This document shows, piece by piece, positions 1 to 64,000 of a DNA stretch of 64,000 bases. Location: IMG/VR virus record IMGVR_UViG_3300028027_000054, positions 1 through 64,000 of that record; one strand, given 5' to 3'. The notes below the pieces were generated by a model, which did no database searches, was not told where the DNA came from, and was given only the letters and a program-made list of their open reading frames with translations. Position numbers and translations under genes: made by a program. Within the stretch, counting starts at the first letter, position 1; the number at the start of each line of letters is the position of its first letter. The stretch is from a virus.

Positions 1-2
1 CC

Positions 3-632
3 CAGGTAAAGGGAGTAAGGCAAGATGCTTTACTCACCGATAGGGTCATATACTCATTTGTCAACAAGCACGCCAAGTGGCTGATGAAACGTGAGGACTC
101 CCGCAATAAGCTGATGGCTTATTCAGGTGTCCTGCAGGTACTGGACTTTGTAGAGTTGATAGATGTAGATAAGGTGGATGCCTGTTGCACGGGTTTATCA
201 TCTGGTACTACGATCAAACGGACCAAGAAAAAGATGCCCTTGTTTATGCAAGGCTACTGGGGACCGCTGATCCGCACCATCTCTTCTTTAGATGGCACAG
301 ACGAATTACAACCTACCGTACCGAGTTCATACCTGTCTATGAGCAGAAGCAAGAACTTTAGGTTTAACAGCACAAAATACTACTGGTACTTAAATGATTA
401 TATCTACTTCCCCAACCTGGAATGGGAAGCGGTACGTATAGAAGGAATCTTTGAGGACGACATATCGGATTTTACCTGTGAAGAAGACAGCTGCAGGATT
501 CGTTCTGATCAGTCATTCAATGTCCCAGACTATTTACTTGGGGAATTGGAAGCAAAGGTGTTTCAGGATCTTGCTGGTATGATGCAACTGCCTCCTGATC
601 TCCCCAATGACAAACAAAACTTAGCCCGTTAA
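3..632 (+). CDS. tail ring/adaptor protein, crAss-like (5'-truncated by the window edge)
   Basis: The frame of ORF 84..632 stays open back to position 3 (QVKGVRQDALLTDRVIYSFVNKHAKWLMKRE), so the gene starts before the window. Its size and position upstream of the large tail protein match crAss-like ring proteins. Confidence 0.55.
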   Translation, partial: QVKGVRQDALLTDRVIYSFVNKHAKWLMKREDSRNKLMAYSGVLQVLDFVELIDVDKVDACCTGLSSGTTIKRTKKKMPLFMQGYWGPLIRTISSLDGTDELQPTVPSSYLSMSRSKNFRFNSTKYYWYLNDYIYFPNLEWEAVRIEGIFEDDISDFTCEEDSCRIRSDQSFNVPDYLLGELEAKVFQDLAGMMQLPPDLPNDKQNLAR

Positions 633-637
633 CCACC

Positions 638-1498
638 ATGAAAACAGAACCTAAATATAGAACGTTTGATGAGCTGGTCTACGAGGTTGCCGCTGACTTT
701 GTGCAGTACAACAACGAGGGCATGATTGAACCGGGTCAGCTGATCAAGGTAGCCCAGCGTGTCAGTTACGACCTGGGCTTAAGGATACACGGTACTAAAG
801 AAGTACTCCTGGATGTTCAGAACAAAAAGATCAGACTCCCGGACGATTTCTACGTCATGAACTTTGCCTACCTGTGTGGTAAATACAAAGTGGTAGACCG
901 TGCTTTAATGGGAAGACAAACAGAAAATGTTGTACTCAACACGGCGGCCTGTACCTCTTGTGGTAACCTGGATGAGCATTGCATTTGTCAGAAGACCTAC
1001 ACAGTAGAATGTAAGACCGGTGAAAACATCCATGTGCAGGTAGTAGAAAAACGTGTAGATGAGGTGAGGGTGTATGATCAATTTGAAAGACTCATGATCT
1101 CCAGTATAAAGAACATGGGTTCTAATGACAGCGGTCTTGGTGGCTACATTAAGAATGGCTTTATATACACCAACCTGGAATCAGGCAGGGTGTTTATTAA
1201 CTACCAGGGAGCCCTGGAAGATGACAACGGAAACTTACTTGTACTGGATCATCCCATGATCAATGAGTACTATGAATATGCCCTGAAGCAACGCATCCTG
1301 GAAAACCTATTTATGAACGGTGAAGACGTAGCCCAGAAGATGCAGTTGGTTGAGCAAAGGTTAAGAGCAGCCCGCAATAATGCTCTCACTATTGTTAACA
1401 CCCCTGACTTTGCTGAAATGAAGCAGCTCTGGGAAACAAACCGTAAAGCTCAATATGGAAAATACTACAACATGTTCAAGTCCGGTTACGGATGGTAA
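638..1498 (+). CDS. tail tubular/ring protein, crAss-like
   Basis: 286 aa. LPDDF motif, C-terminal D-x-x-G-NLLVLDHP..EY.EYALK pattern and a Cys-rich insert (CTSC..HCIC). Syntenic with tail genes. Confidence 0.6.
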   Translation: MKTEPKYRTFDELVYEVAADFVQYNNEGMIEPGQLIKVAQRVSYDLGLRIHGTKEVLLDVQNKKIRLPDDFYVMNFAYLCGKYKVVDRALMGRQTENVVLNTAACTSCGNLDEHCICQKTYTVECKTGENIHVQVVEKRVDEVRVYDQFERLMISSIKNMGSNDSGLGGYIKNGFIYTNLESGRVFINYQGALEDDNGNLLVLDHPMINEYYEYALKQRILENLFMNGEDVAQKMQLVEQRLRAARNNALTIVNTPDFAEMKQLWETNRKAQYGKYYNMFKSGYGW

Positions 1499-1862
1499 GT
1501 TCAAGCGGGTATCTACCACGATGCGGTTTCCAACGTACAGTTGCAGACTTATCATCATGGTAGTGGATAACGTGAGAACAGAGGTGGATAAGCTGTACAA
1601 GAAGTATAACATAAACGATGAGTTTGGAGATGAGGCAGAAGGAGCTTTGGTGATGCCCAACATGGAAGCATACTACCTGCTCTTGGATAAGAGCTACCTC
1701 AGCCATAACACCATTGCACATGAGATCTTCCATGCTGCAGTGAGAATTACGGAAGATCGAGCTATAACGGATGAAGAGGCCCAGGCATGGATGGCAGGAC
1801 ATATTACAGAAACACTGTATAAATTTTTAGACAAGAAGAAGCTACAAGTAAAACATGGCTGA
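1455..1862 (+). CDS. small zincin-like metallopeptidase
   Basis: HEIFH (HExxH) followed by a downstream EEAQAW Glu. The start could instead be ATG 1521. Overlaps the next gene by 8 nt. Confidence 0.65.
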   Translation: MENTTTCSSPVTDGKFKRVSTTMRFPTYSCRLIIMVVDNVRTEVDKLYKKYNINDEFGDEAEGALVMPNMEAYYLLLDKSYLSHNTIAHEIFHAAVRITEDRAITDEEAQAWMAGHITETLYKFLDKKKLQVKHG

Positions 1863-4800
1863 ACAATCACAGAACCCCGGAGCTATTACTAATTCTTTTA
1901 CAAAAGGAATGAGTAAGGATCTTAATGAAACTTTCCAGCCGGAAGGTATGTGGAGCCATGCTCGTAATGCAGTGAACAACTCTCATGACGGGCAGATGGG
2001 TGTCATTGGTAACGAACCAGCCAACCTGAAATGTATCCAGCTTCCCTATACACTCATAGGTGCCATTCATCTTTCTGATGACCAGTGGGCCCTGTTTACT
2101 ACAGATGATGTGAACTCAGAGATCGGCATCTTTGACGAGAGCCAGTGTCTGTACACTAAGGTGGTTAATGCAGCTTGTCTGAATTTTAAAAAGTCTAACC
2201 TGATCACAGGTGTCTTCAGAAAAAGGTTTGACTGTGAACATCTCGTATACTGGGATGATGGATTGAACCCTTCCAGGTTTATTAACGTCAACGAACCTCC
2301 TTTTATATATACAGACAAAGTTGTAGACAGCTGTATCCAGCGTACATACACCGGTGAGTTAGATTGTGAAAAGATCAGGCTTGCCCCGCTGATGACCCAA
2401 CCTTGTCTTATTCTAAGCCAGGGTCAGGGAGCAGGTACGCTCCCCAATGGGTCCTACCAAGTGGTAATTGCCTATACTATCAACCAGGTAAAAGTAAGTG
2501 ATTATATCGGTCTGTCTAATGTACAGAGTTTATTTACTCACCAGAACGTAAGCAGTTCTTTAGAACTTAAAATAGAGGTTATTGACAAAGACTTTGATGA
2601 GTTTGAACTGGTTGTAATATCTACTGTTAATCAGCAAACTGTCGTCAAGAAACTGGGGTATTATTCTACTACCATCAGTACGATCTATATTGATACCATT
2701 TCTCCGGAGCTGGTGTCTATTCCCATTAGCCAGGTGCCGCTGAGAAACGAGGCAGTGGAAAAGAGTGATGCCATCTTTAATGTAAACAACTACATGCTGA
2801 GGGTGGGTACTTATTCCAAGTATCAGTTTAACTATCAGCTCCAGGCCAATAAGATTGAAACCAAGTGGACAGCTGTGCAGTATCCTGCCAACTATTACTA
2901 CAAGGGTGGAAACAATGCAGGTTATCTCAGAGACGAGCAGTATTCATTCTTTATCCGCTGGATCTACAATACCGGTGAACGTTCTGCGTCATTTCATATT
3001 CCCGGACGTACGGCTACCCTTGATGAAACCATCAACGTTATAGGCGGGGATGCTTTTGAAACCAAGGATGCAGACAACTTTCAGACCAGGCAATACTGGC
3101 AGGTTCAGAATACCGGCCAGATAGATAGCTTAGCATCCAGGACCATTGAAGACGGAGGTCTTGCTGTGGCGTCTGGTAAGATGGCCTATTGGGAATCTAC
3201 AGAGCGTTATCCAGCAGACCGCCCTGATATCTGGGGTGATCTCTGTGGCAAGCCGATCAGGCATCATAAGTTCCCGGATGAAACCGTAGATCCCTTGCTC
3301 AGTCATTTCAATGATGAGGGAGAAAAAATAGTTATCCTGGGTGTGTCTTTTGAGAACATCACCCACCCCCTGGGACTTGACGGAAAACCTCTGGCCGACA
3401 TTACAGGCTATGAGATCCTGCGTGGATCCAGGGAAGGTCAGAAAAGCATTGTTGCTAAGGGTATGTTCAATAACATGAGGGAGTATGACATCCCGGGAAC
3501 ACCTGTTAAAGGACTGTACCAGAACTATCCCTACAATGACCTGAGAAACGATTACTATTTTACTACAGATCCTACTATTCTAGATAATAAACTATCTAGC
3601 ACTGTTCCTCCCGTAGAAGATGATTTTGATATTGCTGACGTAGATGATGATAATCCGGATAATGACGACGATGATGATGAAAACAGCAGTAAAAAAGAAC
3701 GCCGGGAAGAAAGAAAACAGCGTAGAAAAGATAGAAGAGAAACTAAGAAGAAGTTAAAGGATATGAGAAAACGCCTGAAAGAAGGTGATACCGGTGCAGG
3801 CAGTGTCAATCTTTCTTTCCCGCTTACAGACTACCGTCGTGATTATCTTTCCTTTCATAGTCCGGATACATCATTTACTCGTCCATATCTTGGCATTAGT
3901 GAAATAAAGATATACCAGGAGCTTTATGGTGAAAGCAAAGGTAGGTTTACTCATCCCTACAAACACCCTAAGTTTAAGACACTAACTAACTTTTCTGCTG
4001 TATTTGCTAGTATTATAGGAACTATAGCGGCTATAGGTAATGTACTTACGCTTGTAGCGGGGGACGCAAATGTTACTTTACAAGGAACTGAAAAACTACC
4101 ATATAGTAAAAAGGTGTTTTTAAGTAAGATGCCGCCTACAACTACATCTGCTTCAGTATTGGGTAGTGGAATAACTATTCCTGATCCTATTGTTACTGTT
4201 ACAAATGCTATTGTCGGTGCGTATAACGCTACTATGGCAGTGGCACTCACTGTAATAGAAAGTCAGGCTATTGGAGAGCAGATGATAAATATCATTTACG
4301 GTATGATTCCTAAGCGTCAAAATGCTTTGCAGTATGATTCTCATGGTTTCTATAATAAAACCAGGATCAACAATCAGGACAATCGTAGGTTCCGTGTAAA
4401 TGACGCTCTATATATAGATGACAATATTACGTCTTTTGATGTTAACTACAGCATCAACAACGTATACCGTTCACCTTTTGTAGCAGTTAAAATTGGTGAT
4501 AACGTAGACGATCCTGTTAATCAGGATAATTCTAGGTATAGAATTGGTAATCGTAATATTAATAGTATATATACCAGAAACATATCTGGCTACTACGGCT
4601 CACTAAAGGTAAGCATACCTTCTCAATATGGTCAGTTGGAAGGGATCAAACAAATGGTAGTGTCTGATTGTGTTCATGATGCTCTTACTCCTGATAAAAA
4701 ATACAGTACAGATGTACTCTTTGGAGGAGACACCTATATCAACAGGTTCACAGAAAAGAACTCTATGTTCTTCTTTAACTCCTGGCTGATGGGTGAGCCT

Positions 4801-6609
4801 GATGAAACAGAGTATGACTATCGTAACTATGTCAACATAGCTTATCCCAGATTCTGGATAGATTCAGAACGCCAGAGTTTTAAGCTTTTTAGCAATATGT
4901 CCAACTTCCGTCACCTGGACGAGCGGGACAGTTCCCTGTTTTTTGTCAGTAAGGGATACTTCTATTTGTTCAACTCCGGGGTGCGTGACTTCTTTGTAGA
5001 ATCAGAGATCAACCTGGCCTATAGAGACTGGGAAGATATTATTGAAAAGCGTCATTATGACCCATACAGGTTTACAGACTATAAACCATTGTTCCGTGCT
5101 GATATTATCAAAGAAGGAAACTACTATAAGTATGACTATTCTCTGAGCGTGTCTAAGCTTTTCAACAACTCATTATCTTGGGGTACATTGTTTCCAAGGG
5201 ATTATGATCCTACGGCTGCTAAAAAATGCTACACCTACAACCCAAATAAAGTGATCTACTCTCTTCCACAAGAGATGGAGCTGAAGAAAGACAACTGGAG
5301 AATATTCCTGGCCAACAACTACAAGAACTTTAACTCGCGTGTAACGTCTATCAAACCCATTAATAAAACCGGTGCGTTGTTTATGATGGGTTACCAGAGT
5401 CCGTTACAGTTCATGGGTGTGGACCAGCTTCAGACAGATGCCGGTACAAAGATTACCTTGGGAGACGGTGGGTTGTTCAATCAACCACTGCAGAGCATCA
5501 GCAATGCAGATGAATCTTATGAATACGGCTCATCTCAAAACAGACTGGCAGTAGCCGGTACCCCTTATGGTGTATTCTGGGTAAGCCAGAACCAGGGTAA
5601 GGTGTTCAACTATGCAGGTGGTTTAAATGAACTGTCCAGGGATGGTATGAAATGGTGGTTTGCCAACTACTTACCTAGTGAACTATTAAAAGTATTCCCA
5701 ACCTACCCGTTGTATGACAACCCGGTGAAAGGTGTAGGAGTACAGATGATCTATGATAATACACACGAGATACTATACATTACAAAAAAAGATTACAAGC
5801 CTGTATTTACGGACCTCATATTGGATGGTGAACGTTTCTACAGGATGGTCAACGGGGTCAAGGCCTATTATGACCTTAACAGTGCAGCTTTTGAAGACGC
5901 TTCTTGGACTATAAGTTATGATCCTAAAAACAAAATGTGGCTGTCTTTCCATGACTGGAAACCCACGTATCTGATCCCTGGCCGCCAGCACTTCATGAGT
6001 GTGGATGTGAATTCTATTTGGAAGCACAATGTCCGCTGTGATCAGTTCTGTAACTTCTATGGTAAAGACTATCCTTTTGAGGTGGAGTTTGTATCTGCCA
6101 CTGGTCAGACGGTAAGTACTGTAAGAAACATCGAGTATCTGTTGGAAACATATTCCTACTACAACAACTGCAGGGACAAGTTTCATATCCTGGACCAGAA
6201 CTTTGACCAGGCCATGGTGTACAACTCAGAACAGATCTCTGGTTTACTGGAGCTGGAACTGAAGAGTAAGACCAACCCCCTCACATTGCTTACGTATCCC
6301 CAGGTAAGAACACAGTCTATCGGTATCAACTTCTCTAAAGAAGAGAACAAATACAGGTTTAACCAGTTCTGGGATCTTACCAAAGACCGTGGTGAGTTCA
6401 GTGGTGTACAGACACCTATGTTTATCACCAAGGCCAATGGATATGAATACCCGATCAACCCGGCTTATGTGAACTACCAGAAGGCTCTTTTAGAAAGAAA
6501 GAAGTTCCGTCACAACGTGAATAAGGTGATGCTGAGAAAGTTCAAGAGCGGTAATGTCAAGTTCCTTTTCAAACTCTCTAACCAGAAAATACAACCCTCT
6601 TTCAGATAA
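1855..6609 (+). CDS. tail stabilisation/muzzle protein (P22 gp10-like position in crAss-like phages)
   Basis: 1584 aa, beta-rich. N-terminal F.KGM.KD...A.N motif, internal FGGDTYINRF and WTISY...WLSFHDW motifs. Lies between the ring genes and the cargo genes. Confidence 0.7.
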   Translation: MAEQSQNPGAITNSFTKGMSKDLNETFQPEGMWSHARNAVNNSHDGQMGVIGNEPANLKCIQLPYTLIGAIHLSDDQWALFTTDDVNSEIGIFDESQCLYTKVVNAACLNFKKSNLITGVFRKRFDCEHLVYWDDGLNPSRFINVNEPPFIYTDKVVDSCIQRTYTGELDCEKIRLAPLMTQPCLILSQGQGAGTLPNGSYQVVIAYTINQVKVSDYIGLSNVQSLFTHQNVSSSLELKIEVIDKDFDEFELVVISTVNQQTVVKKLGYYSTTISTIYIDTISPELVSIPISQVPLRNEAVEKSDAIFNVNNYMLRVGTYSKYQFNYQLQANKIETKWTAVQYPANYYYKGGNNAGYLRDEQYSFFIRWIYNTGERSASFHIPGRTATLDETINVIGGDAFETKDADNFQTRQYWQVQNTGQIDSLASRTIEDGGLAVASGKMAYWESTERYPADRPDIWGDLCGKPIRHHKFPDETVDPLLSHFNDEGEKIVILGVSFENITHPLGLDGKPLADITGYEILRGSREGQKSIVAKGMFNNMREYDIPGTPVKGLYQNYPYNDLRNDYYFTTDPTILDNKLSSTVPPVEDDFDIADVDDDNPDNDDDDDENSSKKERREERKQRRKDRRETKKKLKDMRKRLKEGDTGAGSVNLSFPLTDYRRDYLSFHSPDTSFTRPYLGISEIKIYQELYGESKGRFTHPYKHPKFKTLTNFSAVFASIIGTIAAIGNVLTLVAGDANVTLQGTEKLPYSKKVFLSKMPPTTTSASVLGSGITIPDPIVTVTNAIVGAYNATMAVALTVIESQAIGEQMINIIYGMIPKRQNALQYDSHGFYNKTRINNQDNRRFRVNDALYIDDNITSFDVNYSINNVYRSPFVAVKIGDNVDDPVNQDNSRYRIGNRNINSIYTRNISGYYGSLKVSIPSQYGQLEGIKQMVVSDCVHDALTPDKKYSTDVLFGGDTYINRFTEKNSMFFFNSWLMGEPDETEYDYRNYVNIAYPRFWIDSERQSFKLFSNMSNFRHLDERDSSLFFVSKGYFYLFNSGVRDFFVESEINLAYRDWEDIIEKRHYDPYRFTDYKPLFRADIIKEGNYYKYDYSLSVSKLFNNSLSWGTLFPRDYDPTAAKKCYTYNPNKVIYSLPQEMELKKDNWRIFLANNYKNFNSRVTSIKPINKTGALFMMGYQSPLQFMGVDQLQTDAGTKITLGDGGLFNQPLQSISNADESYEYGSSQNRLAVAGTPYGVFWVSQNQGKVFNYAGGLNELSRDGMKWWFANYLPSELLKVFPTYPLYDNPVKGVGVQMIYDNTHEILYITKKDYKPVFTDLILDGERFYRMVNGVKAYYDLNSAAFEDASWTISYDPKNKMWLSFHDWKPTYLIPGRQHFMSVDVNSIWKHNVRCDQFCNFYGKDYPFEVEFVSATGQTVSTVRNIEYLLETYSYYNNCRDKFHILDQNFDQAMVYNSEQISGLLELELKSKTNPLTLLTYPQVRTQSIGINFSKEENKYRFNQFWDLTKDRGEFSGVQTPMFITKANGYEYPINPAYVNYQKALLERKKFRHNVNKVMLRKFKSGNVKFLFKLSNQKIQPSFR

Positions 6610-9600
6610 ATGAACAAGCTGCTACAACTGATGATGGATATGGGAAATGTTTCCCACAAGATGCTGCCCAAGTTTCAGTCTAAAGGGGAGGTGTCACCAA
6701 CATGGATGAAACAACTTCCGCCTGCTCTTAAGATAGGGCAGCGTGCAGCTACACCAGTGTACGATAACATATCTAATCTTGCTGCGTTAAAAGCACAAGC
6801 TGAAATGGACATTAAGGCCAAAAAGCAAGCTGCTATTAACGCAATGCGTTATAAACAAGGGCAGATTAAATCACTGCCAAAAGAAACTCTTTGGTCAAAT
6901 GTTCTAGATGGAGCATCTAAAGCTGTAGCTATTGCTGCTCATCCTGTAACTGCTGCTTCTTATACAGTAAAGGGACAACGCATACCTGATAACTTTCAAA
7001 GAGCTAATGTTAATAACTATGACTTGGGGCTAAGTATTCTAAACCCAGGATCTGTAGCTTATTCTGCTTCAGAAATACCCGGTAATATAGCAGACGGTGA
7101 TTATACAAGTGCTGCTTTTAATACAATGGGTACATTACCTGCGTTAGGACTGGCTCCTGCTTTGCTTAAAAAAACAAATCCTCTATTGTATAATGTTAGT
7201 AAACAACTTGCAAAAGAAGGAAATTATGGCAAGATGGCAGCTATCCATGCATTATCTGCAGTTGATGGTGCAGGACCTATGATAATGAAGACTCCAGGTC
7301 TTAAACAGTTATATAAAAAAGCTGCTTATAACGTTGCCTCTAAATCAGGTGGTGATCAATCTATAGAACCAACTAAAGTTTTTAAAAAAGTTTTTTTTCC
7401 AAAATCTCAGAGTTCATATGCAAATTATGCAGGTAGTACAAGCAGAGAAGCTGCTGAAAGAGATCTTGTTAGACAATATATATATGGTGATTCCCCAGGA
7501 TTTGAACAGATAGATATAAAACCATATGGACTAGAAAAATATGTAGACAGATATGGTGACATGAATGTCTATAAAATGAGATCCAAAGTACCACATGGTG
7601 AGGCTCTTGAACTAGATAAGAATTCTTCTTTTGCAGACGCATTTCAGGATGCGTTGAAAAAAAGTGGTGGTAATGATGCTGCTAAACAAAGAGGGTATGT
7701 TACTATGGCTCTTAATCAATTTGCTAACCCTGTATCACCCATTGATGATGTTGCTGGTCATACTGCACGTCTTTCAAAAACTTTACCTGATGGTTACAAG
7801 CTGACGTCTCAAGACATTTGGAAATTCCACCCGGATGATTATCTGCAAAAATGGGGTACTGGAGTTGATAGAGCAAGTCAGTCTATGAGACCTTCTGATT
7901 ATGTAACTTATTTACAAGCTAAACTTTTAGAAAGGGCGGGCAAGCCGTTTGTTTTAATGCAGGAAAATCCGTTAAAATGGATTGATAATGCACCTGTAGA
8001 AAATGTTAGAAAGATTGATCTGCCTAAAGATGTTTTTAAATCCTATTCAGCAGATGACCTGATTAACAATCCTAACTTAGATGAAAATGCATTACTTGAT
8101 AATCTAAATAGTATTGAACTATTTGATGCTGTTAAAGATAATAGCAATGGCATACTTAAACGTAAAATAAAAAAACAAGGTGGTCCTATCGTAGATCCCC
8201 GTGGTCAGTGGGCTCATCCTGGTCAGCGTACCATGGTACCTACTCCTACCGGACAGATCACCATGAAGGGAGTTCCTTATCCCGTATACGGACAAGATGA
8301 AACCGGGTATGGTCAGATGATGATGCCTGGTGGAGAGTACCGCTTTCCTGGTCAGATGGTAGATGAAATACCCATGATGCGTGGAGGTGGTGAAGAAGAT
8401 AATGAAGAGCCTACACTGATGCGTAACCGCCGTGTGGGTACTATTCGTAAACCCATTGCAAAGGTTAACCTTCGTCCTGTCTATGATATGAAAGCACCGG
8501 TTTGGGAAGACTGGTATGTAAAGAACTGTCCTGATGGAGTGGGTTGTTCTAAACAAGCCACTATAAGTGCACAGAAAATCACAGGACTCCCTTACAGTTC
8601 TTACGCACCAGCAGATGCCGGTTACCGGGATGCTGTAGCAGAACGATACGGTTTGACCAACGTGTTTGACCAGGAAGGTGACCAAAAAAGAAATGCCAAC
8701 AGTCGGGGTAAAGGTTGGAAGTATCCTAGCAGTCAAGACTTTAAAAACTGGAAAGCCGGTGACATTGTTACGTTAGATAAGGGAGATGATCTTTATTTTC
8801 CATACTCTGCCCCTGGAGGATTCTCTGAAAAAGATAACAGCAACCTTACCCACAACGGTATGGTGTACGGCTTTGATAAATCAGGAAGACCCATCATCAA
8901 GCACGGTTACCAAACAGGCAAGAACCGTGGCAGAGGTATTACAGAAGTATTGGGTGATGATGGCAGGGTGTCAAGTTTTGGCCACGGTAAATACGCCATC
9001 AAATCTGTATGGCGTCCCAAGGAAGTGAATGATGACAATACCATTAACACGGTGGTTGATGTGGTAGACGATGGACAGGCCAGGGCTACCCGTAAGAAAA
9101 ACACTACGTCCAACCAGTCTTTCTACGTTAAGGATGACTTCACTGATACAAACAGTCCTGCTGATTATTTCTCTGGTGCTGTGAACAGGTCTGAGACCAA
9201 GCAGCGACTTGTGGATATGTTCAACAATGAAAAGCTGGATAAAGAACTGCAGTATAAACTGGGCATGACTGCTGATGAGGTAGACAACATAAAACCTGTT
9301 ATCTACGGTGTATTTGGACAGGAGACAAACTTCAATGACGTTAACAATATGGGGGCTGCACCAAAAGAAATTCTGGGCAGTATTCTGGGTGTAGGATCCC
9401 GCGGCCCCGCACAGATCAAGCTTGATTCCTTAAGTAAGGATGAAAGAAAAATACTGGGCATTAAGAGGGCATCTGATCTGGAAAAAGATGACGTATCCTA
9501 CAAAGCTGCTATGCTGCTTCTTAACAATGCCAGGAAACGTATGAACATGGAAGTAGAGCAGGGTACGCACCCTGAGCTACAGAACGCTGACGAATACTTC

Positions 9601-11403
9601 CGTGCAGGGTATTATTATAACTCACCAGCAAGATCTATCAGTTCTGCTAAAGAGTGGGGTAAGAAAAGTAAACCAGTGACACTAAACCCGTTAACATGGT
9701 TCAACAAGCTTTCTACCAGGGAAAGACCTGGTGTGTTTGCTGGGGTTAATCCTAACTATGCTGAGCAAGAAGAGCTGAGGATGGACAAAGGTTCATACCC
9801 CTACAAGCTGATGGAGAAAGCCCGTGACCTGGGTGTAGACGTTGACTTTGATAATGCATCAGACCTGGAAGAGATTGTGATCAGAGGTGCTAAGAAAGGT
9901 ACAAACTATAAGAAGATGGCTAACGGAGGTTTACTATCCAGGTCAGTCAGCTGTTCCAACTGTGGTCATTCCTGGCAAGCTATAGATGGTGGACTAGATC
10001 CTCTGAGTTGTCATAAGTGTGGTGGTATGGTAAAGATGCAAGTGGGTGGACAGCGTGCTCCCATTTATACCAACAACCCAAATGATCCAAGACTAAGAGC
10101 TTATCAAGATAGTTTGTCTCTTTCTTCAAGACCAAGAAGGAACCCTAACCCTATGATTTCTGTGAGCAACTTTGATAAACTACATTATGCTGGGGCATCA
10201 AAAGCCTATGCAGAAAAAAACATAATGCCTGTCGGGTTTAGAGACTTTTCTACAGAGCCTTATAGAGCATCAGAACCTGTCTTTGCTAAGCCAAAACAAA
10301 GGGTGGAATATAGGAAACCACAACCTGCAGTAGCTCAACAGCAACCGCAGATATTACCAGCTCAACAACCTACTACACCTGCTTACAGGATGCAGGGAAG
10401 TACACCAGTATATGGACCGTCTAATAGTCTGATAGGAATGATGAACCAGCAGTCTGGTGAGTTCTATCCTGACTACATGAACACAGCAGGCCGTGCCCGT
10501 GTTAATCAGGCAGATGCTGATATGATAGGTAACCAGCAAAAGATACTGGAGTATTTGAGAATGAAGGGTGTTAACAATGCTCAGGTAATTCCACAGAAAA
10601 AGAATGGTGGACAACCCGGTATTCCTTTAGCCCAAGATGGCTGGGTACAAAGAGCAGCTAACGCCAACCTTAACTTCTGGGAGAAATGCGGACTTGCATC
10701 CGATGCTAATAATGGCGGAGGTGGTGGAGGTCCATGGAGTGGAGGTGGATATAAGTCTGCCAAGTATAAAAATCCATATGAAGAATTGAGTGACATAGAC
10801 GCTTATGATAAAGACGAGCGTAAGTCATTTAAGAGTACACTTCCACAAGGTGTGGACATAAAAGACTGGGTGGCATTTAACAGAGATGCTTCTAGAATGA
10901 ATTCATTGCTGAGTAATCCTGATTATGATAAATATGTAGACTCTACAGGCACGCTAAAACCTGAGTACCAGACTTCTGCTACACAGTTTGATCCCTACTT
11001 TTTATACTATAAACCTGCGTTTATGGGTAAGAAATCGGTTACAGCAAACGACATCATGAATTATCACATGAACCAACCGCATGGTATTAGTGGGTTTAAA
11101 GAGCTAGCTAACAGAAGGTACATGCCTCAAAAACACTATGGTGGTAATCTATATAAATCAGGTGGACAACATGGTGGGTTGGACAGATGGTTTGCAGAAA
11201 AGTGGGTAGACGTAAAGACCGGTAAAGACTGTGGAAGACAAGACGGAGAAAGTAGAGCAGGTTATCCAGCATGCCGTCCTTCCAGAAGAGTATCATCCCA
11301 GACACCAAAGACTTCTTCAGAAATGAGTGCTGCTGAGAAAGCCAAGTTTAAAAGAAGCAAGACAAGCAGTGAACGTATAAACTATAATCATAAAAGAAAC
11401 TAA
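6610..11403 (+). CDS. virion cargo polyprotein with GG-delimited modules, including NlpC/P60(CHAP)-like and lytic transglycosylase-like domains
   Basis: 1597 aa with repeated xxxGG motifs. Papain-like Cys (GCSKQA, 8545), GDIV and His (THNGMV, 8851). SLT-like GQET / GPAQI / YYYN. CxxC..CxxC module. C-terminal GLDRWFAEKWVDV module. Confidence 0.6.
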   Translation: MNKLLQLMMDMGNVSHKMLPKFQSKGEVSPTWMKQLPPALKIGQRAATPVYDNISNLAALKAQAEMDIKAKKQAAINAMRYKQGQIKSLPKETLWSNVLDGASKAVAIAAHPVTAASYTVKGQRIPDNFQRANVNNYDLGLSILNPGSVAYSASEIPGNIADGDYTSAAFNTMGTLPALGLAPALLKKTNPLLYNVSKQLAKEGNYGKMAAIHALSAVDGAGPMIMKTPGLKQLYKKAAYNVASKSGGDQSIEPTKVFKKVFFPKSQSSYANYAGSTSREAAERDLVRQYIYGDSPGFEQIDIKPYGLEKYVDRYGDMNVYKMRSKVPHGEALELDKNSSFADAFQDALKKSGGNDAAKQRGYVTMALNQFANPVSPIDDVAGHTARLSKTLPDGYKLTSQDIWKFHPDDYLQKWGTGVDRASQSMRPSDYVTYLQAKLLERAGKPFVLMQENPLKWIDNAPVENVRKIDLPKDVFKSYSADDLINNPNLDENALLDNLNSIELFDAVKDNSNGILKRKIKKQGGPIVDPRGQWAHPGQRTMVPTPTGQITMKGVPYPVYGQDETGYGQMMMPGGEYRFPGQMVDEIPMMRGGGEEDNEEPTLMRNRRVGTIRKPIAKVNLRPVYDMKAPVWEDWYVKNCPDGVGCSKQATISAQKITGLPYSSYAPADAGYRDAVAERYGLTNVFDQEGDQKRNANSRGKGWKYPSSQDFKNWKAGDIVTLDKGDDLYFPYSAPGGFSEKDNSNLTHNGMVYGFDKSGRPIIKHGYQTGKNRGRGITEVLGDDGRVSSFGHGKYAIKSVWRPKEVNDDNTINTVVDVVDDGQARATRKKNTTSNQSFYVKDDFTDTNSPADYFSGAVNRSETKQRLVDMFNNEKLDKELQYKLGMTADEVDNIKPVIYGVFGQETNFNDVNNMGAAPKEILGSILGVGSRGPAQIKLDSLSKDERKILGIKRASDLEKDDVSYKAAMLLLNNARKRMNMEVEQGTHPELQNADEYFRAGYYYNSPARSISSAKEWGKKSKPVTLNPLTWFNKLSTRERPGVFAGVNPNYAEQEELRMDKGSYPYKLMEKARDLGVDVDFDNASDLEEIVIRGAKKGTNYKKMANGGLLSRSVSCSNCGHSWQAIDGGLDPLSCHKCGGMVKMQVGGQRAPIYTNNPNDPRLRAYQDSLSLSSRPRRNPNPMISVSNFDKLHYAGASKAYAEKNIMPVGFRDFSTEPYRASEPVFAKPKQRVEYRKPQPAVAQQQPQILPAQQPTTPAYRMQGSTPVYGPSNSLIGMMNQQSGEFYPDYMNTAGRARVNQADADMIGNQQKILEYLRMKGVNNAQVIPQKKNGGQPGIPLAQDGWVQRAANANLNFWEKCGLASDANNGGGGGGPWSGGGYKSAKYKNPYEELSDIDAYDKDERKSFKSTLPQGVDIKDWVAFNRDASRMNSLLSNPDYDKYVDSTGTLKPEYQTSATQFDPYFLYYKPAFMGKKSVTANDIMNYHMNQPHGISGFKELANRRYMPQKHYGGNLYKSGGQHGGLDRWFAEKWVDVKTGKDCGRQDGESRAGYPACRPSRRVSSQTPKTSSEMSAAEKAKFKRSKTSSERINYNHKRN

Positions 11404-11414
11404 GAGTATTTCCT

Positions 11415-13505
11415 ATGGCAAACAAACCTAATAACCCTTCTCTGTGGTCTAAAGCAAAGTCCTTAGCCAAACAGAAATTTGACGTCTACCCTTCGGCATA
11501 TGCTAACGGCTGGGCCGCTAAGTATTATAAAAGCAAAGGTGGCACTTGGCGTAAAGCTGAATACGGTATGCAAGTAATGGGTGACGGTGGCATCCCTGAT
11601 AATGAAGGCTTCAACGCTCTTCCTGAAAGGGTTCAGCAAATGATCATCAGCCGTATGGAACAAGGTGGAGAGAAAATGCCGCCAGAGATTGCCCGTGCAC
11701 GTTTTGCTGCAGCAGGTAATCTTAACCAGATGGCTGACTATGGTTATGCATGTGGTGGGTATATCCCGGAAATGATGTATGGTGGCATGGACTATATGGC
11801 CGGTGGCGGAGAGCCTAACGGTGGTATGGCACTGGGTCAGATGTCAGCTGTTGCTGAGAAGATGAGTAAACTACGTCAGTTTGTTTCTCCAGAACAAAAC
11901 CTGGATCCATGGATTGCATCCAAGCTTGCTGTAATGGATCATAGTGCAGATGCTATTTCTGATTACATGATGTATAATCCTGAGGCTCAGGGTGAAGAAC
12001 AGGAAATGATGGAAGGTGGTGGTTACGTAGTATCACGTAGCAGTGACCGTAAAGGAAAGACTCACAAAGTAACGGGTCCTGATGGTACTGAGAAATACTT
12101 TGGTGATTCTAATCTTGGTCAACATCCTAAAGATCCGGAGCGTAAAGCAGCATTCTATGCCCGTCATAAAAAGAACCTGGATGGTAATCCTTACTTCCGT
12201 GCTTTTGCCAGAGCAACCTGGCAGGATGGTGGACAGATAGATGAAATGAAAAATGGTGGGTCTACTTATTCAAATGGAGTATTTTATCAAACAGGTGGTG
12301 AAGCACCACGTATGGAAGATTACCCGGACTATGGATCCTGGAGGTCAGATTTTGAAGCTTATCTCATGGCTGCTAATGATGCACAGGTACCATCTAAAAG
12401 TCCTGGTGTAAGTAGGGTAAATGGAGATGATGAATCTTATGATGCTGATGGTAACTACTATCCTGGTAAAGAAGGTCAGAGGTATATGGATGCATTAAGT
12501 AATAGTAATCATCCAGATCATATAGCTGCACTAGATGCTGCTAACAGAGATAACTATACTATGATGGTTCCCTCTATCAGAATTGCAGACAAAGCTCAGG
12601 CTACCCCTAAAGCTCTTCCTGGTAAAAAAGGACAGGGTTCTGGCAGTATTGTAGACTTCCTAAACTCTAGTGGAAATAAAAGTGACTATGCCACTCGTAA
12701 AGCTCTTGCTGAAGAGCGTGGTATAGCATCATACAGAGGAACTGCAGACCAGAACATGATGTTGCTCTCCATACTGCGTCAAGAAAATAGTGCAGCTCCT
12801 GTTACCAGACAATCTGCTTCTGCAGACTATGACATGAATAGCAGTAACATGCTCAGAAGAGGTTACGTTCCTCCAAGCAACCCGTTCATATTTGGTGAGA
12901 TGCCACAAAGACAAGCTGTTGCAAAGGAAAGACCAGTTGTAAAAACTCCTGCTGCAGCTAAAGTTTCTGCTGCTAAGAAAGTAAACGCAGTCAATGCTAA
13001 AGATGCAGAAGAGTCTATGACCTTTGCCAAGTATAAAGCAAAAGATCCATACTTCTTTGCAGAAGAATCTGATTCAGGATTTAAAAAAGCTATTGACATG
13101 CCTTTCACATATCTAAGAGACCTGGGTGCACGAACTGTGTTAGACAAGGATGTTATGGCACTTGGACAACTGCTCTCTCTCGGTGCAGGGTCAAGTTTGC
13201 TTAAAGGAATAACTCGTGCAGGAATATCTTCTAGATTTAACAAATTTGTAGACGATGCCCCAGATGATATCGATGATGCTGGTTCTATGGTGTGGAAAAG
13301 TAATAACAATACCATTCATGGAATGCGTGCTGCTGCTGCAGAAATTATGAAATCTCCTGGTAGTCTGAGTGCTTCAAGAAAAAAAGCATTGTCTAACCAG
13401 AAGCGTAAACAAGAAGGTGGACCTGTAGTTGGGCAAGAGATGGAAGTAACACCAGAACAGCTTGAACAACTCCGTGCACAAGGTATTCAGTTTGAAATAA
13501 TCTAA
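11415..13505 (+). CDS. virion cargo polyprotein with GG-delimited small modules
   Basis: 696 aa with about 10 xxxGG motifs. Modules: PSAYANGW, WIASKL, KYFG..DPERKAAFYARH (DUF5754-like) and SIVDFL..RKALA..YRGTADQN (DUF3597-like). Confidence 0.6.
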   Translation: MANKPNNPSLWSKAKSLAKQKFDVYPSAYANGWAAKYYKSKGGTWRKAEYGMQVMGDGGIPDNEGFNALPERVQQMIISRMEQGGEKMPPEIARARFAAAGNLNQMADYGYACGGYIPEMMYGGMDYMAGGGEPNGGMALGQMSAVAEKMSKLRQFVSPEQNLDPWIASKLAVMDHSADAISDYMMYNPEAQGEEQEMMEGGGYVVSRSSDRKGKTHKVTGPDGTEKYFGDSNLGQHPKDPERKAAFYARHKKNLDGNPYFRAFARATWQDGGQIDEMKNGGSTYSNGVFYQTGGEAPRMEDYPDYGSWRSDFEAYLMAANDAQVPSKSPGVSRVNGDDESYDADGNYYPGKEGQRYMDALSNSNHPDHIAALDAANRDNYTMMVPSIRIADKAQATPKALPGKKGQGSGSIVDFLNSSGNKSDYATRKALAEERGIASYRGTADQNMMLLSILRQENSAAPVTRQSASADYDMNSSNMLRRGYVPPSNPFIFGEMPQRQAVAKERPVVKTPAAAKVSAAKKVNAVNAKDAEESMTFAKYKAKDPYFFAEESDSGFKKAIDMPFTYLRDLGARTVLDKDVMALGQLLSLGAGSSLLKGITRAGISSRFNKFVDDAPDDIDDAGSMVWKSNNNTIHGMRAAAAEIMKSPGSLSASRKKALSNQKRKQEGGPVVGQEMEVTPEQLEQLRAQGIQFEII

Positions 13506-13508
13506 CCT

Positions 13509-16160
13509 ATGAAAATACGTATAACAGGTAAGTCATTAAAGAAGGCACAGGTAGGCAAAGACTTCCCTAAGATCTCTATGCCTGCTCCCATATTTGATCC
13601 AAATAACATACCTAAAGAAGAAGCTCCTGAAGGATACTTTGATCAGAAGCCTCTTCGTGAGTTCAATGAGTCAGGTATAGGTCCTACTTTTGAGATGGAT
13701 GAAATGGACAAAAGATACCAGAATGATCCCCAGGCCCAGATGGAGTATGACTTTAGCCTTTATGGGTATCATCAAACCAATCCTAACAAAGACAGCAAGA
13801 ACTATAACAAGTTCATGCAGAACAAGTACGGAATAAAAGATCCGGCTAACAAGCCAAACTTTGGAGCTTTGTCTGCACTGATTGGAATTGGTTCTAATAT
13901 CACTGACTTTGTTACGGATAAGAAAAAACAACGTGACTTTGACAGCTACATGCGTGAGCAACAGATGAGTGACAACCTGTTTCCCAGTGTCAGTGGCTCA
14001 CGTGGAGACTATGTTAACACCGGAACTACTTTTGGCATGTTCCGACCTGATCAATACGTTGTAAATAAAGGAATGTACACTGCTGAGCAAGGTGGTGAAA
14101 ACCCAATACCTATGAATACTATAAGAATAAGAATCATTGATGGTCCTGAGCAGATGGCTTACGGTGGACAGTCCGGTTATGGACTTGACCTTGGTCAACG
14201 TAACACATATTCAGAAATGCCCCAGGGGATGTCTGAGAGTTTTTCCAGTACCATTGGTGCCGTGCCCCGCTCTGCTGCCAACATAGAAGCAGAAGGTGGA
14301 GAAACCCTTTACGGAGACGTAGACGGTGATGGTGTAAATGAACACATGAAGATCTCTGGTCCCCGTCATAGTAACGGAGGTGTACCTCTTAATGCCCCTG
14401 AAGGTTCTTTCATATTCTCTGACACCAAGAAGATGAAGATCAAAGACCCTCAGATCTTATCTGCATTTGGTGTTAGCTTCAAGAAAGGTGGGGTTACCCC
14501 GGCTAGCATTGCAAAGAAGTATGACGTCAATAAATATAAGGCCATCTTAGAAGATCCTAATGCAGATGATTATGCTAAGTCTACTGCTCAGCACATGGTA
14601 AAGAACTACCAGGATAAACTGGGTAGGCTGGCCATGATCCAGGAAGGAATGAAAGACTTTCCTCAAGGTGTGCCACAGGTAGCACAAGATATGATGCAGG
14701 CTTCTCAAGGTTTGACCGAGGCAGCTTATGGTGGTTATATGCCACTTCCTAAAGCTCAAAAAGGTAAACAAACACCTTCTGATGTAATATTTACACCTGA
14801 GTTTCAGCAAATGCTTGCAGATCTTAAAGCTAAGCAGAACGTAAACATGGTGTATTCTCCAAGGATTATTGCTGGAGATAATAATGTTCCAATGATGCAA
14901 GGTAGACAATCTTCAGGTTTGTACGGGGACATTACTCCTGCCGAAATGGACGAGTTTAAGAAGCGTCATCAATGGTATTTTAAAGGTCGTCCAAACTGGA
15001 ACTTTAAAAACAAAGCAGAAGTAGAAGATTTTCAGAGAAAGTATGATGATGAATATGCTAGAAAATACGGTTACAGTTACTTTACAGAAAAGAGAAAGTT
15101 TGATAAAGTAGATGGAAAACCTGGTGAGTATACTTATAATGCTCCTGGATTAGAAGATGAACCTCAAAAGCCTGTAACCCAACCTAATGGTGGTTATGTA
15201 TGTACAGACAACGGTGTTAAATATGTAGGGCCTAATGATCCACTCACTGGATTTGAAGCCTACGGATATTATGCCACAGAAGCTGAAGCAAGGGCGGTGT
15301 GTAAAGGTAAAGATCCAGAACCTGGTCCAAATCCTAATAAAAATACATTCACTGGAAACGAGCGTTCACCGTTTGGGTATATGACTCCGGACATGGTTAA
15401 CATGTTTGCGGCTGCAGCACTGCCTCCCAAGAAGTATCTGCCCTACATGGCTCCTTATAAGACCATGACAGCTGATCCTACCTTCTATGATCCTAATCGT
15501 GAGCTGGCAGCTAACGCTGAGCAGGCTAATATCCAGAGTCAGTATTTGTCCAACTTTGCAGGTCCCCAGTCTTTCCTGGCTAACACTGCTGCTGTACAAG
15601 GCAGGGCTGCTGAGAATGCAGCTAATATCATGGGCAGGTATAACAACCTCAACGTTGGTGTAGCTAATGATTTCTCTGCAAGACAGGCTGACACTAAGAA
15701 CAAAGAAATGGTGGCCAATGTAGAAAGATCAAACGAACTCTACAAGGGTAACGTCATTGCTAACGAGCAGTACAGAAATGCCAAACGCCAATACCTGAAC
15801 AACATAGCCAAGACCTTTGGTACTGCCTGGAACAACAGGATGAACCTGGGACTCATGAATGCAACCAATCCTATGTACAACATTGATAACATATCTGGTC
15901 GTTCTTTCTTTAAGAAAGGCTATGATGTATCTAAGCTTGGTACAATGGGTAGCGGTGCCGGTGGTGACTGGGCTTCTATTGGTGCAGACTTTATGGATGC
16001 ACGTTCCAAGTCTGGTATTGCTGATCTCTCTTTTGATCAGTACTTAAAGATAAAAGGATACAGCACCAGCTCTGATAAGAATGGTGATGGTATTCCTGAC
16101 CAGACAACCAGGAGAGCTACCGCAGCTAAATTCGGAGGATACCTGACTTATCCATTTTGA
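13509..16160 (+). CDS. virion cargo protein with GG motifs
   Basis: 883 aa. EAEGGE..GPRHSNGGVP..FIFSD motif of the kind seen in crAss-like cargo proteins, an N/Q/A-rich helical C-terminal part, and GG motifs up to the C-terminus (AKFGGY). Confidence 0.6.
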   Translation: MKIRITGKSLKKAQVGKDFPKISMPAPIFDPNNIPKEEAPEGYFDQKPLREFNESGIGPTFEMDEMDKRYQNDPQAQMEYDFSLYGYHQTNPNKDSKNYNKFMQNKYGIKDPANKPNFGALSALIGIGSNITDFVTDKKKQRDFDSYMREQQMSDNLFPSVSGSRGDYVNTGTTFGMFRPDQYVVNKGMYTAEQGGENPIPMNTIRIRIIDGPEQMAYGGQSGYGLDLGQRNTYSEMPQGMSESFSSTIGAVPRSAANIEAEGGETLYGDVDGDGVNEHMKISGPRHSNGGVPLNAPEGSFIFSDTKKMKIKDPQILSAFGVSFKKGGVTPASIAKKYDVNKYKAILEDPNADDYAKSTAQHMVKNYQDKLGRLAMIQEGMKDFPQGVPQVAQDMMQASQGLTEAAYGGYMPLPKAQKGKQTPSDVIFTPEFQQMLADLKAKQNVNMVYSPRIIAGDNNVPMMQGRQSSGLYGDITPAEMDEFKKRHQWYFKGRPNWNFKNKAEVEDFQRKYDDEYARKYGYSYFTEKRKFDKVDGKPGEYTYNAPGLEDEPQKPVTQPNGGYVCTDNGVKYVGPNDPLTGFEAYGYYATEAEARAVCKGKDPEPGPNPNKNTFTGNERSPFGYMTPDMVNMFAAAALPPKKYLPYMAPYKTMTADPTFYDPNRELAANAEQANIQSQYLSNFAGPQSFLANTAAVQGRAAENAANIMGRYNNLNVGVANDFSARQADTKNKEMVANVERSNELYKGNVIANEQYRNAKRQYLNNIAKTFGTAWNNRMNLGLMNATNPMYNIDNISGRSFFKKGYDVSKLGTMGSGAGGDWASIGADFMDARSKSGIADLSFDQYLKIKGYSTSSDKNGDGIPDQTTRRATAAKFGGYLTYPF

Positions 16161-16216
16161 TTTTGTAGAGGTATATAAACCTCTCAAGTTTAATGCTAAA
16201 CTTTAGAGATTTTTCA

Positions 16217-16233
16217 GTATATTATAATGTAGA
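16217..16233 (+). promoter_or_regulatory. putative phage late promoter, GTATATTATAATGTAGA
   Basis: 16/17 identical to 57441..57457. Both copies are intergenic, preceded by AGATTTT and upstream of + strand (virion or lysis) genes. Confidence 0.55.
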
Positions 16234-16235
16234 CT

Positions 16236-18725
16236 ATGGCATCCTTCATACCCAATGTAACTGATATTTTTCCGGACCCGTCCATGTACAGACCGGACTT
16301 CTCATTCTTAGACACCATGCTAAGGAGAAGGCAAGCTATGTACAACCAGGGCTTTGCCGAGTTGTCTAGTAAGTACAGCAGTCTTGCAAAGAACCTGACC
16401 AATCCTTATAACTCTAAGGTGAGGAACCAGTTCCTGCAAGAAGCCCAGAACGAACTGAAGAACCTTTCTGCCATGGATCTTTCCCAGCAGCAGAATGTTC
16501 AGACAGCGACAAACGTATTCACCCCTCTATATGGCAATCAGAATGTAATGGGTGATCTTGCTGTTACCGCTCACTGGGACCAGCAGGAACAGATCGCTGA
16601 GTCTTTCCGTTTAAAAGATGGGGGAAAAGAGTTTAGCCAGGACAACATTGACTTTGTAAGGATGCAGCGTAATGCATTCTCTCAGGACAGACCTGAAAAT
16701 GTAGGTTCTTACCTGGGCAGCAAACGTTCTTATACTCCGTATTATGATTACGCCAAGGAGTATAAAGAAGCCATGGCGGCATACAAGCCAAATAAATCAA
16801 AGATCAGCAGGCCTGATGGTCGTGGTTATATGATCACAGAAGAAGACGGCTCTTATGACGCTGAGGATGTAAAGCTCTATTTGAGCAGCGTGCTCAGTAG
16901 TAAAGCAAAAAGCCAGATGGCTATTGAAGGTGTAGTAAGATACTCCAACAACCCTGCTGTATTTGATACGTATACCAAAGGTCTGGGTAAAACTGAAAAG
17001 TTCCTACAGACAAGGATTCAGGAGTTTGAAGGAAAAATGATGGCTGAAAAGGATCCTGCAAAAAGACAGGAATACCAATCAGGTTTGGACATGCTTAAAG
17101 AAAAGCTTGAGGAAGTTGGTGGTGAGAAAGTAAACATGCAGAACCCTGATTACATCAGCAGAAACAAAGAGAACATAGCCTCTAACCTATACTACTCTGA
17201 TAAGATCGCAGAGCTTTCTAAAGGGTATGCCCGTAAAGATTATACCTACGAGATCAAAGCCGACGATACCTATCTTACACGCCTGCGTGAAGCTGGTCTG
17301 AACCAAAGACACAGAGAGACACTGGCAGACAACGAAAAGAACCGGTCTAATGATCGTCTGCTCAAACAAGTGGATCTGGGTCTGCTCACCTTTGATACCC
17401 GTGGTAACATTGTCCGTGTTCAAGACCAACCGTTTACAGTACCTACTACGGAAATGAAAGAAGGGTTGGGTTATAAACAGTTTCAAGAGCAGAAGAAGTC
17501 TGTAGAAAATGCCCAGATAGATGCCCGCAATAATCTTAAGAAATACTTCTACGCTACCAATCCTATTTATGAACAACAGGGTATTAAGATTACTGACCCT
17601 AAAGTAGAGGCAGGTTTTGACCAGTTTATTACTGATCAGACAACGTTGTTAAAAGATAATCCTAAGAGTAATCAACTGTCTACAAAGTTCTTGCAGTTTA
17701 GAAGTACGGTAGAAGCTGCACAGCTTCAACTTGCAGGCTTTGCTGAAAAGGAAAGAAAAGCTAACGTTGCTTTTAAAGATGATCTAAAAGGTGTTAGAGA
17801 AGAGGTTAATAAAATCTTTGGGGGTGGGTCTAAAGAATTAAATATGTATGATCCTTCTACAGGTAAATACACCAAGGTTAAAATAAATGCTGACAAGTTT
17901 ATAGAACTGTATTTGAACTCTCCTAATAATTATAATCTAGGACCTAATACTAAAAATGGAGTGGTAGACGAGAATGGTCTGAATATTGTTATTGATGGAA
18001 AAAAGATGACTTTTTTAGCAGGTACAGGTGCTGAATTCAAGCAAGCCTTTAAGCTTTTAAGTTCTAATAATGCATCTATTAGCAATGCTACTAAGCGTTT
18101 TAATCAGATGTATGACCAGCAGTATGTTCAGAATGAAGTGATGCTTCGTCCTATTAACGAGAAAGATCCAGTGGTGATAGCTGCTAAAAACAACATGCAG
18201 AACGCTACATTGGTTAGTGCTGACAACATTGTGATCAGCGGATACAACAAAGGCAAGTACATGTTTGGTTTTAAAGCAGGTGTTAACAAAGACAACCTTC
18301 CTTCAGAAGAAGAGTTGGCTGCCATGGGTGTAAAACGTGCACCTGGGTATACCGATGAGAATCCAAAGTTTGTGGTAGAGAGCACCTTATTTGCTCCACG
18401 TACCGGTGAGACTCAGTATAGTGCAAGAGAACAAGTTATTAATGACTTCTTCCAAGGTATGGGTAACGCTACAGAGAGTGATCGTGAAGTGGTGTATGGA
18501 ACTCCTTCAGGTATGTTGACAGTAGGTGAAGGTCTTAATCCAATCCAGATTATTAAAACATCTCGTTACGGACAGTCAGACACCTATGACATAAAAGATG
18601 AGTTAACCGGTATTATGATTAATGCTGGTGTTCCATTAAATATTGATATGGTAATAGAAACCATGAGAAAAATTGAAACAGATCCTACGTTCTTTTCAAG
18701 GATGAGAAATCATAAATCTAAATAA
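16236..18725 (+). CDS. virion cargo/ejection protein
   Basis: 829 aa, helical, no cysteine. Located in the cargo block. Confidence 0.55.
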   Translation: MASFIPNVTDIFPDPSMYRPDFSFLDTMLRRRQAMYNQGFAELSSKYSSLAKNLTNPYNSKVRNQFLQEAQNELKNLSAMDLSQQQNVQTATNVFTPLYGNQNVMGDLAVTAHWDQQEQIAESFRLKDGGKEFSQDNIDFVRMQRNAFSQDRPENVGSYLGSKRSYTPYYDYAKEYKEAMAAYKPNKSKISRPDGRGYMITEEDGSYDAEDVKLYLSSVLSSKAKSQMAIEGVVRYSNNPAVFDTYTKGLGKTEKFLQTRIQEFEGKMMAEKDPAKRQEYQSGLDMLKEKLEEVGGEKVNMQNPDYISRNKENIASNLYYSDKIAELSKGYARKDYTYEIKADDTYLTRLREAGLNQRHRETLADNEKNRSNDRLLKQVDLGLLTFDTRGNIVRVQDQPFTVPTTEMKEGLGYKQFQEQKKSVENAQIDARNNLKKYFYATNPIYEQQGIKITDPKVEAGFDQFITDQTTLLKDNPKSNQLSTKFLQFRSTVEAAQLQLAGFAEKERKANVAFKDDLKGVREEVNKIFGGGSKELNMYDPSTGKYTKVKINADKFIELYLNSPNNYNLGPNTKNGVVDENGLNIVIDGKKMTFLAGTGAEFKQAFKLLSSNNASISNATKRFNQMYDQQYVQNEVMLRPINEKDPVVIAAKNNMQNATLVSADNIVISGYNKGKYMFGFKAGVNKDNLPSEEELAAMGVKRAPGYTDENPKFVVESTLFAPRTGETQYSAREQVINDFFQGMGNATESDREVVYGTPSGMLTVGEGLNPIQIIKTSRYGQSDTYDIKDELTGIMINAGVPLNIDMVIETMRKIETDPTFFSRMRNHKSK

Positions 18726-18738
18726 CTAAGTAGTTCCC

Positions 18739-21700
18739 ATGGCTGAAGACTTTCCGCAACAAATGCTGAATACCGGTATTCCTGCAGGACTGCTTGATGG
18801 TAAAGGTGTGCCAGTATCTCCTTGGGCTACAACGCCTGCAAGTCAGGTAAATGACCCTAATGTTGATCCGAGACATGTTTTAATGGGTCAGGTAACTCGT
18901 GCTATACCAAGTAGTCTTAGTGGTCCTATTCGTTCTTCTGCAAGAGAAGCTGAAAAATATATTGGGCAGGACTTTGGATTCCTGCCTTCTTCTGTCCGGG
19001 ATAATGAAGACTTCTATGCCCAGTATCAGTCTGGTATGGAGAAGATCGGTAAAGGACTATTAAAACTCCCACTATATACCGTAACCAAACTTGGATCAGG
19101 TGTAGGCTTTATTGCCGGTATGGCCAATCCAGTAAACTGGTTTGCAGAAGATGGTTACATCTCTGCTGTAGCTGACAACTCGATCAGCGGGTTCTTTGAC
19201 AGCTGGGAACAGGATATCAAGAACCAATGGTTACCCACTTTTCAGGAGGCTGAAGACCAGGATAAAGGTTTCTTTGCAAGAGCAGCTACTGATGTTGACT
19301 TCTGGACTGAAGACTTTGTAGATGGTTTGGCGTTCATGGCGTCTGCTTGGGTACCAGGTATGGCACTTAGTAAGGTGGGAGCAGGAGCTAAAGCCATTGC
19401 AGGCTTGGCTAAGTTTGGATCCAGGGGACTGGGAGCTGTTGGGGAGTCTGTAGAAGCTGTTGCAGCTACTACAAACTATTTCAAGAATGCAGCTAAATAT
19501 GCTAAGACCTTAGATAAGTTCAATGCCTGGGCTCTGGCAACTTCTTCTGAAGCTATGTTTGAAGCCAAGGGTGTCAAGGAAAATGTTTTAAAGTCTTTGG
19601 AAGGTCTTGACATGCCTGAGTCTGAGAAAAAGAAGATAGCTGGTGATAATGCCCGTAATGCATTCTTGATGAATGCTGCTCTTCTTGGTGCTACCAACGT
19701 CTTTGAACTTTCACTGGTTTCTAAAATGCTTAATAAAACCAGTGGTGTAGCGTCAGGTATTACAGGTGGTGCTAAGCTGGGAGAAGATGTAGCCGTAAAA
19801 CAGGCTACAACCCAAGTGGGTAAGTTCCTGGAAAGCGGGTTTGGCAGGTTTGCTAAAGACGCTACTGCTGGTGTATTCCGTGAAGGTTTTATAGAAGAGA
19901 ATGGACAGCTGGCTATTCAACGATTCAATGAACAGTATGGTGCTGCCGGTAAGGTGGCAGACATGCTGGATTTTAATACTTATGCTGAACTGGGTGGGAA
20001 CTACCTGAAGCAAACCTACGGAGCACTGGCAGGTGATGACACAGAAGCTGCTACCAGCATTGGTCTGGGTGGTATCCTGGGAGGTGGTATGACCGCTATC
20101 GGTAATGCCCGCCAGGCTCCTAAAGATAAACTCACTACAGAAGAGGCCGTTGACTACTATAACAAGTCCCAGGAAAGCTGGTTGAAGTTTGGTAACATCT
20201 ACCAGACAGAACAAGTTGTTACTAAAGACGCCAGTGGTAACGATGTAGTCACTGAAAAGATAAAGCTGGATCAGAACAACCAGCCGATGATGGACCAGCA
20301 GAAACTGGCTGGTATAGCCAGCTCGGTAAGATCCAACGCTGCTGCTATAGATCAGACGGACAATGACACAAACATGACCCGTCGCAACCTAGTAAGGGAT
20401 AACGCCTTTGCAGATTTTGTACTGGCCCATGTCAACGCCAACATGGAAGATACCCTGTTGGAGAAGCTTGATGCTATTGCAAACAGCTCACCTGAAGAGC
20501 TGGCCAAGCTCGGTTTTGTAGCAGATAAGACCCTGCCTGAACAGATTGCCCGTTATAAGTCACTAGCCAGTACGATCATCAAGCAGAATAAGATCATCAA
20601 TGCAGATATCATATTTGATGGTTCTAAAGAAGACGCTGCAAGAAAATCCCGTCTGACGCAACTTGCTGCCCAGCAAGCTGTGTACAAAGGTCTTGCTGCA
20701 GAAGAACAGGTAAAATATAATGAGATCCGTAACCAGGCCGTCAGCTCTGAAAACTCTTCTTTGTCAGATGGTCTTGTAGAACAGCTTAACGGTATCAAGC
20801 TTAGGATCACTAGCCAGGAACAGTTCATCAAGGAGCTTAAAGCTCAACCCAATAATCTCACCAAGTCACAGATAAAAGTAGCACAGGATCTTTTAGATAA
20901 CCTTAAAGAACAGCTGGCAAGTCTGGAGAAGACCAACGAGCTGTCTGTAAAGAACCTGAAGACGTTCAACAACGGGTTATACCAGTTTGAGAAGGATGCC
21001 CGCAATGAAGTGGCTTATCTGATTCCCATGCTGAAAAGGATGAAGTACAAAGGTGAGCTAGATAACCACGTTGAAACCCTCGGAAAAGAATGGGGATACT
21101 ATGCAGATTTCAATGATGGTAAGAAGAACTTCCTGGACATGTTCATTGAACAGCAGATCCAGGGACCTGTAAATAGCATTATAGAAGCAGAAAACAACCA
21201 GCCTCAACTTCCACCAGCTGCTCTGGCATCGCCACAAGGTCCAGCTACTCCTCCTCCTGGTCCTTCTGCAGGGCCACAACCTGGTGGTGCTGCACAGACA
21301 CAACCTGCCCCTACTCAGCAACAGACTTATGATGACCTGGAGAAGTTCCTTCAGGCAGAGTATGACATGGTAAAGCAAGCTCTGGAGGCTCAGGGAAACC
21401 CTGTGCCCAGTTATACAGACTGGAAACGTACTGCAGGCATAGAAGCTACTAAGCGTTTTATGGCTAAGAAAGGACAGCAACAACAAGGTGCACAGCAACA
21501 ACCTGCAGCTACCCCTGCTCTTACAGAAATGGAAAAAGCAGAAGAAAGGTTAAGACAAATATGGAACACCATAGGAAACGGTCCAGGTAGAAACGCAATA
21601 GAAGATGGTTGGACTGAGTCATTTGGACTTTTAGGTGATACTCTGAGTGTTGGTGGAGACAACCTGCAAGCTCATGGTATGGGTAAATCCGGGTTTGCTT

Positions 21701-24267
21701 ACGCTATAAAAGACTTGTTTGATCTATTCAAAAAAGGAATAGATCCTAACAGAGGTGGTGGTCGTTTGTATACTGCCCCACTTGCTGTGTCTAAAGAAAA
21801 TAAAGCAGCTGCTTCTGCAACAGGAACATCTGGAGGAACAGCTTATGCAGACGGTTCATTTATGTTGGTTGCCAAAAAAGGAATTCTTGGCATAAGCAAT
21901 GTAAATGATATTGGTGGTATCCTTGTTAACAGCGGCTTAACCGATATCAACCCAGAAATTCTTACAGAACTAAGAAAAGCTTTCCCTGGTTTAGTTATAG
22001 AAAGTTACAAAGGTGCTAAAGAACTAGTACAGAAACTTAATAATAACGCTCCACAAACTTCTACTTCTGCACCGGCAGCTCCTGTAGTTACAGATGTTGA
22101 AGAACCCGCTGAACAAACTACCAAAGAAGAACAACAGGCTCCTGCATCTACGTTAGAGAAAGAACTGAATGACCTGGCTAACCAACTCCGTAATGATGTT
22201 GGTATTCGGACTGAGCTTAGGTTCATGAAAGCTGGATCTATTGGATATGATAAAGACGGTAACAAGTACCAGTTAGTATCTAAGAAAGATAAGTACGGAC
22301 GCAGCCTTGAGTATCGTAAGAACGATGGACAGGAACAAAGCTTTAATCCAAAGACAGCTTCTCAGCAATCTGGCAGCCTGGATTATTATCCTGAAGGGTT
22401 TGTTAACTTATACAGTAAGAACCCCAAAGCTACCTTTGACAAGTACGAGAAAGATAAAGCTGCCATAGAAGAAAAGTACAGGCAGATAGAGGCTGCTAAA
22501 GCCCAGGCAGAGCAGAGTCAGTCTCAAGCAGACCAGACTGATCCGGAAGAAGAGGATACATCTAAAGATGTCAAGGACTTTGTACAGGACATTAACAAGA
22601 ACCGTACCCAGTCTAACCAGAACAATGCTTTTGCCAATGCGGAATACCAGGAAGGTTTCAGGCAGGTGGCTCCTTCTAACTCACTGGCCAACACTACAGA
22701 TCTGGTAAACGTAGTAGAGTTTGCAGCTAACCAGATCCGCTATGAAAGAGGAGATGTAAACAAGAACTATGTCTTTGATGTAGCTACCAGCACTTTTATG
22801 CCCGGTCAAAAGGTTACATATAAAGTCATGGTGGATGGTTTTGAACCCGTGGTGAACCGTCTCACTGGTGAGATGTATGATAAGAGTGCTCTATACAATG
22901 AGAACTGGAATGCTGTACAGAGCATGTTTGACTTTATTCCTATCGGGGTGTTTGCTAACATCCGTGGAAAAGAAGTCATGATCGGTACCATACATGAACC
23001 ACAGTGGATTGAGTATAAGATCGGTAACAAGTATCCGCACATTGCTGTTCCTCAGGACCAGATTGACCAGGCAGTGCCTGATGTAGTAAAAGAACAGGTC
23101 CAAAAAAATAGAGAACTTCGTAAGTTTATCTTGGAGAACTACAACCAAAATCATAACTTTGTTATAGAGGGAGTTGTAGAAGATAAATCCATGGGTATAC
23201 TAAGAACTACAGAATCTGTTGATCCTATCAGCAAGCGGGTAAATCCGAAGATTGCAGAAGGCGGTACAGACAACCGTCATGGTATGTTTGGTATCGTCAA
23301 GGACGGTATGATCCAGTCAGACCGTAATGTAGAAATAGACAACATCATCCCTACAGAATCTTTCTCTCCTCAAAATATTGCTAACTATCAGGGTGTAGCA
23401 GTGCTTATGTTGCCGACACCACTGGGCAAATGGTTCCCTTCCTTTATCCAACTGCCCAATGTTTCTACAGAGCAGTCTGAGTTTATCATTGAAGCATGGA
23501 AAGCTTTTACAAAACAGACCAATAATCCGGAAATAGTAAAAGCAGTGTATGATGCCATGGGTCTTACCCAGTCTGCCGACAGTTTTGCTGTTGGTGTACT
23601 GAGAGATTACATCCACCACTACATCACAATAGTAGATGAGAAAGGAATATCCCGTACAGGAACAGGTAGTGAGCTTTCTCCAGGCAGTGCCAGGATAAAC
23701 ATTACAAACAAGGGAGGCCTGGAACTGCAGGTAAAAGGTTTAGACCGCAGTTGGTATACCACCGCTGAGCCGATCATGAAAGCAGAAAACCTGCCGGTAG
23801 ACTACCTGCAGAAGATGAGCAACCTGAAAACCACTATTAGGTTTGAAAATGCTAAGAATGACAGCTTAAAAGGGATCAACTCTACAGACAAAGCCACCAT
23901 ACTTTCTATTAAGAACGGTAAGCTGGTCAAAGAAAACATAACGTACAACCAGTACATTATGGACCGTGCAGGAACTTTTGTAGACAACGGTATCCCAAGT
24001 AAGAATGCCTTTGGTGACTGGGTGTATTTTGCCAACCCTGTGGTGAAGATGAAAATGACCAATGCTTCAGATCCTAATGAAGGACAGTCTGAATCTAAAA
24101 AAGAAGTAACACCTACTCCTACAGTAGACCAGGTTAACACACCTCGTGAAGATAAAGGTGCGGCTCTCCTGGCAGCTCTTAAATCCAAGAGGCTTCAGGA
24201 AGAGCAGATGGAAGAACAGAAGAAAAACTGTACTAGCCTGAGAAGCAAGCTTGATAACATAATGTAA
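18739..24267 (+). CDS. large virion cargo/ejection protein with membrane-inserting segments
   Basis: 1842 aa. Gly/Ala-rich hydrophobic segments in the N-terminal 460 aa, coiled coils, and P/Q/A linkers around inserted domains. Single Cys at residue 1831. Confidence 0.6.
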   Translation: MAEDFPQQMLNTGIPAGLLDGKGVPVSPWATTPASQVNDPNVDPRHVLMGQVTRAIPSSLSGPIRSSAREAEKYIGQDFGFLPSSVRDNEDFYAQYQSGMEKIGKGLLKLPLYTVTKLGSGVGFIAGMANPVNWFAEDGYISAVADNSISGFFDSWEQDIKNQWLPTFQEAEDQDKGFFARAATDVDFWTEDFVDGLAFMASAWVPGMALSKVGAGAKAIAGLAKFGSRGLGAVGESVEAVAATTNYFKNAAKYAKTLDKFNAWALATSSEAMFEAKGVKENVLKSLEGLDMPESEKKKIAGDNARNAFLMNAALLGATNVFELSLVSKMLNKTSGVASGITGGAKLGEDVAVKQATTQVGKFLESGFGRFAKDATAGVFREGFIEENGQLAIQRFNEQYGAAGKVADMLDFNTYAELGGNYLKQTYGALAGDDTEAATSIGLGGILGGGMTAIGNARQAPKDKLTTEEAVDYYNKSQESWLKFGNIYQTEQVVTKDASGNDVVTEKIKLDQNNQPMMDQQKLAGIASSVRSNAAAIDQTDNDTNMTRRNLVRDNAFADFVLAHVNANMEDTLLEKLDAIANSSPEELAKLGFVADKTLPEQIARYKSLASTIIKQNKIINADIIFDGSKEDAARKSRLTQLAAQQAVYKGLAAEEQVKYNEIRNQAVSSENSSLSDGLVEQLNGIKLRITSQEQFIKELKAQPNNLTKSQIKVAQDLLDNLKEQLASLEKTNELSVKNLKTFNNGLYQFEKDARNEVAYLIPMLKRMKYKGELDNHVETLGKEWGYYADFNDGKKNFLDMFIEQQIQGPVNSIIEAENNQPQLPPAALASPQGPATPPPGPSAGPQPGGAAQTQPAPTQQQTYDDLEKFLQAEYDMVKQALEAQGNPVPSYTDWKRTAGIEATKRFMAKKGQQQQGAQQQPAATPALTEMEKAEERLRQIWNTIGNGPGRNAIEDGWTESFGLLGDTLSVGGDNLQAHGMGKSGFAYAIKDLFDLFKKGIDPNRGGGRLYTAPLAVSKENKAAASATGTSGGTAYADGSFMLVAKKGILGISNVNDIGGILVNSGLTDINPEILTELRKAFPGLVIESYKGAKELVQKLNNNAPQTSTSAPAAPVVTDVEEPAEQTTKEEQQAPASTLEKELNDLANQLRNDVGIRTELRFMKAGSIGYDKDGNKYQLVSKKDKYGRSLEYRKNDGQEQSFNPKTASQQSGSLDYYPEGFVNLYSKNPKATFDKYEKDKAAIEEKYRQIEAAKAQAEQSQSQADQTDPEEEDTSKDVKDFVQDINKNRTQSNQNNAFANAEYQEGFRQVAPSNSLANTTDLVNVVEFAANQIRYERGDVNKNYVFDVATSTFMPGQKVTYKVMVDGFEPVVNRLTGEMYDKSALYNENWNAVQSMFDFIPIGVFANIRGKEVMIGTIHEPQWIEYKIGNKYPHIAVPQDQIDQAVPDVVKEQVQKNRELRKFILENYNQNHNFVIEGVVEDKSMGILRTTESVDPISKRVNPKIAEGGTDNRHGMFGIVKDGMIQSDRNVEIDNIIPTESFSPQNIANYQGVAVLMLPTPLGKWFPSFIQLPNVSTEQSEFIIEAWKAFTKQTNNPEIVKAVYDAMGLTQSADSFAVGVLRDYIHHYITIVDEKGISRTGTGSELSPGSARINITNKGGLELQVKGLDRSWYTTAEPIMKAENLPVDYLQKMSNLKTTIRFENAKNDSLKGINSTDKATILSIKNGKLVKENITYNQYIMDRAGTFVDNGIPSKNAFGDWVYFANPVVKMKMTNASDPNEGQSESKKEVTPTPTVDQVNTPREDKGAALLAALKSKRLQEEQMEEQKKNCTSLRSKLDNIM

Positions 24268-24283
24268 TCTTATCCTATACCCT

Positions 24284-27200
24284 ATGATTTGTCCTAACAT
24301 TACCAGTCCGGAGTGGAAAGCTTTGGTTGCCAAGGTCGGTGAAAATCGTGCTTGGAAAGAGTTTTTGATATATGGAAAAACCCCCAGTGCTGATAACTAT
24401 GAAATCATAGATGCAGCAGCTGTGAAAGATAATACAGGTAAAGCATCTGAAGTTTTAGAATTTAGAGCTTTTCAGAGTTTTAAAGAGTATGAAGAGTTTC
24501 TGGAAGTAAAGAGGGATTTTACTAACGATTTTGCTAGTGCCTATCTAAAGCATTCTGCTGCTATAGATTTTGTTGATAGAATCTTTGATAAAGTTTTTCC
24601 TGGTGAAATGACCTGGGGTAACTACATTATTGATCCTAAAACAGGACAGACTAAGTTTATAGTAGATAATGAACCATTAGCAGGTATGACTGCAGAAGAG
24701 TTAAACAAAATGGTTCGTGCTAAGTTCAACACATGGTTTAAAGCAAACCTTAAACGAGAGTTGGATACAGAAACCATTAACTTAAATGGTAAAGAAATAA
24801 ATATTAAAAATCCTTCTACCACTGAAGAAAGAGTAGCACGTACAATTTTTGATCTTTTTGCTACCTTTAAACCAGCAGTTGAAAATTATGTATTTTCTAA
24901 AGAAGGTTTAGAAGCTGATGTTATTAATGACTTATCAGTTAAATACAAAGTTGTTGTCTATAATCCGGACAATGATGAAGACAAACAAGTGTTTCGTTCT
25001 ATCAGGACAAAATCTACTGAGCAGATTGCAGCAGGTATTAGTAAGGACCTGATCCGTTCACAGAAAGATCTGAAATATACTTCTCACATCATGGCCAGTG
25101 TGATCAACACACTGGGTGATATAGCTCCTAACAGGAAGCTGGAGGTATCTCCGGCCCAGGCTTTTAATACCGTAAAGGGTATTTATGCTGAAGTGGCTGA
25201 TAACCTGAAGATGGCCCTTAACGGTATCGTTGGTTCTGATCAGGACCTGGCGGAAGTAAAAGCTTCAGCGTCTTATAATGACATTCTCAATGAGTTTCCG
25301 GTATTGGCTTATGTCAACAGCTATGACGATATGGTCAGTGCTGCAGAAACGTATGATACTATAGTATCCAACTTTGATAAATATAAAGAATCTGTTGTAG
25401 CAGAGCTGGCCCGTAAGGGTATCCGTATGGGAAAAAACACCATACAGATGGTAGATCCTGCTGATGTAGCTGTACAGGAAGTTGATGACGCAGAAAACAC
25501 AGAGATCAGCCAGGATGAAATCGGTGATCGTTATGACCGCAGTGTTTTTGAAACCAATCCCCGTGACACAGCCAGCGTAAGGGTCAAAGCTCTTGTGCAA
25601 ACCATTAAGACCGGTGAGTACGAACTAGGCATTCCCGTATATGCAGATCCAAATGATGTGTTTGCAGATATCCTGCAGGCTGGCAGTGAAATGGCACTTA
25701 CTGGTTTTACGGATGCTTCCGGTAAGTTCCAGGCATTTAAGTTTGCCATCATCAAGCGTGCTGAGGCAAGACCCTATCTGAATGATTTTCTTACCAAGCT
25801 TAACCGCTTTGAGCAAAACAACGAGTGGGAAAAGATCAATGACATTCTAACTTTTGCCACTAAAGCATTTGCTAACGAGACCCTGCTTCTTTACAAGACC
25901 CGTAAAGATGGTAACCAGGTAACTGGTATCACTGACGTAAAAGTGATCAACGCCAACCGTGACACCGTGGAAGACCAGGTGTCAAGAGAGTGGCTGGAAT
26001 CCCACAAGCAGTCTGCATTCTTTAATCGTTCTTCCCTGAATGAACTTAAAGTCAATCCTGAGAAACTGCAGAGACTGGGTAAGATCATTGAAGAAGGTAA
26101 AGCAGCTGTAGGACCAGCCAAGACCGCTAAGTTTAAAGAGTTCTTTGCTACACTGGGTATTGAGTTTACTGACGCTGAACTGGCTTATATAACTCCCCGT
26201 TTGTCTAAGGCACTTGGTAAAGGACCTGACTTTGATATCGTCTTTGGAAAGAAGAACCTTTTAGATAACATATACACTTCTTTTACAAAAAACGCCTCCC
26301 AGGTATTTGATGATAACTATGGATTTCAGGATGAAAAAGGTAACATGCGTAAGCTGGCTACCCTGTACTATGAAGCCAACCCTGGAAGATATAAGCTGGC
26401 CTCAGCCCAGACTGCAGACGGTAAGCAGAAATACCTGTACATCCTGACCAACTTTATTGAAAAAAAGAAACGCCAGTGGAACCTGGGTCAGTACGCCAAC
26501 GTCACCAATAGTGCTCTTGCCCGTCCCAACAGGTCTTTCTGGGATAAGGTAAAAAGCGGAGTGAACAGTTTTATACCCCAGTACTTTAACGGTATCCGTG
26601 AACAACAAGCGGGTAAAGACGGTAAGGTGAGAAAGTCCCTTACTGAAAAAGAGCAGACCGTAACCATGTTGCTCAAGCATCAGGAGAATCTTAATGTCGC
26701 TACCTATATCAACTTCACGTTGTCAGATAAGACCACTACCATAGAAACCAAAATGACCAAGGAGTTCTTTGTAGATGGTAATGACCAGCCTCTGGGTAAG
26801 GGTCGTGATTATATTGTAAACGAGAAAGGTGAGCTGCAGTTTACATCAGGCCTTGGACAAAGAGCTTATGATGCATTTGTAGCTCCTGAGGTGAGCCGTA
26901 TCTTGGCTGCCATTAAACATGGCAAGGATATTAACCTGGAGAACTTCGACATAGCCAGTAAGCTGTTTTATTTTATTCCTTCCCTGAACTCCAATCCAAA
27001 CCTGGAAGAGTTCCGTAGTGATCTGTATGCTGGTCAACTGACTATAGACCAGCTTAATGCCAAACATGGCACCGCTGTAGGTCAGGCTGTACTGGAAGAC
27101 ATGCAGCAGTCTGCAGAACAACAGATAGACCAGTTTATTGCCAACGGTATTTTGAAAGTAGAAAATGGTGCATACTCATTCCCAACTTCTATAAACGGGT

Positions 27201-30200
27201 TCAAGAACACAGACTATGTCAACCGGTTGCGTCAGTCAGGGGTTAAAGGTCGTGACGCAGCACGTCTGATGCTGCTGGACATGAAGCTAAATTACCAGAA
27301 CACCCAGGTAAAGATGATCCAGTTCCTGAGGTTTGATCCGGCCCTGGCATTTAAAAAGTTCAAGGGCTTTACCAATCCGGGTACATTTACAGACATATCT
27401 GCTGCAGACAGGATTAACCTGGTTTCTACCACATGGGATGAATTCTCCAAGCGTGCTGCTGCCTTGATTGCCCCTGGTAGCCAGGGAAGCTATAGCTGGA
27501 AGACCAAGGATGGTGAGACTTATTCTTCTCCTTCTTATGAAGCAGTTACTGCTGCTGACGTAGACTACAAGATTGGAGAAACAGATAATACTACAACAGA
27601 TGCTCAAGAATACATTACACTTAATGAGCATATAGATAACCTCATGTCAGAAGGTAAGATCCCTCTGGAGATCTGGCAGTCTATCTATGATAAAATTGAA
27701 AAAGCCGGTCCTGGTGGATACTATGAACTCAGCGGTGAAGAGCTGGGTTATGTATTCACACCTACTAAACCTGTACAGGTAAACGACGTAGACGAAGGAT
27801 CTGCAGAAGCAGGTCTGAACCGTATTGACTATGTAAAGAGCTCCCGTTATCCGTTGATTCCCCAGCATGAAGCAGGAAGTGAGCGTGATAAGATGCGTGG
27901 CTGGATGGAGCGTAATAACATCCGTGCCATCAACTTTGCTTCAGGCAAAAAGCTGGGTCGTCCTGTAAGATCAGTTACACTATTTAACGAAAATGGTTCT
28001 GAGTTTATAGAACCCTCTGCCAATGATACAGCTGCTGCCAGGCAAACGCTAAGCCGTGAAGGTCTGCGTACACAGCAGGAGATTCCGCACCAGAAAGACC
28101 AGATCCGTACGGTGTCTCAGATGAACCGTACCCTGTTTGATAATATGCTGGAGGAGAGTTTCTCTCTAAAGGGTATCCAAAAGATAAGCGGTACAGAAGC
28201 AAAGGGTTTAAAAGAACTGGTACGCTCTCGTTTGTTTGAAAAGCAGGCTGAAAAACTGCAACAGGAACTGGGAGATCTAAACAGATCCCATCGTGGTCTG
28301 CACCGTTTACTTAAAGATGTTATTCTAAATGACACCACAGGAAGCTATGGTGAAAACGATCTTAAGAGTATAGAGCTGGATGAAAAGACCGGCAAGTTTA
28401 AACTCCCGCTTGAGCAGCAGTTTAAACTCAAGAAGTTTCAGGGACTGATCAACTCTTTGATCAACAAGAACGTCATGCTTAAAGTAGAGGGATCCAGCTT
28501 TGTGCAGGTCTCTGGTGTGGGTGCTAAGTTCAACTTCTCCAACCTTAGTAAAGGTGTAAAGAGTGGAATCATCTGGACGGATAGCTACGCCAAGAACTTT
28601 AAAGACGGTGACGTTAAACTAAACTACATCCGCAAAGAGGGTGATCAGGTGAAGCCTGCCCAGGTGATTGTGTCCCAGTACCTGCGTGACAAAGAAGGAA
28701 ACCTGATTGATCTGTCTCAATATATCACTGAAAAAAACGGGGTAAAGATCCTGGATACGTCTAAGTTCTCTCCTGAAATGTTTGAGCTCGTGGGAACACG
28801 TATTCCCAACCAGTCACATCCTTCCATGCTTCCCATAGAAGTGGTAGGTTTTCTACCGGCTTATATGGAGAACACCATCATAGTCCCAGATGGTATCACC
28901 GGTCAGATGGGTTCTGACTTTGACGTAGATAAACTCTATGCTTACATCTCTAAGATGGAGCAGAAAGAAGACAAGTTTGTTCCTGTACAATATGAACTGA
29001 ACAGTACAGAAGACGTAGATAAGCTTAGTGAAGAACAGCTTGGTCAGCTCTACCGTGACATTCACTGGATGGCCCTGACGCACCCGGCTGCTTACGATAA
29101 GATCACCAAGTCTATTGACATGCCAGAGGTAAAAAGAAAGGTGGCGGAAAGAGAAGCTGAGCTGAAAAAGTATGGTATAGCTGATGACAAGGGTGTAATG
29201 CTTCCCCTGGACTTCATGACCTCTATCAACCGATTTAACGATAACCGTTCTGGTAAAGTGGGTGTAGGTGTGTTTGCCAACCTGATCTCTGCTCAAGCAG
29301 ACTTCCAGGACAAGGTACTCAGGCTGGGTATGATGCAAGATGACGTTGCAAAAGAAAAGCCTATCAAGATCAGGCTTTCTAAAAACGGAAAGGTTGTAGA
29401 TCTTCTTTACCTGGGTAAACCAGGTACTTCTAAGTCTTTTGTAGGTAAGACCCGTACTATATCTGAGAACCTGAACATCATGTTTACGGAGTCAGTGGAC
29501 AACGCCAAGAACCAGTATCTGCGTGAGTTCAACTGGGAAGAAAAAGCTATGAGTGCCATTGGTGTATTTGAAATGCTTACTGATGAGAATGGCAATGCAG
29601 CTCCTATTGAGTTTGTCATGGACCTGACTTCTCAGGAAGCCATTAAAGAACTTTTTACATCTATAGACCAGAAGCAGGACTCGTTTGGAGAGTTTGACAG
29701 CAGTGCACTAGATACCGCCACCTTAGAACTTCAGTTTAAGTACGCAAACGCCTTGGTAACCGGTGGATACTTTTCCAGTATAGCTGAGGCACAAGAGTAT
29801 TTAGTAGACGAGAACCGTGACCAGGCACTGGATCCGGAAACCCTGGATGATATGTGGTTGGTAGGTAAAGCCATCAAGTTACAGGAAGAGCAAAAGCAAG
29901 AGGCTCTAGAAAAGATAGCAAAGGATAAAGGCTACACGTCTGTTCGTGATCTGATGTTAAAATACACCACTGTTCAACATGACAGTCTGGAGCTCTTTAA
30001 GAGAATGGAGGACATAGGTCGTGAGCTAAACACCATCCTTGGTAGCGTATATACCTATACTAAAGGTATTGGTCCCAATGTATTTGCCACACGTCAGAAG
30101 CTTACCCAGCTGAATAAACTTTCTGGTTCTACAAACTTTCTTGGTCTTACTAATGTAGCTGGTGTTATCAAGCGTAATGACAGCACGGGTAAGATAGAGA

Positions 30201-33200
30201 TCGAGGCTCAGGGAGAGATCGGGGCATCTATCAAGCATTCACTTATGGTGGCCCAGGATATTTACAAGGCCCTGTTTCCGATCAGTTCTGGTAGTCATAT
30301 AGAAGCTGTTGTAGATAAATTGATGGCAAACCAGGGTAAGAGCAAAGAAGAGCTGGGAAAAGATAGTTACATCAGCCTTTATGACACTGTGTTCAATGGT
30401 ATCAAGGCTTACCTGTACACTATGCCTGGTTTGGAATTATTCCAGGACTCACGTGGCACCAGGGATAAGCTTGTCAACGGAGACACGTCTTTGGGTAAAC
30501 GTATCATGGATCTGAGTAAAGATCCAGAATACAGACGTAACGGGTTCCTTAAAAATCTGGAAGTAAAGCAGGCTCCCAAGCAGAAAGCTTTCACTGTAAA
30601 CTTCAAAGCTCCTTTTGGAACTGATCTGGACGAGAAAGCCATCATCAGCGGGTTCTATGAACTGGCCACTTCTGATAAAGAAGAGATCCGCCAGCTGGCC
30701 AAAGACCTGGCTATTTATCCTTTTGTTACAGGTGATGCCGGTAACATGGGTAGGTTTATTCCTGTTGACTATTATCTGAGTGACGAGGACTTTAGCCAGG
30801 TGATTGCTGCACTAGACAGCGTATACAGCATGAACATGGATGACCCAGGAGCTATGCAGGCACTGATGCAACAGATCGTGCAGAACAATCCTGACCAGTT
30901 TGCCAAGGCATTTAAGTATTCTACATATGGAAGCGTTACCGGTACAAAAGACAATGTATTTAAACGTGTAGTCAAAAAGCTTGTAGGAAAAGAAGAACTG
31001 AAAGATGTAACTACGTTTACCATTAAGATTGGTGACTTTGAAGCTGATCCTAAAGGAAAGAACATAGCAAACTCTCTGAAGGTTCCTCTGTCAAACGATG
31101 AGTCAAAATCTCTTAAGCAACAAGGTAAGACAGTAAATTTTAAATATCCTCCGTATATCCTGATCAACGATACGTTTACCAGTGAGTTTATAGAAGCGGG
31201 TAGCCGTAACGTGAACTATCTGTACAAGAGGGTTAGCTTTGCGGGAAATCCGGTTGGTACCTATGAGCGGATTAATATCCTGGGATACAACGGTATCAAA
31301 GAGTATGACTTTAACAACCCAGATCTGGCATCATCCATAGAAGGTAATAATAACGTAGAGGATGACACAGCGTTTCAGGAAACCGTTCCGCCTGCAGCTC
31401 CTGTACAGGAACAAGTTACTTCTACTGGTAGTAAAACTTATACAGGTAAGATAGAAAGCTTGCAACCTAACCAGGTGTTTGTGTTTGGGTCAAATCCTGA
31501 AGGTAGACACGGTGCAGGTGCAGCAAAAACTGCAGCTGATAAGTTTGGTGCAGTTAATAATCTTGGTCGTGGTTTACAAGGACAGTCTTATGCACTGGTA
31601 ACCAAGAACCTTAAACCTGGTTTTACAGAATCAAGCACTGGGATCACTTATGAGAAAGCCGGTGAAAGAAGTGTTAGTCCGGAACAAGTTAAGGCTAACA
31701 TTCAGGAGCTTTATGAAACAGCTAAGCGTAATCCGGATAAAGAGTTTATTGTAGCTTATTCAGCTACAGGTAAAAATCTGAATGGATACAGTGCACAAGA
31801 AATGGCTGATATGTTCTCTTCTGCAGAGATACCATCTAACATGGTATTTGAAGAAGGGTTTAGTAAGTTGTTAAATAAGCAGGAGGCTCCTGTTACTCAA
31901 GGTGTAGAGATCTCTTCTAACTCAAAAGGTCTGGCAGCAGCTCTTACTAATCCTACAGAGCTGGCTAAGCAGAAAGGTAATTTGACTCAGTCTTATCCTG
32001 TTACGTTTGATGGGGTTACTTATAAAGACGCAGAAGAAGCTTACCAGAAGAACAAGGGTAAGTATAAACCTGAAGGTCTTGGTAAGGGATCTACATATGA
32101 TCTGATGGTACAGATCCTGGAAGCTAAGCTTAAGCAACATCCTCGTTTGACAGAAGAGATCACTAAAGCTGGAGGCATGAATTGGTTGTCTAAAGCTACT
32201 CATCAGCCAACTGGTAAGAATACGGTATGGGAAACTGGTGGGCAGAACCTGTTTATCAATGCTTTACAGGAAGCTTACTATGGTGTAACTGAAGATGCTG
32301 CAATCTTAGCAGAGCAAAACGAGGAGCAGGAAGTTATTAAAGCACCGCAAGAGGACCAGGAATCAGTCACCATGGTAACGTATGGTGGTAGAAACTTTAT
32401 CCTGGAAGAAAATGCAGGTAGTTTTGATGTTTTCTATGCTAATGATAATGGAACTAAGGGTGTTCCTGTAGAAGACAGGGGGCTGTTTAAAAAAGTACAG
32501 CTCACACACGCTATTTCACTTTACCCTGAAAGAGTGGTTTCTATAACAATCGGTTCTAAAGAGAACAGTTACTATGTTATTGATGATAGGATTTTCTCTC
32601 TACAACCAAGCTCTTTTGGTGACCTGATCACATCTGATGATGTCACACGCCGTGTGATGCAGCAGATGAACACACCAATGCAGGAAAAGCAGGTTGAGCA
32701 GCAAGAACCTAAGAAGTCTACTACAACGTTTACATATAAGAATATCACTGTACCTACAGAGTTTCAGCTGAGTGCAGAACAAAGCAAGGCTCTGGAAAAC
32801 ATCATTGACTTTGTAGAAGCAAGATCTGCAGGAGAAGGAACTTATGACGGCACCTATACATTAGAAGGCTATGCCGGTACTGGTAAGACATCCATCATTG
32901 GTGTTCTGGACCGGTATATCTCTCAGAAAGCCAAGGGTACTAAGTTTGTTTACATGGCACCTACCCATGCGGCTACTGTTGCCTTGGGTAATAACATTGT
33001 GAAGTATGGTGCCAGGGAACTGCCTATGACTATACAGGCATCAGTAACAGAATCTAAGGATCCGAGAAGACCCGGACCTAAGTTTACCAAGAAGTTTACT
33101 GACAGGGCTACTGGTATGAGGAATGTCATCGTTTTGGATGAGGCTTCTATGTTGGCCAACAAAGACTTTGAGAAGCTTATTCTTGCTGCTAAAGCAGAAG

Positions 33201-35221
33201 GTTATAAGATCATATTCATGGGAGATCCCAAGCAGATCCCTGAGGTAATGCCAGGTGTAAAAACCAAAGAGCTTGCCAGGGCATTTGCTAATCCTAACAA
33301 GTCAGTACTTACCAGTGTATTCAGAACCAAGGACAACAACATCCTGACCGTGCTGACCAACATCCGTAACAACACGGACTTTATGGAGTATGAGTTTGAG
33401 AGTACAGACAACATGAAGCAGCTCAATCGTTCTGCTTATAATGAAGAGCTGATCAATGATCTTCAGAATAACCTGGAAGACGTCACCATTATTAACTACA
33501 CCAATGATGGGGTTGCCAAGATCAACAAGGCTGCCCGTCAGGTGTTGGGGTATAGCGGACCGTTGAAACCCGGAGAGAAGATCGTTGGGTACCTGGGTTC
33601 CCAGACTAAGCAGGTAGAAAAAGGACATCTGGCTAACTCGGTGAGCTACATGGTCCAGGACGTCTCTGTAAGGGATGATGGAGCTGTAGTCATTACAGCT
33701 ACATCTAAAGCCCTGGAAGATCTGCAGAAAGCAGGTATGACAGGTTTTCCTTCCCAGGTCTCTTTCAGATACTTACAACTCTCTGTTAATGATTCTTTAG
33801 ACTTTGGTTTGAACCAGGCCCAACTTGACAATAACAAGAAGGAGCTTGAGCGTTCCTTAAAACAGATTCATGAGCTTAATGAACTGTACCAAAGAAAAGG
33901 GATTGCTTATCCGACTTACCTGGTACAGGTACAAGCTATTCGTACAGCAATGGCTGACTTCAACACAGGAGCCAAGTATATTTATAATCCGGCATCAGGT
34001 CAGATAGAACCATATGATTCCAGGAAACATAAAGGCATCAATGCCAACCTTGAGATGGACAAGGGTGTGGACTTTGGATATGGCATCACGGTACACAAGT
34101 CACAGGGTATGACCATTCCTATTGTGTATTTTGACACTAACAGTCTTAGTGTAGTGTCTGACACAGCCATCACCAGGGATGGGCAGAAGTTCAATACAGA
34201 AAAGAATGCCCTGTACTATGTGGGTATGTCCCGTGCCTCTCAAAAACTGGTGGTTCCCAAGAACACCGTAGCAGCACCGATAGCCAGTCAGTCTGACTTT
34301 ATGGATGGGTTCTCTGCTAGTCCTGAGTTTCAGATGGAGGACTTTAATCCACTGGAACTGTTCTTAGGTTTCCAGCAGGATGAAGCTATAGATAACTTTG
34401 TAGCTGAACTGTTTGGTAAAGAAACCACAGTGACTGACTATAAAGGGTTCTTGAATAAACTCTTCAAGGCAACATCTGCCGTTAACAAAGCCCTGATCAC
34501 AGCTATCAGTAAAACAGGTACGGTGGAACCGGTGACATTTAAGATAGACATGTCTCAGCCTGATCCGGGTACGTACAACAGAGCTACCAGGACTATTACG
34601 ATTAATCCAAAGGCAGCTATTGCTGATGCAGTGGACATAGAAGACATGCAAGCTAAGATCCATGAGGTGATCATGCATGAGCTGGTGCACCACGTGACCG
34701 TGGATCTGCTACTGGCAGACCAGGCTACGCTGAGTCCTGAGCAACGCAAGTGGGTCAAGGGTATTAACAACCTCTTTGACCAGGTGCAAACCAAGATGCT
34801 GGAAGATCCTCAACACTCTTCAGCTTTGCTGATGGCCATGGCCAACATGAGTTCTGAAGGGTTCATGTCAGCTAAAGATAAGAGTCTGTACTACGGACTG
34901 ACCAGCGTATATGACTTTGTTACCATGATGATGACAGACAAAGGTTTCCAGAACTTTATGAACACTGTACCGGTACAGGGAAACAAAACGATCCTTGACA
35001 GGTTTATGGATTTGTTGGTTAGTCTGATCAAGTCTCTGGGTATCCAGGTAAAAGATAACTCAGCCCTGGATGAAGGTCTTAGAAATATCATTGGCCTGAT
35101 GGGTGCCCGTACGGAGAACAATGTACAGAAGTCTATTGCCACTGAGTCTGCAAACCGGGACTACATAGAGAAAAACTTTGATAGAATTATTAACGTGCTC
35201 AACATTAAAACCAAGTGCTAA
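24284..35221 (+). CDS. virion-packaged two-barrel RNA polymerase fused to macro-like, NADAR-like, SF1B helicase and zincin domains
   Basis: 3645 aa. RIPNQ..GSDFDVDK (DFDVD at 28916-28930), the crAss-type DFDxD catalytic loop. FVFGSNPEGRHGAGAA. YPVTFDGVTYKDAEEAYQ..K. GYAGTGKT / DEASM / GDPKQ / TVHKSQG / YVGMSRA. HELVH at 34676-34690. Confidence 0.88.
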   Translation: MICPNITSPEWKALVAKVGENRAWKEFLIYGKTPSADNYEIIDAAAVKDNTGKASEVLEFRAFQSFKEYEEFLEVKRDFTNDFASAYLKHSAAIDFVDRIFDKVFPGEMTWGNYIIDPKTGQTKFIVDNEPLAGMTAEELNKMVRAKFNTWFKANLKRELDTETINLNGKEINIKNPSTTEERVARTIFDLFATFKPAVENYVFSKEGLEADVINDLSVKYKVVVYNPDNDEDKQVFRSIRTKSTEQIAAGISKDLIRSQKDLKYTSHIMASVINTLGDIAPNRKLEVSPAQAFNTVKGIYAEVADNLKMALNGIVGSDQDLAEVKASASYNDILNEFPVLAYVNSYDDMVSAAETYDTIVSNFDKYKESVVAELARKGIRMGKNTIQMVDPADVAVQEVDDAENTEISQDEIGDRYDRSVFETNPRDTASVRVKALVQTIKTGEYELGIPVYADPNDVFADILQAGSEMALTGFTDASGKFQAFKFAIIKRAEARPYLNDFLTKLNRFEQNNEWEKINDILTFATKAFANETLLLYKTRKDGNQVTGITDVKVINANRDTVEDQVSREWLESHKQSAFFNRSSLNELKVNPEKLQRLGKIIEEGKAAVGPAKTAKFKEFFATLGIEFTDAELAYITPRLSKALGKGPDFDIVFGKKNLLDNIYTSFTKNASQVFDDNYGFQDEKGNMRKLATLYYEANPGRYKLASAQTADGKQKYLYILTNFIEKKKRQWNLGQYANVTNSALARPNRSFWDKVKSGVNSFIPQYFNGIREQQAGKDGKVRKSLTEKEQTVTMLLKHQENLNVATYINFTLSDKTTTIETKMTKEFFVDGNDQPLGKGRDYIVNEKGELQFTSGLGQRAYDAFVAPEVSRILAAIKHGKDINLENFDIASKLFYFIPSLNSNPNLEEFRSDLYAGQLTIDQLNAKHGTAVGQAVLEDMQQSAEQQIDQFIANGILKVENGAYSFPTSINGFKNTDYVNRLRQSGVKGRDAARLMLLDMKLNYQNTQVKMIQFLRFDPALAFKKFKGFTNPGTFTDISAADRINLVSTTWDEFSKRAAALIAPGSQGSYSWKTKDGETYSSPSYEAVTAADVDYKIGETDNTTTDAQEYITLNEHIDNLMSEGKIPLEIWQSIYDKIEKAGPGGYYELSGEELGYVFTPTKPVQVNDVDEGSAEAGLNRIDYVKSSRYPLIPQHEAGSERDKMRGWMERNNIRAINFASGKKLGRPVRSVTLFNENGSEFIEPSANDTAAARQTLSREGLRTQQEIPHQKDQIRTVSQMNRTLFDNMLEESFSLKGIQKISGTEAKGLKELVRSRLFEKQAEKLQQELGDLNRSHRGLHRLLKDVILNDTTGSYGENDLKSIELDEKTGKFKLPLEQQFKLKKFQGLINSLINKNVMLKVEGSSFVQVSGVGAKFNFSNLSKGVKSGIIWTDSYAKNFKDGDVKLNYIRKEGDQVKPAQVIVSQYLRDKEGNLIDLSQYITEKNGVKILDTSKFSPEMFELVGTRIPNQSHPSMLPIEVVGFLPAYMENTIIVPDGITGQMGSDFDVDKLYAYISKMEQKEDKFVPVQYELNSTEDVDKLSEEQLGQLYRDIHWMALTHPAAYDKITKSIDMPEVKRKVAEREAELKKYGIADDKGVMLPLDFMTSINRFNDNRSGKVGVGVFANLISAQADFQDKVLRLGMMQDDVAKEKPIKIRLSKNGKVVDLLYLGKPGTSKSFVGKTRTISENLNIMFTESVDNAKNQYLREFNWEEKAMSAIGVFEMLTDENGNAAPIEFVMDLTSQEAIKELFTSIDQKQDSFGEFDSSALDTATLELQFKYANALVTGGYFSSIAEAQEYLVDENRDQALDPETLDDMWLVGKAIKLQEEQKQEALEKIAKDKGYTSVRDLMLKYTTVQHDSLELFKRMEDIGRELNTILGSVYTYTKGIGPNVFATRQKLTQLNKLSGSTNFLGLTNVAGVIKRNDSTGKIEIEAQGEIGASIKHSLMVAQDIYKALFPISSGSHIEAVVDKLMANQGKSKEELGKDSYISLYDTVFNGIKAYLYTMPGLELFQDSRGTRDKLVNGDTSLGKRIMDLSKDPEYRRNGFLKNLEVKQAPKQKAFTVNFKAPFGTDLDEKAIISGFYELATSDKEEIRQLAKDLAIYPFVTGDAGNMGRFIPVDYYLSDEDFSQVIAALDSVYSMNMDDPGAMQALMQQIVQNNPDQFAKAFKYSTYGSVTGTKDNVFKRVVKKLVGKEELKDVTTFTIKIGDFEADPKGKNIANSLKVPLSNDESKSLKQQGKTVNFKYPPYILINDTFTSEFIEAGSRNVNYLYKRVSFAGNPVGTYERINILGYNGIKEYDFNNPDLASSIEGNNNVEDDTAFQETVPPAAPVQEQVTSTGSKTYTGKIESLQPNQVFVFGSNPEGRHGAGAAKTAADKFGAVNNLGRGLQGQSYALVTKNLKPGFTESSTGITYEKAGERSVSPEQVKANIQELYETAKRNPDKEFIVAYSATGKNLNGYSAQEMADMFSSAEIPSNMVFEEGFSKLLNKQEAPVTQGVEISSNSKGLAAALTNPTELAKQKGNLTQSYPVTFDGVTYKDAEEAYQKNKGKYKPEGLGKGSTYDLMVQILEAKLKQHPRLTEEITKAGGMNWLSKATHQPTGKNTVWETGGQNLFINALQEAYYGVTEDAAILAEQNEEQEVIKAPQEDQESVTMVTYGGRNFILEENAGSFDVFYANDNGTKGVPVEDRGLFKKVQLTHAISLYPERVVSITIGSKENSYYVIDDRIFSLQPSSFGDLITSDDVTRRVMQQMNTPMQEKQVEQQEPKKSTTTFTYKNITVPTEFQLSAEQSKALENIIDFVEARSAGEGTYDGTYTLEGYAGTGKTSIIGVLDRYISQKAKGTKFVYMAPTHAATVALGNNIVKYGARELPMTIQASVTESKDPRRPGPKFTKKFTDRATGMRNVIVLDEASMLANKDFEKLILAAKAEGYKIIFMGDPKQIPEVMPGVKTKELARAFANPNKSVLTSVFRTKDNNILTVLTNIRNNTDFMEYEFESTDNMKQLNRSAYNEELINDLQNNLEDVTIINYTNDGVAKINKAARQVLGYSGPLKPGEKIVGYLGSQTKQVEKGHLANSVSYMVQDVSVRDDGAVVITATSKALEDLQKAGMTGFPSQVSFRYLQLSVNDSLDFGLNQAQLDNNKKELERSLKQIHELNELYQRKGIAYPTYLVQVQAIRTAMADFNTGAKYIYNPASGQIEPYDSRKHKGINANLEMDKGVDFGYGITVHKSQGMTIPIVYFDTNSLSVVSDTAITRDGQKFNTEKNALYYVGMSRASQKLVVPKNTVAAPIASQSDFMDGFSASPEFQMEDFNPLELFLGFQQDEAIDNFVAELFGKETTVTDYKGFLNKLFKATSAVNKALITAISKTGTVEPVTFKIDMSQPDPGTYNRATRTITINPKAAIADAVDIEDMQAKIHEVIMHELVHHVTVDLLLADQATLSPEQRKWVKGINNLFDQVQTKMLEDPQHSSALLMAMANMSSEGFMSAKDKSLYYGLTSVYDFVTMMMTDKGFQNFMNTVPVQGNKTILDRFMDLLVSLIKSLGIQVKDNSALDEGLRNIIGLMGARTENNVQKSIATESANRDYIEKNFDRIINVLNIKTKC

Positions 35222-38200
35222 TGGCTTGTAAATACACCTATAACGGAAAAGAGTATACAAAAGAACAACTGGTATCAGGAATAGCTACAGGCTTGTTCCG
35301 GGAAAACCCCGTGGAAATATTCAAGTCAGTAGCCACGCAGAAAAAGCAGAAGCAGTCTGACATTGTACGGGATACGCTGACGGTGTTGTACCAAAGAAAG
35401 AAACAGGCGGAAGACGTTATACAGGCAATCAAGAACAGTAAGGAGCCCAAGGATGTCAAGCTGAAGAAAAGAGCTTATTATAATGGGATCATCAGCCGTA
35501 CTAGTGATTCTATCAAAGAGCTCTTAGAAACAGATACAGATAAGCAATTAGACTACATATTGGACCTGGCCCGTATAGATGCTGAACTGGTCAGGGCTAT
35601 GTACACGTCCAAGAGTATGACCTTTAATGAGCTGCAGTTTGCCAACACCATAGTAGAAACATGGTCGAATCTTCCTGAAGCTTTGGGTATAGTTGATATT
35701 TACGATGCTAAAGTAGATCCTGAGCTTACCAAGCAGCTGGAACAAAACGAGGTGGAGTATGCCCTTCTTAGCAGACGCTCACATGCCATGGCTGTAGAGC
35801 TGATCAAGAAAGCATCTAAGGGAAAACTGTCAGAGGATGACATTACCAAATTGGTTGACACTACATTCTTAACTGAATACACCAGGGAACTGTCCACTGC
35901 AGGTATTCCTATCTCCAACCACCTGGCATACATCATGAAGGAGGTTAACCTTAGAATCAACAAGGAGCATAATAAGAACTATGACCTGATTGACAGGATG
36001 ACTCAGGGGATTAAAGACTTCAGCATCTTTATTAAGAAACAAAAGAATAAGGACGGGGTAGAAACCCTGGGTTTAGTGACCCGTTATTCTCAGAAGTTCT
36101 GGGAAACCCGCAGGTCCGTTAACCGTAAACTCCGTAAAGATCTTAAAGAAGCTGCTGGAGATAAAGCCAAGACTTCTCTGGCCTGGAGAACCTATCATAC
36201 CTGGAATGAATCTAATACCATTGCTTTCAATGCCCTGTTGTTTATCAACCGCAATAACTATACAGACCAGCAGAGAGACGCAGAGATCACCAGGATGAGA
36301 AACCTGGGCTTTAACCAATTGGAGGTTGATGATATCATCGTTGAATCTTTTAAACGCTATGAAAGGTTTCAGAACCGTTTAGAAGAGTATGAGCATGAGA
36401 TCATGACTGAGGCAGCGGAAGATCCGTCTATTATTCCCCAGGCTATGACTTATGATGAGTTTGTAAAAAGCAAGGTGGAAGAGTTTGAGGAGATGAACAA
36501 TCCACTGAAGTACATGGACCAAAAGTTCTCTGGTGCAAAGATTACTTCTTATGGTGGAGCAAACTATACCTATTTGATCCCGGTAAAAGCACTGGGCGGA
36601 AAAGACAGCGGGTACTATGATGCCAACTTTACCAAGATTGCAGCAGATCCAAAACTGTATGAGTTTTATACCTGGTATACGAAGTTCATATCTGACAACC
36701 TGAGCTGGTTGCCACAAGAAGAGATTGAAGACCTGGGTAGTAACTTCTTACCGGTTATCGCAGACAGGCTCGCTAAAGAATATGGTTTTACAAGCCTGAA
36801 GGAATCTGTTAACGGACTGGGTGACTGGTTCGTAAAAGCTCTTAGTAACAACGGTTTTGAAGAAAAGACAACGGTGAATCCGTTCAGCCGTAAGGAACTG
36901 CGGGATTTCAAGAGCAGATTCATTAATGAAGCAGTGGCTGTAGAAGAAAGATCCACTGACCTGGGTTTGATTGCCAAGCTATTTAGTGACATGGCATTGG
37001 TTTACAAGCATAAGAACACGGTAAAAGCAGAAGTAGATACGATCAATGACATGATCCAGAACACTAAAGGATCTTATAAGTTTGACAAGAAGCTCAACAC
37101 ACTAATCCGCCAGGATAAAGATGCCAAGAGTATCCAGTCTTTGGCTGACTGGACAGTGAGAAAGGGATTCTATGGACTTAAGTCTGAAGATCCACTGTGG
37201 CAAAGTGACGAGCTTTTCTATGACTGGAAAGAACTCATTCCTCTGATGGGTTATAAGTCTGCCAAAGCTAAAGAAGCCCAGGCACTTAGTGAGGATATAA
37301 CTAAACTTAATAAAGCTTTAGAAGAAAACCTTAACCTTTCTGATGAAGATCGTCAGAAGATTGTAGACGCCAGGAATGCTAAGATTGAGCAGTACTACAA
37401 GCTTGGTGGCAGAAGATTCTCGTTAACAAAAGCTATAGATAGTGGTATCAACAATACACGTCTCACTGCATTAGGATTTGCTCCTTTCTCAGCTGTACGA
37501 AACTTAGTGGTTGGAAAGATCAATAATTATATGCATAGTGCAGGTGGCAGAGACTATACAAAAAAAGAGCAGAGGTGGGCAAACAAACTGCTGACTCAAA
37601 CCGTAGCCAGGTATTGGAGCGGAGGTAAGTTTGAATCTTCTACGACACGTAAGATTGCCGGACTGTTAAGTGATTCTGGTATGGTGGAAGGAGATGATGG
37701 AATGTATATGAGAACCATAGCAGATAAGAAGACTCCCCTGAATAAGCTCAGAGAGATGATTCCCAAAGCTTACACCTGGCTCAGTGGTGGTGACTATCAT
37801 TTCAAGGCTGAGATGATGCTTTCTGCTATGAAGTTTGAAAAGGTTAAGACCAGTAAAGGAGAGATGTCTTTTTGGGATGTACTCAATGAAGAGCGTGAAT
37901 ATAACGAGGCTGAATACGGTCCCTGGGATGCAGCTGCAAATGGAGGTTTAAACTTTGAGGATTTCTATAATAAGAAGATGCTCAAGTACCGTCAGCTGGC
38001 CAACAAACTCCATGGTGCTACCGGTAAAGACGTGTTTGTAAAAGGTAAAGACAACGCTATTGGTCGTTTGTTATTCATGTTTAAATCCTGGTTACCTGAA
38101 ACGGTTGGTGTAAGGTTTGATCCCCGTCACAAAGATGCTTTGCTGGAACGTGATGAAGAGGGTTATTACAGAACCTTTGGTCGTATGGTATGGGACAAGA

Positions 38201-38670
38201 AAGCAAGCGTTATCAAAATGATGTTCAACGCTATGTTAGGAAGAGATGTGGGTTTACAAGACGAGATGGAGTTGGCTAACTTTAAAAAAGCTGTTAAAGA
38301 AATCCAGGTGCTCACTACACTGTGGATGAGTTATCTACTGCTGAGAGCTATGGCTCCGGATGATGATAAGGACAAGAAGATCTACAACTTGCTTTTACTG
38401 CGTCAGCTACATGACCTGAATCGTGATATGACTTATTATATTAATATTAACTCAGTGTCTGAACTGCAGCGGGAAGCTTTTCCCATTATCAGGACCATGA
38501 GAAACTGGGGAGATGCTGGTAAAGCGGTAGCTTACTATGGCCTGGGAGTAGAAAATGATGAGGGAGAACTGGAGTATGATGCTCAACGGACAGCTCTTAA
38601 AGTGACCAAGGTGTTACCGGTGTTAAGTAATGTCAACCGGGTAATATACTACGCTAAACAAGTAGATTAA
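35221..38670 (+). CDS. large virion cargo protein (last of the ejection block)
   Basis: 1149 aa from ATG 35221 (TAATG overlap with the RNAP stop). Helical, with GRLLFMFKSWLP in the C-terminal region. Single Cys at residue 3. Confidence 0.6.
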   Translation: MACKYTYNGKEYTKEQLVSGIATGLFRENPVEIFKSVATQKKQKQSDIVRDTLTVLYQRKKQAEDVIQAIKNSKEPKDVKLKKRAYYNGIISRTSDSIKELLETDTDKQLDYILDLARIDAELVRAMYTSKSMTFNELQFANTIVETWSNLPEALGIVDIYDAKVDPELTKQLEQNEVEYALLSRRSHAMAVELIKKASKGKLSEDDITKLVDTTFLTEYTRELSTAGIPISNHLAYIMKEVNLRINKEHNKNYDLIDRMTQGIKDFSIFIKKQKNKDGVETLGLVTRYSQKFWETRRSVNRKLRKDLKEAAGDKAKTSLAWRTYHTWNESNTIAFNALLFINRNNYTDQQRDAEITRMRNLGFNQLEVDDIIVESFKRYERFQNRLEEYEHEIMTEAAEDPSIIPQAMTYDEFVKSKVEEFEEMNNPLKYMDQKFSGAKITSYGGANYTYLIPVKALGGKDSGYYDANFTKIAADPKLYEFYTWYTKFISDNLSWLPQEEIEDLGSNFLPVIADRLAKEYGFTSLKESVNGLGDWFVKALSNNGFEEKTTVNPFSRKELRDFKSRFINEAVAVEERSTDLGLIAKLFSDMALVYKHKNTVKAEVDTINDMIQNTKGSYKFDKKLNTLIRQDKDAKSIQSLADWTVRKGFYGLKSEDPLWQSDELFYDWKELIPLMGYKSAKAKEAQALSEDITKLNKALEENLNLSDEDRQKIVDARNAKIEQYYKLGGRRFSLTKAIDSGINNTRLTALGFAPFSAVRNLVVGKINNYMHSAGGRDYTKKEQRWANKLLTQTVARYWSGGKFESSTTRKIAGLLSDSGMVEGDDGMYMRTIADKKTPLNKLREMIPKAYTWLSGGDYHFKAEMMLSAMKFEKVKTSKGEMSFWDVLNEEREYNEAEYGPWDAAANGGLNFEDFYNKKMLKYRQLANKLHGATGKDVFVKGKDNAIGRLLFMFKSWLPETVGVRFDPRHKDALLERDEEGYYRTFGRMVWDKKASVIKMMFNAMLGRDVGLQDEMELANFKKAVKEIQVLTTLWMSYLLLRAMAPDDDKDKKIYNLLLLRQLHDLNRDMTYYININSVSELQREAFPIIRTMRNWGDAGKAVAYYGLGVENDEGELEYDAQRTALKVTKVLPVLSNVNRVIYYAKQVD

Positions 38671-38706
38671 AAAAAGGGGTAGCTAATCACTACCCCTTCT
38701 CTTTTT
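38671..38706. terminator. bidirectional intrinsic terminator between convergent blocks
   Basis: Stem AAGGGGTAG / CTACCCCTT with a 7-nt loop, an A-run on the left and a T-rich run on the right. Confidence 0.8.
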
Positions 38707-38860
38707 AGTACCAGGTAAAGTATAAGGATCCAAACAGGAAGCCAAGTCCTATTTCATGGAACTTTACTTCTTTCTGATCTTTATTGATACCTGTACCGCT
38801 TCTGTAATCAAAACCAAGTAAGCATCCTACTGTGCTAAAAAACTCTAGTCGTATTTCCAT
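38705..38860 (-). CDS. hypothetical protein (51 aa)
   Basis: MEIRLEFF start coupled (TAATG) to the stop of the upstream gene. Confidence 0.5.
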   Translation of the reverse strand: MEIRLEFFSTVGCLLGFDYRSGTGINKDQKEVKFHEIGLGFLFGSLYFTWY

Positions 38861-39300
38861 TATTCTGTTGTTTTTTCTGTTGTGAATGGATGCCTCATCA
38901 TGAAGCAATCCTGTTCCTGACCCATGTGTTTCTTAAACCCGTTGAGCATGCTCTGGATATTGGCAGCTCCTACAGGGTTATGAGAATGGACACAGCATTT
39001 CTTGAGGTCTACCTTGTTGTCCTGGCAATATGATATTAGCCAGTCTGCACAGTTAAGACCTGTCTTTTCTGTAAAGAGCTCATAGCTGGGTTGCTGAAAC
39101 CCCTGCTGGGCTATCTGCTCATAATAATCGTTCATGTGTTCATCCGCCAGGTCGTGGTCAAATGAGATCATGTCCGGTACTCCGTTGTCTGTGATCCATG
39201 CTACAAACTCGCTATAGTTTCTGACTACATACCATGGCTCGTAGCCAGGTAGTGGTGTTGTAGGTGTACGTACGTCATCTAGGTATAACGCTTTTTTCAT
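38860..39300 (-). CDS. cyclic-phosphate-processing receiver-like domain protein
   Basis: LYLDDVR, ISFDHDL, TG and HSHNPVG motifs. Confidence 0.7.
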   Translation of the reverse strand: MKKALYLDDVRTPTTPLPGYEPWYVVRNYSEFVAWITDNGVPDMISFDHDLADEHMNDYYEQIAQQGFQQPSYELFTEKTGLNCADWLISYCQDNKVDLKKCCVHSHNPVGAANIQSMLNGFKKHMGQEQDCFMMRHPFTTEKTTE

Positions 39301-39680
39301 AAGGGTGGGTTTTCTATAAGGTCTAAACGTCTTTTGAATTCTTCATTTTCTCTCTGCAGGTCTACTATCCGGAACATGCATTCCTCAGTTACAGTAGCCA
39401 GAGATCTCAACGATTCTACATACTCGAGCAAGGACTGATTGCAGCCGTGGCTGACAATCAGCTCATCTGCTATGTAGGCTTCTACTTTGATATTAATTGC
39501 AGCAGGAAAGTTTCCTGAATACACCTTTAGTTTCTGACCAAGTGTATAGTCGTAGGCGTGGTTAACACCTGCTTGTATGGTAATTCTGAGATGATCTGCC
39601 AGCCAGGCTTTCATCTCGTCATGTAGGAAAAACCGTGGTGGGTCCCCCGGTTTGCGGTCCTTGAGTATTTGGTCTATCAT
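39297..39680 (-). CDS. hypothetical protein
   Basis: 127-aa ORF, translationally coupled, with a C-terminal coiled coil. Confidence 0.5.
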   Translation of the reverse strand: MIDQILKDRKPGDPPRFFLHDEMKAWLADHLRITIQAGVNHAYDYTLGQKLKVYSGNFPAAINIKVEAYIADELIVSHGCNQSLLEYVESLRSLATVTEECMFRIVDLQRENEEFKRRLDLIENPPL

Positions 39681-39837
39681 TTTCTAGGGTTGTGGTTCCT
39701 TTAACAGCAGGTTTAGTAAAAGGACAGTGGCGGCATTTGTTCCCGCAGCAGTAACCCCTCTTGAGGTGGTAGACTGCCGTGAATATTGTCATGCCGCCTT
39801 CTGTATAGAAGTCCTTATCTGTTATCTCCCGAGCCAT
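39619..39837 (-). CDS. small Cys-rich protein (DUF5522-like)
   Basis: YHLKRGYCCGNKCRHCPF motif. Confidence 0.65.
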   Translation of the reverse strand: MAREITDKDFYTEGGMTIFTAVYHLKRGYCCGNKCRHCPFTKPAVKGTTTLENDRPNTQGPQTGGPTTVFPT

Positions 39838-40141
39838 GGATCATGTTTCTTTCCTTACGGTCTTTAAGCTTTTGATAATTAGCCTGGGCTATGTCATCCA
39901 GCTTCAGACCACAGTCCCTGGCCAGTATGGCTACGTACCACAGTACATCACCTAATTCTTTTTTGATGCCGTCTGTAAACTTCTCGTCTGCTACCGTATT
40001 GCTATCCCGGACTAACTTCTTTACTTTTTCCACTACTTCTCCGGTTTCACCGGCAAGTCCGAGGGCAGGATAAATAAGCGTGTAGCTGGTAGGGTAAACA
40101 GCTGTAGTTTCAGCCAGGTCTTGATACTCGTTAAATGTCAT
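39815..40141 (-). CDS. mazG: MazG-like nucleotide pyrophosphohydrolase
   Basis: LGLAGETGEVVEKVKK..KELGDVLWY..N..KL..R...GSGDNR. Confidence 0.9.
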   Translation of the reverse strand: MTFNEYQDLAETTAVYPTSYTLIYPALGLAGETGEVVEKVKKLVRDSNTVADEKFTDGIKKELGDVLWYVAILARDCGLKLDDIAQANYQKLKDRKERNMIHGSGDNR

Positions 40142-40607
40142 TGGGTTCAGTTTTAATAAGCGTTGTTTGATGAGTGTCTATCCAAGCTTGGATTAACCGG
40201 TCACATTTAACCTGCCATCCGTTGGCGTCTACCTGGATCATGGGTACGTTACACTTGTTGGCCTTGGCTTTAGAGAACTCTTCAGGGTTATCATCTAAGT
40301 GCCAGACAAACTTGGTCCCGTTCAGGTAAGTATACTTCCACTCCATACAGGTGAACCTGACATGGTGCCTTGGTATACCCAGGGATTCTGCTACACCCCA
40401 TACATTAAAGTTGGGATCACCATCATGGTTGTGATAGATCTCAGCCCACTCATGAGCCGGAAACTTTTCTAACCACTTGTGCATATGGTTGGCGTCATAA
40501 CGTGTGGTGACAATCCACACTTCTATACCTCTTTTGATGAGGCTCTTGGCATATTCTTGTACCGGACCAAGTTCCAGGGTGCCGTCAAAGTCAAAGGATA
40601 CTTTCAT
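40131..40607 (-). CDS. HAD-superfamily phosphatase
   Basis: Start re-called to MKVSFDFDGT (DxDGT motif I). IVTTR motif II and HLDD motif IV. Confidence 0.75.
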   Translation of the reverse strand: MKVSFDFDGTLELGPVQEYAKSLIKRGIEVWIVTTRYDANHMHKWLEKFPAHEWAEIYHNHDGDPNFNVWGVAESLGIPRHHVRFTCMEWKYTYLNGTKFVWHLDDNPEEFSKAKANKCNVPMIQVDANGWQVKCDRLIQAWIDTHQTTLIKTEPNDI

Positions 40608-40699
40608 AAAAAGAATTTTATTACAGCTCTCCAGAATAAAAAAGACAAGATGGCGGCCAGCGTCCATGTAATGATAAAGGCCCAGTTAAGCTTCTTCAT
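40604..40699 (-). CDS. 31-aa single-transmembrane peptide (absent from the ORF track)
   Basis: MKKLNWAFIITWTLAAILSFLFWRAVIKFFL*. Its stop overlaps the HAD start (ATGA) and it fills the gap exactly. Confidence 0.55.
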   Translation of the reverse strand: MKKLNWAFIITWTLAAILSFLFWRAVIKFFL

Positions 40700-40970
40700 T
40701 GAGTAGGATTTTCTTTGTACAGTGGTTGATCAACGCAAGGTCTCCGTCTTTCATGGCAGAGAGCCTGGGTGCTATTTCTTTGTCCAGGGTGGTAGAGTAT
40801 GTTCTCCCCCTCCTGGCACAAGCGTGCTGTATAGCGGCTGGTGTACATCCTAACTTGTAACCTGCCTTTTTATAGTTCTCATAAACAGCAATCAGCTTCT
40901 GTCTCTGAGGGTCATAGATTCTAATACATGTATTGTCCGGTATCTGGTTAACACTAATCTTCTGCAGCAT
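40686..40970 (-). CDS. small DNA-binding protein (NUMOD1/HTH-like)
   Basis: IRIYD...LIAVYENYKKAGYKLG...AIQHAC pattern. Start re-called to ATG 40970, downstream of the promoter. Confidence 0.45.
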   Translation of the reverse strand: MLQKISVNQIPDNTCIRIYDPQRQKLIAVYENYKKAGYKLGCTPAAIQHACARRGRTYSTTLDKEIAPRLSAMKDGDLALINHCTKKILLNEEA

Positions 40971-40997
40971 GTCTCGTCTATAGGGGTTAGGAAAAAG

Positions 40998-41028
40998 TAA
41001 AGTTATACAAAATGTAGAACTCAGCAAA
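40998..41028 (-). promoter_or_regulatory. Bacteroidota housekeeping-type promoter
   Basis: The minus strand reads TTTG-N19-TAACTTTA, one mismatch from the TTTG-N19-21-TAnnTTTG consensus. Confidence 0.55.
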
Positions 41029-41042
41029 AGAAAATGGAGAGG

Positions 41043-41267
41043 TTAGTCTCCACTTTCCCAGAACAGCTTTCTGACGGCACCACCCAGCTCCATGTCATTG
41101 GAGTGGTCCCTGATCAGGCGGACCGGCACTTGTATGGTCCTTGTGTTGGCACTGTAACAGGTGATACAGTACTGACCTACGCCTTCTACATAACCATACC
41201 TGGTGTCAATATGATCTGTAAACTCATAGATCGTTTCATTTCCGCATTGTACGCAACAGTCTCTCAT
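41043..41267 (-). CDS. small zinc-finger protein
   Basis: CVQC..R.GYVEGVGQYCITC. ATGA-coupled start at 41267. Confidence 0.55.
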   Translation of the reverse strand: MRDCCVQCGNETIYEFTDHIDTRYGYVEGVGQYCITCYSANTRTIQVPVRLIRDHSNDMELGGAVRKLFWESGD

Positions 41268-41524
41268 AGGTCGGCATTTATAAGTTGATGTGAATTCTTC
41301 CATCTTTTCTGCAGGTCTTCCCAATAACCACGTTCATCATTGAACCGGTTACATACTGCAACCAGATCAGGGTACCCCAGGGCAATCTTAGCCCGGTTTA
41401 TTCTATCCATTTTAAATATGGTGTCTATAAGAGCAGTGAATCCACTGCCAGCCATACTGTTCTTGTAATGCATGAACAGCTCTTCGGCTTCTGTAAATGT
41501 GGGTCTAGTTTCCATAAAGGTCAA
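41264..41524 (-). CDS. hypothetical protein
   Basis: 86-aa ORF in a coupled gene run. Confidence 0.5.
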   Translation of the reverse strand: MTFMETRPTFTEAEELFMHYKNSMAGSGFTALIDTIFKMDRINRAKIALGYPDLVAVCNRFNDERGYWEDLQKRWKNSHQLINADL

Positions 41525-41729
41525 GTTGATCTGCCATTGATCTGATTGTTCTGGCCAGCTGTTTAGCTAGGTTTTTTAAAGAGTCTTCACTTAGTGTTGT
41601 CATCCACTCATCTTGCTTTTCTTCCGGACAGTCTTCAAAGCAAGTGGGTTCTCTACGTTCATCTTCTTCAAACTGGTGGAAGATGTAAATACCGCTGATG
41701 TTTCTACGGTTTACTTGATCTATTTTCAT
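41505..41729 (-). CDS. hypothetical protein
   Basis: 74-aa ORF in a coupled gene run. Confidence 0.5.
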   Translation of the reverse strand: MKIDQVNRRNISGIYIFHQFEEDERREPTCFEDCPEEKQDEWMTTLSEDSLKNLAKQLARTIRSMADQLDLYGN

Positions 41730-41950
41730 ACGAGGTAGTTTGGGTCAAAGATGAAGTCATACATTTCTTCTGAGGGTATCTCACAGAGTTGCATGGCTTT
41801 TACAATAACTTTAAGAGGGGGCTGGGCCCTGTTCTCTTCATACGATCCAAGGGCGGACCGGGTAATACCTAGTTCATGAGCAAAGGTTTCCTGGCTCATG
41901 CCGAGCTCATTACGTAGCTCTTTGAAGTTCTGATTAATGTAGATTGTCAT
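41726..41950 (-). CDS. XRE-family helix-turn-helix regulator
   Basis: FKELRNELGMSQETFAHELGITRSALGSYEENRAQP. Confidence 0.9.
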   Translation of the reverse strand: MTIYINQNFKELRNELGMSQETFAHELGITRSALGSYEENRAQPPLKVIVKAMQLCEIPSEEMYDFIFDPNYLV

Positions 41951-42639
41951 AGTGTGATGATATTTCCATGTGAAGTAAGTCCTAAGTCAAACTTGCCGTC
42001 ATGCACGCAGGCTGCATTGGAAAAAATGGTGGGCGTCTTTGAATAACGGGCTATCCCCTGGTTGGTTTCTACGCCGTCCATGTTGTGGATATGTCCAAAG
42101 GCTACCAGCTTCAGGGTATCCTTGAGAGCCCAGCATCGTTTCATCAGAGCTGAGCAGCCACACATCTCCAGGTCACCAAACCGGTCAAAGCTTAAGTCCC
42201 TGACGCCCTTGGGAGGCCCATGTACAATGATGACATCAGTATCGTCTGGTATAGTATTCCATACCCTGTTGATTGTCTCCCTGGATTTCATGAATGCCCA
42301 GTCTCCAAAGGTGGGTGTATGAGGAGATCCCCAGAACTTGATACCGTCTATAGTAGTACTGGCGTTCTCCAGGTAGAAGATACCAGCAGCATGAAAATCT
42401 GCAGGGGTAACCATGCGTCTTTCTATAGACGTGTCATGGTTACCGGCTACATAGATCTTATGCTTGACAGGTATAGATTCATACCAGGCAATGAAGTTTC
42501 TAACCTCGGGCTCATTACGATAAGGGTCTCTCCAGTTAGAGCAGTCACCACTGTGAATGACTACGTCTATGTCTGTAAAGCGGTCGTCTGGGAACATACC
42601 ATGAAATCCATGGGTGTCAGAAAGGTGCAGCAGTTTCAT
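41947..42639 (-). CDS. calcineurin-like metallophosphoesterase
   Basis: SDTH, HSGD, AGNHD, HGPP and FGHIH motifs. Confidence 0.9.
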   Translation of the reverse strand: MKLLHLSDTHGFHGMFPDDRFTDIDVVIHSGDCSNWRDPYRNEPEVRNFIAWYESIPVKHKIYVAGNHDTSIERRMVTPADFHAAGIFYLENASTTIDGIKFWGSPHTPTFGDWAFMKSRETINRVWNTIPDDTDVIIVHGPPKGVRDLSFDRFGDLEMCGCSALMKRCWALKDTLKLVAFGHIHNMDGVETNQGIARYSKTPTIFSNAACVHDGKFDLGLTSHGNIITL

Positions 42640-42642
42640 AGT

Positions 42643-43494
42643 TTAGAATATATACCGGATACCAGCCGGGTTGAAGAATTCTGCATACAGTTTGGTAAAG
42701 TCCTGTATCATTTGTCTTTTAAGCTGCCACTGATAACGAATGTTATCTGGTGCATACTGAGAATCCTTAGCTTCCTGGATATCAGGACGCCATAACAGAT
42801 CACGCACAGGCTGAGCGTTACGCTCGTGCTGATGAATGTTATGGGTTAAGAATATGCACTCACTTTTGACATGTATACCTGCATCCCAAAGTTGTCTAAA
42901 CAGTTTTCTGTACTTATCGAGCCAGCCTTCTGCATAGATGATGGGAGAAAAGTTAATGTGTACTTCTAAGTGCTCCATTAGCTTAGGTATGGCTTCTATG
43001 CGTGCAGTTATCTGATCTGTGCCTGGTTCCAGTACGTCTGAGTATTCCTGAGGCATCAGACTCACCCTGACTCTGTGTTTGGCCGGGTCTAGATCATACT
43101 GCATAGGAAGCAACATCGTTGGATACTTAGTAGCAAAAGTGCTTTTGGCTTTGGGCTCTACATTAAAGTAGTCAAAGACTATCTGCCAATCATAATGCTT
43201 ACGCATGAGTGATACATCTGTACTGCATCCGATATCTATAGTGTAATACGTGTCGTCTACCTGATTAGGTATCTTTGGCCAGGGTTGCTTTTGCACCCAG
43301 CCGTCTACAGAAGCTATGATAGGTAAGAAGTTCTCATTGACATATACTTTGTCATGGTTATATCTACCTACATAGCAGTATGAGGACATGCATCCTCCGA
43401 GACACCCGTAGATAAAGTTGGGACTAATAGCATCAGAGCTACGTCCGTTGTCACGGGTGGTGAGTGTTTTAGTTTTCTGCTTTAAAATCTGCAT
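42643..43494 (-). CDS. spore photoproduct lyase-like radical SAM protein
   Basis: NGRSSDAISP, CLGGCMSSYCY cluster, DIGCSTD, FATK, RVRVSLMP, HINFSPII and IFLTHN. Confidence 0.8.
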   Translation of the reverse strand: MQILKQKTKTLTTRDNGRSSDAISPNFIYGCLGGCMSSYCYVGRYNHDKVYVNENFLPIIASVDGWVQKQPWPKIPNQVDDTYYTIDIGCSTDVSLMRKHYDWQIVFDYFNVEPKAKSTFATKYPTMLLPMQYDLDPAKHRVRVSLMPQEYSDVLEPGTDQITARIEAIPKLMEHLEVHINFSPIIYAEGWLDKYRKLFRQLWDAGIHVKSECIFLTHNIHQHERNAQPVRDLLWRPDIQEAKDSQYAPDNIRYQWQLKRQMIQDFTKLYAEFFNPAGIRYIF

Positions 43495-44302
43495 TGATCA
43501 GGTTGTTCTTCTTAAGAATAGAATGAATAGTGAACATGAGAGAGACGATGTCAGAGCCGTTCATGATCTTGTGGTCAAAATCCCAGTTGTCAAGACCAGT
43601 CTCAGAAGGGTGTGCATTTATTGCACTAACTCCGGGACGGTCTACACGGATAACTATCCCACCAGCATCCTTGATAGCCTGGGCTTCGTTGGGAAACCTG
43701 GTGTCTGTGATGATCCAGTTGGGGTACTGGTAGTCATTATCTTCTGTTATACCAGGACCGACTTGAGGTAGTGCTACGTAGTCAGCCATAAGAGCATTTA
43801 CCCAGGTGTTAGGATGTAGCCCGTTACGACAAGCATCAGTACCCAGCTCTTGTAAGAATTGTCTGACTGTTATTCTGCATTTTTCTTTTTCCCAGGTTTT
43901 TTTATAAGAGCCATGTATAACTGGATTGAACAAAAGATTGGCATCAGCTTGTTCTTCTGTAATGACTCTTGCTTGTTCTGTTATTTTGGTCTTACCTTCT
44001 TTAAGTTTGATGCTCCAATAATCCCACTCTGGTCCAAGGAAAGTCTTCTTAAACTCCTGGTCTTCAAACTTATTTACAGGAATGCCGGTAAGAAGAGATG
44101 CTATAGTCTTAAGTTTACCTGCCCATTTCTTGATCTCCCAACCAGATTGTTCTTCCAACCACCACTCATGTTGTGAATGATAGAAGGTTATAAGCTCTAG
44201 TACAGTATAACCTTCAGGAATTTTTGGACAGGTTATTATTTGTATAAGTTTTCCAATTGTGTCTTTGCCGCTACCTGCGTAGCCGTTGATACCTATGATC
44301 AT
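43469..44302 (-). CDS. deoxynucleoside monophosphate kinase
   Basis: GINGYAGSGKDT P-loop, RQFLQELGTD, ITDTRFPNE and HPSE. Confidence 0.88.
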   Translation of the reverse strand: MIIGINGYAGSGKDTIGKLIQIITCPKIPEGYTVLELITFYHSQHEWWLEEQSGWEIKKWAGKLKTIASLLTGIPVNKFEDQEFKKTFLGPEWDYWSIKLKEGKTKITEQARVITEEQADANLLFNPVIHGSYKKTWEKEKCRITVRQFLQELGTDACRNGLHPNTWVNALMADYVALPQVGPGITEDNDYQYPNWIITDTRFPNEAQAIKDAGGIVIRVDRPGVSAINAHPSETGLDNWDFDHKIMNGSDIVSLMFTIHSILKKNNLINADFKAEN

Positions 44303-44661
44303 GCGTTGGTTATTTTAGGTTCAGGAAAAGGAAGACCATCAGCCTTCCAGTCTTTGGCTTGTTCTTTAGTAAGAACCAAGCCTTCACTCGGTTTTATTCT
44401 ATCAAAAAATCTTTTTTCTATGCTTTTAGTATTCAGTGCTGCTTCACTACTGGTCAGGTGATAACCTTTGCAGAATGGACAACGGTAAAACCTGCACTGT
44501 GCTGGTTTACCGGATCTTCTTTTGATACGTTTTTGGGTAACGTGATCATATGCTGTTAGCTTGGCCTTTAACTTTTGTAAAGCTGTTTTAGCTTCACCGC
44601 CAGTAGGATACCTGGTTTTACCCGTGGCACTACACTTGCTTATGTTCAGGGTCTGGTCCAT
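44299..44661 (-). CDS. hypothetical zinc-ribbon protein
   Basis: C..TGK.RY...A and YRCPFCKGYHLTS. Confidence 0.55.
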   Translation of the reverse strand: MDQTLNISKCSATGKTRYPTGGEAKTALQKLKAKLTAYDHVTQKRIKRRSGKPAQCRFYRCPFCKGYHLTSSEAALNTKSIEKRFFDRIKPSEGLVLTKEQAKDWKADGLPFPEPKITNA

Positions 44662-44992
44662 ACTTTTCCATTAAGTGCTTATCTATCACTTCAGTAACTT
44701 CTTCCATCATGTGGACTGGCAGACTAAACAGTTGTTCTGTCAACACCATGACATAGACCAAGTCTACTTTATCGAGATCTGATTTGATCTTAAGAACCTG
44801 GTCACTGTCACCTAACAGGTCACAGATGTGGTTGATGGCTGACCTGGCCTTAGTTACTGCGTTATTAATGGCATACTTCTGTTTCTGAGAAGTACTTGCC
44901 CTGGCATACTCTAGTCTGATTTCTATGCATTTCAAATGCTGCATGAGGTTTGTAACCAATTCCCCAACTGTTTCTTTCTTCAATTCCGACAT
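44630..44992 (-). CDS. hypothetical helical protein
   Basis: 120-aa ORF in the gene run. Confidence 0.5.
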   Translation of the reverse strand: MSELKKETVGELVTNLMQHLKCIEIRLEYARASTSQKQKYAINNAVTKARSAINHICDLLGDSDQVLKIKSDLDKVDLVYVMVLTEQLFSLPVHMMEEVTEVIDKHLMEKYGPDPEHKQV

Positions 44993-45001
44993 ACCATACA
45001 G

Positions 45002-45037
45002 AAATAAAAGGGAGCAGATCTGTGTAGACCTGCTCCC
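45002..45037 (-). terminator. intrinsic terminator
   Basis: GGGAGCAG..CTGCTCCC hairpin followed by a T-rich tract on the minus strand. Confidence 0.65.
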
Positions 45038-45044
45038 GTAATGA

Positions 45045-45896
45045 TTATAGAAATGTTACTCCAAAAGCTCCTGCGGACTCCAGCTCAAACTCTGGCTCTT
45101 CCTCGTAGCTGCTTAAGACCCTGGCTTCTTCCGTAAACTCAATCTGATCCATGTGGTCTACAAGCTTAGACGGCGTCTGCAACTGACCGTATTGGTTGAT
45201 AAAGAAATGATGCAGGGCCTCGTGGTCACTCAGGTAGGTGTTTGGGTGAGACTCCTTCAGTGCATAGGTGACATGGTTGTACATGGCCCAGGCAGAGTTG
45301 GGGTCACAGTTGTAATTGTAAGAAGGTTTGTCCATCTCACGTTTTACAATACCCACCTGTGTGAGGGTCAGGATCTCCTGCTCAGCAAACAAGAGTCCGA
45401 GGATCGTACCTTTCTCCCGGGGAGTCAGTACTACGTTCTTCAGGATCTCTTTGTCTTGGACCAGGGTGTCAAAATACTGCTTGGCATTTTTGATCTGGTC
45501 ATCAATCTTTAAAGAAGCTTCATAGAGGGCAGAGCCTGTATGCTTACGAACAAAGCTGGACATGTCACCACGTACCACGCCGTTCATACATACAAACACG
45601 TGTCCGCCAATGGCACACTTGAACTTCATGCTCTTGTTGTAAGAGTTGGACCAGGCAAACATCAGTCCCATATCCGGGTCGTTGCCATACTCTAAATGAT
45701 AAATGCCCTGGGCCACTTGGCCGTCCAGGGTAGTCTTGTACTGCTCAGACCTCAGGCTGAAGCCAGCAGAAAGAAAAGCCTTCTTGGTCTCGTCAATAGC
45801 GTGACCATGAGGAATTACGGTGTAGGACTTTCCGTGCTGAGGCAGCTCCACGTTACGTACGTGAGCCTCAGATACCAATGCTGTTTTAACAGGCAT
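45045..45896 (-). CDS. DUF932-like protein
   Basis: YTVIPH, NSYNKS and G.HVFVCMNG..RKHT motifs, plus W.MYN..T..LK. Confidence 0.7.
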   Translation of the reverse strand: MPVKTALVSEAHVRNVELPQHGKSYTVIPHGHAIDETKKAFLSAGFSLRSEQYKTTLDGQVAQGIYHLEYGNDPDMGLMFAWSNSYNKSMKFKCAIGGHVFVCMNGVVRGDMSSFVRKHTGSALYEASLKIDDQIKNAKQYFDTLVQDKEILKNVVLTPREKGTILGLLFAEQEILTLTQVGIVKREMDKPSYNYNCDPNSAWAMYNHVTYALKESHPNTYLSDHEALHHFFINQYGQLQTPSKLVDHMDQIEFTEEARVLSSYEEEPEFELESAGAFGVTFL

Positions 45897-45906
45897 ACGT
45901 TTGGTT

Positions 45907-47952
45907 TTAAAAAAGTAATAATTGTGTAAATGCTTTGGGCTTGTATATCTCTATGCCCTCTATCTGTTTGTTGATCTCATCCAGATAGTAACTGTAGTTG
46001 ATATCGTAGTTCTCTATAGGTACGGCAGGATCTATTTGGTTGACTACGGTTTGTAGCCAGCTGCCAGATTCTACCTGTATCTCCCGTCCGTCGGGATGAC
46101 ACTTGACGATCTTACCGCGATTGTTGGATACATAATATCGTACGATCTTCTGAAGCTTGTTGACCTTCAGGGTTCCCATGTCTACATACCGTTCTTCATA
46201 ATACCAGGCACCCTTGGATTTGACACCGGCACAATAGTCCATGACCTCTTTGTTACATTCAACAAAGACATCAGGATGTATGCCGTTGACAAAATAAGCA
46301 TGGATGGCTTTGGGTATAATGAGGAAACTCTTGTTCTTGTGAAGGGTAGCTACCTTCTTTTTATAAAGGTCTTCCCATTCAAAAGCACCTTTGCACTTGA
46401 CCGGGGTGTAGTAATAATCGTCACCTGATTGCCTGAACTTGTAAGAGATATTCTTCTGCAGTTTCTTCCAGACCTGCTCAGCACTCAGACCTTCTTTAGG
46501 GTCTGCCTTTGCTTTACGTTCTGTAAAGATGGCTATGTAGTTATTGACATCCCGGATGATCATCTTTTGGTACTCGTCATGCTCCAGGGATAACTGGGTC
46601 AGCTTTTCCCACTGGGAACAAACCTTCATGTAGGTTTCTACCTGGCTATTGGGGATCATCATTTCCAGGCCGTCCGTGTTCTGCATCAGTGGGATTCCTT
46701 CTGGTATGGCCAGGGACAGCATCTCATACAGCATGGACAGCAGGAGCTGACCGTTCACCGTGATCTGCATGGTCATCCTGGGATCATAGAGAAACGAGTT
46801 CTCGTCACCGGTGAGACCATAGGTTGAGTTCAGGATAATCTTGTACACGTAGTTCTTGGGATCAGACTTTGGGATCTTCTTACGTTCCTCAAAGAACCAC
46901 TCGTACAGGTCCAGGAACTCTTTCTTAGGCAGATGACCGGGATGAAAGCCATTTTTAATGGCCAGGTTCGGATAAAAACTGGTTACGTCAGAGGTGAGTA
47001 TGGTCCAACCAGGTTGAGCCTCATATACACCAGCTGCTGTTGCACCATGAATGCCACCCAGTCCGTAGTCTGTCTTCACACCCTTGTAGTCCAGACGAAA
47101 CTTAAAGCCGTCTTTGGTAGAAGTGATGACTGTCTTACGGAAAAAATCCAGGGTCTTTTGAAACTCCGGGGTTTGGAACTGGACATAGGGTAATATGACA
47201 TCTCCAAGCACAATGTGTGTATGCGGAGTACGCATCCGTTTGAGTTCTGCTTTTTCTATGCCGGTCTTCTTCTGCAGAAAATACAGGAAGAGTTCTTTAG
47301 ATATCCTTGGCTCTGACGCTGAATAGAGATCTATGTCATATTCTTTTGTCAGGACCTGCCTGAGCTTGATCTGTTCTTTACTGTGTTCCAGGATCTGCTG
47401 GGTAGAGAGTACGTCATTGATGCAATAGGTTATTACATCTTGCAACGTATTAGCATCTGTCACGGGTTTAGTATGATGATGCGGCATCTCTTCTACGTTG
47501 TCCCAGTCCATGGCATATTGAATCCACTTTAGAGAACTCATCTTAGCCCTGTTGTCCCAGTGGTTCAGCTTGAATAGATCAATCTGCCTGATAGAAAGCT
47601 TGAAAGGTGGATATTCCACAAACTCTCCCCTGTCTTTACGGGAGATGATGTCCTGGGCATACGCATAAAGCTTACCGGCAATCTCTTCTCCTGGTAACCT
47701 GGACATGCTGCCGTGCTTACGGATCACATGTTCTGTGATCTGAGAGTCAAATTCCAGTCCGTTGTAAGAGATGTGCCACTGCTTTTGAGTCTTGCACTCG
47801 TTTAGAAACTTTACAAACTCAGGAAAGTCATTCTGGTCTTTGTTGACCACGAAGATCTTCCTGACGTACTCGTCTTTGTAGTGTTGAAAGACTGCCACGA
47901 AACAGTTGACAATCGTCTCGTAGTCCATTACCCAATGTGTAGCTTGTTGCAT
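45907..47952 (-). CDS. DNA polymerase, family B
   Basis: Exonuclease DYET / YNGLEFD / YCINDV. Polymerase SDVTSFYP, KIILNSTYG and NTDG. Confidence 0.93.
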   Translation of the reverse strand: MQQATHWVMDYETIVNCFVAVFQHYKDEYVRKIFVVNKDQNDFPEFVKFLNECKTQKQWHISYNGLEFDSQITEHVIRKHGSMSRLPGEEIAGKLYAYAQDIISRKDRGEFVEYPPFKLSIRQIDLFKLNHWDNRAKMSSLKWIQYAMDWDNVEEMPHHHTKPVTDANTLQDVITYCINDVLSTQQILEHSKEQIKLRQVLTKEYDIDLYSASEPRISKELFLYFLQKKTGIEKAELKRMRTPHTHIVLGDVILPYVQFQTPEFQKTLDFFRKTVITSTKDGFKFRLDYKGVKTDYGLGGIHGATAAGVYEAQPGWTILTSDVTSFYPNLAIKNGFHPGHLPKKEFLDLYEWFFEERKKIPKSDPKNYVYKIILNSTYGLTGDENSFLYDPRMTMQITVNGQLLLSMLYEMLSLAIPEGIPLMQNTDGLEMMIPNSQVETYMKVCSQWEKLTQLSLEHDEYQKMIIRDVNNYIAIFTERKAKADPKEGLSAEQVWKKLQKNISYKFRQSGDDYYYTPVKCKGAFEWEDLYKKKVATLHKNKSFLIIPKAIHAYFVNGIHPDVFVECNKEVMDYCAGVKSKGAWYYEERYVDMGTLKVNKLQKIVRYYVSNNRGKIVKCHPDGREIQVESGSWLQTVVNQIDPAVPIENYDINYSYYLDEINKQIEGIEIYKPKAFTQLLLF

Positions 47953-47999
47953 AGTGTACGTTGTTCAGTTCAGCTGTCCCCCCTTTTCTGTTATAGGCT

Positions 48000-48024
48000 A
48001 AAAAAAAGGCAGATAAACTGCCTT
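48000..48024 (-). terminator. intrinsic terminator
   Basis: AAGGCAG-ATAAA-CTGCCTT hairpin followed by a T-run on the minus strand. Confidence 0.6.
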
Positions 48025-48049
48025 CTTATTAGAAAATCACAGGGTGTAG

Positions 48050-48457
48050 TTAGATGGTGATCAGACTTGACGCTGCTTCTGTTTTTACAGGAGCTGCATT
48101 GATGTACTGATTGTAATCAAAAGTGTCTGCGTTGATAGCCAACATGTTGATCAGATTTTTAACTTCATCTGCGTTATCCAGATAGTACTCGTAGTACGTC
48201 TCTATAGTCTTACGCTCTTCTTGGTATTCTTTACCATTGGTACGGCGTCCGATCTTCATGGGTTTAAAGTCTCCAAAGTCATCTATCTTAGGCACCATGT
48301 GCATGCTCTGCTTCTTTTCCTTGCCAATCAGAGCAAGTACTTTAGCGTCCAAGTCATAGATACCTTCGTTATAAGGACTTTCAGGGGTAACCGGAATAAG
48401 CTTGAAAGTGCGTTTCTGCTCCCATGCTCCGGTTACTAACATCATTGATTTATTCAT
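48050..48457 (-). CDS. hypothetical protein
   Basis: 135-aa ORF with its own upstream palindromic element. Confidence 0.6.
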   Translation of the reverse strand: MNKSMMLVTGAWEQKRTFKLIPVTPESPYNEGIYDLDAKVLALIGKEKKQSMHMVPKIDDFGDFKPMKIGRRTNGKEYQEERKTIETYYEYYLDNADEVKNLINMLAINADTFDYNQYINAAPVKTEAASSLITI

Positions 48458-48459
48458 GG

Positions 48460-48481
48460 TTTGTATAATTAAGTCTACAAA
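48460..48481. promoter_or_regulatory. palindromic operator-like site TTTGTATA-N6-TCTACAAA
   Basis: Same architecture as 51879..51900, and directly upstream of a minus-strand ATG. Confidence 0.5.
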
Positions 48482-49042
48482 TTAAAGAACTTTCTTCAAG
48501 TTCTCCAAAACTTCTACAGGAATTTTCAAGGTTTCTTTCTCCAGATCACAGGGATCACAGAGTTCTCCTACTTGTTTTAACATGTCTACACTGACGTTCA
48601 GCAGTTTAGCATATACATCGTAGTACTTCTCTGGTTGCATGAATGACTCCATGTACTTGTACTCTACACTACTTTCTCCATAGAAAAGCTTTACAGCTTT
48701 GCGTAATGGATTGGAGAGCTTGGAATACTTACCCATGATGAAATTGAACCAGTCGTTCTGGTATCCTGAAAAGTCAAACAGGTACAGGTTGTACTCTTGT
48801 ATATGCACGGTGCTGAAGTACAGCGGATTGGAGATCAGCATCTGCTCTTCAAAACTTTTAAACCCTTCGGACAGGTCTTCCCGAAAGCTGCAGATCAGTT
48901 TCATTTCTTCCGGACCTACCAGCCCGTCAAGAGCTATGTAGGTACCGGAAGGTGAATGATGAGCTGTACGCTTTATACCCATTGCGGGATAGAGAAATGA
49001 CCTGGATTTCTGAAAGTACTTGGTATATAAGCTGTCAATCAT
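48482..49042 (-). CDS. hypothetical protein
   Basis: 186-aa ORF with KSRSFLYP and GKYSKLS segments. Confidence 0.6.
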   Translation of the reverse strand: MIDSLYTKYFQKSRSFLYPAMGIKRTAHHSPSGTYIALDGLVGPEEMKLICSFREDLSEGFKSFEEQMLISNPLYFSTVHIQEYNLYLFDFSGYQNDWFNFIMGKYSKLSNPLRKAVKLFYGESSVEYKYMESFMQPEKYYDVYAKLLNVSVDMLKQVGELCDPCDLEKETLKIPVEVLENLKKVL

Positions 49043-49053
49043 TATGATAATAC

Positions 49054-50091
49054 TTATAGAGCCATTAATCCCTTAGCAAACTGATAAGGAAGATCATAGC
49101 TCCGGTTTGTGTAATGCCAGTCTGCTATCTCTATAACTTCTTTGAACTTGTCCAGCCACTTATCCATTGTCCCTTCTGTCACCGGAAACGCATAAGCCTG
49201 GAAAGCTCTGTCTATAACTACAAAGTGGAACTTCAGCTGGTATCCTGCTCCGACCAGGTCAGCATATTGTATACTTACTGCAGACAAGTAGACTACGGCC
49301 TGTAACCAATAAGAATAGTATTCTACGGTTTCAGGGAAGTCTTTCAGGTCTTTAGCTGTGGTCTTGATGTCATTGACAAAGATGGTCCTGGCATCATGGT
49401 CAATCACCAGGTTATCTATGATGCCTTTGAGCCCATAGATCTTACCGGTAATGTCCAGCTGGAATGCATGCTCGTTCAAAACTTCTTTGTTGTCAAAGTC
49501 AGTAGAGTTGCAGCAGATCAGTTTACAGAGATCCTGGTTGGTCTTGATCATGTCCACGGCGTTCTTACAGTAATCATAAGTCTCCTGGTCGATCAGGGTT
49601 TTGTTACCCTTCATCTTTAGAAAATTCCAGTAGTTATATGCTTCTGTAGTGAGGACCTTATCAAGACGCTGCTGATCGGTCTTCAGACTCTGGTGATAGT
49701 TCATCTCTTTCATGACATCAATCACAGTGTCCGGGTACTCGTCCAACTTTTGACGGTCATCACCCTGCTTAACCAACTGGTTGTGGTGATAGAATACTCT
49801 ATCCAGCACAGTACGTAGGTTACCGGTAGGCAGATTAGCTGGGGAGATCATAAAGATCTCATTGAACTTCTCTTCCTCTAAAAGCAAAGCATGGATAGCT
49901 TTACCCTGTACCAGGTGAGCATCAAGCCTTTCTTCTTTCATACCCAGGATATACATCTGGTGAAAGACAGCAGGATTCCACAACAGTTTGTTTAAACTGC
50001 TGTAACTGAAATAGAACTTCTTTTTATAAAAGTCAGTCTCTAAATGCTTGACCGACTCTTCCATCAGGTCTTCAAAATGCGTATCAATCAT
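49054..50091 (-). CDS. PD-(D/E)xK exonuclease (RecB/Cas4-like fold)
   Basis: SYSSL, G.AIH.LLLE, KGIIDNL..VNDIKT and Y.LQA.VY. Confidence 0.8.
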   Translation of the reverse strand: MIDTHFEDLMEESVKHLETDFYKKKFYFSYSSLNKLLWNPAVFHQMYILGMKEERLDAHLVQGKAIHALLLEEEKFNEIFMISPANLPTGNLRTVLDRVFYHHNQLVKQGDDRQKLDEYPDTVIDVMKEMNYHQSLKTDQQRLDKVLTTEAYNYWNFLKMKGNKTLIDQETYDYCKNAVDMIKTNQDLCKLICCNSTDFDNKEVLNEHAFQLDITGKIYGLKGIIDNLVIDHDARTIFVNDIKTTAKDLKDFPETVEYYSYWLQAVVYLSAVSIQYADLVGAGYQLKFHFVVIDRAFQAYAFPVTEGTMDKWLDKFKEVIEIADWHYTNRSYDLPYQFAKGLMAL

Positions 50092-50531
50092 GGGGTTTTG
50101 ATTTTAGATGTCCAGGCGTTCATAGCCCGGTCACCATTAGCAATAGCACAACTTCTGCAGAGAACAGAAACCCAGCCGGATGTTACTCCCAGGTCTTGTT
50201 CTGATCCGCATTCCTGGCAGGTGTAATTACACATATGTTCAGCCATGCTGATCATACCTTCTACAATGTCGTCGTGACCATTGGTATAAAACCTTAGTCC
50301 TCCGAACTTCTCTTTCATCTGTACACAAGTGACCTGCTCAGGAGTGAGCGGTCCATGCTTGCTGTACCGTGTTGTCTTATCTATATAGTTTTGTATAGAC
50401 CCACATAACTTGTCTATAATAGATAGCCAACCTGTGGGTGCATCTTGCCAATTACACTGTCCAGGATTACCTTCGTAGTCCTGGAAGATCTTGGGATACT
50501 TCTGTATCAGTTCTTCTGTGGTGATTCCCAT
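50088..50531 (-). CDS. conserved phage protein with C-terminal zinc finger
   Basis: QMKEKFGGLRFY motif and CQECG..LCRSC. Confidence 0.6.
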   Translation of the reverse strand: MGITTEELIQKYPKIFQDYEGNPGQCNWQDAPTGWLSIIDKLCGSIQNYIDKTTRYSKHGPLTPEQVTCVQMKEKFGGLRFYTNGHDDIVEGMISMAEHMCNYTCQECGSEQDLGVTSGWVSVLCRSCAIANGDRAMNAWTSKIKTP

Positions 50532-50761
50532 ATACCTTCTTTTTCTAAGAATGTGCGGATACGAGTAGAGGTCATGCGGTCCATAGTCAGAGCCTCTAAA
50601 AATTCAATAAACCCATAGAGCTGATCTACTTTCTTATTGGCTTTGTCCAGCTCGTGGATATAGAAATCAGCATCATCATGCATGGCTTCATCATATCTCT
50701 GTTGATAATCCACAGCAGCGTCTATAGCTTCTACTGAAAACAATGGGTCTAGCATAGTCAT
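50507..50761 (-). CDS. hypothetical protein
   Basis: 84-aa ORF in the gene run. Confidence 0.45.
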   Translation of the reverse strand: MTMLDPLFSVEAIDAAVDYQQRYDEAMHDDADFYIHELDKANKKVDQLYGFIEFLEALTMDRMTSTRIRTFLEKEGIWESPQKN

Positions 50762-51001
50762 CTACTTTTTAAGTTTTTCCAGTGTTAATCTCATCTCAGC
50801 CAGAACTTTGCGGTTCATTTGGTGAGTGCTACTCGGATCTGCGTCCAGCTCAGAAAGGGTCTTGTATCTTTCTTTGAGCCTGACTCGTTCTACGTTATTG
50901 TTTTCCAGTGCGTTGGCAACTCTTTCCAGTTGCTTAGCTATCTCTGGTAGTGTATGCTCTATAAGTCTTCGACCCATGATGGTCTCGTGTAACTCTGGCA
51001 T
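50762..51001 (-). CDS. hypothetical protein
   Basis: 79 aa, LHET.MGRRL.E..LP.I..QLER.A. Confidence 0.5.
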   Translation of the reverse strand: MPELHETIMGRRLIEHTLPEIAKQLERVANALENNNVERVRLKERYKTLSELDADPSSTHQMNRKVLAEMRLTLEKLKK

Positions 51002-51004
51002 AGA

Positions 51005-51271
51005 TCAGGGCTTTAAGGGGTGAGTGCCATCTTCATTAAGAGGTAACTCTTCAATGTCATCGTACAGTATCTGCATAGCTCCAAGGTTTTGCTCACAGAG
51101 TTCTGCATCAAGAGCTTGGATGATTACACCTTGACCGTCATCAGTCTGTTTGATTTCTATGTCAAGTTTTCCTATACGAACCCAGACTGTACCAGAGTCA
51201 GAGTTCATGATGACTTTCATGTCATTTCTTAAGTCGTTATACTCTGTAATCTCAAATGGTAGGTATTCCAT
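51005..51271 (-). CDS. hypothetical protein
   Basis: 88-aa acidic ORF. Confidence 0.45.
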   Translation of the reverse strand: MEYLPFEITEYNDLRNDMKVIMNSDSGTVWVRIGKLDIEIKQTDDGQGVIIQALDAELCEQNLGAMQILYDDIEELPLNEDGTHPLKP

Positions 51272-51480
51272 TACAGGGAGTTTATAAGGTTAATAACATC
51301 CGCCTGTGTATTAGGCTTAACTACATGTACAAGGCCATCTTCTTCTGCCCTGATCAACCATACATTAGGGTCACTGGACAGTTCACGTACTTTTTTCTGA
51401 GCAGCACTGAAGCTGCTACAAGCGTGTTGATAGGGCATGTTGTCGGCCCTAGTAATCCACTTGATTAAATAGATAGTCAT
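51271..51480 (-). CDS. hypothetical protein
   Basis: 69-aa ORF coupled on both sides. Confidence 0.45.
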   Translation of the reverse strand: MTIYLIKWITRADNMPYQHACSSFSAAQKKVRELSSDPNVWLIRAEEDGLVHVVKPNTQADVINLINSL

Positions 51481-51878
51481 AAATGTTTACTTGATTTTTC
51501 TTGCTGAGTTTTAATGTCATGGCAGCTCTCACAGAGAACTTGTAAGTTGCCCTGCTCACAGAAAAGACGTTCTACAAAACCAGGCAGATCGTTGGCACAG
51601 TTCAGGGAACCTGCCGGGATCATGTGGTCTACGTTGATCTTCTTTTCCGGGTGATACTTATTACAAACAGCACAGAGGTATTCAAACTTCTGACGCTTGT
51701 TTGGACCCTTGTAAGGTCTGCGTGCCTGCATTTTTGCTTGGGTGATCGGTTTCCACCAGCGGGACTTCTGTCTAAGGGCAGAACGGATGAAACTCCAGAA
51801 GGCACTCTCGGTCATGGTGCCTGCATTACGTGTCTTGGGAACTCTGGGTTTCTTAGGGGTTGTAGTCTTCCTGGGCAT
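51477..51878 (-). CDS. HNH endonuclease
   Basis: CAVC..VDHMIP..NLQVLCESCHDIKT. Confidence 0.85.
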   Translation of the reverse strand: MPRKTTTPKKPRVPKTRNAGTMTESAFWSFIRSALRQKSRWWKPITQAKMQARRPYKGPNKRQKFEYLCAVCNKYHPEKKINVDHMIPAGSLNCANDLPGFVERLFCEQGNLQVLCESCHDIKTQQEKSSKHL

Positions 51879-51904
51879 TTTGTAGATTAAGGTCTACAAA
51901 TATA
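51879..51904 (-). promoter_or_regulatory. TAnnTTTG (-7) promoter element overlapped by a perfect 8-bp inverted repeat
   Basis: The minus strand reads TATATTTGTAGA-CCTTAA-TCTACAAA-ATG. Confidence 0.55.
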
Positions 51905-51913
51905 CTGTAGAGC

Positions 51914-52903
51914 TCAGGAGTTGTCCAATTTTTTGTTCAACAGTGGCACTAAAGTGTGGAATACTTTCTTGGCCCCGTGTTCCTTGATAGAGTCAGAAGG
52001 GTCTTTACTCATGACCAGGGTGACCGGGATCACTTCAGGATAGAGTTCCTGGTACCGGGCCGCTGCTTTCATACCAGGTTCGTCATAATCAAACAGGATA
52101 AGCACCTTTTGATAAGACTGCAGGTACTGCTGCATGGTCTCTTTACGAATGACGGAATTCTCAGAGTCCGGGGCAATGATGTCCACGGCTAACTTGAGAC
52201 TTTTAAGAGCCATGGTGTCTTTCAGGGAGCTGGTAATGATCAGAAACTTCTGATTTTTTACCTGCTCTGATCCCTGGATATAATCTGCCACCTTAATGAA
52301 CTTCTTGTCCAGGGTTTTGGGCTGATAGATCTTGTACAGGGTACCGTCCTTCTTGAAATAACCATACAGATAATTACTGCGGATGGTCAGTTCAATGGGA
52401 TCTTCATCTACCACCTCTTTAGATAGAACGTAATATTCCAGGGGTCTGACACAGTACTCGTCCAGGAGTCTAGAACCGATGTTATATTGAGTCCAGTAGT
52501 ATTGGTCAGAAGTGTTCCAGGATCGGAACACGTACTGCGATACCTTATACTTACTTGCTTGCTTAAATTCCGCAACATCGTATCCACCGTTATTGTGTAA
52601 GACATAGTCATTATATTTTTCTACTACTAAAGTGCAGGTTTTATGATAAGGCAGCTGGGTAAGCTCCTTGACGAGGTCTATAGCTGAACCACCTTTGCCG
52701 CTTGAGAAATCCTTGTACCGGTAGCCGTCTTTATTGGCATCAAAGTAGATGCACATAGAGGGCGTACGCTCCTTGGCATTGAACATGCTCTTGATCTTTA
52801 CATCATGGCCGTTCAACTTTTCCTTAAGCTTACAGAAGTGTTCAAATATCCAGGGTACGGGAACATCCTTGATGTCATGTACCAAATTCTTTGTTGTAAA
52901 CAT
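51914..52903 (-). CDS. dnaG: DNA primase (Toprim)
   Basis: Start re-called to MFTTKN, downstream of the terminator. ERTPS..YKDF.SG.GG zinc-binding-like region, IITSSLKD, FDYDEPG and KDPSD. Confidence 0.8.
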   Translation of the reverse strand: MFTTKNLVHDIKDVPVPWIFEHFCKLKEKLNGHDVKIKSMFNAKERTPSMCIYFDANKDGYRYKDFSSGKGGSAIDLVKELTQLPYHKTCTLVVEKYNDYVLHNNGGYDVAEFKQASKYKVSQYVFRSWNTSDQYYWTQYNIGSRLLDEYCVRPLEYYVLSKEVVDEDPIELTIRSNYLYGYFKKDGTLYKIYQPKTLDKKFIKVADYIQGSEQVKNQKFLIITSSLKDTMALKSLKLAVDIIAPDSENSVIRKETMQQYLQSYQKVLILFDYDEPGMKAAARYQELYPEVIPVTLVMSKDPSDSIKEHGAKKVFHTLVPLLNKKLDNS

Positions 52904-52915
52904 AGGTGGATGTTT

Positions 52916-52946
52916 AAAAAAAGAGGGGGAAGTAAAAACCTCCCCC
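52916..52946 (-). terminator. intrinsic terminator after the SSB gene
   Basis: GGGGGA..TCCCCC hairpin followed by a T-run on the minus strand. Confidence 0.65.
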
Positions 52947-52968
52947 GGTATATGCATAAAAGGAAAGA

Positions 52969-53577
52969 TTACATGTCAAAGTCATCGTTCACCGGCTCAA
53001 AGCTTACGACAGGCTTTGTTTCCAGTGCACGGAAATGGTACTTGTTGTTCTTGTCAAACTTGTCCAACCTGGACTCGTCAACAGAACAGAACTTGTAACG
53101 TGGGAAAGAGAGCTTTACGATGGTCTTACCGTTATACTCCTCTTCCTTACCGTTCAGGAAGAAATACATGTCATTGCCGGCAAGGATACCAATGGCTTGG
53201 TTAACCCAGTCTTCCAGAGAAGAAGCTGAGATATTATCTACAGCGTCACGCAGTCCGAGTTCTTGTGCGATCACAATGATCTTGTACATGATCTCGTTCT
53301 TGGTGGCGTTGGTTTCTGCATGCTGGTCTGTCCAGATGGTAGCTGTTACCCTGGCTGACAATCCCTGGAACTTGGGTCCTTCAGGATCGTTCTTGTCTAT
53401 AGTCCAACCTTCAAAGTGAGGAATGGCTGGTCCCTCAAGGGTAAGCTCCAGGCTTTTCTTGTCTCCGTTCTTGGAGGTTCTTACTTGTCCCGCAAAAATG
53501 TGGGCATACACTACACCTGGTTGGAATGATTTGGAAGTTCCACCGGTTTTTACTTCTTGTCCTTTAGTACTGAACAT
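52969..53577 (-). CDS. putative single-stranded DNA-binding protein
   Basis: Lies between the AAA ATPase and primase. Beta-rich, with an acidic/aromatic tail (NDDFDM). Confidence 0.55.
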   Translation of the reverse strand: MFSTKGQEVKTGGTSKSFQPGVVYAHIFAGQVRTSKNGDKKSLELTLEGPAIPHFEGWTIDKNDPEGPKFQGLSARVTATIWTDQHAETNATKNEIMYKIIVIAQELGLRDAVDNISASSLEDWVNQAIGILAGNDMYFFLNGKEEEYNGKTIVKLSFPRYKFCSVDESRLDKFDKNNKYHFRALETKPVVSFEPVNDDFDM

Positions 53578-53610
53578 GGCTTGTTGTTTTAAAATTAAAA
53601 AGAGTGAGGC

Positions 53611-54294
53611 TTAGTTTTCATAATCAAGTATGGCTTGTCTTACAACAGCCAGATCATTTGTAATCTCCAGGTCGGCAAACATGTCCTTAGGAGCTTTACA
53701 GGTGTTCTCACCGTTGTTCTTGGTTTCAAAAACATGGCGGATGTCTCCGTCCTTGTTTTTCTTGACCTTGCCGAACAACACAATAGAGAACAGTCCTTCT
53801 AAAGTCAGTTTCTCGTCTACCATTTTACCGATAGTCTTGGCCTTGAACTTCTTCTTGCCTTCCATGTCTGTTGACTCTTCTGCATGGGTGAGATAAAACA
53901 CCATGAGTTCTTCTCTCAGGTCTTTGGGCATCCGGGCAATACGTGCTAGGTGTGCACCGATCTGGGTGAACTTCTCATAGCCCTTCTCATCTACACGATC
54001 AAAGAACTCAAAGGCACTCATGTACTGGAAATCATCAATGATCAGATTTTTGATCTCCTTGCGTTTCTCTGATACATACTTGATACATGCCTCAATGTTC
54101 TGAGGAGAGTTGCCATAGTACATGTTGCCAGTAGGGTTGTCCTTACTCCAGATCGTGTACTTCTTTTTCCAGCCTTTGAAAGGAAGAGGTTTGTTAGCTA
54201 CATTAATGATGAACGTTTCTGCCGGATCCAGGTTCTCTATAGCGGTAGATTTTCCTGCACCGGATTCTGCAATTACAAGGATTCCTTGTGCCAT
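53611..54294 (-). CDS. AAA-family phage ATPase (Sak4/AAA_24-like)
   Basis: AESGAGKS Walker A, IIDDFQY Walker B and KTIGKMVD. Start re-called to MAQGIL. Confidence 0.8.
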   Translation of the reverse strand: MAQGILVIAESGAGKSTAIENLDPAETFIINVANKPLPFKGWKKKYTIWSKDNPTGNMYYGNSPQNIEACIKYVSEKRKEIKNLIIDDFQYMSAFEFFDRVDEKGYEKFTQIGAHLARIARMPKDLREELMVFYLTHAEESTDMEGKKKFKAKTIGKMVDEKLTLEGLFSIVLFGKVKKNKDGDIRHVFETKNNGENTCKAPKDMFADLEITNDLAVVRQAILDYEN

Positions 54295-54296
54295 AG

Positions 54297-54875
54297 TTAG
54301 AATGGTAAAGTGTGATTTAAAAGATCGTTCAGCCATGGCTTCAAGCTGACTGGCTTTCCTGTGTGAATGGCCATGAAATCCCGGATGGTCATCTCGGAAT
54401 AAGGCAGGTCTGTTTCAACAGGTGCAGCGGGCTTGGAGTTAAATACCGGAGCTGGCTGAACAGGCTCTGGTTTCTTTTCTACAGGAACAGAAGAAGAAGG
54501 ATTCACTACACGTAGTTCATCTACTGGTACCAGGAATGAACCTTTCTCGTTCATCTCGTACTCTTCTTCATGGTTGTCATTACGGGCAATCCGGTATACT
54601 TTACGCTCAGACTCCAGGGGATCAAGATCCCGGGTGACCAGCTCAAAGAAAAACCCTTTGTCTTTCTTGAATTCCGATCCAAAGATGCCTACTACGTACC
54701 GTCCATGACGATCATAAAAAGGCATTTTCATGTTGAAGTCCAGTGGAGAGACACTAAAAGCACGGATCAGGGGAGCGTGATAGTCACGGATCTGATCAAG
54801 CTTCATCTTCTTCCACTCTTTGGGATTGCCATACTTGTCTATAGCGTCTTGCGGTAAAATGTTTACGTGGGACAT
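54297..54875 (-). CDS. hypothetical protein
   Basis: 192 aa, C-terminal MTIRDFMAI..KPVS.K.WLN. Confidence 0.6.
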   Translation of the reverse strand: MSHVNILPQDAIDKYGNPKEWKKMKLDQIRDYHAPLIRAFSVSPLDFNMKMPFYDRHGRYVVGIFGSEFKKDKGFFFELVTRDLDPLESERKVYRIARNDNHEEEYEMNEKGSFLVPVDELRVVNPSSSVPVEKKPEPVQPAPVFNSKPAAPVETDLPYSEMTIRDFMAIHTGKPVSLKPWLNDLLNHTLPF

Positions 54876-54892
54876 GTGTATGGGTTTTTTGG

Positions 54893-55966
54893 TTATAATT
54901 CTGATCCGACGTCTGCTGACACGGACCGGGTTCTGCCGTTTCCTCCGCCTTGTACACGCCCTGGGTTCAGAGGTGTATAGCCGTTAGATGTGGATGCTGT
55001 TTGCGGTTCTAAGGTTTCCAGCATTCTTTGTTTGTTGAACTCAGCGTTCATAAACAACACGTTGTTATCGTCTCCACCGTTACGCACCTTCAGAAGATGC
55101 ATGTAGATCTGATCCTTGTGTGTGATGTACTTCTTGGGACCGTAGATGTTGATGTTTGCCTTGTGCGGCCTGTTCAGGGCAATGACCATGTCTGAGCTCT
55201 GCATCAGGGCATCACCACCAAAGATGTCTGAACTGGTAGGATAGTTTCCTATGATACCAGGATTGACCCTTGATGCTTCTTCCATGGTGCGGTTCATCTG
55301 TGTGATCATCAAGACAATGACCGGAATCTCGTTCTTGATCTGCATCAGCATCTCTGCTGTATTGTACAGAACATCAAACTTGTCCTTATCACCACTTCCC
55401 TTCTTGATCAGCCAAGAGTGATCAATGGTGACGATCATGTGCTTGGTTCCCATTGCCTTGTGGTAGTAACGGATGGCTTTCTCAATATCCGGTACAGTCA
55501 AGGGTTTTTTGATCAGCTTGCGTTTCACACCGACTCTTTCCAGTGCCTGGGTATCTGCCAGGTAACGCTGCATTTGCTGATAGGTAAAATCATCCAGCTG
55601 CTGGTAGGAACTTAAGACATGGTTATAGTCTTTAGCTACTTCTGCTGCAAACTGTCTGGCGGCATACTGCTTGTCACCCATCTCAAACTGGAACTCCAGG
55701 ATAGAAAAATCCTGGTCCGGATTGTGAAGACGTGACTCCCTGAGTATCTGGGAAACTATCATGGTCTTACCTGACCCTGGTCTGGCTCCAATGGTTAACA
55801 TAGAACCCCATTCCAGACCACCAATACCGGCATAATTCAGGCCGGTCCAGGGAGTCTTAAAAGACTTTACCCTGCCTGTTCTGCGGTCATCTATATACTT
55901 GAGACCCTCAATGAGGACTTCAGAGTAGTCTTTAGCACCAAAAGGGTTCTGTGGTGTAGTACTCAT
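54893..55966 (-). CDS. dnaB: replicative SF4 helicase
   Basis: GARPGSGKT, FQFEM, TIDH, ITQMNR and LKVRNG. Confidence 0.9.
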   Translation of the reverse strand: MSTTPQNPFGAKDYSEVLIEGLKYIDDRRTGRVKSFKTPWTGLNYAGIGGLEWGSMLTIGARPGSGKTMIVSQILRESRLHNPDQDFSILEFQFEMGDKQYAARQFAAEVAKDYNHVLSSYQQLDDFTYQQMQRYLADTQALERVGVKRKLIKKPLTVPDIEKAIRYYHKAMGTKHMIVTIDHSWLIKKGSGDKDKFDVLYNTAEMLMQIKNEIPVIVLMITQMNRTMEEASRVNPGIIGNYPTSSDIFGGDALMQSSDMVIALNRPHKANINIYGPKKYITHKDQIYMHLLKVRNGGDDNNVLFMNAEFNKQRMLETLEPQTASTSNGYTPLNPGRVQGGGNGRTRSVSADVGSEL

Positions 55967-56178
55967 AATGTGTGAGAAAATACTTGTGAAAACACAGACT
56001 CACTAGCCTCTACAGCATCCATCTGACCCAAGTAAAAAGCTTCATTCATCATTATCTCTATGGCCATTTTAAAACCTTCTGCATTGATGGCCCGAAACCC
56101 TACAGTTCCTGGGATTTCAGCTGTTAGCTGGCTAAATAACTCTCTAATTTTTACTTCGTGATCTTGTACAGCTTCCAT
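55963..56178 (-). CDS. hypothetical protein
   Basis: 71-aa coupled ORF. Confidence 0.45.
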   Translation of the reverse strand: MEAVQDHEVKIRELFSQLTAEIPGTVGFRAINAEGFKMAIEIMMNEAFYLGQMDAVEASESVFSQVFSHTL

Positions 56179-56405
56179 TACAGGTTCATTTTACGGGTTG
56201 TAAATGTATAGAACTTCAAGGAAACAACCAAGAAAAGTTCTATAATTAGATACCTCCAGAAGGAAACATCTACAATAAAAAAGTCTACTACCACCCAGTT
56301 AAGGGCAGTAAATACCAGGCTGATCAGTAGTCTGTTGACTACCTTTTCAACTGATGACATAGTCAATGGGTTATGATTGTTCTCGGAAGATGACGTCTGG
56401 GTCAT
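56178..56405 (-). CDS. small two-TM membrane protein
   Basis: Two hydrophobic stretches. Coupled stop. Confidence 0.45.
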   Translation of the reverse strand: MTQTSSSENNHNPLTMSSVEKVVNRLLISLVFTALNWVVVDFFIVDVSFWRYLIIELFLVVSLKFYTFTTRKMNL

Positions 56406-56958
56406 CTGCGATCATCTGGCAGAATTCCGCCAGGGTAGACTTTACAGTCTTACTAATAGTGTCCGTTTTCTGTATAAAAGCAGAAGCGTTCATCATGTAC
56501 TTCTTATGCTCAGGTGTGTTCTTCTTGTACATGTAATAGTTGGTAGCTTCCAGCACGATATCCCAGGTGAACTCGGGGTACTTTTTAAAGAACCATACGA
56601 ATTTGTCCTTGATCTCCTGTGTGGTGGAACGGGCTACTGCTCCTGTAGGTAAGGTACCTGGTGGAAACAGCATTCTATAAGTGTGAATATGGTCCAAGAA
56701 GTTGTCTCCAAGGACTTCTGTTGTTACTTTTTTCTTGGTCTTAACCAGGAAAGTTTCAAACTCTTCCAACACCACGAGGGCTTGTGCGGTGAGTACTCCA
56801 TTGTCGTCAAGATAACCTCTGGAATGGGCTATGGTACGCTCTGCATCTGGGTTAACAATAGTTGTGGGCTTGATCTTACCGCGGCAGCAATCAAGGAAAT
56901 AAAGCAAGTTGGGGCTCACATTGTGTTTGATCAAATTCAACCAGAGCTGATGATTCAT
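56371..56958 (-). CDS. putative replication initiator/helicase-loader-type protein
   Basis: N-terminal wHTH-like segment and YRMLFP..KF..F..EATNYY..YM.NA..FI. Lies upstream of dnaB. Confidence 0.4.
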   Translation of the reverse strand: MNHQLWLNLIKHNVSPNLLYFLDCCRGKIKPTTIVNPDAERTIAHSRGYLDDNGVLTAQALVVLEEFETFLVKTKKKVTTEVLGDNFLDHIHTYRMLFPPGTLPTGAVARSTTQEIKDKFVWFFKKYPEFTWDIVLEATNYYMYKKNTPEHKKYMMNASAFIQKTDTISKTVKSTLAEFCQMIADDPDVIFREQS

Positions 56959-57391
56959 AGCTTTTTTTTATGTGGTTTAGAATTTGGTAGTACCGCTCTC
57001 TGAAGGACTCAGAGGTTTCTACCAGGTTGTTGAAGGTGGATACGTTGTGCAGCACCGTGGTATGGTCACGTCCGCCAAGGTAATCTCCAATGCTGACACA
57101 GGTAAACCGCATCATGCGGGCTATGGCACAAAAGATGTTACGCAGCTCTACCAGCTCTCTTTTACGGGAGTGGGACTTGAGGCTTATTGGATCTCCAAAT
57201 GCCACCGGAAGAAACTGTTCAAAATACCTGGACAGTTGGTCCAGGCTCATGATCGGCAAGTCAGTTCCTCCGTGACTTGAGATCTTGGTTACTACAATGG
57301 GAACATAACCCAGTTTTTCTTCAAACTTCTGTTTGAACTCCTCGATTAATCGTCGCTCCAGCTTAACTGCATAGTTGTATGTCTCGGTCAT
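56891..57391 (-). CDS. DnaA C-terminal (domain IV) helix-turn-helix protein
   Basis: SRKRELVELR....IG..LGGRDHTTVLH, the DnaA domain IV signature. No AAA+ domain. Confidence 0.8.
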   Translation of the reverse strand: MTETYNYAVKLERRLIEEFKQKFEEKLGYVPIVVTKISSHGGTDLPIMSLDQLSRYFEQFLPVAFGDPISLKSHSRKRELVELRNIFCAIARMMRFTCVSIGDYLGGRDHTTVLHNVSTFNNLVETSESFRERYYQILNHIKKSYESSALVEFDQTQCEPQLALFP

Positions 57392-57509
57392 AAACTTGGG
57401 ATATTTATTCTACAAATGTAAGTAAAGTCTACAAGATTTTGTATATTATATTGTAGAGGCTATGAAAGTTCTACATCTTTAATATTTACTAGGTAAAACT
57501 ATTTCTACC
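57392..57509. promoter_or_regulatory. divergent control region with TCTACA repeats
   Basis: Minus-strand TACATTTG (-7 element) before 57391. Plus-strand 17-mer at 57441..57457. TCTACA at 57409, 57428 and 57470, inverted at 57452. Confidence 0.6.
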
Positions 57510-57764
57510 ATGTCTAATTTTTATGCACAAAAAGACGGTAATGGTTACCCCATCCCAGGCACTATGATGAGTGTGGAGGGTTCTGTTCCTGCAGTTAGCA
57601 ACGTCATTGCAATTCCTGCATCTGATGTGGTCTCTACAAAGACCCATCCTATTGGTCTACGCTACTTTGTACGTAAAGACGCAGTGGGTAACATCATCCC
57701 TAACTCCCTGATCATCAGCTTTGAAAAGCCTTCAGGACTAGTGTACGAGTTTAAAAAAGCCTAA
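57510..57764 (+). CDS. hypothetical protein with internal repeat
   Basis: FYAQKDGNGYPIPGT and YFVRKDAVGNIIPNS. Confidence 0.6.
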   Translation: MSNFYAQKDGNGYPIPGTMMSVEGSVPAVSNVIAIPASDVVSTKTHPIGLRYFVRKDAVGNIIPNSLIISFEKPSGLVYEFKKA

Positions 57765-57773
57765 CTCTTTAAA

Positions 57774-58082
57774 ATGCTAAGGGTCACCATGGACAAGATA
57801 AAAATCTGGGCATTTCCTGTACTGGTATCTATAGTGGGATGGTTTATCGTCAACACGTTGAACGAGATCAAGAATGACTTGGAACTCGTCAAACAAGACG
57901 TCAAAACCCTACTGGCTCAGTCTAATATAGACAAGACCCGCATTGACAACCTGGAAAGACAGGTGTTCGGTGCACTGAATACAAGCTCACCAATTAAGAT
58001 CCCTGTTACACCTGTTGCAAGACCTAATTATGACTTGTTCCTGGTGAGGGAAGAAGACATCAGAAGACTTATAAAATCATAA
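57774..58082 (+). CDS. single-TM coiled-coil protein
   Basis: N-terminal TM followed by a heptad region. Confidence 0.55.
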   Translation: MLRVTMDKIKIWAFPVLVSIVGWFIVNTLNEIKNDLELVKQDVKTLLAQSNIDKTRIDNLERQVFGALNTSSPIKIPVTPVARPNYDLFLVREEDIRRLIKS

Positions 58083-58092
58083 ATAACACTGT

Positions 58093-58383
58093 ATGACTTT
58101 TAAACAATGGGTCTTGGACCTTTTTAAAGATGAGAGAGGATCTACCTCTATGAAACCCGTTATCGGGCTTTTTTTAGCACTGTGCCTGGGCGGAACGCTT
58201 CTGGCCAACAGTTTTACCCATGGTGATATCAAGCCTTCTGACTCTTTGGTAGAGTGGACTGCTATTACCCTGGTGGCCATGGTCGCAGGAGATACCCTGG
58301 ACAAATTCTCTAAAAAGAAACCTGATGAAACACCTAGGAACAATAATAATTCTGGCTCTGATAGCTATTCTGATCCTGCGTGA
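58093..58383 (+). CDS. holin-like two-TM protein
   Basis: D..G..S.K motif, two TM segments and a charged tail, within the lysis cassette. Confidence 0.55.
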   Translation: MTFKQWVLDLFKDERGSTSMKPVIGLFLALCLGGTLLANSFTHGDIKPSDSLVEWTAITLVAMVAGDTLDKFSKKKPDETPRNNNNSGSDSYSDPA

Positions 58384-58933
58384 GATAGGCGGATGTAATG
58401 GCGGATCAGGTACTGGCGGTAAAGTAGATACAGTAAGAGTTGTAGATACTGTTTGGGAAAAACATGACACTACGATCTATAAGAAACTCACTGTAAAAGA
58501 GACCATCCATGACACCATGCCTCCTGAGTATTTACCCAGTCCGATGTATGACAGTCTGCTTGTCCAGTATAATGAACTGGCTAAGGATTTCCTGGCTAAG
58601 AACATCTACGAGGATACATTAAGGGTTCCTGCCATCAGGGGACTATTCATTGTTAAAGACACCGTCAAGAATAATAAACTATTGGGACGCAGCTGGACTG
58701 CAGACTTTATCCTGCCCACTGTCAAGGAAACCGTCACAATCACTAAGACCCTGCCACCTAAGCGTCAGCTGTACATCGGTGGTGGTATTACAGGGTCCCA
58801 GACCCAGATGCAGAGCATTAATGCTGGTATACTCTATAAGACCAGGAAAGAACGCATTCTAGGCGTCACTGGGGGTATCAATCAAGAGTTTAAACCCCAG
58901 GTAGGCGTCAGCCTTTACTGGAAGTTATTCTAA
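58325..58933 (+). CDS. membrane-anchored spanin-like protein
   Basis: N-terminal hydrophobic segment plus Cys, DT-rich repeats and C-terminal beta strands ending YWKLF. Confidence 0.5.
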   Translation: MKHLGTIIILALIAILILREIGGCNGGSGTGGKVDTVRVVDTVWEKHDTTIYKKLTVKETIHDTMPPEYLPSPMYDSLLVQYNELAKDFLAKNIYEDTLRVPAIRGLFIVKDTVKNNKLLGRSWTADFILPTVKETVTITKTLPPKRQLYIGGGITGSQTQMQSINAGILYKTRKERILGVTGGINQEFKPQVGVSLYWKLF

Positions 58934-58949
58934 CCTATATAAACACTGT

Positions 58950-59312
58950 ATGACTATGGCAATACCTGCTAAAAAACCAGCAGCTAAGAAGCCTGCTGCC
59001 CGTAAGTCACCCGCTAAGCCTGCATCAATCGTAGAGAAAGCTACCGGAGCATTCAAGATGCCGGTATCGTACAAAGAATTCGTGAAGAACCCTATTGTAG
59101 CCACACTATTTCTGGCTCTGACTGGTATTGGATACCTGTACATTGACGTAAAAGGTGTGTTTGAGAACAATGCAGTAAAGCAAGAGGTCCGCGTAGATAA
59201 GTTAGAAGGTAAAAACGACACGCTCCAGATAGAGCTGCGTAATGTATTGCTGGAAAAAGCAGCAGCTGGTGCTAAATCTGACATGGTCAATAAACTCCAG
59301 AAGATCCAATGA
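58950..59312 (+). CDS. TM/coiled-coil protein with basic AKKP repeats
   Basis: AKKPAAKKPAARKSPAKP, then a TM and a coiled coil. Confidence 0.55.
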   Translation: MTMAIPAKKPAAKKPAARKSPAKPASIVEKATGAFKMPVSYKEFVKNPIVATLFLALTGIGYLYIDVKGVFENNAVKQEVRVDKLEGKNDTLQIELRNVLLEKAAAGAKSDMVNKLQKIQ

Positions 59313-59632
59313 GAGTAGCCATCCTCATAGTGTTACTGTTAGCTTGCAACGTGAGTGGCCAAAACACAAACGAGGACCTTGCTAAAGAGCAGGCGTTCCA
59401 AAAACTGTTATTAGACAGTAAGAAGGTTCAAGCAGACGCTGTAAAGCAGGCCATGCAGGCTGATCAGCAAACCACGCAGATCGTAAACAAGGCAGCCAGT
59501 ACGATCAGTGCTTTAAAGGCAGAGGTCAAACAACTCAAACAAGAACTCAATGAAACTAAGAAAGCACTGGACTCTGTTGAGTCTAATGATAATACTCAGC
59601 CTTTCAACCTTAGCCCAATATCCGGCGGTTAA
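59309..59632 (+). CDS. putative lipoprotein/spanin subunit
   Basis: Signal peptide with LLAC lipobox and a coiled coil. Confidence 0.5.
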   Translation: MRVAILIVLLLACNVSGQNTNEDLAKEQAFQKLLLDSKKVQADAVKQAMQADQQTTQIVNKAASTISALKAEVKQLKQELNETKKALDSVESNDNTQPFNLSPISGG

Positions 59633-59942
59633 GAAGATCGGTAAGGACTCTGTGGTGATCATTACCCTTGAACAAGGTAAGCAGATCAACCAAAAGTTTG
59701 TGGTGTTGGAGGACAGCATCAAAAAACTAAAGCTGGACAAAGACAGTATTAAGGCCAGCTTTGACATGGAGTACCGTAAAGCCTTGCAGTATAAGAACCA
59801 GGCTGATACTTTTCAGCATTGGTATACAGAAAACAAGAAGATCTACCTGGACAAAGAACAGCGGTGGAAATCTGATAGAAGACATTACATGGGGTTCTCC
59901 TTTGTCCTCATGGTAATGGTCGTGCTCTTTGCCCATTTATAA
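59550..59942 (+). CDS. putative spanin partner
   Basis: Signal-like N-terminus, coiled coil and C-terminal TM. Overlaps the previous gene by 83 nt. Confidence 0.45.
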   Translation: MKLRKHWTLLSLMIILSLSTLAQYPAVKKIGKDSVVIITLEQGKQINQKFVVLEDSIKKLKLDKDSIKASFDMEYRKALQYKNQADTFQHWYTENKKIYLDKEQRWKSDRRHYMGFSFVLMVMVVLFAHL

Positions 59943-59954
59943 ATCCTATATCCT

Positions 59955-60554
59955 ATGAAGTTAGATGCACTGAAGGGACATGTCCCTGACACTGTCATTG
60001 CACAAATCCCTGGTGTCATGGAAAAGTTCCAGGTAAACACACCGTTAAGACTTGCACACTTTCTGGCACAATGTGGCCATGAATCTGGTGGGTTTAAACT
60101 TACTCAAGAGAACCTGAACTACGGAGCTAAGGGTCTGATGACCATATTTAAGAAATACTTTCCTACAGAAGCTTTAGCTAAGGCGTATGAGCGTCAGCCG
60201 GAAAAGATTGCTTCTAAAGTATATGGTAACCGCATGGGTAATGGTGATGAAGCTTCTAAAGAAGGCTACAAGTTTCGTGGTCGTGGATACATCCAGCTCA
60301 CTGGTAAAGATAACTACAAAGCTTTTGACGCTACGGTTCCTGAAGACATCCTGGCTAGTCCTGATCTGGTTGCTACTAAATATCCCTTGTTATCTGCAGC
60401 ATGGTTCTGGAGTAAGAACGGCCTGAATACACTTTCAGATAAAGGTGCCACTGATGCCGATGTAACGGCTATCACTAAGCGTGTCAACGGTGGGACCATT
60501 GGTCTGCCTGATCGGATTAAACATTTCAAAGAGTATCATAAACTTCTTGCATGA
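59955..60554 (+). CDS. GH19-family endolysin
   Basis: AHFLAQCGHES, FRGRGYIQLTG, SAAWFW and TKRVNGG. Confidence 0.93.
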   Translation: MKLDALKGHVPDTVIAQIPGVMEKFQVNTPLRLAHFLAQCGHESGGFKLTQENLNYGAKGLMTIFKKYFPTEALAKAYERQPEKIASKVYGNRMGNGDEASKEGYKFRGRGYIQLTGKDNYKAFDATVPEDILASPDLVATKYPLLSAAWFWSKNGLNTLSDKGATDADVTAITKRVNGGTIGLPDRIKHFKEYHKLLA

Positions 60555-60922
60555 TCTTGCTTAAACTTATCATAGCACTGATATATGCAGGTTTAAACAT
60601 CCTGCATGCTAAACATGATGCCTGGAGGATCTTTGATGGCCGCAGGATATACCATGGCATCAATGGTCTTGTACATGTTCTTATACTTATCCCAGTATAT
60701 TTTTATACTAAAGAGTGGTTCTTTGTGATCGGACTGCTGTCATTACGCAGAATTGTCTTTGACACAGCACTTAACATTTTTAGAGGTCTGAGGTTTGACT
60801 ATATCTCTGCTACCACTACATCTATTATAGACAGACTATCCTACAACATTCAGAAACGCTACGGATACGTCATGTATTACGGAATGTTCTTCCTACTTGT
60901 TCTACTCAGTATAATCCTATAA
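60551..60922 (+). CDS. multi-TM membrane protein
   Basis: Three to four hydrophobic segments. ATGA-coupled to the endolysin. Confidence 0.55.
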   Translation: MILLKLIIALIYAGLNILHAKHDAWRIFDGRRIYHGINGLVHVLILIPVYFYTKEWFFVIGLLSLRRIVFDTALNIFRGLRFDYISATTTSIIDRLSYNIQKRYGYVMYYGMFFLLVLLSIIL

Positions 60923-60925
60923 CCT

Positions 60926-61390
60926 ATGCAACTCTCTAAACACCTTTCCCTTGCTGAAGTGACCAGATCTGACTCTGCTAAACGCAAAGGCATTTCTAAC
61001 CAACCCACTCCTGAACACATTGAGAACTTTAAGAAGTTAGCTCTAAACATCTTTGAACCCATCCGTGAGCATTTTAAAGTGCCTATCCTGATCTCTTCTG
61101 GGTACAGGAGCAAGGATCTGAACACTGCTATTGGCGGAAGTTTGACATCCCAGCATTGCCAGGGTGAAGCCATTGACATCGACATGGACGGAGCAGGTAC
61201 CATTTCTAACGCTGATGTATTCAACTACATCAAGGACGAGCTCAACTTTGACCAGCTCATCTGGGAATTTGGTACAGATAAAAACCCTGACTGGGTGCAC
61301 GTGTCATACGAGTCTACCGGTAAACAACGCAAACAGATCCTGAAAGCAGTAAAAGTTGGTGGTAAAACACTGTATAAACCCTACGTCTAA
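60926..61390 (+). CDS. peptidase M15A-family endolysin
   Basis: ISSGYRS, SQH..GEAID and WVHVS zinc-ligand motifs. Confidence 0.9.
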   Translation: MQLSKHLSLAEVTRSDSAKRKGISNQPTPEHIENFKKLALNIFEPIREHFKVPILISSGYRSKDLNTAIGGSLTSQHCQGEAIDIDMDGAGTISNADVFNYIKDELNFDQLIWEFGTDKNPDWVHVSYESTGKQRKQILKAVKVGGKTLYKPYV

Positions 61391-61665
61391 TGGAAAACTC
61401 TAAGATGTCTTCTTTCCTGTCTAACAACTGGAGCATCATCGTGGGTGTACTTACGGTGTCTTTTGTTGCAGGCGGTGTTGTCTCTGAGTTCAGGCTCATG
61501 AGAGCTGAAATAGAAGAACTGAAAAAGGATACATCTACCAAGATCCAGCAGATCATAGAAAAAGACGAGCGTAAAAAAGACTGGTTAGAAGAGCAAGAAC
61601 AACGCATTGATGACCTGGAAGAATACAGGGCATATGAAGACGGCATTAACTCAACTAAAAAATAA
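61390..61665 (+). CDS. single-TM coiled-coil protein
   Basis: TM followed by a charged coiled coil. Confidence 0.55.
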   Translation: MENSKMSSFLSNNWSIIVGVLTVSFVAGGVVSEFRLMRAEIEELKKDTSTKIQQIIEKDERKKDWLEEQEQRIDDLEEYRAYEDGINSTKK

Positions 61666-61670
61666 ACACC

Positions 61671-61796
61671 ATGGCAAAAGGTAAAGGCGGTGAAAGCCGT
61701 AAAATCAATTTTGGTAAGCGTCGTAAAGGACTGGCTACCAAGAGACGGGGACCCAAGGACAAACCTGTATCTAAGTACAGGGGTCAGGGTAAATAA
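61671..61796 (+). CDS. 41-aa highly basic protein (absent from the ORF track)
   Basis: MAKGKGGESRKINFGKRRKGLATKRRGPKDKPVSKYRGQGK*. Fills the gap between the previous stop and the terminator. Confidence 0.7.
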   Translation: MAKGKGGESRKINFGKRRKGLATKRRGPKDKPVSKYRGQGK

Positions 61797-61833
61797 AAAA
61801 GAGCCGATGGAAGAATCCACCGGCTTCTTTATT
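61797..61833. terminator. bidirectional terminator between convergent blocks
   Basis: AGCCG.TGGA-AGAA-TCCA.CGGCT hairpin flanked by A- and T-rich runs. Confidence 0.65.
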
Positions 61834-61848
61834 AATAACCGTTGCTTA

Positions 61849-62196
61849 CTATTTGAGCCTCCAAACCCTACGTGCTCCATCAAGTTGTAAGCGAGATGTT
61901 ACAGCAAAACCGGGTTTGTACCTGGCAAACTGTTTAGCTGCATAGTGTAAGGAATTAGGTTGTTTACACACTGGATCTTTAGACGGTATCAGAAAACTAT
62001 CACCTGGTTTCATCAGAGCAAAGGGAAACTTAATGTCTGTAGAGCTGTTTCTCACACCAGCCATAATCACTCCTTCTTCTACGTTATAGATGTAGGTTCT
62101 GTCTTTTAATGGAGTGTCATCTAAAATAGTAGCTGGTTTCTTTCTTTTTACTGTAGCTGTCACCTTTTTAGGTATTACTTTCTTAGGTCGTGCCAT
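61849..62196 (-). CDS. small basic phage DNA-binding-like protein
   Basis: Start re-called to MARPKK. FPF..MKPGDSF..RVWR signature. Confidence 0.6.
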   Translation of the reverse strand: MARPKKVIPKKVTATVKRKKPATILDDTPLKDRTYIYNVEEGVIMAGVRNSSTDIKFPFALMKPGDSFLIPSKDPVCKQPNSLHYAAKQFARYKPGFAVTSRLQLDGARRVWRLK

Positions 62197-62287
62197 ATTG
62201 TGTTCTAATTTGCTGCTAAAGTTATTGCTCAAAGTAGAATGCTTGTCAAGTATTAATTTCAGCAGTTATTAGGTTACTATATGGTTA

Positions 62288-63811
62288 CTACCTCATTGCT
62301 ACACCGTACATATCAACTTTTTGTATCTTATGTCCGTCAAATACAACTACTTGATTCTTGTTAGAATACTGTTGAATGACATGAGAACTAAAGCTATTGA
62401 ACCTTGATCCTTCTACACCAATGAAGAATGCTTTATCTGAATAGATAGAACAGGAGTCTTCTGCATCTGTAATCACCAGGGCGTTGATATCATTGTTTAC
62501 AATAGAACGTACTGCTTCATTGATAGTTGTACCACCATCACAGTCAATCATTGCAATAGACATCATATCATTACGATATTTTTTTACACGGGTGTTAAAC
62601 AAATAGACATCATTAAGCATGTCCATCTCTTTGAGCTTGGCAATCATACTCTTGGCAAAGTCGATCTTGGAAATCTGACTGCCTTGAGCATTTTTTACTC
62701 CACAACCGCTGCTCATAGAACCGGATACGTCTACATATACGTCCACCTTACCGACGGACTTGGTATCTTTGATCTGTATGTCTTCTGCAAAGATCTTACG
62801 AAGCCTTGGGTGCAACAGTTCATAGTCTTCCAACCCGGATACATCCTGGGCATTGAACAGATCCTCATACTTGATGATCTTACGGGAAGAAAAGTAACTG
62901 GCACTTTTATCCAGGAGCTGCTTGATCTTTTCTTTCAGACTACCCATAGACAGCTTAACTGATTCTAGTTTGGCTACGATCTGACGCATGTAATCAGGAG
63001 ACAATTTACCTGCTGTGTCACCACAGTCTTTGTTGGCCTGCTCAAACATCTTTTCCTGGATATCCTGATCAATGTGTTCATCCATCATCTTACAGGTATC
63101 CTGGGCATCCTGCATCAGTTTGTCCAGCATGTTCTTAGATGGCTGGGATTCCATGTGTTGTTTCATGGCGTCATCTATATCATCTTGGTTAAACTGAGAG
63201 TCATCACTTCCGTTCAGACCATTCATCATCTGCTTTTGTGCCTCAGCATCTACGTATTCCATCTGCGTTAGTTGCATCAGGTAATACAGCATCATGTTCT
63301 TGGTAAACACAGCAGATTTCAGGTTGGATCCTTCGGTCATGATCTTACCTACAGGATTGTTGGCTTTCTCCAGGAACTTAAACCTGGTGGCATTTTTGTC
63401 ATCACGCTCGCTAAACTCAAGTTTATCCATCTTGTGATAGTATAACTTGTGAATGTCATACTTCAAAGACTTGGGAATCTTGGTATAGTTTTCCTTAAGC
63501 TTCTCATGAAACTTATTGATGTCTGGTTTCTGATCTTCGGGAAGCCTGCCAAACGCTGAAGTAGCTTTAAAGCGACCAAAGTGTTCTTGTATAGACTTTA
63601 CGTTTTGAAGTTCTTTATCAACCAGGCTATCAATCTTACCCTCATCTATATAGTGGATGTACGGTTTGACCAGGTCACTCTTCTGGTAGAAGTTGATCTT
63701 GCCAAACAAGCCGTCTCTGTCTTTGTAGTAAGACTGGCTCTGTATCTCTCCTTTCTTTACTTTCTCAAGAATGGTATATACATTCTTATACTGTTTGCCT
63801 TTTGAGGACAT
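62288..63811 (-). CDS. VWA-domain protein (ViaA/CoxE-like)
   Basis: C-terminal MIDAS motif: DVSGSM, GGT and ITD. Confidence 0.8.
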   Translation of the reverse strand: MSSKGKQYKNVYTILEKVKKGEIQSQSYYKDRDGLFGKINFYQKSDLVKPYIHYIDEGKIDSLVDKELQNVKSIQEHFGRFKATSAFGRLPEDQKPDINKFHEKLKENYTKIPKSLKYDIHKLYYHKMDKLEFSERDDKNATRFKFLEKANNPVGKIMTEGSNLKSAVFTKNMMLYYLMQLTQMEYVDAEAQKQMMNGLNGSDDSQFNQDDIDDAMKQHMESQPSKNMLDKLMQDAQDTCKMMDEHIDQDIQEKMFEQANKDCGDTAGKLSPDYMRQIVAKLESVKLSMGSLKEKIKQLLDKSASYFSSRKIIKYEDLFNAQDVSGLEDYELLHPRLRKIFAEDIQIKDTKSVGKVDVYVDVSGSMSSGCGVKNAQGSQISKIDFAKSMIAKLKEMDMLNDVYLFNTRVKKYRNDMMSIAMIDCDGGTTINEAVRSIVNNDINALVITDAEDSCSIYSDKAFFIGVEGSRFNSFSSHVIQQYSNKNQVVVFDGHKIQKVDMYGVAMR

Positions 63812-63824
63812 AGCTTTTTAATTT

Positions 63825-63867
63825 AAAAATGGCTGACTGGGTATTATTCCAGCCAGCCATTGTTTTT
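63825..63867 (-). terminator. intrinsic terminator/hairpin
   Basis: AATGGCTGACTGG..CCAGCCAGCCATT inverted repeat flanked by A/T runs. Confidence 0.6.
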
Positions 63868-64000
63868 AGAAAGGGTTGCTAGGAGCCATAGATTGAACAT
63901 CACCGGCTTCCATCATATTGTCAAAATCCTCAGAAGTCTGGTAGTCCTTACGAGCAGGATGGTTGGCTAGCAGATACTGCATGGACAGCTCGATCTCTTC
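63866..64000 (-). CDS. 3' end of a gene running off the window (possibly the MoxR-type AAA+ partner of the VWA protein)
   Basis: Open frame EEIELSMQYLL...APSNPF*. The identity is inferred from adjacency only. Confidence 0.4.
   Translation of the reverse strand, partial: EEIELSMQYLLANHPARKDYQTSEDFDNMMEAGDVQSMAPSNPF

Follow-up and report, generated by a model that had tools for sequence, protein, structure and literature searches.

How do giant virion proteins that are nearly devoid of cysteine come to carry their few cysteines where one gene product ends and the next begins? This question is raised by a window of 64,000 nucleotides (positions 1 to 64,000 of the 79.8-kb virus record IMGVR_UViG_3300028027_000054), in which four open reading frames on the plus strand (16236-38670) encode 7,465 aa of virion or cargo protein. 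An initial annotation had counted four cysteines in this block, noted that they face one another across the gene junctions, and proposed that disulfides or metal bridges join three of the gene products into a single chain, threaded out in fixed order and released in the cytoplasm.

The phage comes from an uncultured clade with genomes of ~125-130 kb, and the record is ~61% complete and without the head module. ORFs upstream of the block have matches among virion structural PHROGs and among the tail proteins of Cellulophaga, Flavobacterium and crAss-like phages, and the replication genes occupy the minus strand, opposed to the podovirus-type virion module. The nearest cultured relative is Leptolyngbya phage Lbo-JY46; judged by the tail protein, the nearest are Lbo-JY46 and the Lightbulbvirus phages phi4:1 and phi17:2, none of which is classified in Crassvirales.

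Proteins of the cargo block and their cysteines

A script count found four cysteines in the four ORFs: Cys1831 of the 1842 residues of protein A, Cys3 and Cys3645 of protein B, and Cys3 of protein C. All other ORFs of the record contain 180 cysteines in 16,755 aa (1.07%), whereas the frequency in the cargo block is 0.054%. At the genome rate, ~80 cysteines would be expected where four were observed (P(<=4) = 3e-29). The probability that all four lie <=12 residues from the four junction-facing termini is 2e-9, a post hoc figure for which the homologue data described below provide independent confirmation of the pattern. The outer ends, i.e., the N-terminus of A (1842 aa) and the C-terminus of C (1149 aa), are free of cysteine. 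The count and the junction sequences, read directly, thus agree with the initial annotation on the number of cysteines, on their facing the junctions and on the bare outer ends. Two virion proteins upstream of the block are likewise poor in cysteine, with one in 696 aa and two in 883 aa.

The block opens with protein Z (16236..18725; 829 aa), a virion or cargo protein without cysteine for which no Pfam or PHROG family was found. Its homologues in related loci mostly contain no cysteine and share the N-terminus MATYLPNVTD. Z adjoins the proposed chain on its upstream side, has no terminal cysteine and, on the basis of its sequence, is not predicted to be linked to it. Protein A (18739..24267), the putative first link, is a homologue of phi14:2 g067 (A3 profile, E 5.5e-32; blastp, 7e-27). 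Its Cys1831 (TGT, 24229..24231), in the context KKNCTSL, is 11 residues from the C-terminus and constitutes the invariant column C1831 of alignment A3.

Protein B (24284..35221; 3645 aa), the putative middle link, is a giant multi-domain virion protein with an RNA polymerase core, a helicase and a zincin-like domain. Its Cys3 (TGT, 24290..24292) lies in MICPN, within the motif MICPNITSPEWK, and the N-terminal pattern M-x-C-P-N..SPEWK is kept in homologues. The two-barrel RNA polymerase core (residues ~1101-1565; 27584..28978) matches phrog_16227 (E 5e-41) and, in blastp, residues 957-1383 of phi14:2 g066 (E 1.4e-20), the RNA polymerase of PDB 6VR4. The catalytic DFDVD (residues 1545-1549; 28916-28930) was located by alignment with gp66, in which GSDFDVDKLY of B (1545) aligns with GSDFDIDKMY (1361), and DFDxD is present in 65 of 70 B homologues. 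Further downstream are a Dda/PIF1-like SF1B helicase domain (residues 2787-3324; 32642..34255; phrog_325, E 8e-60; Pfam AAA_30, AAA_19 and PIF1) and, near the C-terminus, a zincin-like domain with an HExxH motif (HEVIMHELVHH; 34676..34690) that is modelled as folded (model m00c84422c843) and whose HELxHH is conserved in alignment A2. The last residue of B is Cys3645 (TGC, 35216..35218), in KTKC followed by the stop codon, which forms the invariant column C300 of A2. In a model of the last 300 residues, a linker at 261-275 precedes helices at 276-299, which would place Cys3645 at the tip of a ~25-residue helical tail beyond a disordered linker.

Protein C (35221..38670; 1149 aa), the putative last link, is a homologue of crAss001 gp49 (A1 profile, E 8.7e-17) and of phi14:2 g065 (blastp, 1.6e-5), and its ATG overlaps the TAA of B (TAATG). 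Its Cys3 (TGT, 35227..35229), in the MACKY of MACKYTYNGKEYTK, is the invariant column C3 of alignment A1. C is modelled as a well-folded, all-alpha protein (m0fff973ea29d; pLDDT 76) that starts with strands at 4-7 and 10-13 and a helix at 14-22; residues 23-46 have no secondary structure and pLDDT falls below 50 at 28-43. On this model, Cys3 would sit on a small hairpin-plus-helix arm at the N-terminus, preceding a disordered linker. The matches to g067, gp66 and gp49, together with the DFDVD motif, uphold the labels 'crAss-like' and 'RNAP' that the block had been given.

In phi14:2 (g067-g066-g065) and crAss001 (gp47-gp50-gp49), three giant proteins likewise follow the tail genes. The crAss001 gp47 protein is the counterpart of A by position and cysteine pattern; neither profile nor blastp searches linked the two by sequence. 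In phi14:2, the only cysteine of g067 is its last residue, those of g066 are Cys3 and Cys2179, and that of g065 is Cys3. The same rule is obeyed by crAss001 gp47/gp50/gp49, phi4:1 gp038/037/035, Lbo-JY46, DAC15, Fpv1 and Carjivirus, although the last carries seven internal cysteines as an exception. The trio proteins were detected in phi14:2 and crAss001 virions by mass spectrometry (annotations; PMC10172136), and A, B and C are, judging from homology, most likely packed in the virion and ejected. B is longer here (3645 aa) than in phi14:2 and crAss001 (2180-2412 aa), having the Dda-like helicase and the zincin domain in addition; in phi14:2, the zincin sits on gp65. Neither the phi14:2 gp66 preprint nor the crAss001 atlas mentions the cargo cysteines.

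Terminal cysteines in homologues, split genes and fused genes

Internal regions, distant from the termini, served as seeds for the homologue searches. In family A (n = 40; 81,504 aa), 39 members have a C-terminal cysteine, located only 0-14 residues from the end; none has an N-terminal one and the family contains two internal cysteines. Family B (n = 70; 281,113 aa) has N-terminal cysteines in 49 members (positions 3-6), C-terminal ones in 60 (last residue to -14) and both in 46, with 59 internal cysteines (0.021%). Cys3 or Cys4 is present in 69 of the 71 members of family C (83,260 aa), none of which has a C-terminal cysteine. Conservation of the terminal cysteines extends down to ~23% identity, so that the pattern holds in orthologous blocks as the initial annotation had proposed to check. 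There are exceptions: eight of 64 stand-alone C representatives lack an N-terminal cysteine, seven of them being wholly cysteine-free, and the MACKY.. protein of one locus (L003) stands without a visible partner.

The residues around the terminal cysteines were also compared. Lys or Arg is frequent near the C-terminal cysteine (54% at -3 and 46% at +1, vs 13% background), and a basic residue beside cysteine favours the reactive thiolate. No conserved His, Cys or Asp ligands were found beside the terminal cysteines in the homologue alignments, which makes the metal-bridge variant of the initial proposal unlikely. The linkers that adjoin the two arms at the B-C junction both contain a conserved [KR]-S-[IV]-x-T motif; cleavage there might remove the cysteine-bearing arms, which would count against a chain.

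Comparison of split and fused genes provided a further test. Among 20 loci, all 17 readable B-C junctions show C(x0-2) before the stop codon, then M-x-C, and the cysteine pair was present in 11 of 11 split A-B junctions. In ~19 lineages, A and B are fused in one ORF and the junction is without cysteine. Six B+C fusions were found: three have no cysteine (P0116, P0120 and P0136), two have an N-terminal cysteine only (P0122 and P0123) and one has a single cysteine distant from the junction (P0135). An exhaustive profile search yielded 79 fused representatives (336,271 aa) with a cysteine frequency of 0.019%; a cysteine lies <=120 residues from the former junction in three, at the C-terminus in none, and 31 have no cysteine whatsoever. 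In the same search, 56 of 64 stand-alone C proteins have a cysteine in their first six residues. Fusions that lack an N-terminal cysteine have a greater length (median of 5,065 aa, compared with 3,867 aa for the others; p = 6e-7), which is what an A+B+C composition would predict. Trees call for a minimum of 3-4 transitions between split and fused genes at the A-B junction and a minimum of 2-3 at the B-C junction. On the point that the initial annotation had proposed to test, the cysteine pairs accompany breaks between polypeptides and are lacking in gene fusions.

The gene for the A homologue lies on the other strand in crAss001 and DAC15, where the protein still retains its single C-terminal cysteine, and in another locus (L002) a GIY-YIG homing endonuclease gene stands between two linked genes. 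Because the cysteines are kept both across strands and across this insertion, the rule, as read from these sequences, acts at the protein level and not at the DNA level. The notion that the cysteines are non-functional relics of gene splitting at an intein or mobile-element site, or by-products of nucleotide signals at the junctions (stop/start overlap, translational coupling), can draw on the TAATG overlap of B and C, on homing endonuclease genes that insert at such junctions and on intein domains in one distant homologue (P0071), but is scarcely credible given that the cysteines persist to ~23% identity in proteins from which other cysteines have been purged, persist with partner genes inverted or separated by an inserted gene and at variable intergenic spacing, and are followed or preceded by tails (0-14 and 2-5 residues) too short for split-intein halves.

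A proposed disulfide chain and alternative roles for the cysteines

We consider it probable that A, B and C form a head-to-tail disulfide chain, which is the best reading in view of the conserved cysteine rule, its co-variation with gene splits and fusions, a disulfide precedent in cyanopodophage A4, and the disulfides that crassvirus virions form in the tail and in gp57. Two intermolecular disulfides would be formed, one between A-Cys1831 and B-Cys3 and the other between B-Cys3645 and C-Cys3. All four cysteines would occupy the extreme ends of short arms, those of B and C being flexibly tethered according to the models, such that only 0-14 residues would protrude beside a bond. This would give a chain of ~6,600 residues with linear topology, equivalent to the single polypeptide encoded by the many relatives with fused genes. 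Purging of all other cysteines would prevent wrong cross-links of packed, partly unfolded proteins in the oxidised virion or periplasm; a purge for passage through the periplasm is not new, having been suggested earlier for N4-like phages (PMC11445570).

The arms may dock non-covalently first, during assembly in the reducing cytoplasm, with the thiols oxidising once the virion is released; in the cytoplasm of the next host, the links would be reduced and the RNA polymerase and its partners freed. Oxidation is not guaranteed, given the assembly of virions in a reducing cytoplasm and the anaerobic life of gut crassviruses. We infer the bond within the crAss-like family, the time at which it forms and any contribution to the order of ejection, and threading in fixed order with release by cytoplasmic reduction is conjectural. 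According to one proposal, the fused forms are cut into pieces (Drobysheva preprint); if so, continuity of the chain is not needed after assembly. In short, the interpretation of the initial annotation is supported in part: the sequence-level tests that it had proposed all favoured it, as did the A4 disulfide, whereas the metal bridge is unlikely.

The bond itself is shared by an alternative that differs in function only: the cysteine pairs may staple a static, packaged A-B-C core, similar to the A4 pre-ejectosome, with no thread or ordered ejection. This would be in keeping with the ring-stabilising role ascribed to the A4 disulfide (PMC12002296), with the well-folded, all-alpha model of C, and with the crAss001 atlas, which expects partial unfolding only (PMC10172136). 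The position of the cysteines at the extreme chain ends, on arms of B and C that are modelled as flexibly tethered, fits a chain; likewise, their interchange with true gene fusions suits a chain link better than a staple at a compact interface. We regard a purely static core as unlikely, though both functions could coexist.

Much less probable is that the terminal cysteines bind a portal, capsid or tail protein, a metal ion or a lipid, their pairing at junctions being coincidental. Crassvirus virions do form disulfides, in the tail hubs, ring proteins and gp57 of crAss001 (PMC10172136), and a co-fold of B's tail and C's head spoke neither for nor against pairing. However, each polypeptide break brings exactly two cysteines, one per new end, and the outer ends are always bare (0/40 for A and 0/71 for C). 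Fusions would still require a tether to such a third component, yet 31 of 79 have no cysteine. The lack of conserved His, Cys or Asp beside the cysteines argues against a metal site, and a lipobox or signal peptide is absent.

Comparison with other ejection systems

The precedent for the proposed chain comes from cryo-EM of A4, in which the C-terminal helix of gp27 is inserted into gp26 and a Cys1715-Cys5 disulfide joins the two (PNAS 2025, PMC12002296). This bond is said to stabilise a ring of five gp27 and five gp26 around the portal axis (PMC12002296). In the sequences of A4 (Anabaena phage A-4L), Cys1715 is the sole cysteine of gp27 (1717 aa) and Cys5 the sole cysteine of gp26 (1114 aa), which are consecutive ejection proteins; as in the window, a single cysteine near the C-terminus of the upstream product is followed by a single cysteine near the N-terminus of the next. 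The A4 paper treats the bond as a structural detail, with no mention of a cysteine purge or a split/fusion rule (PMC12002296). A4 differs from the crAss-like phages in having a 42-kb genome, in its placement in Saffermanviridae, in having no virion RNA polymerase, and in having one link vs two in the crAss-like trio. Searches of A-4L gp24-gp31 with the A1 and A3 profiles (hmmsearch) gave no hit at E<=10, and searches of all PDB chains with both profiles gave no relevant hit. Foldseek and VIA-align comparisons of the C model returned generic helical matches only (best Z 9.5), the model being oversized for a fair single-domain test.

We lean, by a modest measure, towards a broader proposal: across podophages, redox-reversible, end-to-end disulfide concatenation may generally stand in for gene fusion among the ejected proteins, joining giant proteins that are translated separately, the crass virion RNA polymerase among them, into one linear thread. 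The thread would be packed (and perhaps also ejected) as one unit and would come apart in the reducing cytoplasm of the host. If this is true, concatenation would have been gained or lost repeatedly along with splits and fusions in crAss-like phages and may be convergent in A4.

The Schitoviridae (N4 gp50-52; DEV gp71-73) also pack and eject a giant RNA polymerase with strong suppression of cysteine, which has been put down to the crossing of the oxidising periplasm (PMC11445570). Their ejection proteins are essentially cysteine-free, termini included, and terminal cysteine pairs are not reported for them, whereas the window keeps four conserved terminal cysteines. The polymerases also differ, that of N4-like phages being T7-like and single-subunit and the core of B a two-barrel, gp66-type enzyme with DFDxD.

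Polyvalent proteins of phages and conjugative elements, reportedly described by Iyer, Burroughs, Anand, de Souza and Aravind in 2017, offer a further comparison. That concept concerns domain content and, to our knowledge, is silent on cysteine distribution and links between proteins. Like polyvalent proteins, B and its homologues are giant, delivered multi-domain proteins; the domains that Pfam recognises in them are helicase, zincin/SprT, AlkB, NADAR/YbiA and ART-PolyVal.

Cysteine positions in the cargo block

We counted cysteines in the translations of all large open reading frames in the window and read the codons of the four found in the cargo block directly. The block contains four plus-strand genes. 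The first encodes an 829-aa protein at 16236-18725 (Z) that contains no cysteine. The next three proteins, here called A, B and C, contain Cys1831 in A (1842 aa; 18739-24267), 11 residues before the C-terminal end; Cys3 and Cys3645, i.e., the last residue, in B (3645 aa; 24284-35221); and Cys3 in C (1149 aa; 35221-38670). Both the scripted count and the codons match exactly the four positions reported in the initial annotation. All other open reading frames of the 79.8-kb record contain 180 cysteines in 16,755 aa (1.07%), and about 80 would therefore be expected in the cargo block. The probability of finding four or fewer is 3e-29, and that of four random positions all lying no more than 12 residues from the four ends that face a junction, calculated post hoc, is 2e-9. 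Together with the homologue data, these values rule out chance as the source of the pattern.

Two virion proteins upstream are also cysteine-poor. The 883-aa protein (13509-16160) has Cys565 and Cys598, and most of its homologues seen contain a pair spaced 29-38 residues apart (e.g., 601/639, 652/690 and 728/766), which suggests an internal disulfide or metal site. The 696-aa protein (11415-13505) contains an L-alanyl-D-glutamate peptidase/endolysin-like segment at residues ~377-467 and is probably an ejected cell-wall hydrolase.

The record holding the window is ~61% complete and lacks head genes; its plus strand carries a virion module and its minus strand a replication module (DNA polymerase A, primase, DnaB-like helicase, Sak4 and exonuclease). 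Among cultured phages, the best relatives of the upstream tail protein occur in Leptolyngbya phage Lbo-JY46, Cellulophaga phages phi4:1 and phi17:2, Flavobacterium phages and crAss-like gut phages. The phage itself falls within a clade of uncultured phages whose genomes measure ~125-130 kb. By profile comparison, A is a homologue of phi14:2 g067 (E 5.5e-32) and C of crAss001 gp49 (E 8.7e-17); phi14:2 g065 is a second homologue of C. Residues 1101-1565 of B match the crystallised crAss RNAP, phi14:2 gp66 (blastp E 1.4e-20), with the catalytic motif GSDFDVDKLY in B versus GSDFDIDKMY in gp66. These homologies justify the names RNAP and crAss-like cargo, which had been assigned from the sequence alone. 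B additionally contains a Dda-like helicase (residues 2787-3324) and a zincin HExxH motif (residue 3465). Sequence and profile searches of the PDB with A, B and the alignments of families C and A (A1 and A3) matched only a helicase, for B, and a tblastn search of cultured phages with the first 1000 residues of B gave no match. The B homologues (P0072-P0141) exchange accessory domains, i.e., AlkB-like PF13532, NADAR/YbiA PF08719, ART-PolyVal PF18760, SprT PF10263 and PF25176; the RNAP core and terminal cysteines remain constant despite these swaps.

Terminal cysteines among homologues and at polypeptide breaks

Three homologue searches were seeded on internal regions to avoid bias. Family A (n = 40; 81,504 residues; proteins of 1,000-3,100 aa) has no N-terminal cysteine, a cysteine within the last 0-14 residues in 39 members, of which 37 have no other, and two internal cysteines. 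Family B (n = 70; 281,113 residues) has 49 N-terminal, 60 C-terminal and 59 internal cysteines (0.021%). Both terminal cysteines are present in 46 of its 70 members, and in several highly divergent members (4,000-4,500 aa) the last residue is the only cysteine. In family C (n = 71; 83,260 residues) Cys3 or Cys4 is present in 69 members, none has a C-terminal cysteine, and there are 44 internal cysteines; in the remaining two members the start appears to be truncated. The alignment columns that hold Cys1831 of A, the last cysteine of B and Cys3 of C are invariant. The sole recurrent internal cysteine of family C falls in one A1 column (residue 869 of the window protein; 6 of 30 aligned sequences) and occurs in about one-third of all homologues, at positions 867-891.

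We examined the junctions between neighbouring proteins in loci fetched by motifs internal to C (20 IMG/VR loci) or A (34 loci). A '..C(x0-2)*' ending was followed by an 'M-x-C' start at all 17 readable B|C junctions, and both cysteines were present at all 11 split A|B junctions. Among the 34 loci, ~19 lineages have one open reading frame spanning both the N-terminal domain of A and the core of B; 16 of these fused frames exceed 4,000 aa, 15 contain no cysteine at all and none has one at the junction. Two further loci, L002 and L003, were fetched by the MACKYTYN pattern itself and were therefore left out as independent evidence for that motif. The database homologues include six B+C fusions, of which three (P0116, P0120 and P0136) lack cysteine, two (P0122 and P0123) have an N-terminal cysteine only and one (P0135) has a single cysteine distant from the junction.

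An exhaustive profile search over 1.8 billion representatives returned 2,284 clusters at E ≤ 1e-3, of which the best 150 were analysed. Within these 150, 56 of 64 stand-alone C proteins have a cysteine in the first six residues. The 79 B+C fusions among them (336,271 aa) contain 0.019% cysteine: none has a C-terminal cysteine, 31 have no cysteine whatever and only three have one within 120 residues of the former B|C junction. Both expectations raised by the initial annotation, i.e., that terminal cysteine pairs track breaks between the polypeptides of orthologous cargo blocks and are lost when genes fuse, are thus supported. Fusions without an N-terminal cysteine in this set are longer than those with one (median 5,065 aa versus 3,867 aa; p = 6e-7), and the longer ones, judged by length only, have the size expected for full A+B+C; an A-type N-terminal domain was not detected by the A3 profile in cysteine-free giants >4,700 aa. 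At least three to four split/fusion changes are needed on the tree of the A N-terminal domain and at least two to three on the tree of the C domain (FastTree), and the association of cysteine with junctions therefore does not reflect one inherited accident. The cysteine pattern is genuine and conserved, and it follows the breaks between polypeptides.

Cultured phages and gene arrangement

In phi14:2, the sole cysteine of g067 (1797 aa) is its last residue, the RNAP g066 (2180 aa) has only Cys3 and Cys2179, and g065 (1421 aa) has only Cys3. Three MS-verified virion proteins of phi4:1 have a cysteine as the last residue (gp038), Cys4 and Cys516 of 517 (gp037) and Cys3 (gp035). A 1552-aa protein of Lbo-JY46 has its sole cysteine as the last residue and the 2748-aa B+C fusion of this phage has Cys4 only. 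The A+B fusion of Fpv1 (gp33; 4401 aa) has one cysteine at -1, and gp34 has Cys3 and one internal cysteine (1461). Carjivirus has a 1956-aa protein with a cysteine at -1, and internal cysteines are tolerated in this phage, an exception to the rule.

A signal in the DNA of the junctions, rather than in the proteins, is ruled out by crAss001 and DAC15, where the A homologues (gp47 and gp078) are encoded on the strand opposite B and C and still have a single cysteine two residues before the C-terminus; crAss001 gp50 and DAC15 gp076 have Cys5 and a C-terminal cysteine, and gp49 and gp077 have Cys5 or Cys4. Genes are also inserted at junctions: a GIY-YIG/NUMOD3 homing endonuclease gene (L002:9337-10011) lies exactly between a gene ending '..KIKCD*' and one starting 'MACKY..', and a small open reading frame, not annotated as structural, lies between gp037 and gp035 of phi4:1. 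Opposite strands and inserted genes together rule out overlapping stop/start codons or translational coupling. Locus L002 has an extra split, with a 421-aa piece containing Cys3 and Cys420, and seems to encode four chain members.

Other exceptions are some stand-alone C proteins with no cysteine at all and the MACKYTYNGR.. protein at L003:4016-10813, for which the 20 kb of the locus showed no partner. The 730-aa protein preceding it has four cysteines, none C-terminal, and a weak peptidoglycan-binding-domain match just below the Pfam cutoff.

Predicted disulfide linkage of the cargo proteins

The initial annotation had offered metal bridges as an alternative to disulfides, but no conserved extra ligands flank the terminal cysteines. 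A lipid anchor was likewise rejected, as there is no lipobox. Split-intein remnants are dismissed, as the tails lack the necessary length and intein blocks are absent. We favour disulfides joining A-Cys1831 to B-Cys3 and B-Cys3645 to C-Cys3, and consider such a head-to-tail bond, predicted from sequence, probable for the A-B-C family. With two bonds of this kind, the three proteins would form a single linear chain, the equivalent of the fused forms.

A precedent is provided by the cyanopodophage A4, whose cryo-EM structure contains a disulfide between gp27 Cys1715 and gp26 Cys5 (PMC12002296). In the A-4L genome these are the sole cysteines of the 1717-aa and 1114-aa proteins, resembling the terminal-only cysteines observed here. 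Therefore, the proposed chemistry exists in at least one podophage. No sequence similarity was detected between these two proteins and A or C, and fold searches with the C model (Foldseek against pdb; VIA-align wide) gave generic helical matches only and did not recover A4 gp26.

In AlphaFold models, short arms carry both cysteines of the B|C junction. In B, two helices make up the final 25 residues, with the cysteine at the tip and a disordered linker before them; in C, a hairpin and helix span residues 4-22 and lead into a linker that lacks secondary structure at 23-46 (pLDDT <50 at 28-43). Lysine and arginine are enriched beside the C-terminal cysteine of homologues. A [KR]-S-[IV]-x-T motif, conserved in homologues, occurs as FRSIRT at 24995-25009 (B residues 238-242), QKSIAT at 35129-35143 (B residues 3616-3620) and FKSVAT at 35323-35337 (C residues 35-39). 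At B|C it falls within the modelled disordered linkers that tether both cysteine arms, and it could serve as a protease site, freeing the linked arms. Co-folding the last 300 residues of B with the first 150 of C gave a score of 0.03, which was counted neither way.

Cysteine-purged phage ejection proteins and, in A4, a disulfide-linked pair are already known. Cysteine suppression in ejected proteins has been described for N4-like phages, with an argument based on the periplasm (PMC11445570). The crAss RNAP preprint (Drobysheva) reports the alternation between three-protein and fused forms and assumes that the latter is a cleaved polyprotein; it makes no mention of cysteine. In crAss001, gp47, gp49 and gp50 are found in virions, disulfides are reported only for the tail and gp57, and the order of extrusion is said only to depend, probably, on packing and on interactions among the proteins (PMC10172136). 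If true, the predicted link would explain the evolutionary interchangeability of 'polyprotein' and three-gene forms and would give a new reason, beyond the N4-like periplasm argument, for the extreme cysteine purge of ejected proteins. The link may serve to thread the proteins in order, to package them together or only to stabilise the packed core. No phages of the human gut are more abundant than crassviruses, and the link would bear on how they pack RNA polymerase and partner proteins, ~0.7 MDa in all, and deliver them through a narrow tail.

The cysteine rule is also of use in annotation, both for recognising cargo-chain members in metagenomic phages and for identifying true start codons. 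In Carjivirus, the protein after the 1956-aa one has a deposited ATT start that is probably wrong; from its first ATG it begins MSCGN. In CrAssphage sp. C0531BW4 (MW067003.1; L065:11631-23906), the deposited coding sequence begins at a non-ATG codon (ILLYISH..). From the first ATG, it reads MSCGNIKL.., which fits the Cys3 rule; hence, the terminal-cysteine rule can correct start-codon calls.

Follow-up and report, generated by a model that had tools for sequence, protein, structure and literature searches.

In the 64,000-nt stretch of viral DNA analysed here (the window; positions 1 to 64,000 of the IMG/VR record IMGVR_UViG_3300028027_000054), a giant protein of the crAss-like virion RNA polymerase (RNAP) type was found to carry in its C-terminal part two tandem domains, one with a predicted macrodomain fold and one with a predicted NADAR fold. 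The best reading of this pair, held at about an even chance with activity and substrate both predicted, is that it reverses DarT-type ADP-ribosylation of bases. Because an RNAP-type protein of the injected kind would bring in two predicted ADP-ribose-stripping modules, the phage is probably equipped from its arrival against bacterial defences that mark viral DNA with ADP-ribose.

Both domains, and all the protein features described below, are contained in one unbroken ORF of 3645 aa (24284..35221, + strand) which, judging from its sequence, is a crAss-like DFDxD virion-RNAP-type polyvalent protein. The DFDVD at aa 1545-1549 (28916..28930, +) corresponds to DFDxD, the catalytic motif by which the two-barrel virion RNA polymerases of crAss-like phages are known (bioRxiv 10.1101/2020.03.07.982082; PMC7886860), and a PHROG profile search matched aa 1101-1557 to phrog_16227, a "virion structural protein". 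By tblastn, aa 1101-1554 gave matches in Flavobacterium FpV4-like, Bacteroides crAss001-host and Cellulophaga phages (30% identity, E 2e-35); comparison of the 3645-aa protein with PDB sequences returned a helicase-type match only and no RNA polymerase. The ORF lies among clustered giant virion genes, next to the gene of the crAss muzzle protein (PF25731), which is encoded upstream at 1855-6609. A Dda/RecD-like SF1 helicase (aa 2787-3324; 32642..34255, +) follows the two domains and matches phrog_325 (E 8.4e-60), AAA_30 (E 2.6e-22), PIF1 and UvrD_C_2, and a HELVH zincin-type motif occurs near the C-terminus (aa 3465-3469; 34676..34690, +), in a segment that has no Pfam match and that is kept in several giant homologues. 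By homology with phi14:2 gp66, an RNA polymerase which travels inside the capsid and enters the host on ejection (10.1101/2020.03.07.982082), the whole polypeptide, including the segment with the two modules, would be packaged and ejected.

The tandem pair occupies 31436-32290, corresponding to aa 2385-2669 in frame 1, and it is in this frame that the motifs pointed out by an earlier note, made from the sequence alone, are found. Homology delimits domain 1 to about residues 1-150 of the 285-aa fragment (14-142 with NCBIfam, 8-149 with PHROG) and domain 2 to about residues 150-285, independent limits which agree with those of the note; the P/A/Q linker that it described was also recovered, the pair being flanked on either side by linkers rich in P/A/Q and E/Q. 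Among 1.84 billion representatives, 3767 proteins match at E <= 1e-3, which is far above chance, and the pattern residues that had been picked out turned out to be the most conserved ones, both in 198 domain-1 sequences and in the domain-2 family. Within the 285-aa fragment, nothing relevant was detected with Pfam at E <= 1, nothing with PADLOC at E <= 10, and no match was obtained with phmmer against PDB sequences. Since no profile links either domain significantly to Macro or NADAR, the fold assignments given below are derived from structure prediction and from the alignment of motifs. The earlier interpretation of aa ~2385-2670 is retained for both folds (recovered by structure prediction), for the crAss-like RNAP nature of the host protein and for the motifs; hydrolysis of ADP-ribose, DNA as its carrier, packaging of this segment and action at the transcription bubble are inferred.

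Domain 1 (aa ~2392-2533; 31457..31882, +) belongs to the families NF049995 (A1S_2505_Nterm) of NCBIfam, with 100 bits for a cut-off of 45 (E 8.7e-29), and phrog_2072 (E 5.8e-31). Neither has an assigned function, the label being "unknown function", with 401 GenBank phage records. The structure predicted for the domain is a three-layer alpha/beta/alpha fold with a central mixed sheet, as in the macrodomain superfamily, and is the fold that had been guessed, with any other outcome named beforehand as refuting. Loop 1 (31493..31519, +) comprises N2404 and G2410-A-G2412, the latter after strand 13-19 of the model, which is the macrodomain position of the GxG phosphate loop, and T2440-K2441 (31601..31606, +) supplies a Lys that may be catalytic, as in DarG and AdfM. 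When aligned by MAFFT with PhiKZ AdfM, N2404 falls opposite N23, G2410-A-G2412 opposite G29-A-G31 and T2440-K2441 opposite T77-K78, pointing to the active-site Asn and Lys of DarG/AdfM. In DarG this pair is N22/K80, AdfM K78 corresponding to DarG K80 (PMC13309987, PMC11543638), and the N23A mutation reduces AdfM activity (PMC13309987). The same positions, numbered from the start of the fragment, are conserved at 100% (N20), 98% (G26), 100% (G28), 100% (T56) and 98% (K57) in the 198 sequences. T4 Tk.4, which is T4's AdfM, was also tried as an alignment reference and was discarded, its MAFFT alignment being unreliable.

Pfam Macro (PF01661) gives no match to the 285-aa fragment at E <= 1 and none in the whole 79.8-kb record, and free-standing domain-1 homologues have no precomputed Pfam assignment. 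A domain-1 profile retrieved only spurious matches from PDB sequences (e.g. nucleoporin, DnaI), and the hhalign probability with PhiKZ AdfM was an insignificant 2.9%. Because Pfam Macro gives no match, membership of domain 1 is claimed at the fold/superfamily level only, at which a macrodomain with DarG/AdfM-type Asn and Lys is supported by the model.

Domain 2 (aa ~2540-2669; 31901..32290, +) is in no curated family, and its predicted structure is a compact version of the NADAR superfamily (YbiA) fold, so that the NADAR guess survived the same structural test. Invariant E2584 and K2591, separated by six residues (32033..32056, +), are located seven apart on the helix that follows the beta-hairpin, as are the Glu and Lys of NADARs, and are the putative catalytic Glu and phosphate-binding Lys. 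They align with E36/K43 of T4 gp30.3, and the spacing is the same for E43/K50 of the P. nicotianae NADAR and E88/K95 of the E. coli C7 NADAR (PMC11543638). Further downstream, H2640 ... N2646-x-x-W2649-E2650 (32201..32233, +) contains a candidate last-strand catalytic His and D/N-x-x-W element, the position at which the earlier note had remarked on the lack of an Asp before the W being indeed an Asn. Its H, W and E are at least 95% conserved and its N at least 90%; over the domain-2 family, E52, K59, H108 and W117 each reach at least 95%. The charged residue of the last strand differs among NADARs (Glu in YbiA, Asp in BC4488, His in phage gp30.3), a His at this position being typical of phage gp30.3-type NADARs (PMC11543638, PMC11125620). 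The invariant H2640 adjoins the only late beta-bridge of the model, but is set by hhalign four residues off the canonical-NADAR Glu.

No match of domain 2 to Pfam NADAR (PF08719) or Phage_30_3 (PF08010) was obtained at E <= 1. By hhalign, the probability was 9.7% with a 24-sequence phage NADAR alignment, sensibly aligned only at the helix before the last strand, and 0.2% with T4 gp30.3, the C-terminal half of which is unreliably aligned. Language-model neighbours of domain 2 include Phage_30_3 clusters. A NADAR fold with the Glu-x6-Lys pair is supported by the model. The sole link to a curated profile is that of a divergent homologue, P0144, to NADAR (E 0.11, 13 bits), and domain 2 should preferably be seen as a clade of its own, still unmodelled, within this fold.

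As for the survey of crAss-like RNAPs for such insertions that had been suggested, dozens of giant DFDxD proteins from uncultured phages were found to contain both modules, the order of which varies, DFDxD being present in ca. 40 of 57 giant homologues. Domain 1 is further found in the RNA polymerase of a cultured gut crassvirus, Kolpuevirus 'frurule', of which the host is Bacteroides cellulosilyticus (2385-aa DFDxD protein, aa 1890-2026). Domain 2 occurs almost exclusively within giant proteins, with its NADAR-like clade in 43 IMG/VR loci, and a tblastn search of 50,697 GenBank phage records with this domain returned nothing. Among the papers searched, none connects macrodomains or NADAR with Crassvirales or crAss-like phages, and nothing functional was found on "A1S_2505".

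In the mechanism that we propose, the C-terminal "cargo" part of the crAss-like virion RNAP polyprotein would consist of two tandem ADP-ribose-processing enzymes held between flexible linkers, and both would be inside the cell ahead of any phage gene expression because the polypeptide is of a kind packaged and ejected with the genome. Their likeliest job would be to strip ADP-ribose from nucleic-acid bases, such that transcription and replication of the incoming genome could go on. Thymine-linked ADP-ribose, as left by DarT2-like toxins, would be the substrate of the macrodomain, and guanine-linked ADP-ribose from DarT1-like or ScARP-like toxins that of the NADAR. The two would work either while tethered, possibly at the transcription bubble, or once released by the zincin.

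The main alternative, which we regard as unlikely, is that both domains degrade soluble ADP-ribose-derived molecules of host immunity and have no part in nucleic-acid repair. Such molecules could be TIR/Thoeris-type signals (cyclic ADPR isomers or others), ADPr-phosphates or toxic products of NAD+ breakdown, and pre-packaging would dampen the signalling from the outset. The partners to which domain 1 is fused in free-standing phage proteins are DUF4326 (phosphatase-like), YAcAr and DprA SLOG, 2H/Acb1-like phosphodiesterase or NADAR domains; DUF4326, YAcAr/DprA SLOG and 2H/Acb1-like partners fit soluble substrates as well as they fit DNA, and Iyer et al. assign the Macro-NADAR-SLOG-DUF4326 network to soluble ADP-ribose derivatives (PMC9503650). 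The active site of domain 1, however, is of the DarG/AdfM type with Asn and Lys, characterised members of which act on thymine-ADPr DNA (PMC13309987), and every NADAR tested to date removes guanine-ADPr from DNA or RNA (PMC11125620, PMC11833690). The domains are also brought to nucleic acid by being fused to a polymerase and a helicase.

That the erasers act on RNA or protein instead of DNA is considered improbable. On RNA, they may free nascent early transcripts of guanine-ADPr or phosphate-end ADPr, or may act on 5' ends of the NAD/ADPr type, in keeping with their covalent attachment to RNA polymerase and with the activities of NADARs, that of T4 included, on guanosine-ADPr in RNA and of TARG1-type macrodomains on phosphate-end ADPr of RNA (PMC11833690); nothing, however, favours RNA over DNA as the substrate. 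On protein, they may remove ADP-ribose from host proteins or from the virion RNAP itself, where a co-injected transferase, for instance, could have placed it, but no ADP-ribosyltransferase was found next door, an ADP-ribosyltransferase-like insert at 21520-22050 having no Pfam or PDB sequence support. Finally, that the domains are catalytically dead, and either sense ADP-ribose/NAD or act as structural spacers within the ejected cargo, is very improbable: neither domain reaches a curated Macro or NADAR profile and the NADAR-like domain is shortened and without the Asp of the D-x-x-W element, but all candidate catalytic residues are 95-100% conserved over hundreds of diverged sequences, a purifying selection typical of enzymes, and the validated phage NADAR gp30.3 is as divergent and has the His variant (PMC11125620).

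Under the preferred reading, reversal of base ADP-ribosylation, a wider proposal can be formulated, which we put forward tentatively and at somewhat less than an even chance. Crassvirales, cultured human-gut crassviruses among them, and their environmental relatives would ship nucleic-acid de-ADP-ribosylases within the injected virion RNAP and would erase base-ADP-ribose from the genome as it enters, or at the transcription bubble, with no need for phage gene expression; domain 2 would be a NADAR clade, so far unmodelled, that has specialised as cargo of this kind, and domain 1 would give a function to A1S_2505_Nterm/phrog_2072, a large phage family of "unknown function". The unmodelled NADAR-like clade is defined here, the C-terminal part of crAss-like RNA polymerases appears as a site where anti-defence modules are shuffled, and Kolpuevirus 'frurule' on B. 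cellulosilyticus offers a cultured system for domain 1.

Free-standing AdfM and AdfN have only recently been shown to defeat DarTG2 and DarTG1, and a single phage, T4, uses both, the macrodomain AdfM against DarTG2 and the NADAR AdfN (gp30.3) against DarTG1 (bioRxiv 10.1101/2025.11.20.689424). Here, both predicted enzyme types are fused in tandem into a protein of the DNA-delivered kind; counter-defence would therefore not depend on early gene expression, which would solve the timing problem posed by a defence that blocks transcription and replication. PhiKZ AdfM (gp104; anti-DarT2, DarG2-like) resembles domain 1 in its macrodomain fold, N-x5-G-A-G loop and T-K motif, and both are orphan phage-encoded domains devoid of a DarT-binding domain. 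AdfM is, however, a free-standing protein of 162 aa which Pfam Macro detects (E 4.9e-7) and which, after late expression, is taken up into the phage nucleus (PMC13309987), whereas domain 1 escapes Pfam Macro, has an insertion of ~25 residues after T-K and is embedded in a 3645-aa virion-type protein. DarG, the antitoxin of DarTG2, and human TARG1 count as further near counterparts. Domain 1 was also considered as a DarG antitoxin proper and rejected: it lacks the C-terminal DarT-binding domain, being followed by the NADAR-like domain and then by the helicase. No toxin gene (darT) was found in the gene block of the giant ORF. Domain 1 is a putative orphan eraser and not a DarG. ICP1 AdfB was likewise set aside as a relative, being a 77-aa DarT binder and not a macrodomain. 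For domain 2, AdfN/T4 gp30.3 (PF08010, His-type, anti-DarTG1) has the NADAR fold in common, together with an N-terminal E-I-x-S-N ... A-L-[ST]-N motif of identical spacing, an aligned Glu-x6-Lys pair and, as a candidate equivalent, an invariant His near the last strand, but only domain 2 retains the N-x-x-W-E-T-G-G element.

Tandem Macro-NADAR phage proteins, described along with virion-packaged ADPr-processing domains (Iyer et al. 2022), also combine both domains in one polypeptide, and the polyvalent proteins of Iyer et al. 2017 are, like the present one, giant multi-enzyme virion proteins with helicase and zincin; in the 2017 paper NADAR is unmentioned and the three word matches listed for "macro" are all "macromolecule". 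An early, packaged deployment was predicted in the 2022 and 2017 studies, as is proposed here. These surveys mostly concern stand-alone myovirus proteins, in contrast to the domains embedded in the 3645-aa protein. The RNAP region of the latter resembles that of FpV4, Cellulophaga and crAss001-type phages, as in a crAss-like virion RNAP. It has the DFDxD motif in common with phi14:2 gp66 but, unlike gp66, the polypeptide runs ~1300 aa past the polymerase body, with the macrodomain-type and NADAR-type modules, a segment of unknown nature, the SF1 helicase and the zincin motif.

The segment 31436-32290 of the 64,000-nt window, which comes from an IMG/VR virus record of 79.8 kb, encodes aa 2385-2669 of one uninterrupted ORF of 3645 aa (24284-35221, + strand), and the motifs quoted in an earlier note on this DNA were all found in its stop-free frame 1 translation. 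As that note had proposed, the carrier belongs, judging from its sequence, with the virion RNA polymerases of crAss-like phages: a DFDVD motif is located at aa 1545, the DFDxD signature by which the two-barrel polymerase packaged by all crAss-like phages is recognised (bioRxiv 10.1101/2020.03.07.982082; PMC7886860), aa 1101-1554 share 30% identity (E 2e-35) with the counterpart in Flavobacterium FpV4-like, Cellulophaga and Bacteroides crAss001-type phages and also match phrog_16227, and a crassvirus muzzle protein gene occurs upstream (1855-6609; PF25731, E 5.4e-26). Downstream of the two predicted eraser domains, the polypeptide carries a complete Dda/RecD-like SF1 helicase (32642-34255, aa 2787-3324; phrog_325, E 8.4e-60; AAA_30, PIF1 and UvrD_C_2) and a HELVH zincin motif (34676-34690, aa 3465), both segments being common to several giant homologues. 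Since polymerase features, helicase and zincin motif are combined in one chain, the protein may be regarded as "polyvalent" in the sense of PMC5512222. The ca. 117 aa that separate the NADAR-like domain from the helicase (aa 2670-2786, 32291-32641) have no family match and are kept in P0123 and P0124, the nearest of the giant homologues. In the same block, ORF 6610-11403 has a DUF5872 at its end (E 5.3e-13) and ORF 11415-13505 a DUF5872 match at its start that is below the cut-off (E 5e-4, 21 bits vs 27.5); the remaining giant ORFs gave no Pfam match.

The first of the two modules, domain 1 (aa ca. 2392-2533), is recognised by NCBIfam NF049995 'A1S_2505_Nterm' (100 bits vs a cut-off of 45) and by phrog_2072 (function unknown; E 5.8e-31), and belongs to a large family found in 401 GenBank phage records, usually as a protein of ca. 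157 aa. Although Pfam gave no match, its Macro model being blind to this domain, structure prediction points to a macrodomain: the AlphaFold2 model obtained from 60 input sequences has a pLDDT of 95.4, and the Foldseek matches listed are macrodomains (TARG1, alphavirus nsP3, YmdB and DarTG) with probabilities of 0.87-1.0. The DarG-like pattern reported earlier holds at the motif level because the N, GAG and TK residues are conserved and align with those of AdfM (PhiKZ gp104), a phage macrodomain with demonstrated activity in stripping DNA of the ADP-ribose that DarT2 adds (PMC13309987), but fold scores are not nearer to DarG than to other macrodomains. Once gp104 joins the family alignment the two are colinear, with N2404 corresponding to AdfM N23, G2410-A-G2412 to G29-A-G31 and T2440-K2441 to T77-K78; among 198 family members, N2404, G2412 and T2440 are conserved in 100% and G2410 and K2441 in 98%. 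The profile-profile score against AdfM is insignificant (probability 2.9%), yet this comparison aligns exactly the N2404/G2410-A-G2412 loop.

The second module, domain 2 (aa ca. 2540-2669), is well conserved and independent, carried by 58 of the retrieved homologues at 55-72% identity, mostly within proteins of 3000-5500 aa. The NADAR-like assignment finds no curated profile, as no match occurred in Pfam, NCBIfam, PHROG, PADLOC or PDB sequences, but it is retained by the predicted YbiA-like fold and a Glu/Lys pair. The model (22 input sequences, pLDDT 83.9) consists of a beta-hairpin then helices, and its sole credible Foldseek match is E. coli YbiA (probability 0.85). In both alignment and model, the invariant E2584 and K2591 lie seven residues apart on the helix following the hairpin, as do the catalytic Glu and the Lys that binds phosphate in the NADARs of P. 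nicotianae (E43/K50) and E. coli C7 (E88/K95) (PMC11543638). They also align with E36/K43 of T4 gp30.3 (AdfN, Pfam Phage_30_3), in an alignment that covers the N-terminal half, where both proteins have the motif E-I-x-S-N ... A-L-[ST]-N and space it alike. The divergence pointed out earlier is real, the D-x-x-W element reading N-x-x-W. An invariant H2640 adjoins the sole late beta-bridge of the model, and His in place of the last-strand Glu or Asp is a hallmark of phage gp30.3-type NADARs (PMC11543638, PMC11125620); hhalign puts this candidate four residues off the last-strand Glu of canonical NADARs. Divergent family members have E-H-A-Y-Q, as in classical NADARs, one gives a Pfam NADAR match below threshold (E 0.11), and both NADAR and Phage_30_3 are among the language-model neighbours of domain 2. 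We conclude that domain 2 is best taken as a compact clade within the NADAR fold that curated models do not cover.

Both modules recur in giant homologues, ca. 40 of 57 of which contain DFDxD. Some of these homologues have just one of the two domains; nine have both, in an order that varies, and in six of the nine no other segment separates the pair. Relative to P0123 and P0124, the region ca. 31400-32650 is hypervariable: P0124, the nearest orthologue, has domain 1 and lacks domain 2, while in P0123 domain 2 precedes domain 1 with ca. 370 extra residues. The region that links the polymerase body to the helicase therefore looks like a hot spot for the swapping of cargo modules. In IMG/VR, domain 2 was found at 43 loci viewed with a 3-kb flank, five with domain 1 nearby and nearly all within ORFs exceeding the flank, often near the C-terminus; it was not found in 50,697 GenBank phage records. 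On a few IMG/VR contigs (L040:2836-4137, L041 and L042:2854-3381) it occurs not in a giant protein but in short ORFs (ca. 175-430 aa stop to stop), which would be handy for expression. Domain 1 also lies within transcription-block proteins of the gut crassviruses cr50_1 and cr112_1. In Kolpuevirus 'frurule' (OQ198718.1; L046:331-7488), a cultured crassvirus of Bacteroides cellulosilyticus, aa 1890-2026 of the 2385-aa 'putative RNA polymerase' (DFDxD at aa 1344) form a macro-like domain (E 1e-49), whose P-T-K-D motif is nearer to DarG than that of domain 1 in the window, and no NADAR-like domain was found in this protein; this polymerase offers a ready experimental system.

Thymine-linked marks are removed by DarG-, TARG1- and AdfM-type macrodomains (PMC13309987), whereas NADARs, including that of T4, strip guanine-linked ADP-ribose from DNA and RNA and not thymine-linked marks (PMC11125620, PMC11833690); T4 needs AdfN against DarTG1 and the macrodomain AdfM against DarTG2 (10.1101/2025.11.20.689424). 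The simplest reading, which has about an even chance of being correct, is that both erasers clear ADP-ribose from incoming DNA: carried by the injected polymerase, they would at once strip the marks that entering DNA receives when it is single-stranded or transcribed, and they may do so either tethered to the polymerase or once the zincin has freed them. In 24 of the best 120 matches, free-standing domain 1 is fused to a canonical NADAR (PF08719); the macro-like module is thus paired with two different NADAR lineages, which argues for a shared task. Its further partners are DUF4326/DUF488-N3, YAcAr SLOG, DprA-like SLOG and a 2H/Acb1-like phosphodiesterase (P0008, P0017, P0040, P0091), a set suggestive of a broader toolkit for processing nucleotides and ADP-ribose. 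These remaining fusions are consistent with the main rival, a somewhat unlikely one, namely that Macro, NADAR, SLOG and DUF4326 phage modules mainly destroy soluble ADP-ribose-derived signals, as viewed by Iyer et al. (PMC9503650). Action on RNA or protein substrates appears improbable, and non-catalytic roles very improbable. Separately, an ADP-ribosyltransferase-like insert considered at 21520-22050, in a neighbouring 1842-aa ORF, has no support from sequence searches, having neither a Pfam match (best E 0.11, unrelated DUF) nor a PDB sequence match.

Our literature search found no paper that ties macrodomains or NADAR to crAss-like phages, and NADAR does not appear in the survey of polyvalent proteins. 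The AdfM and AdfN of phages have been described before, as have proteins with Macro and NADAR in tandem and ADPr-processing enzymes that are packaged (PMC9503650, PMC13309987, PMC11257639); against this background we rate as new the tandem of predicted erasers built into an injected crAss-like RNA polymerase, together with a proposed function for the 'unknown' phage family of domain 1 and the putative unmodelled NADAR clade of domain 2.
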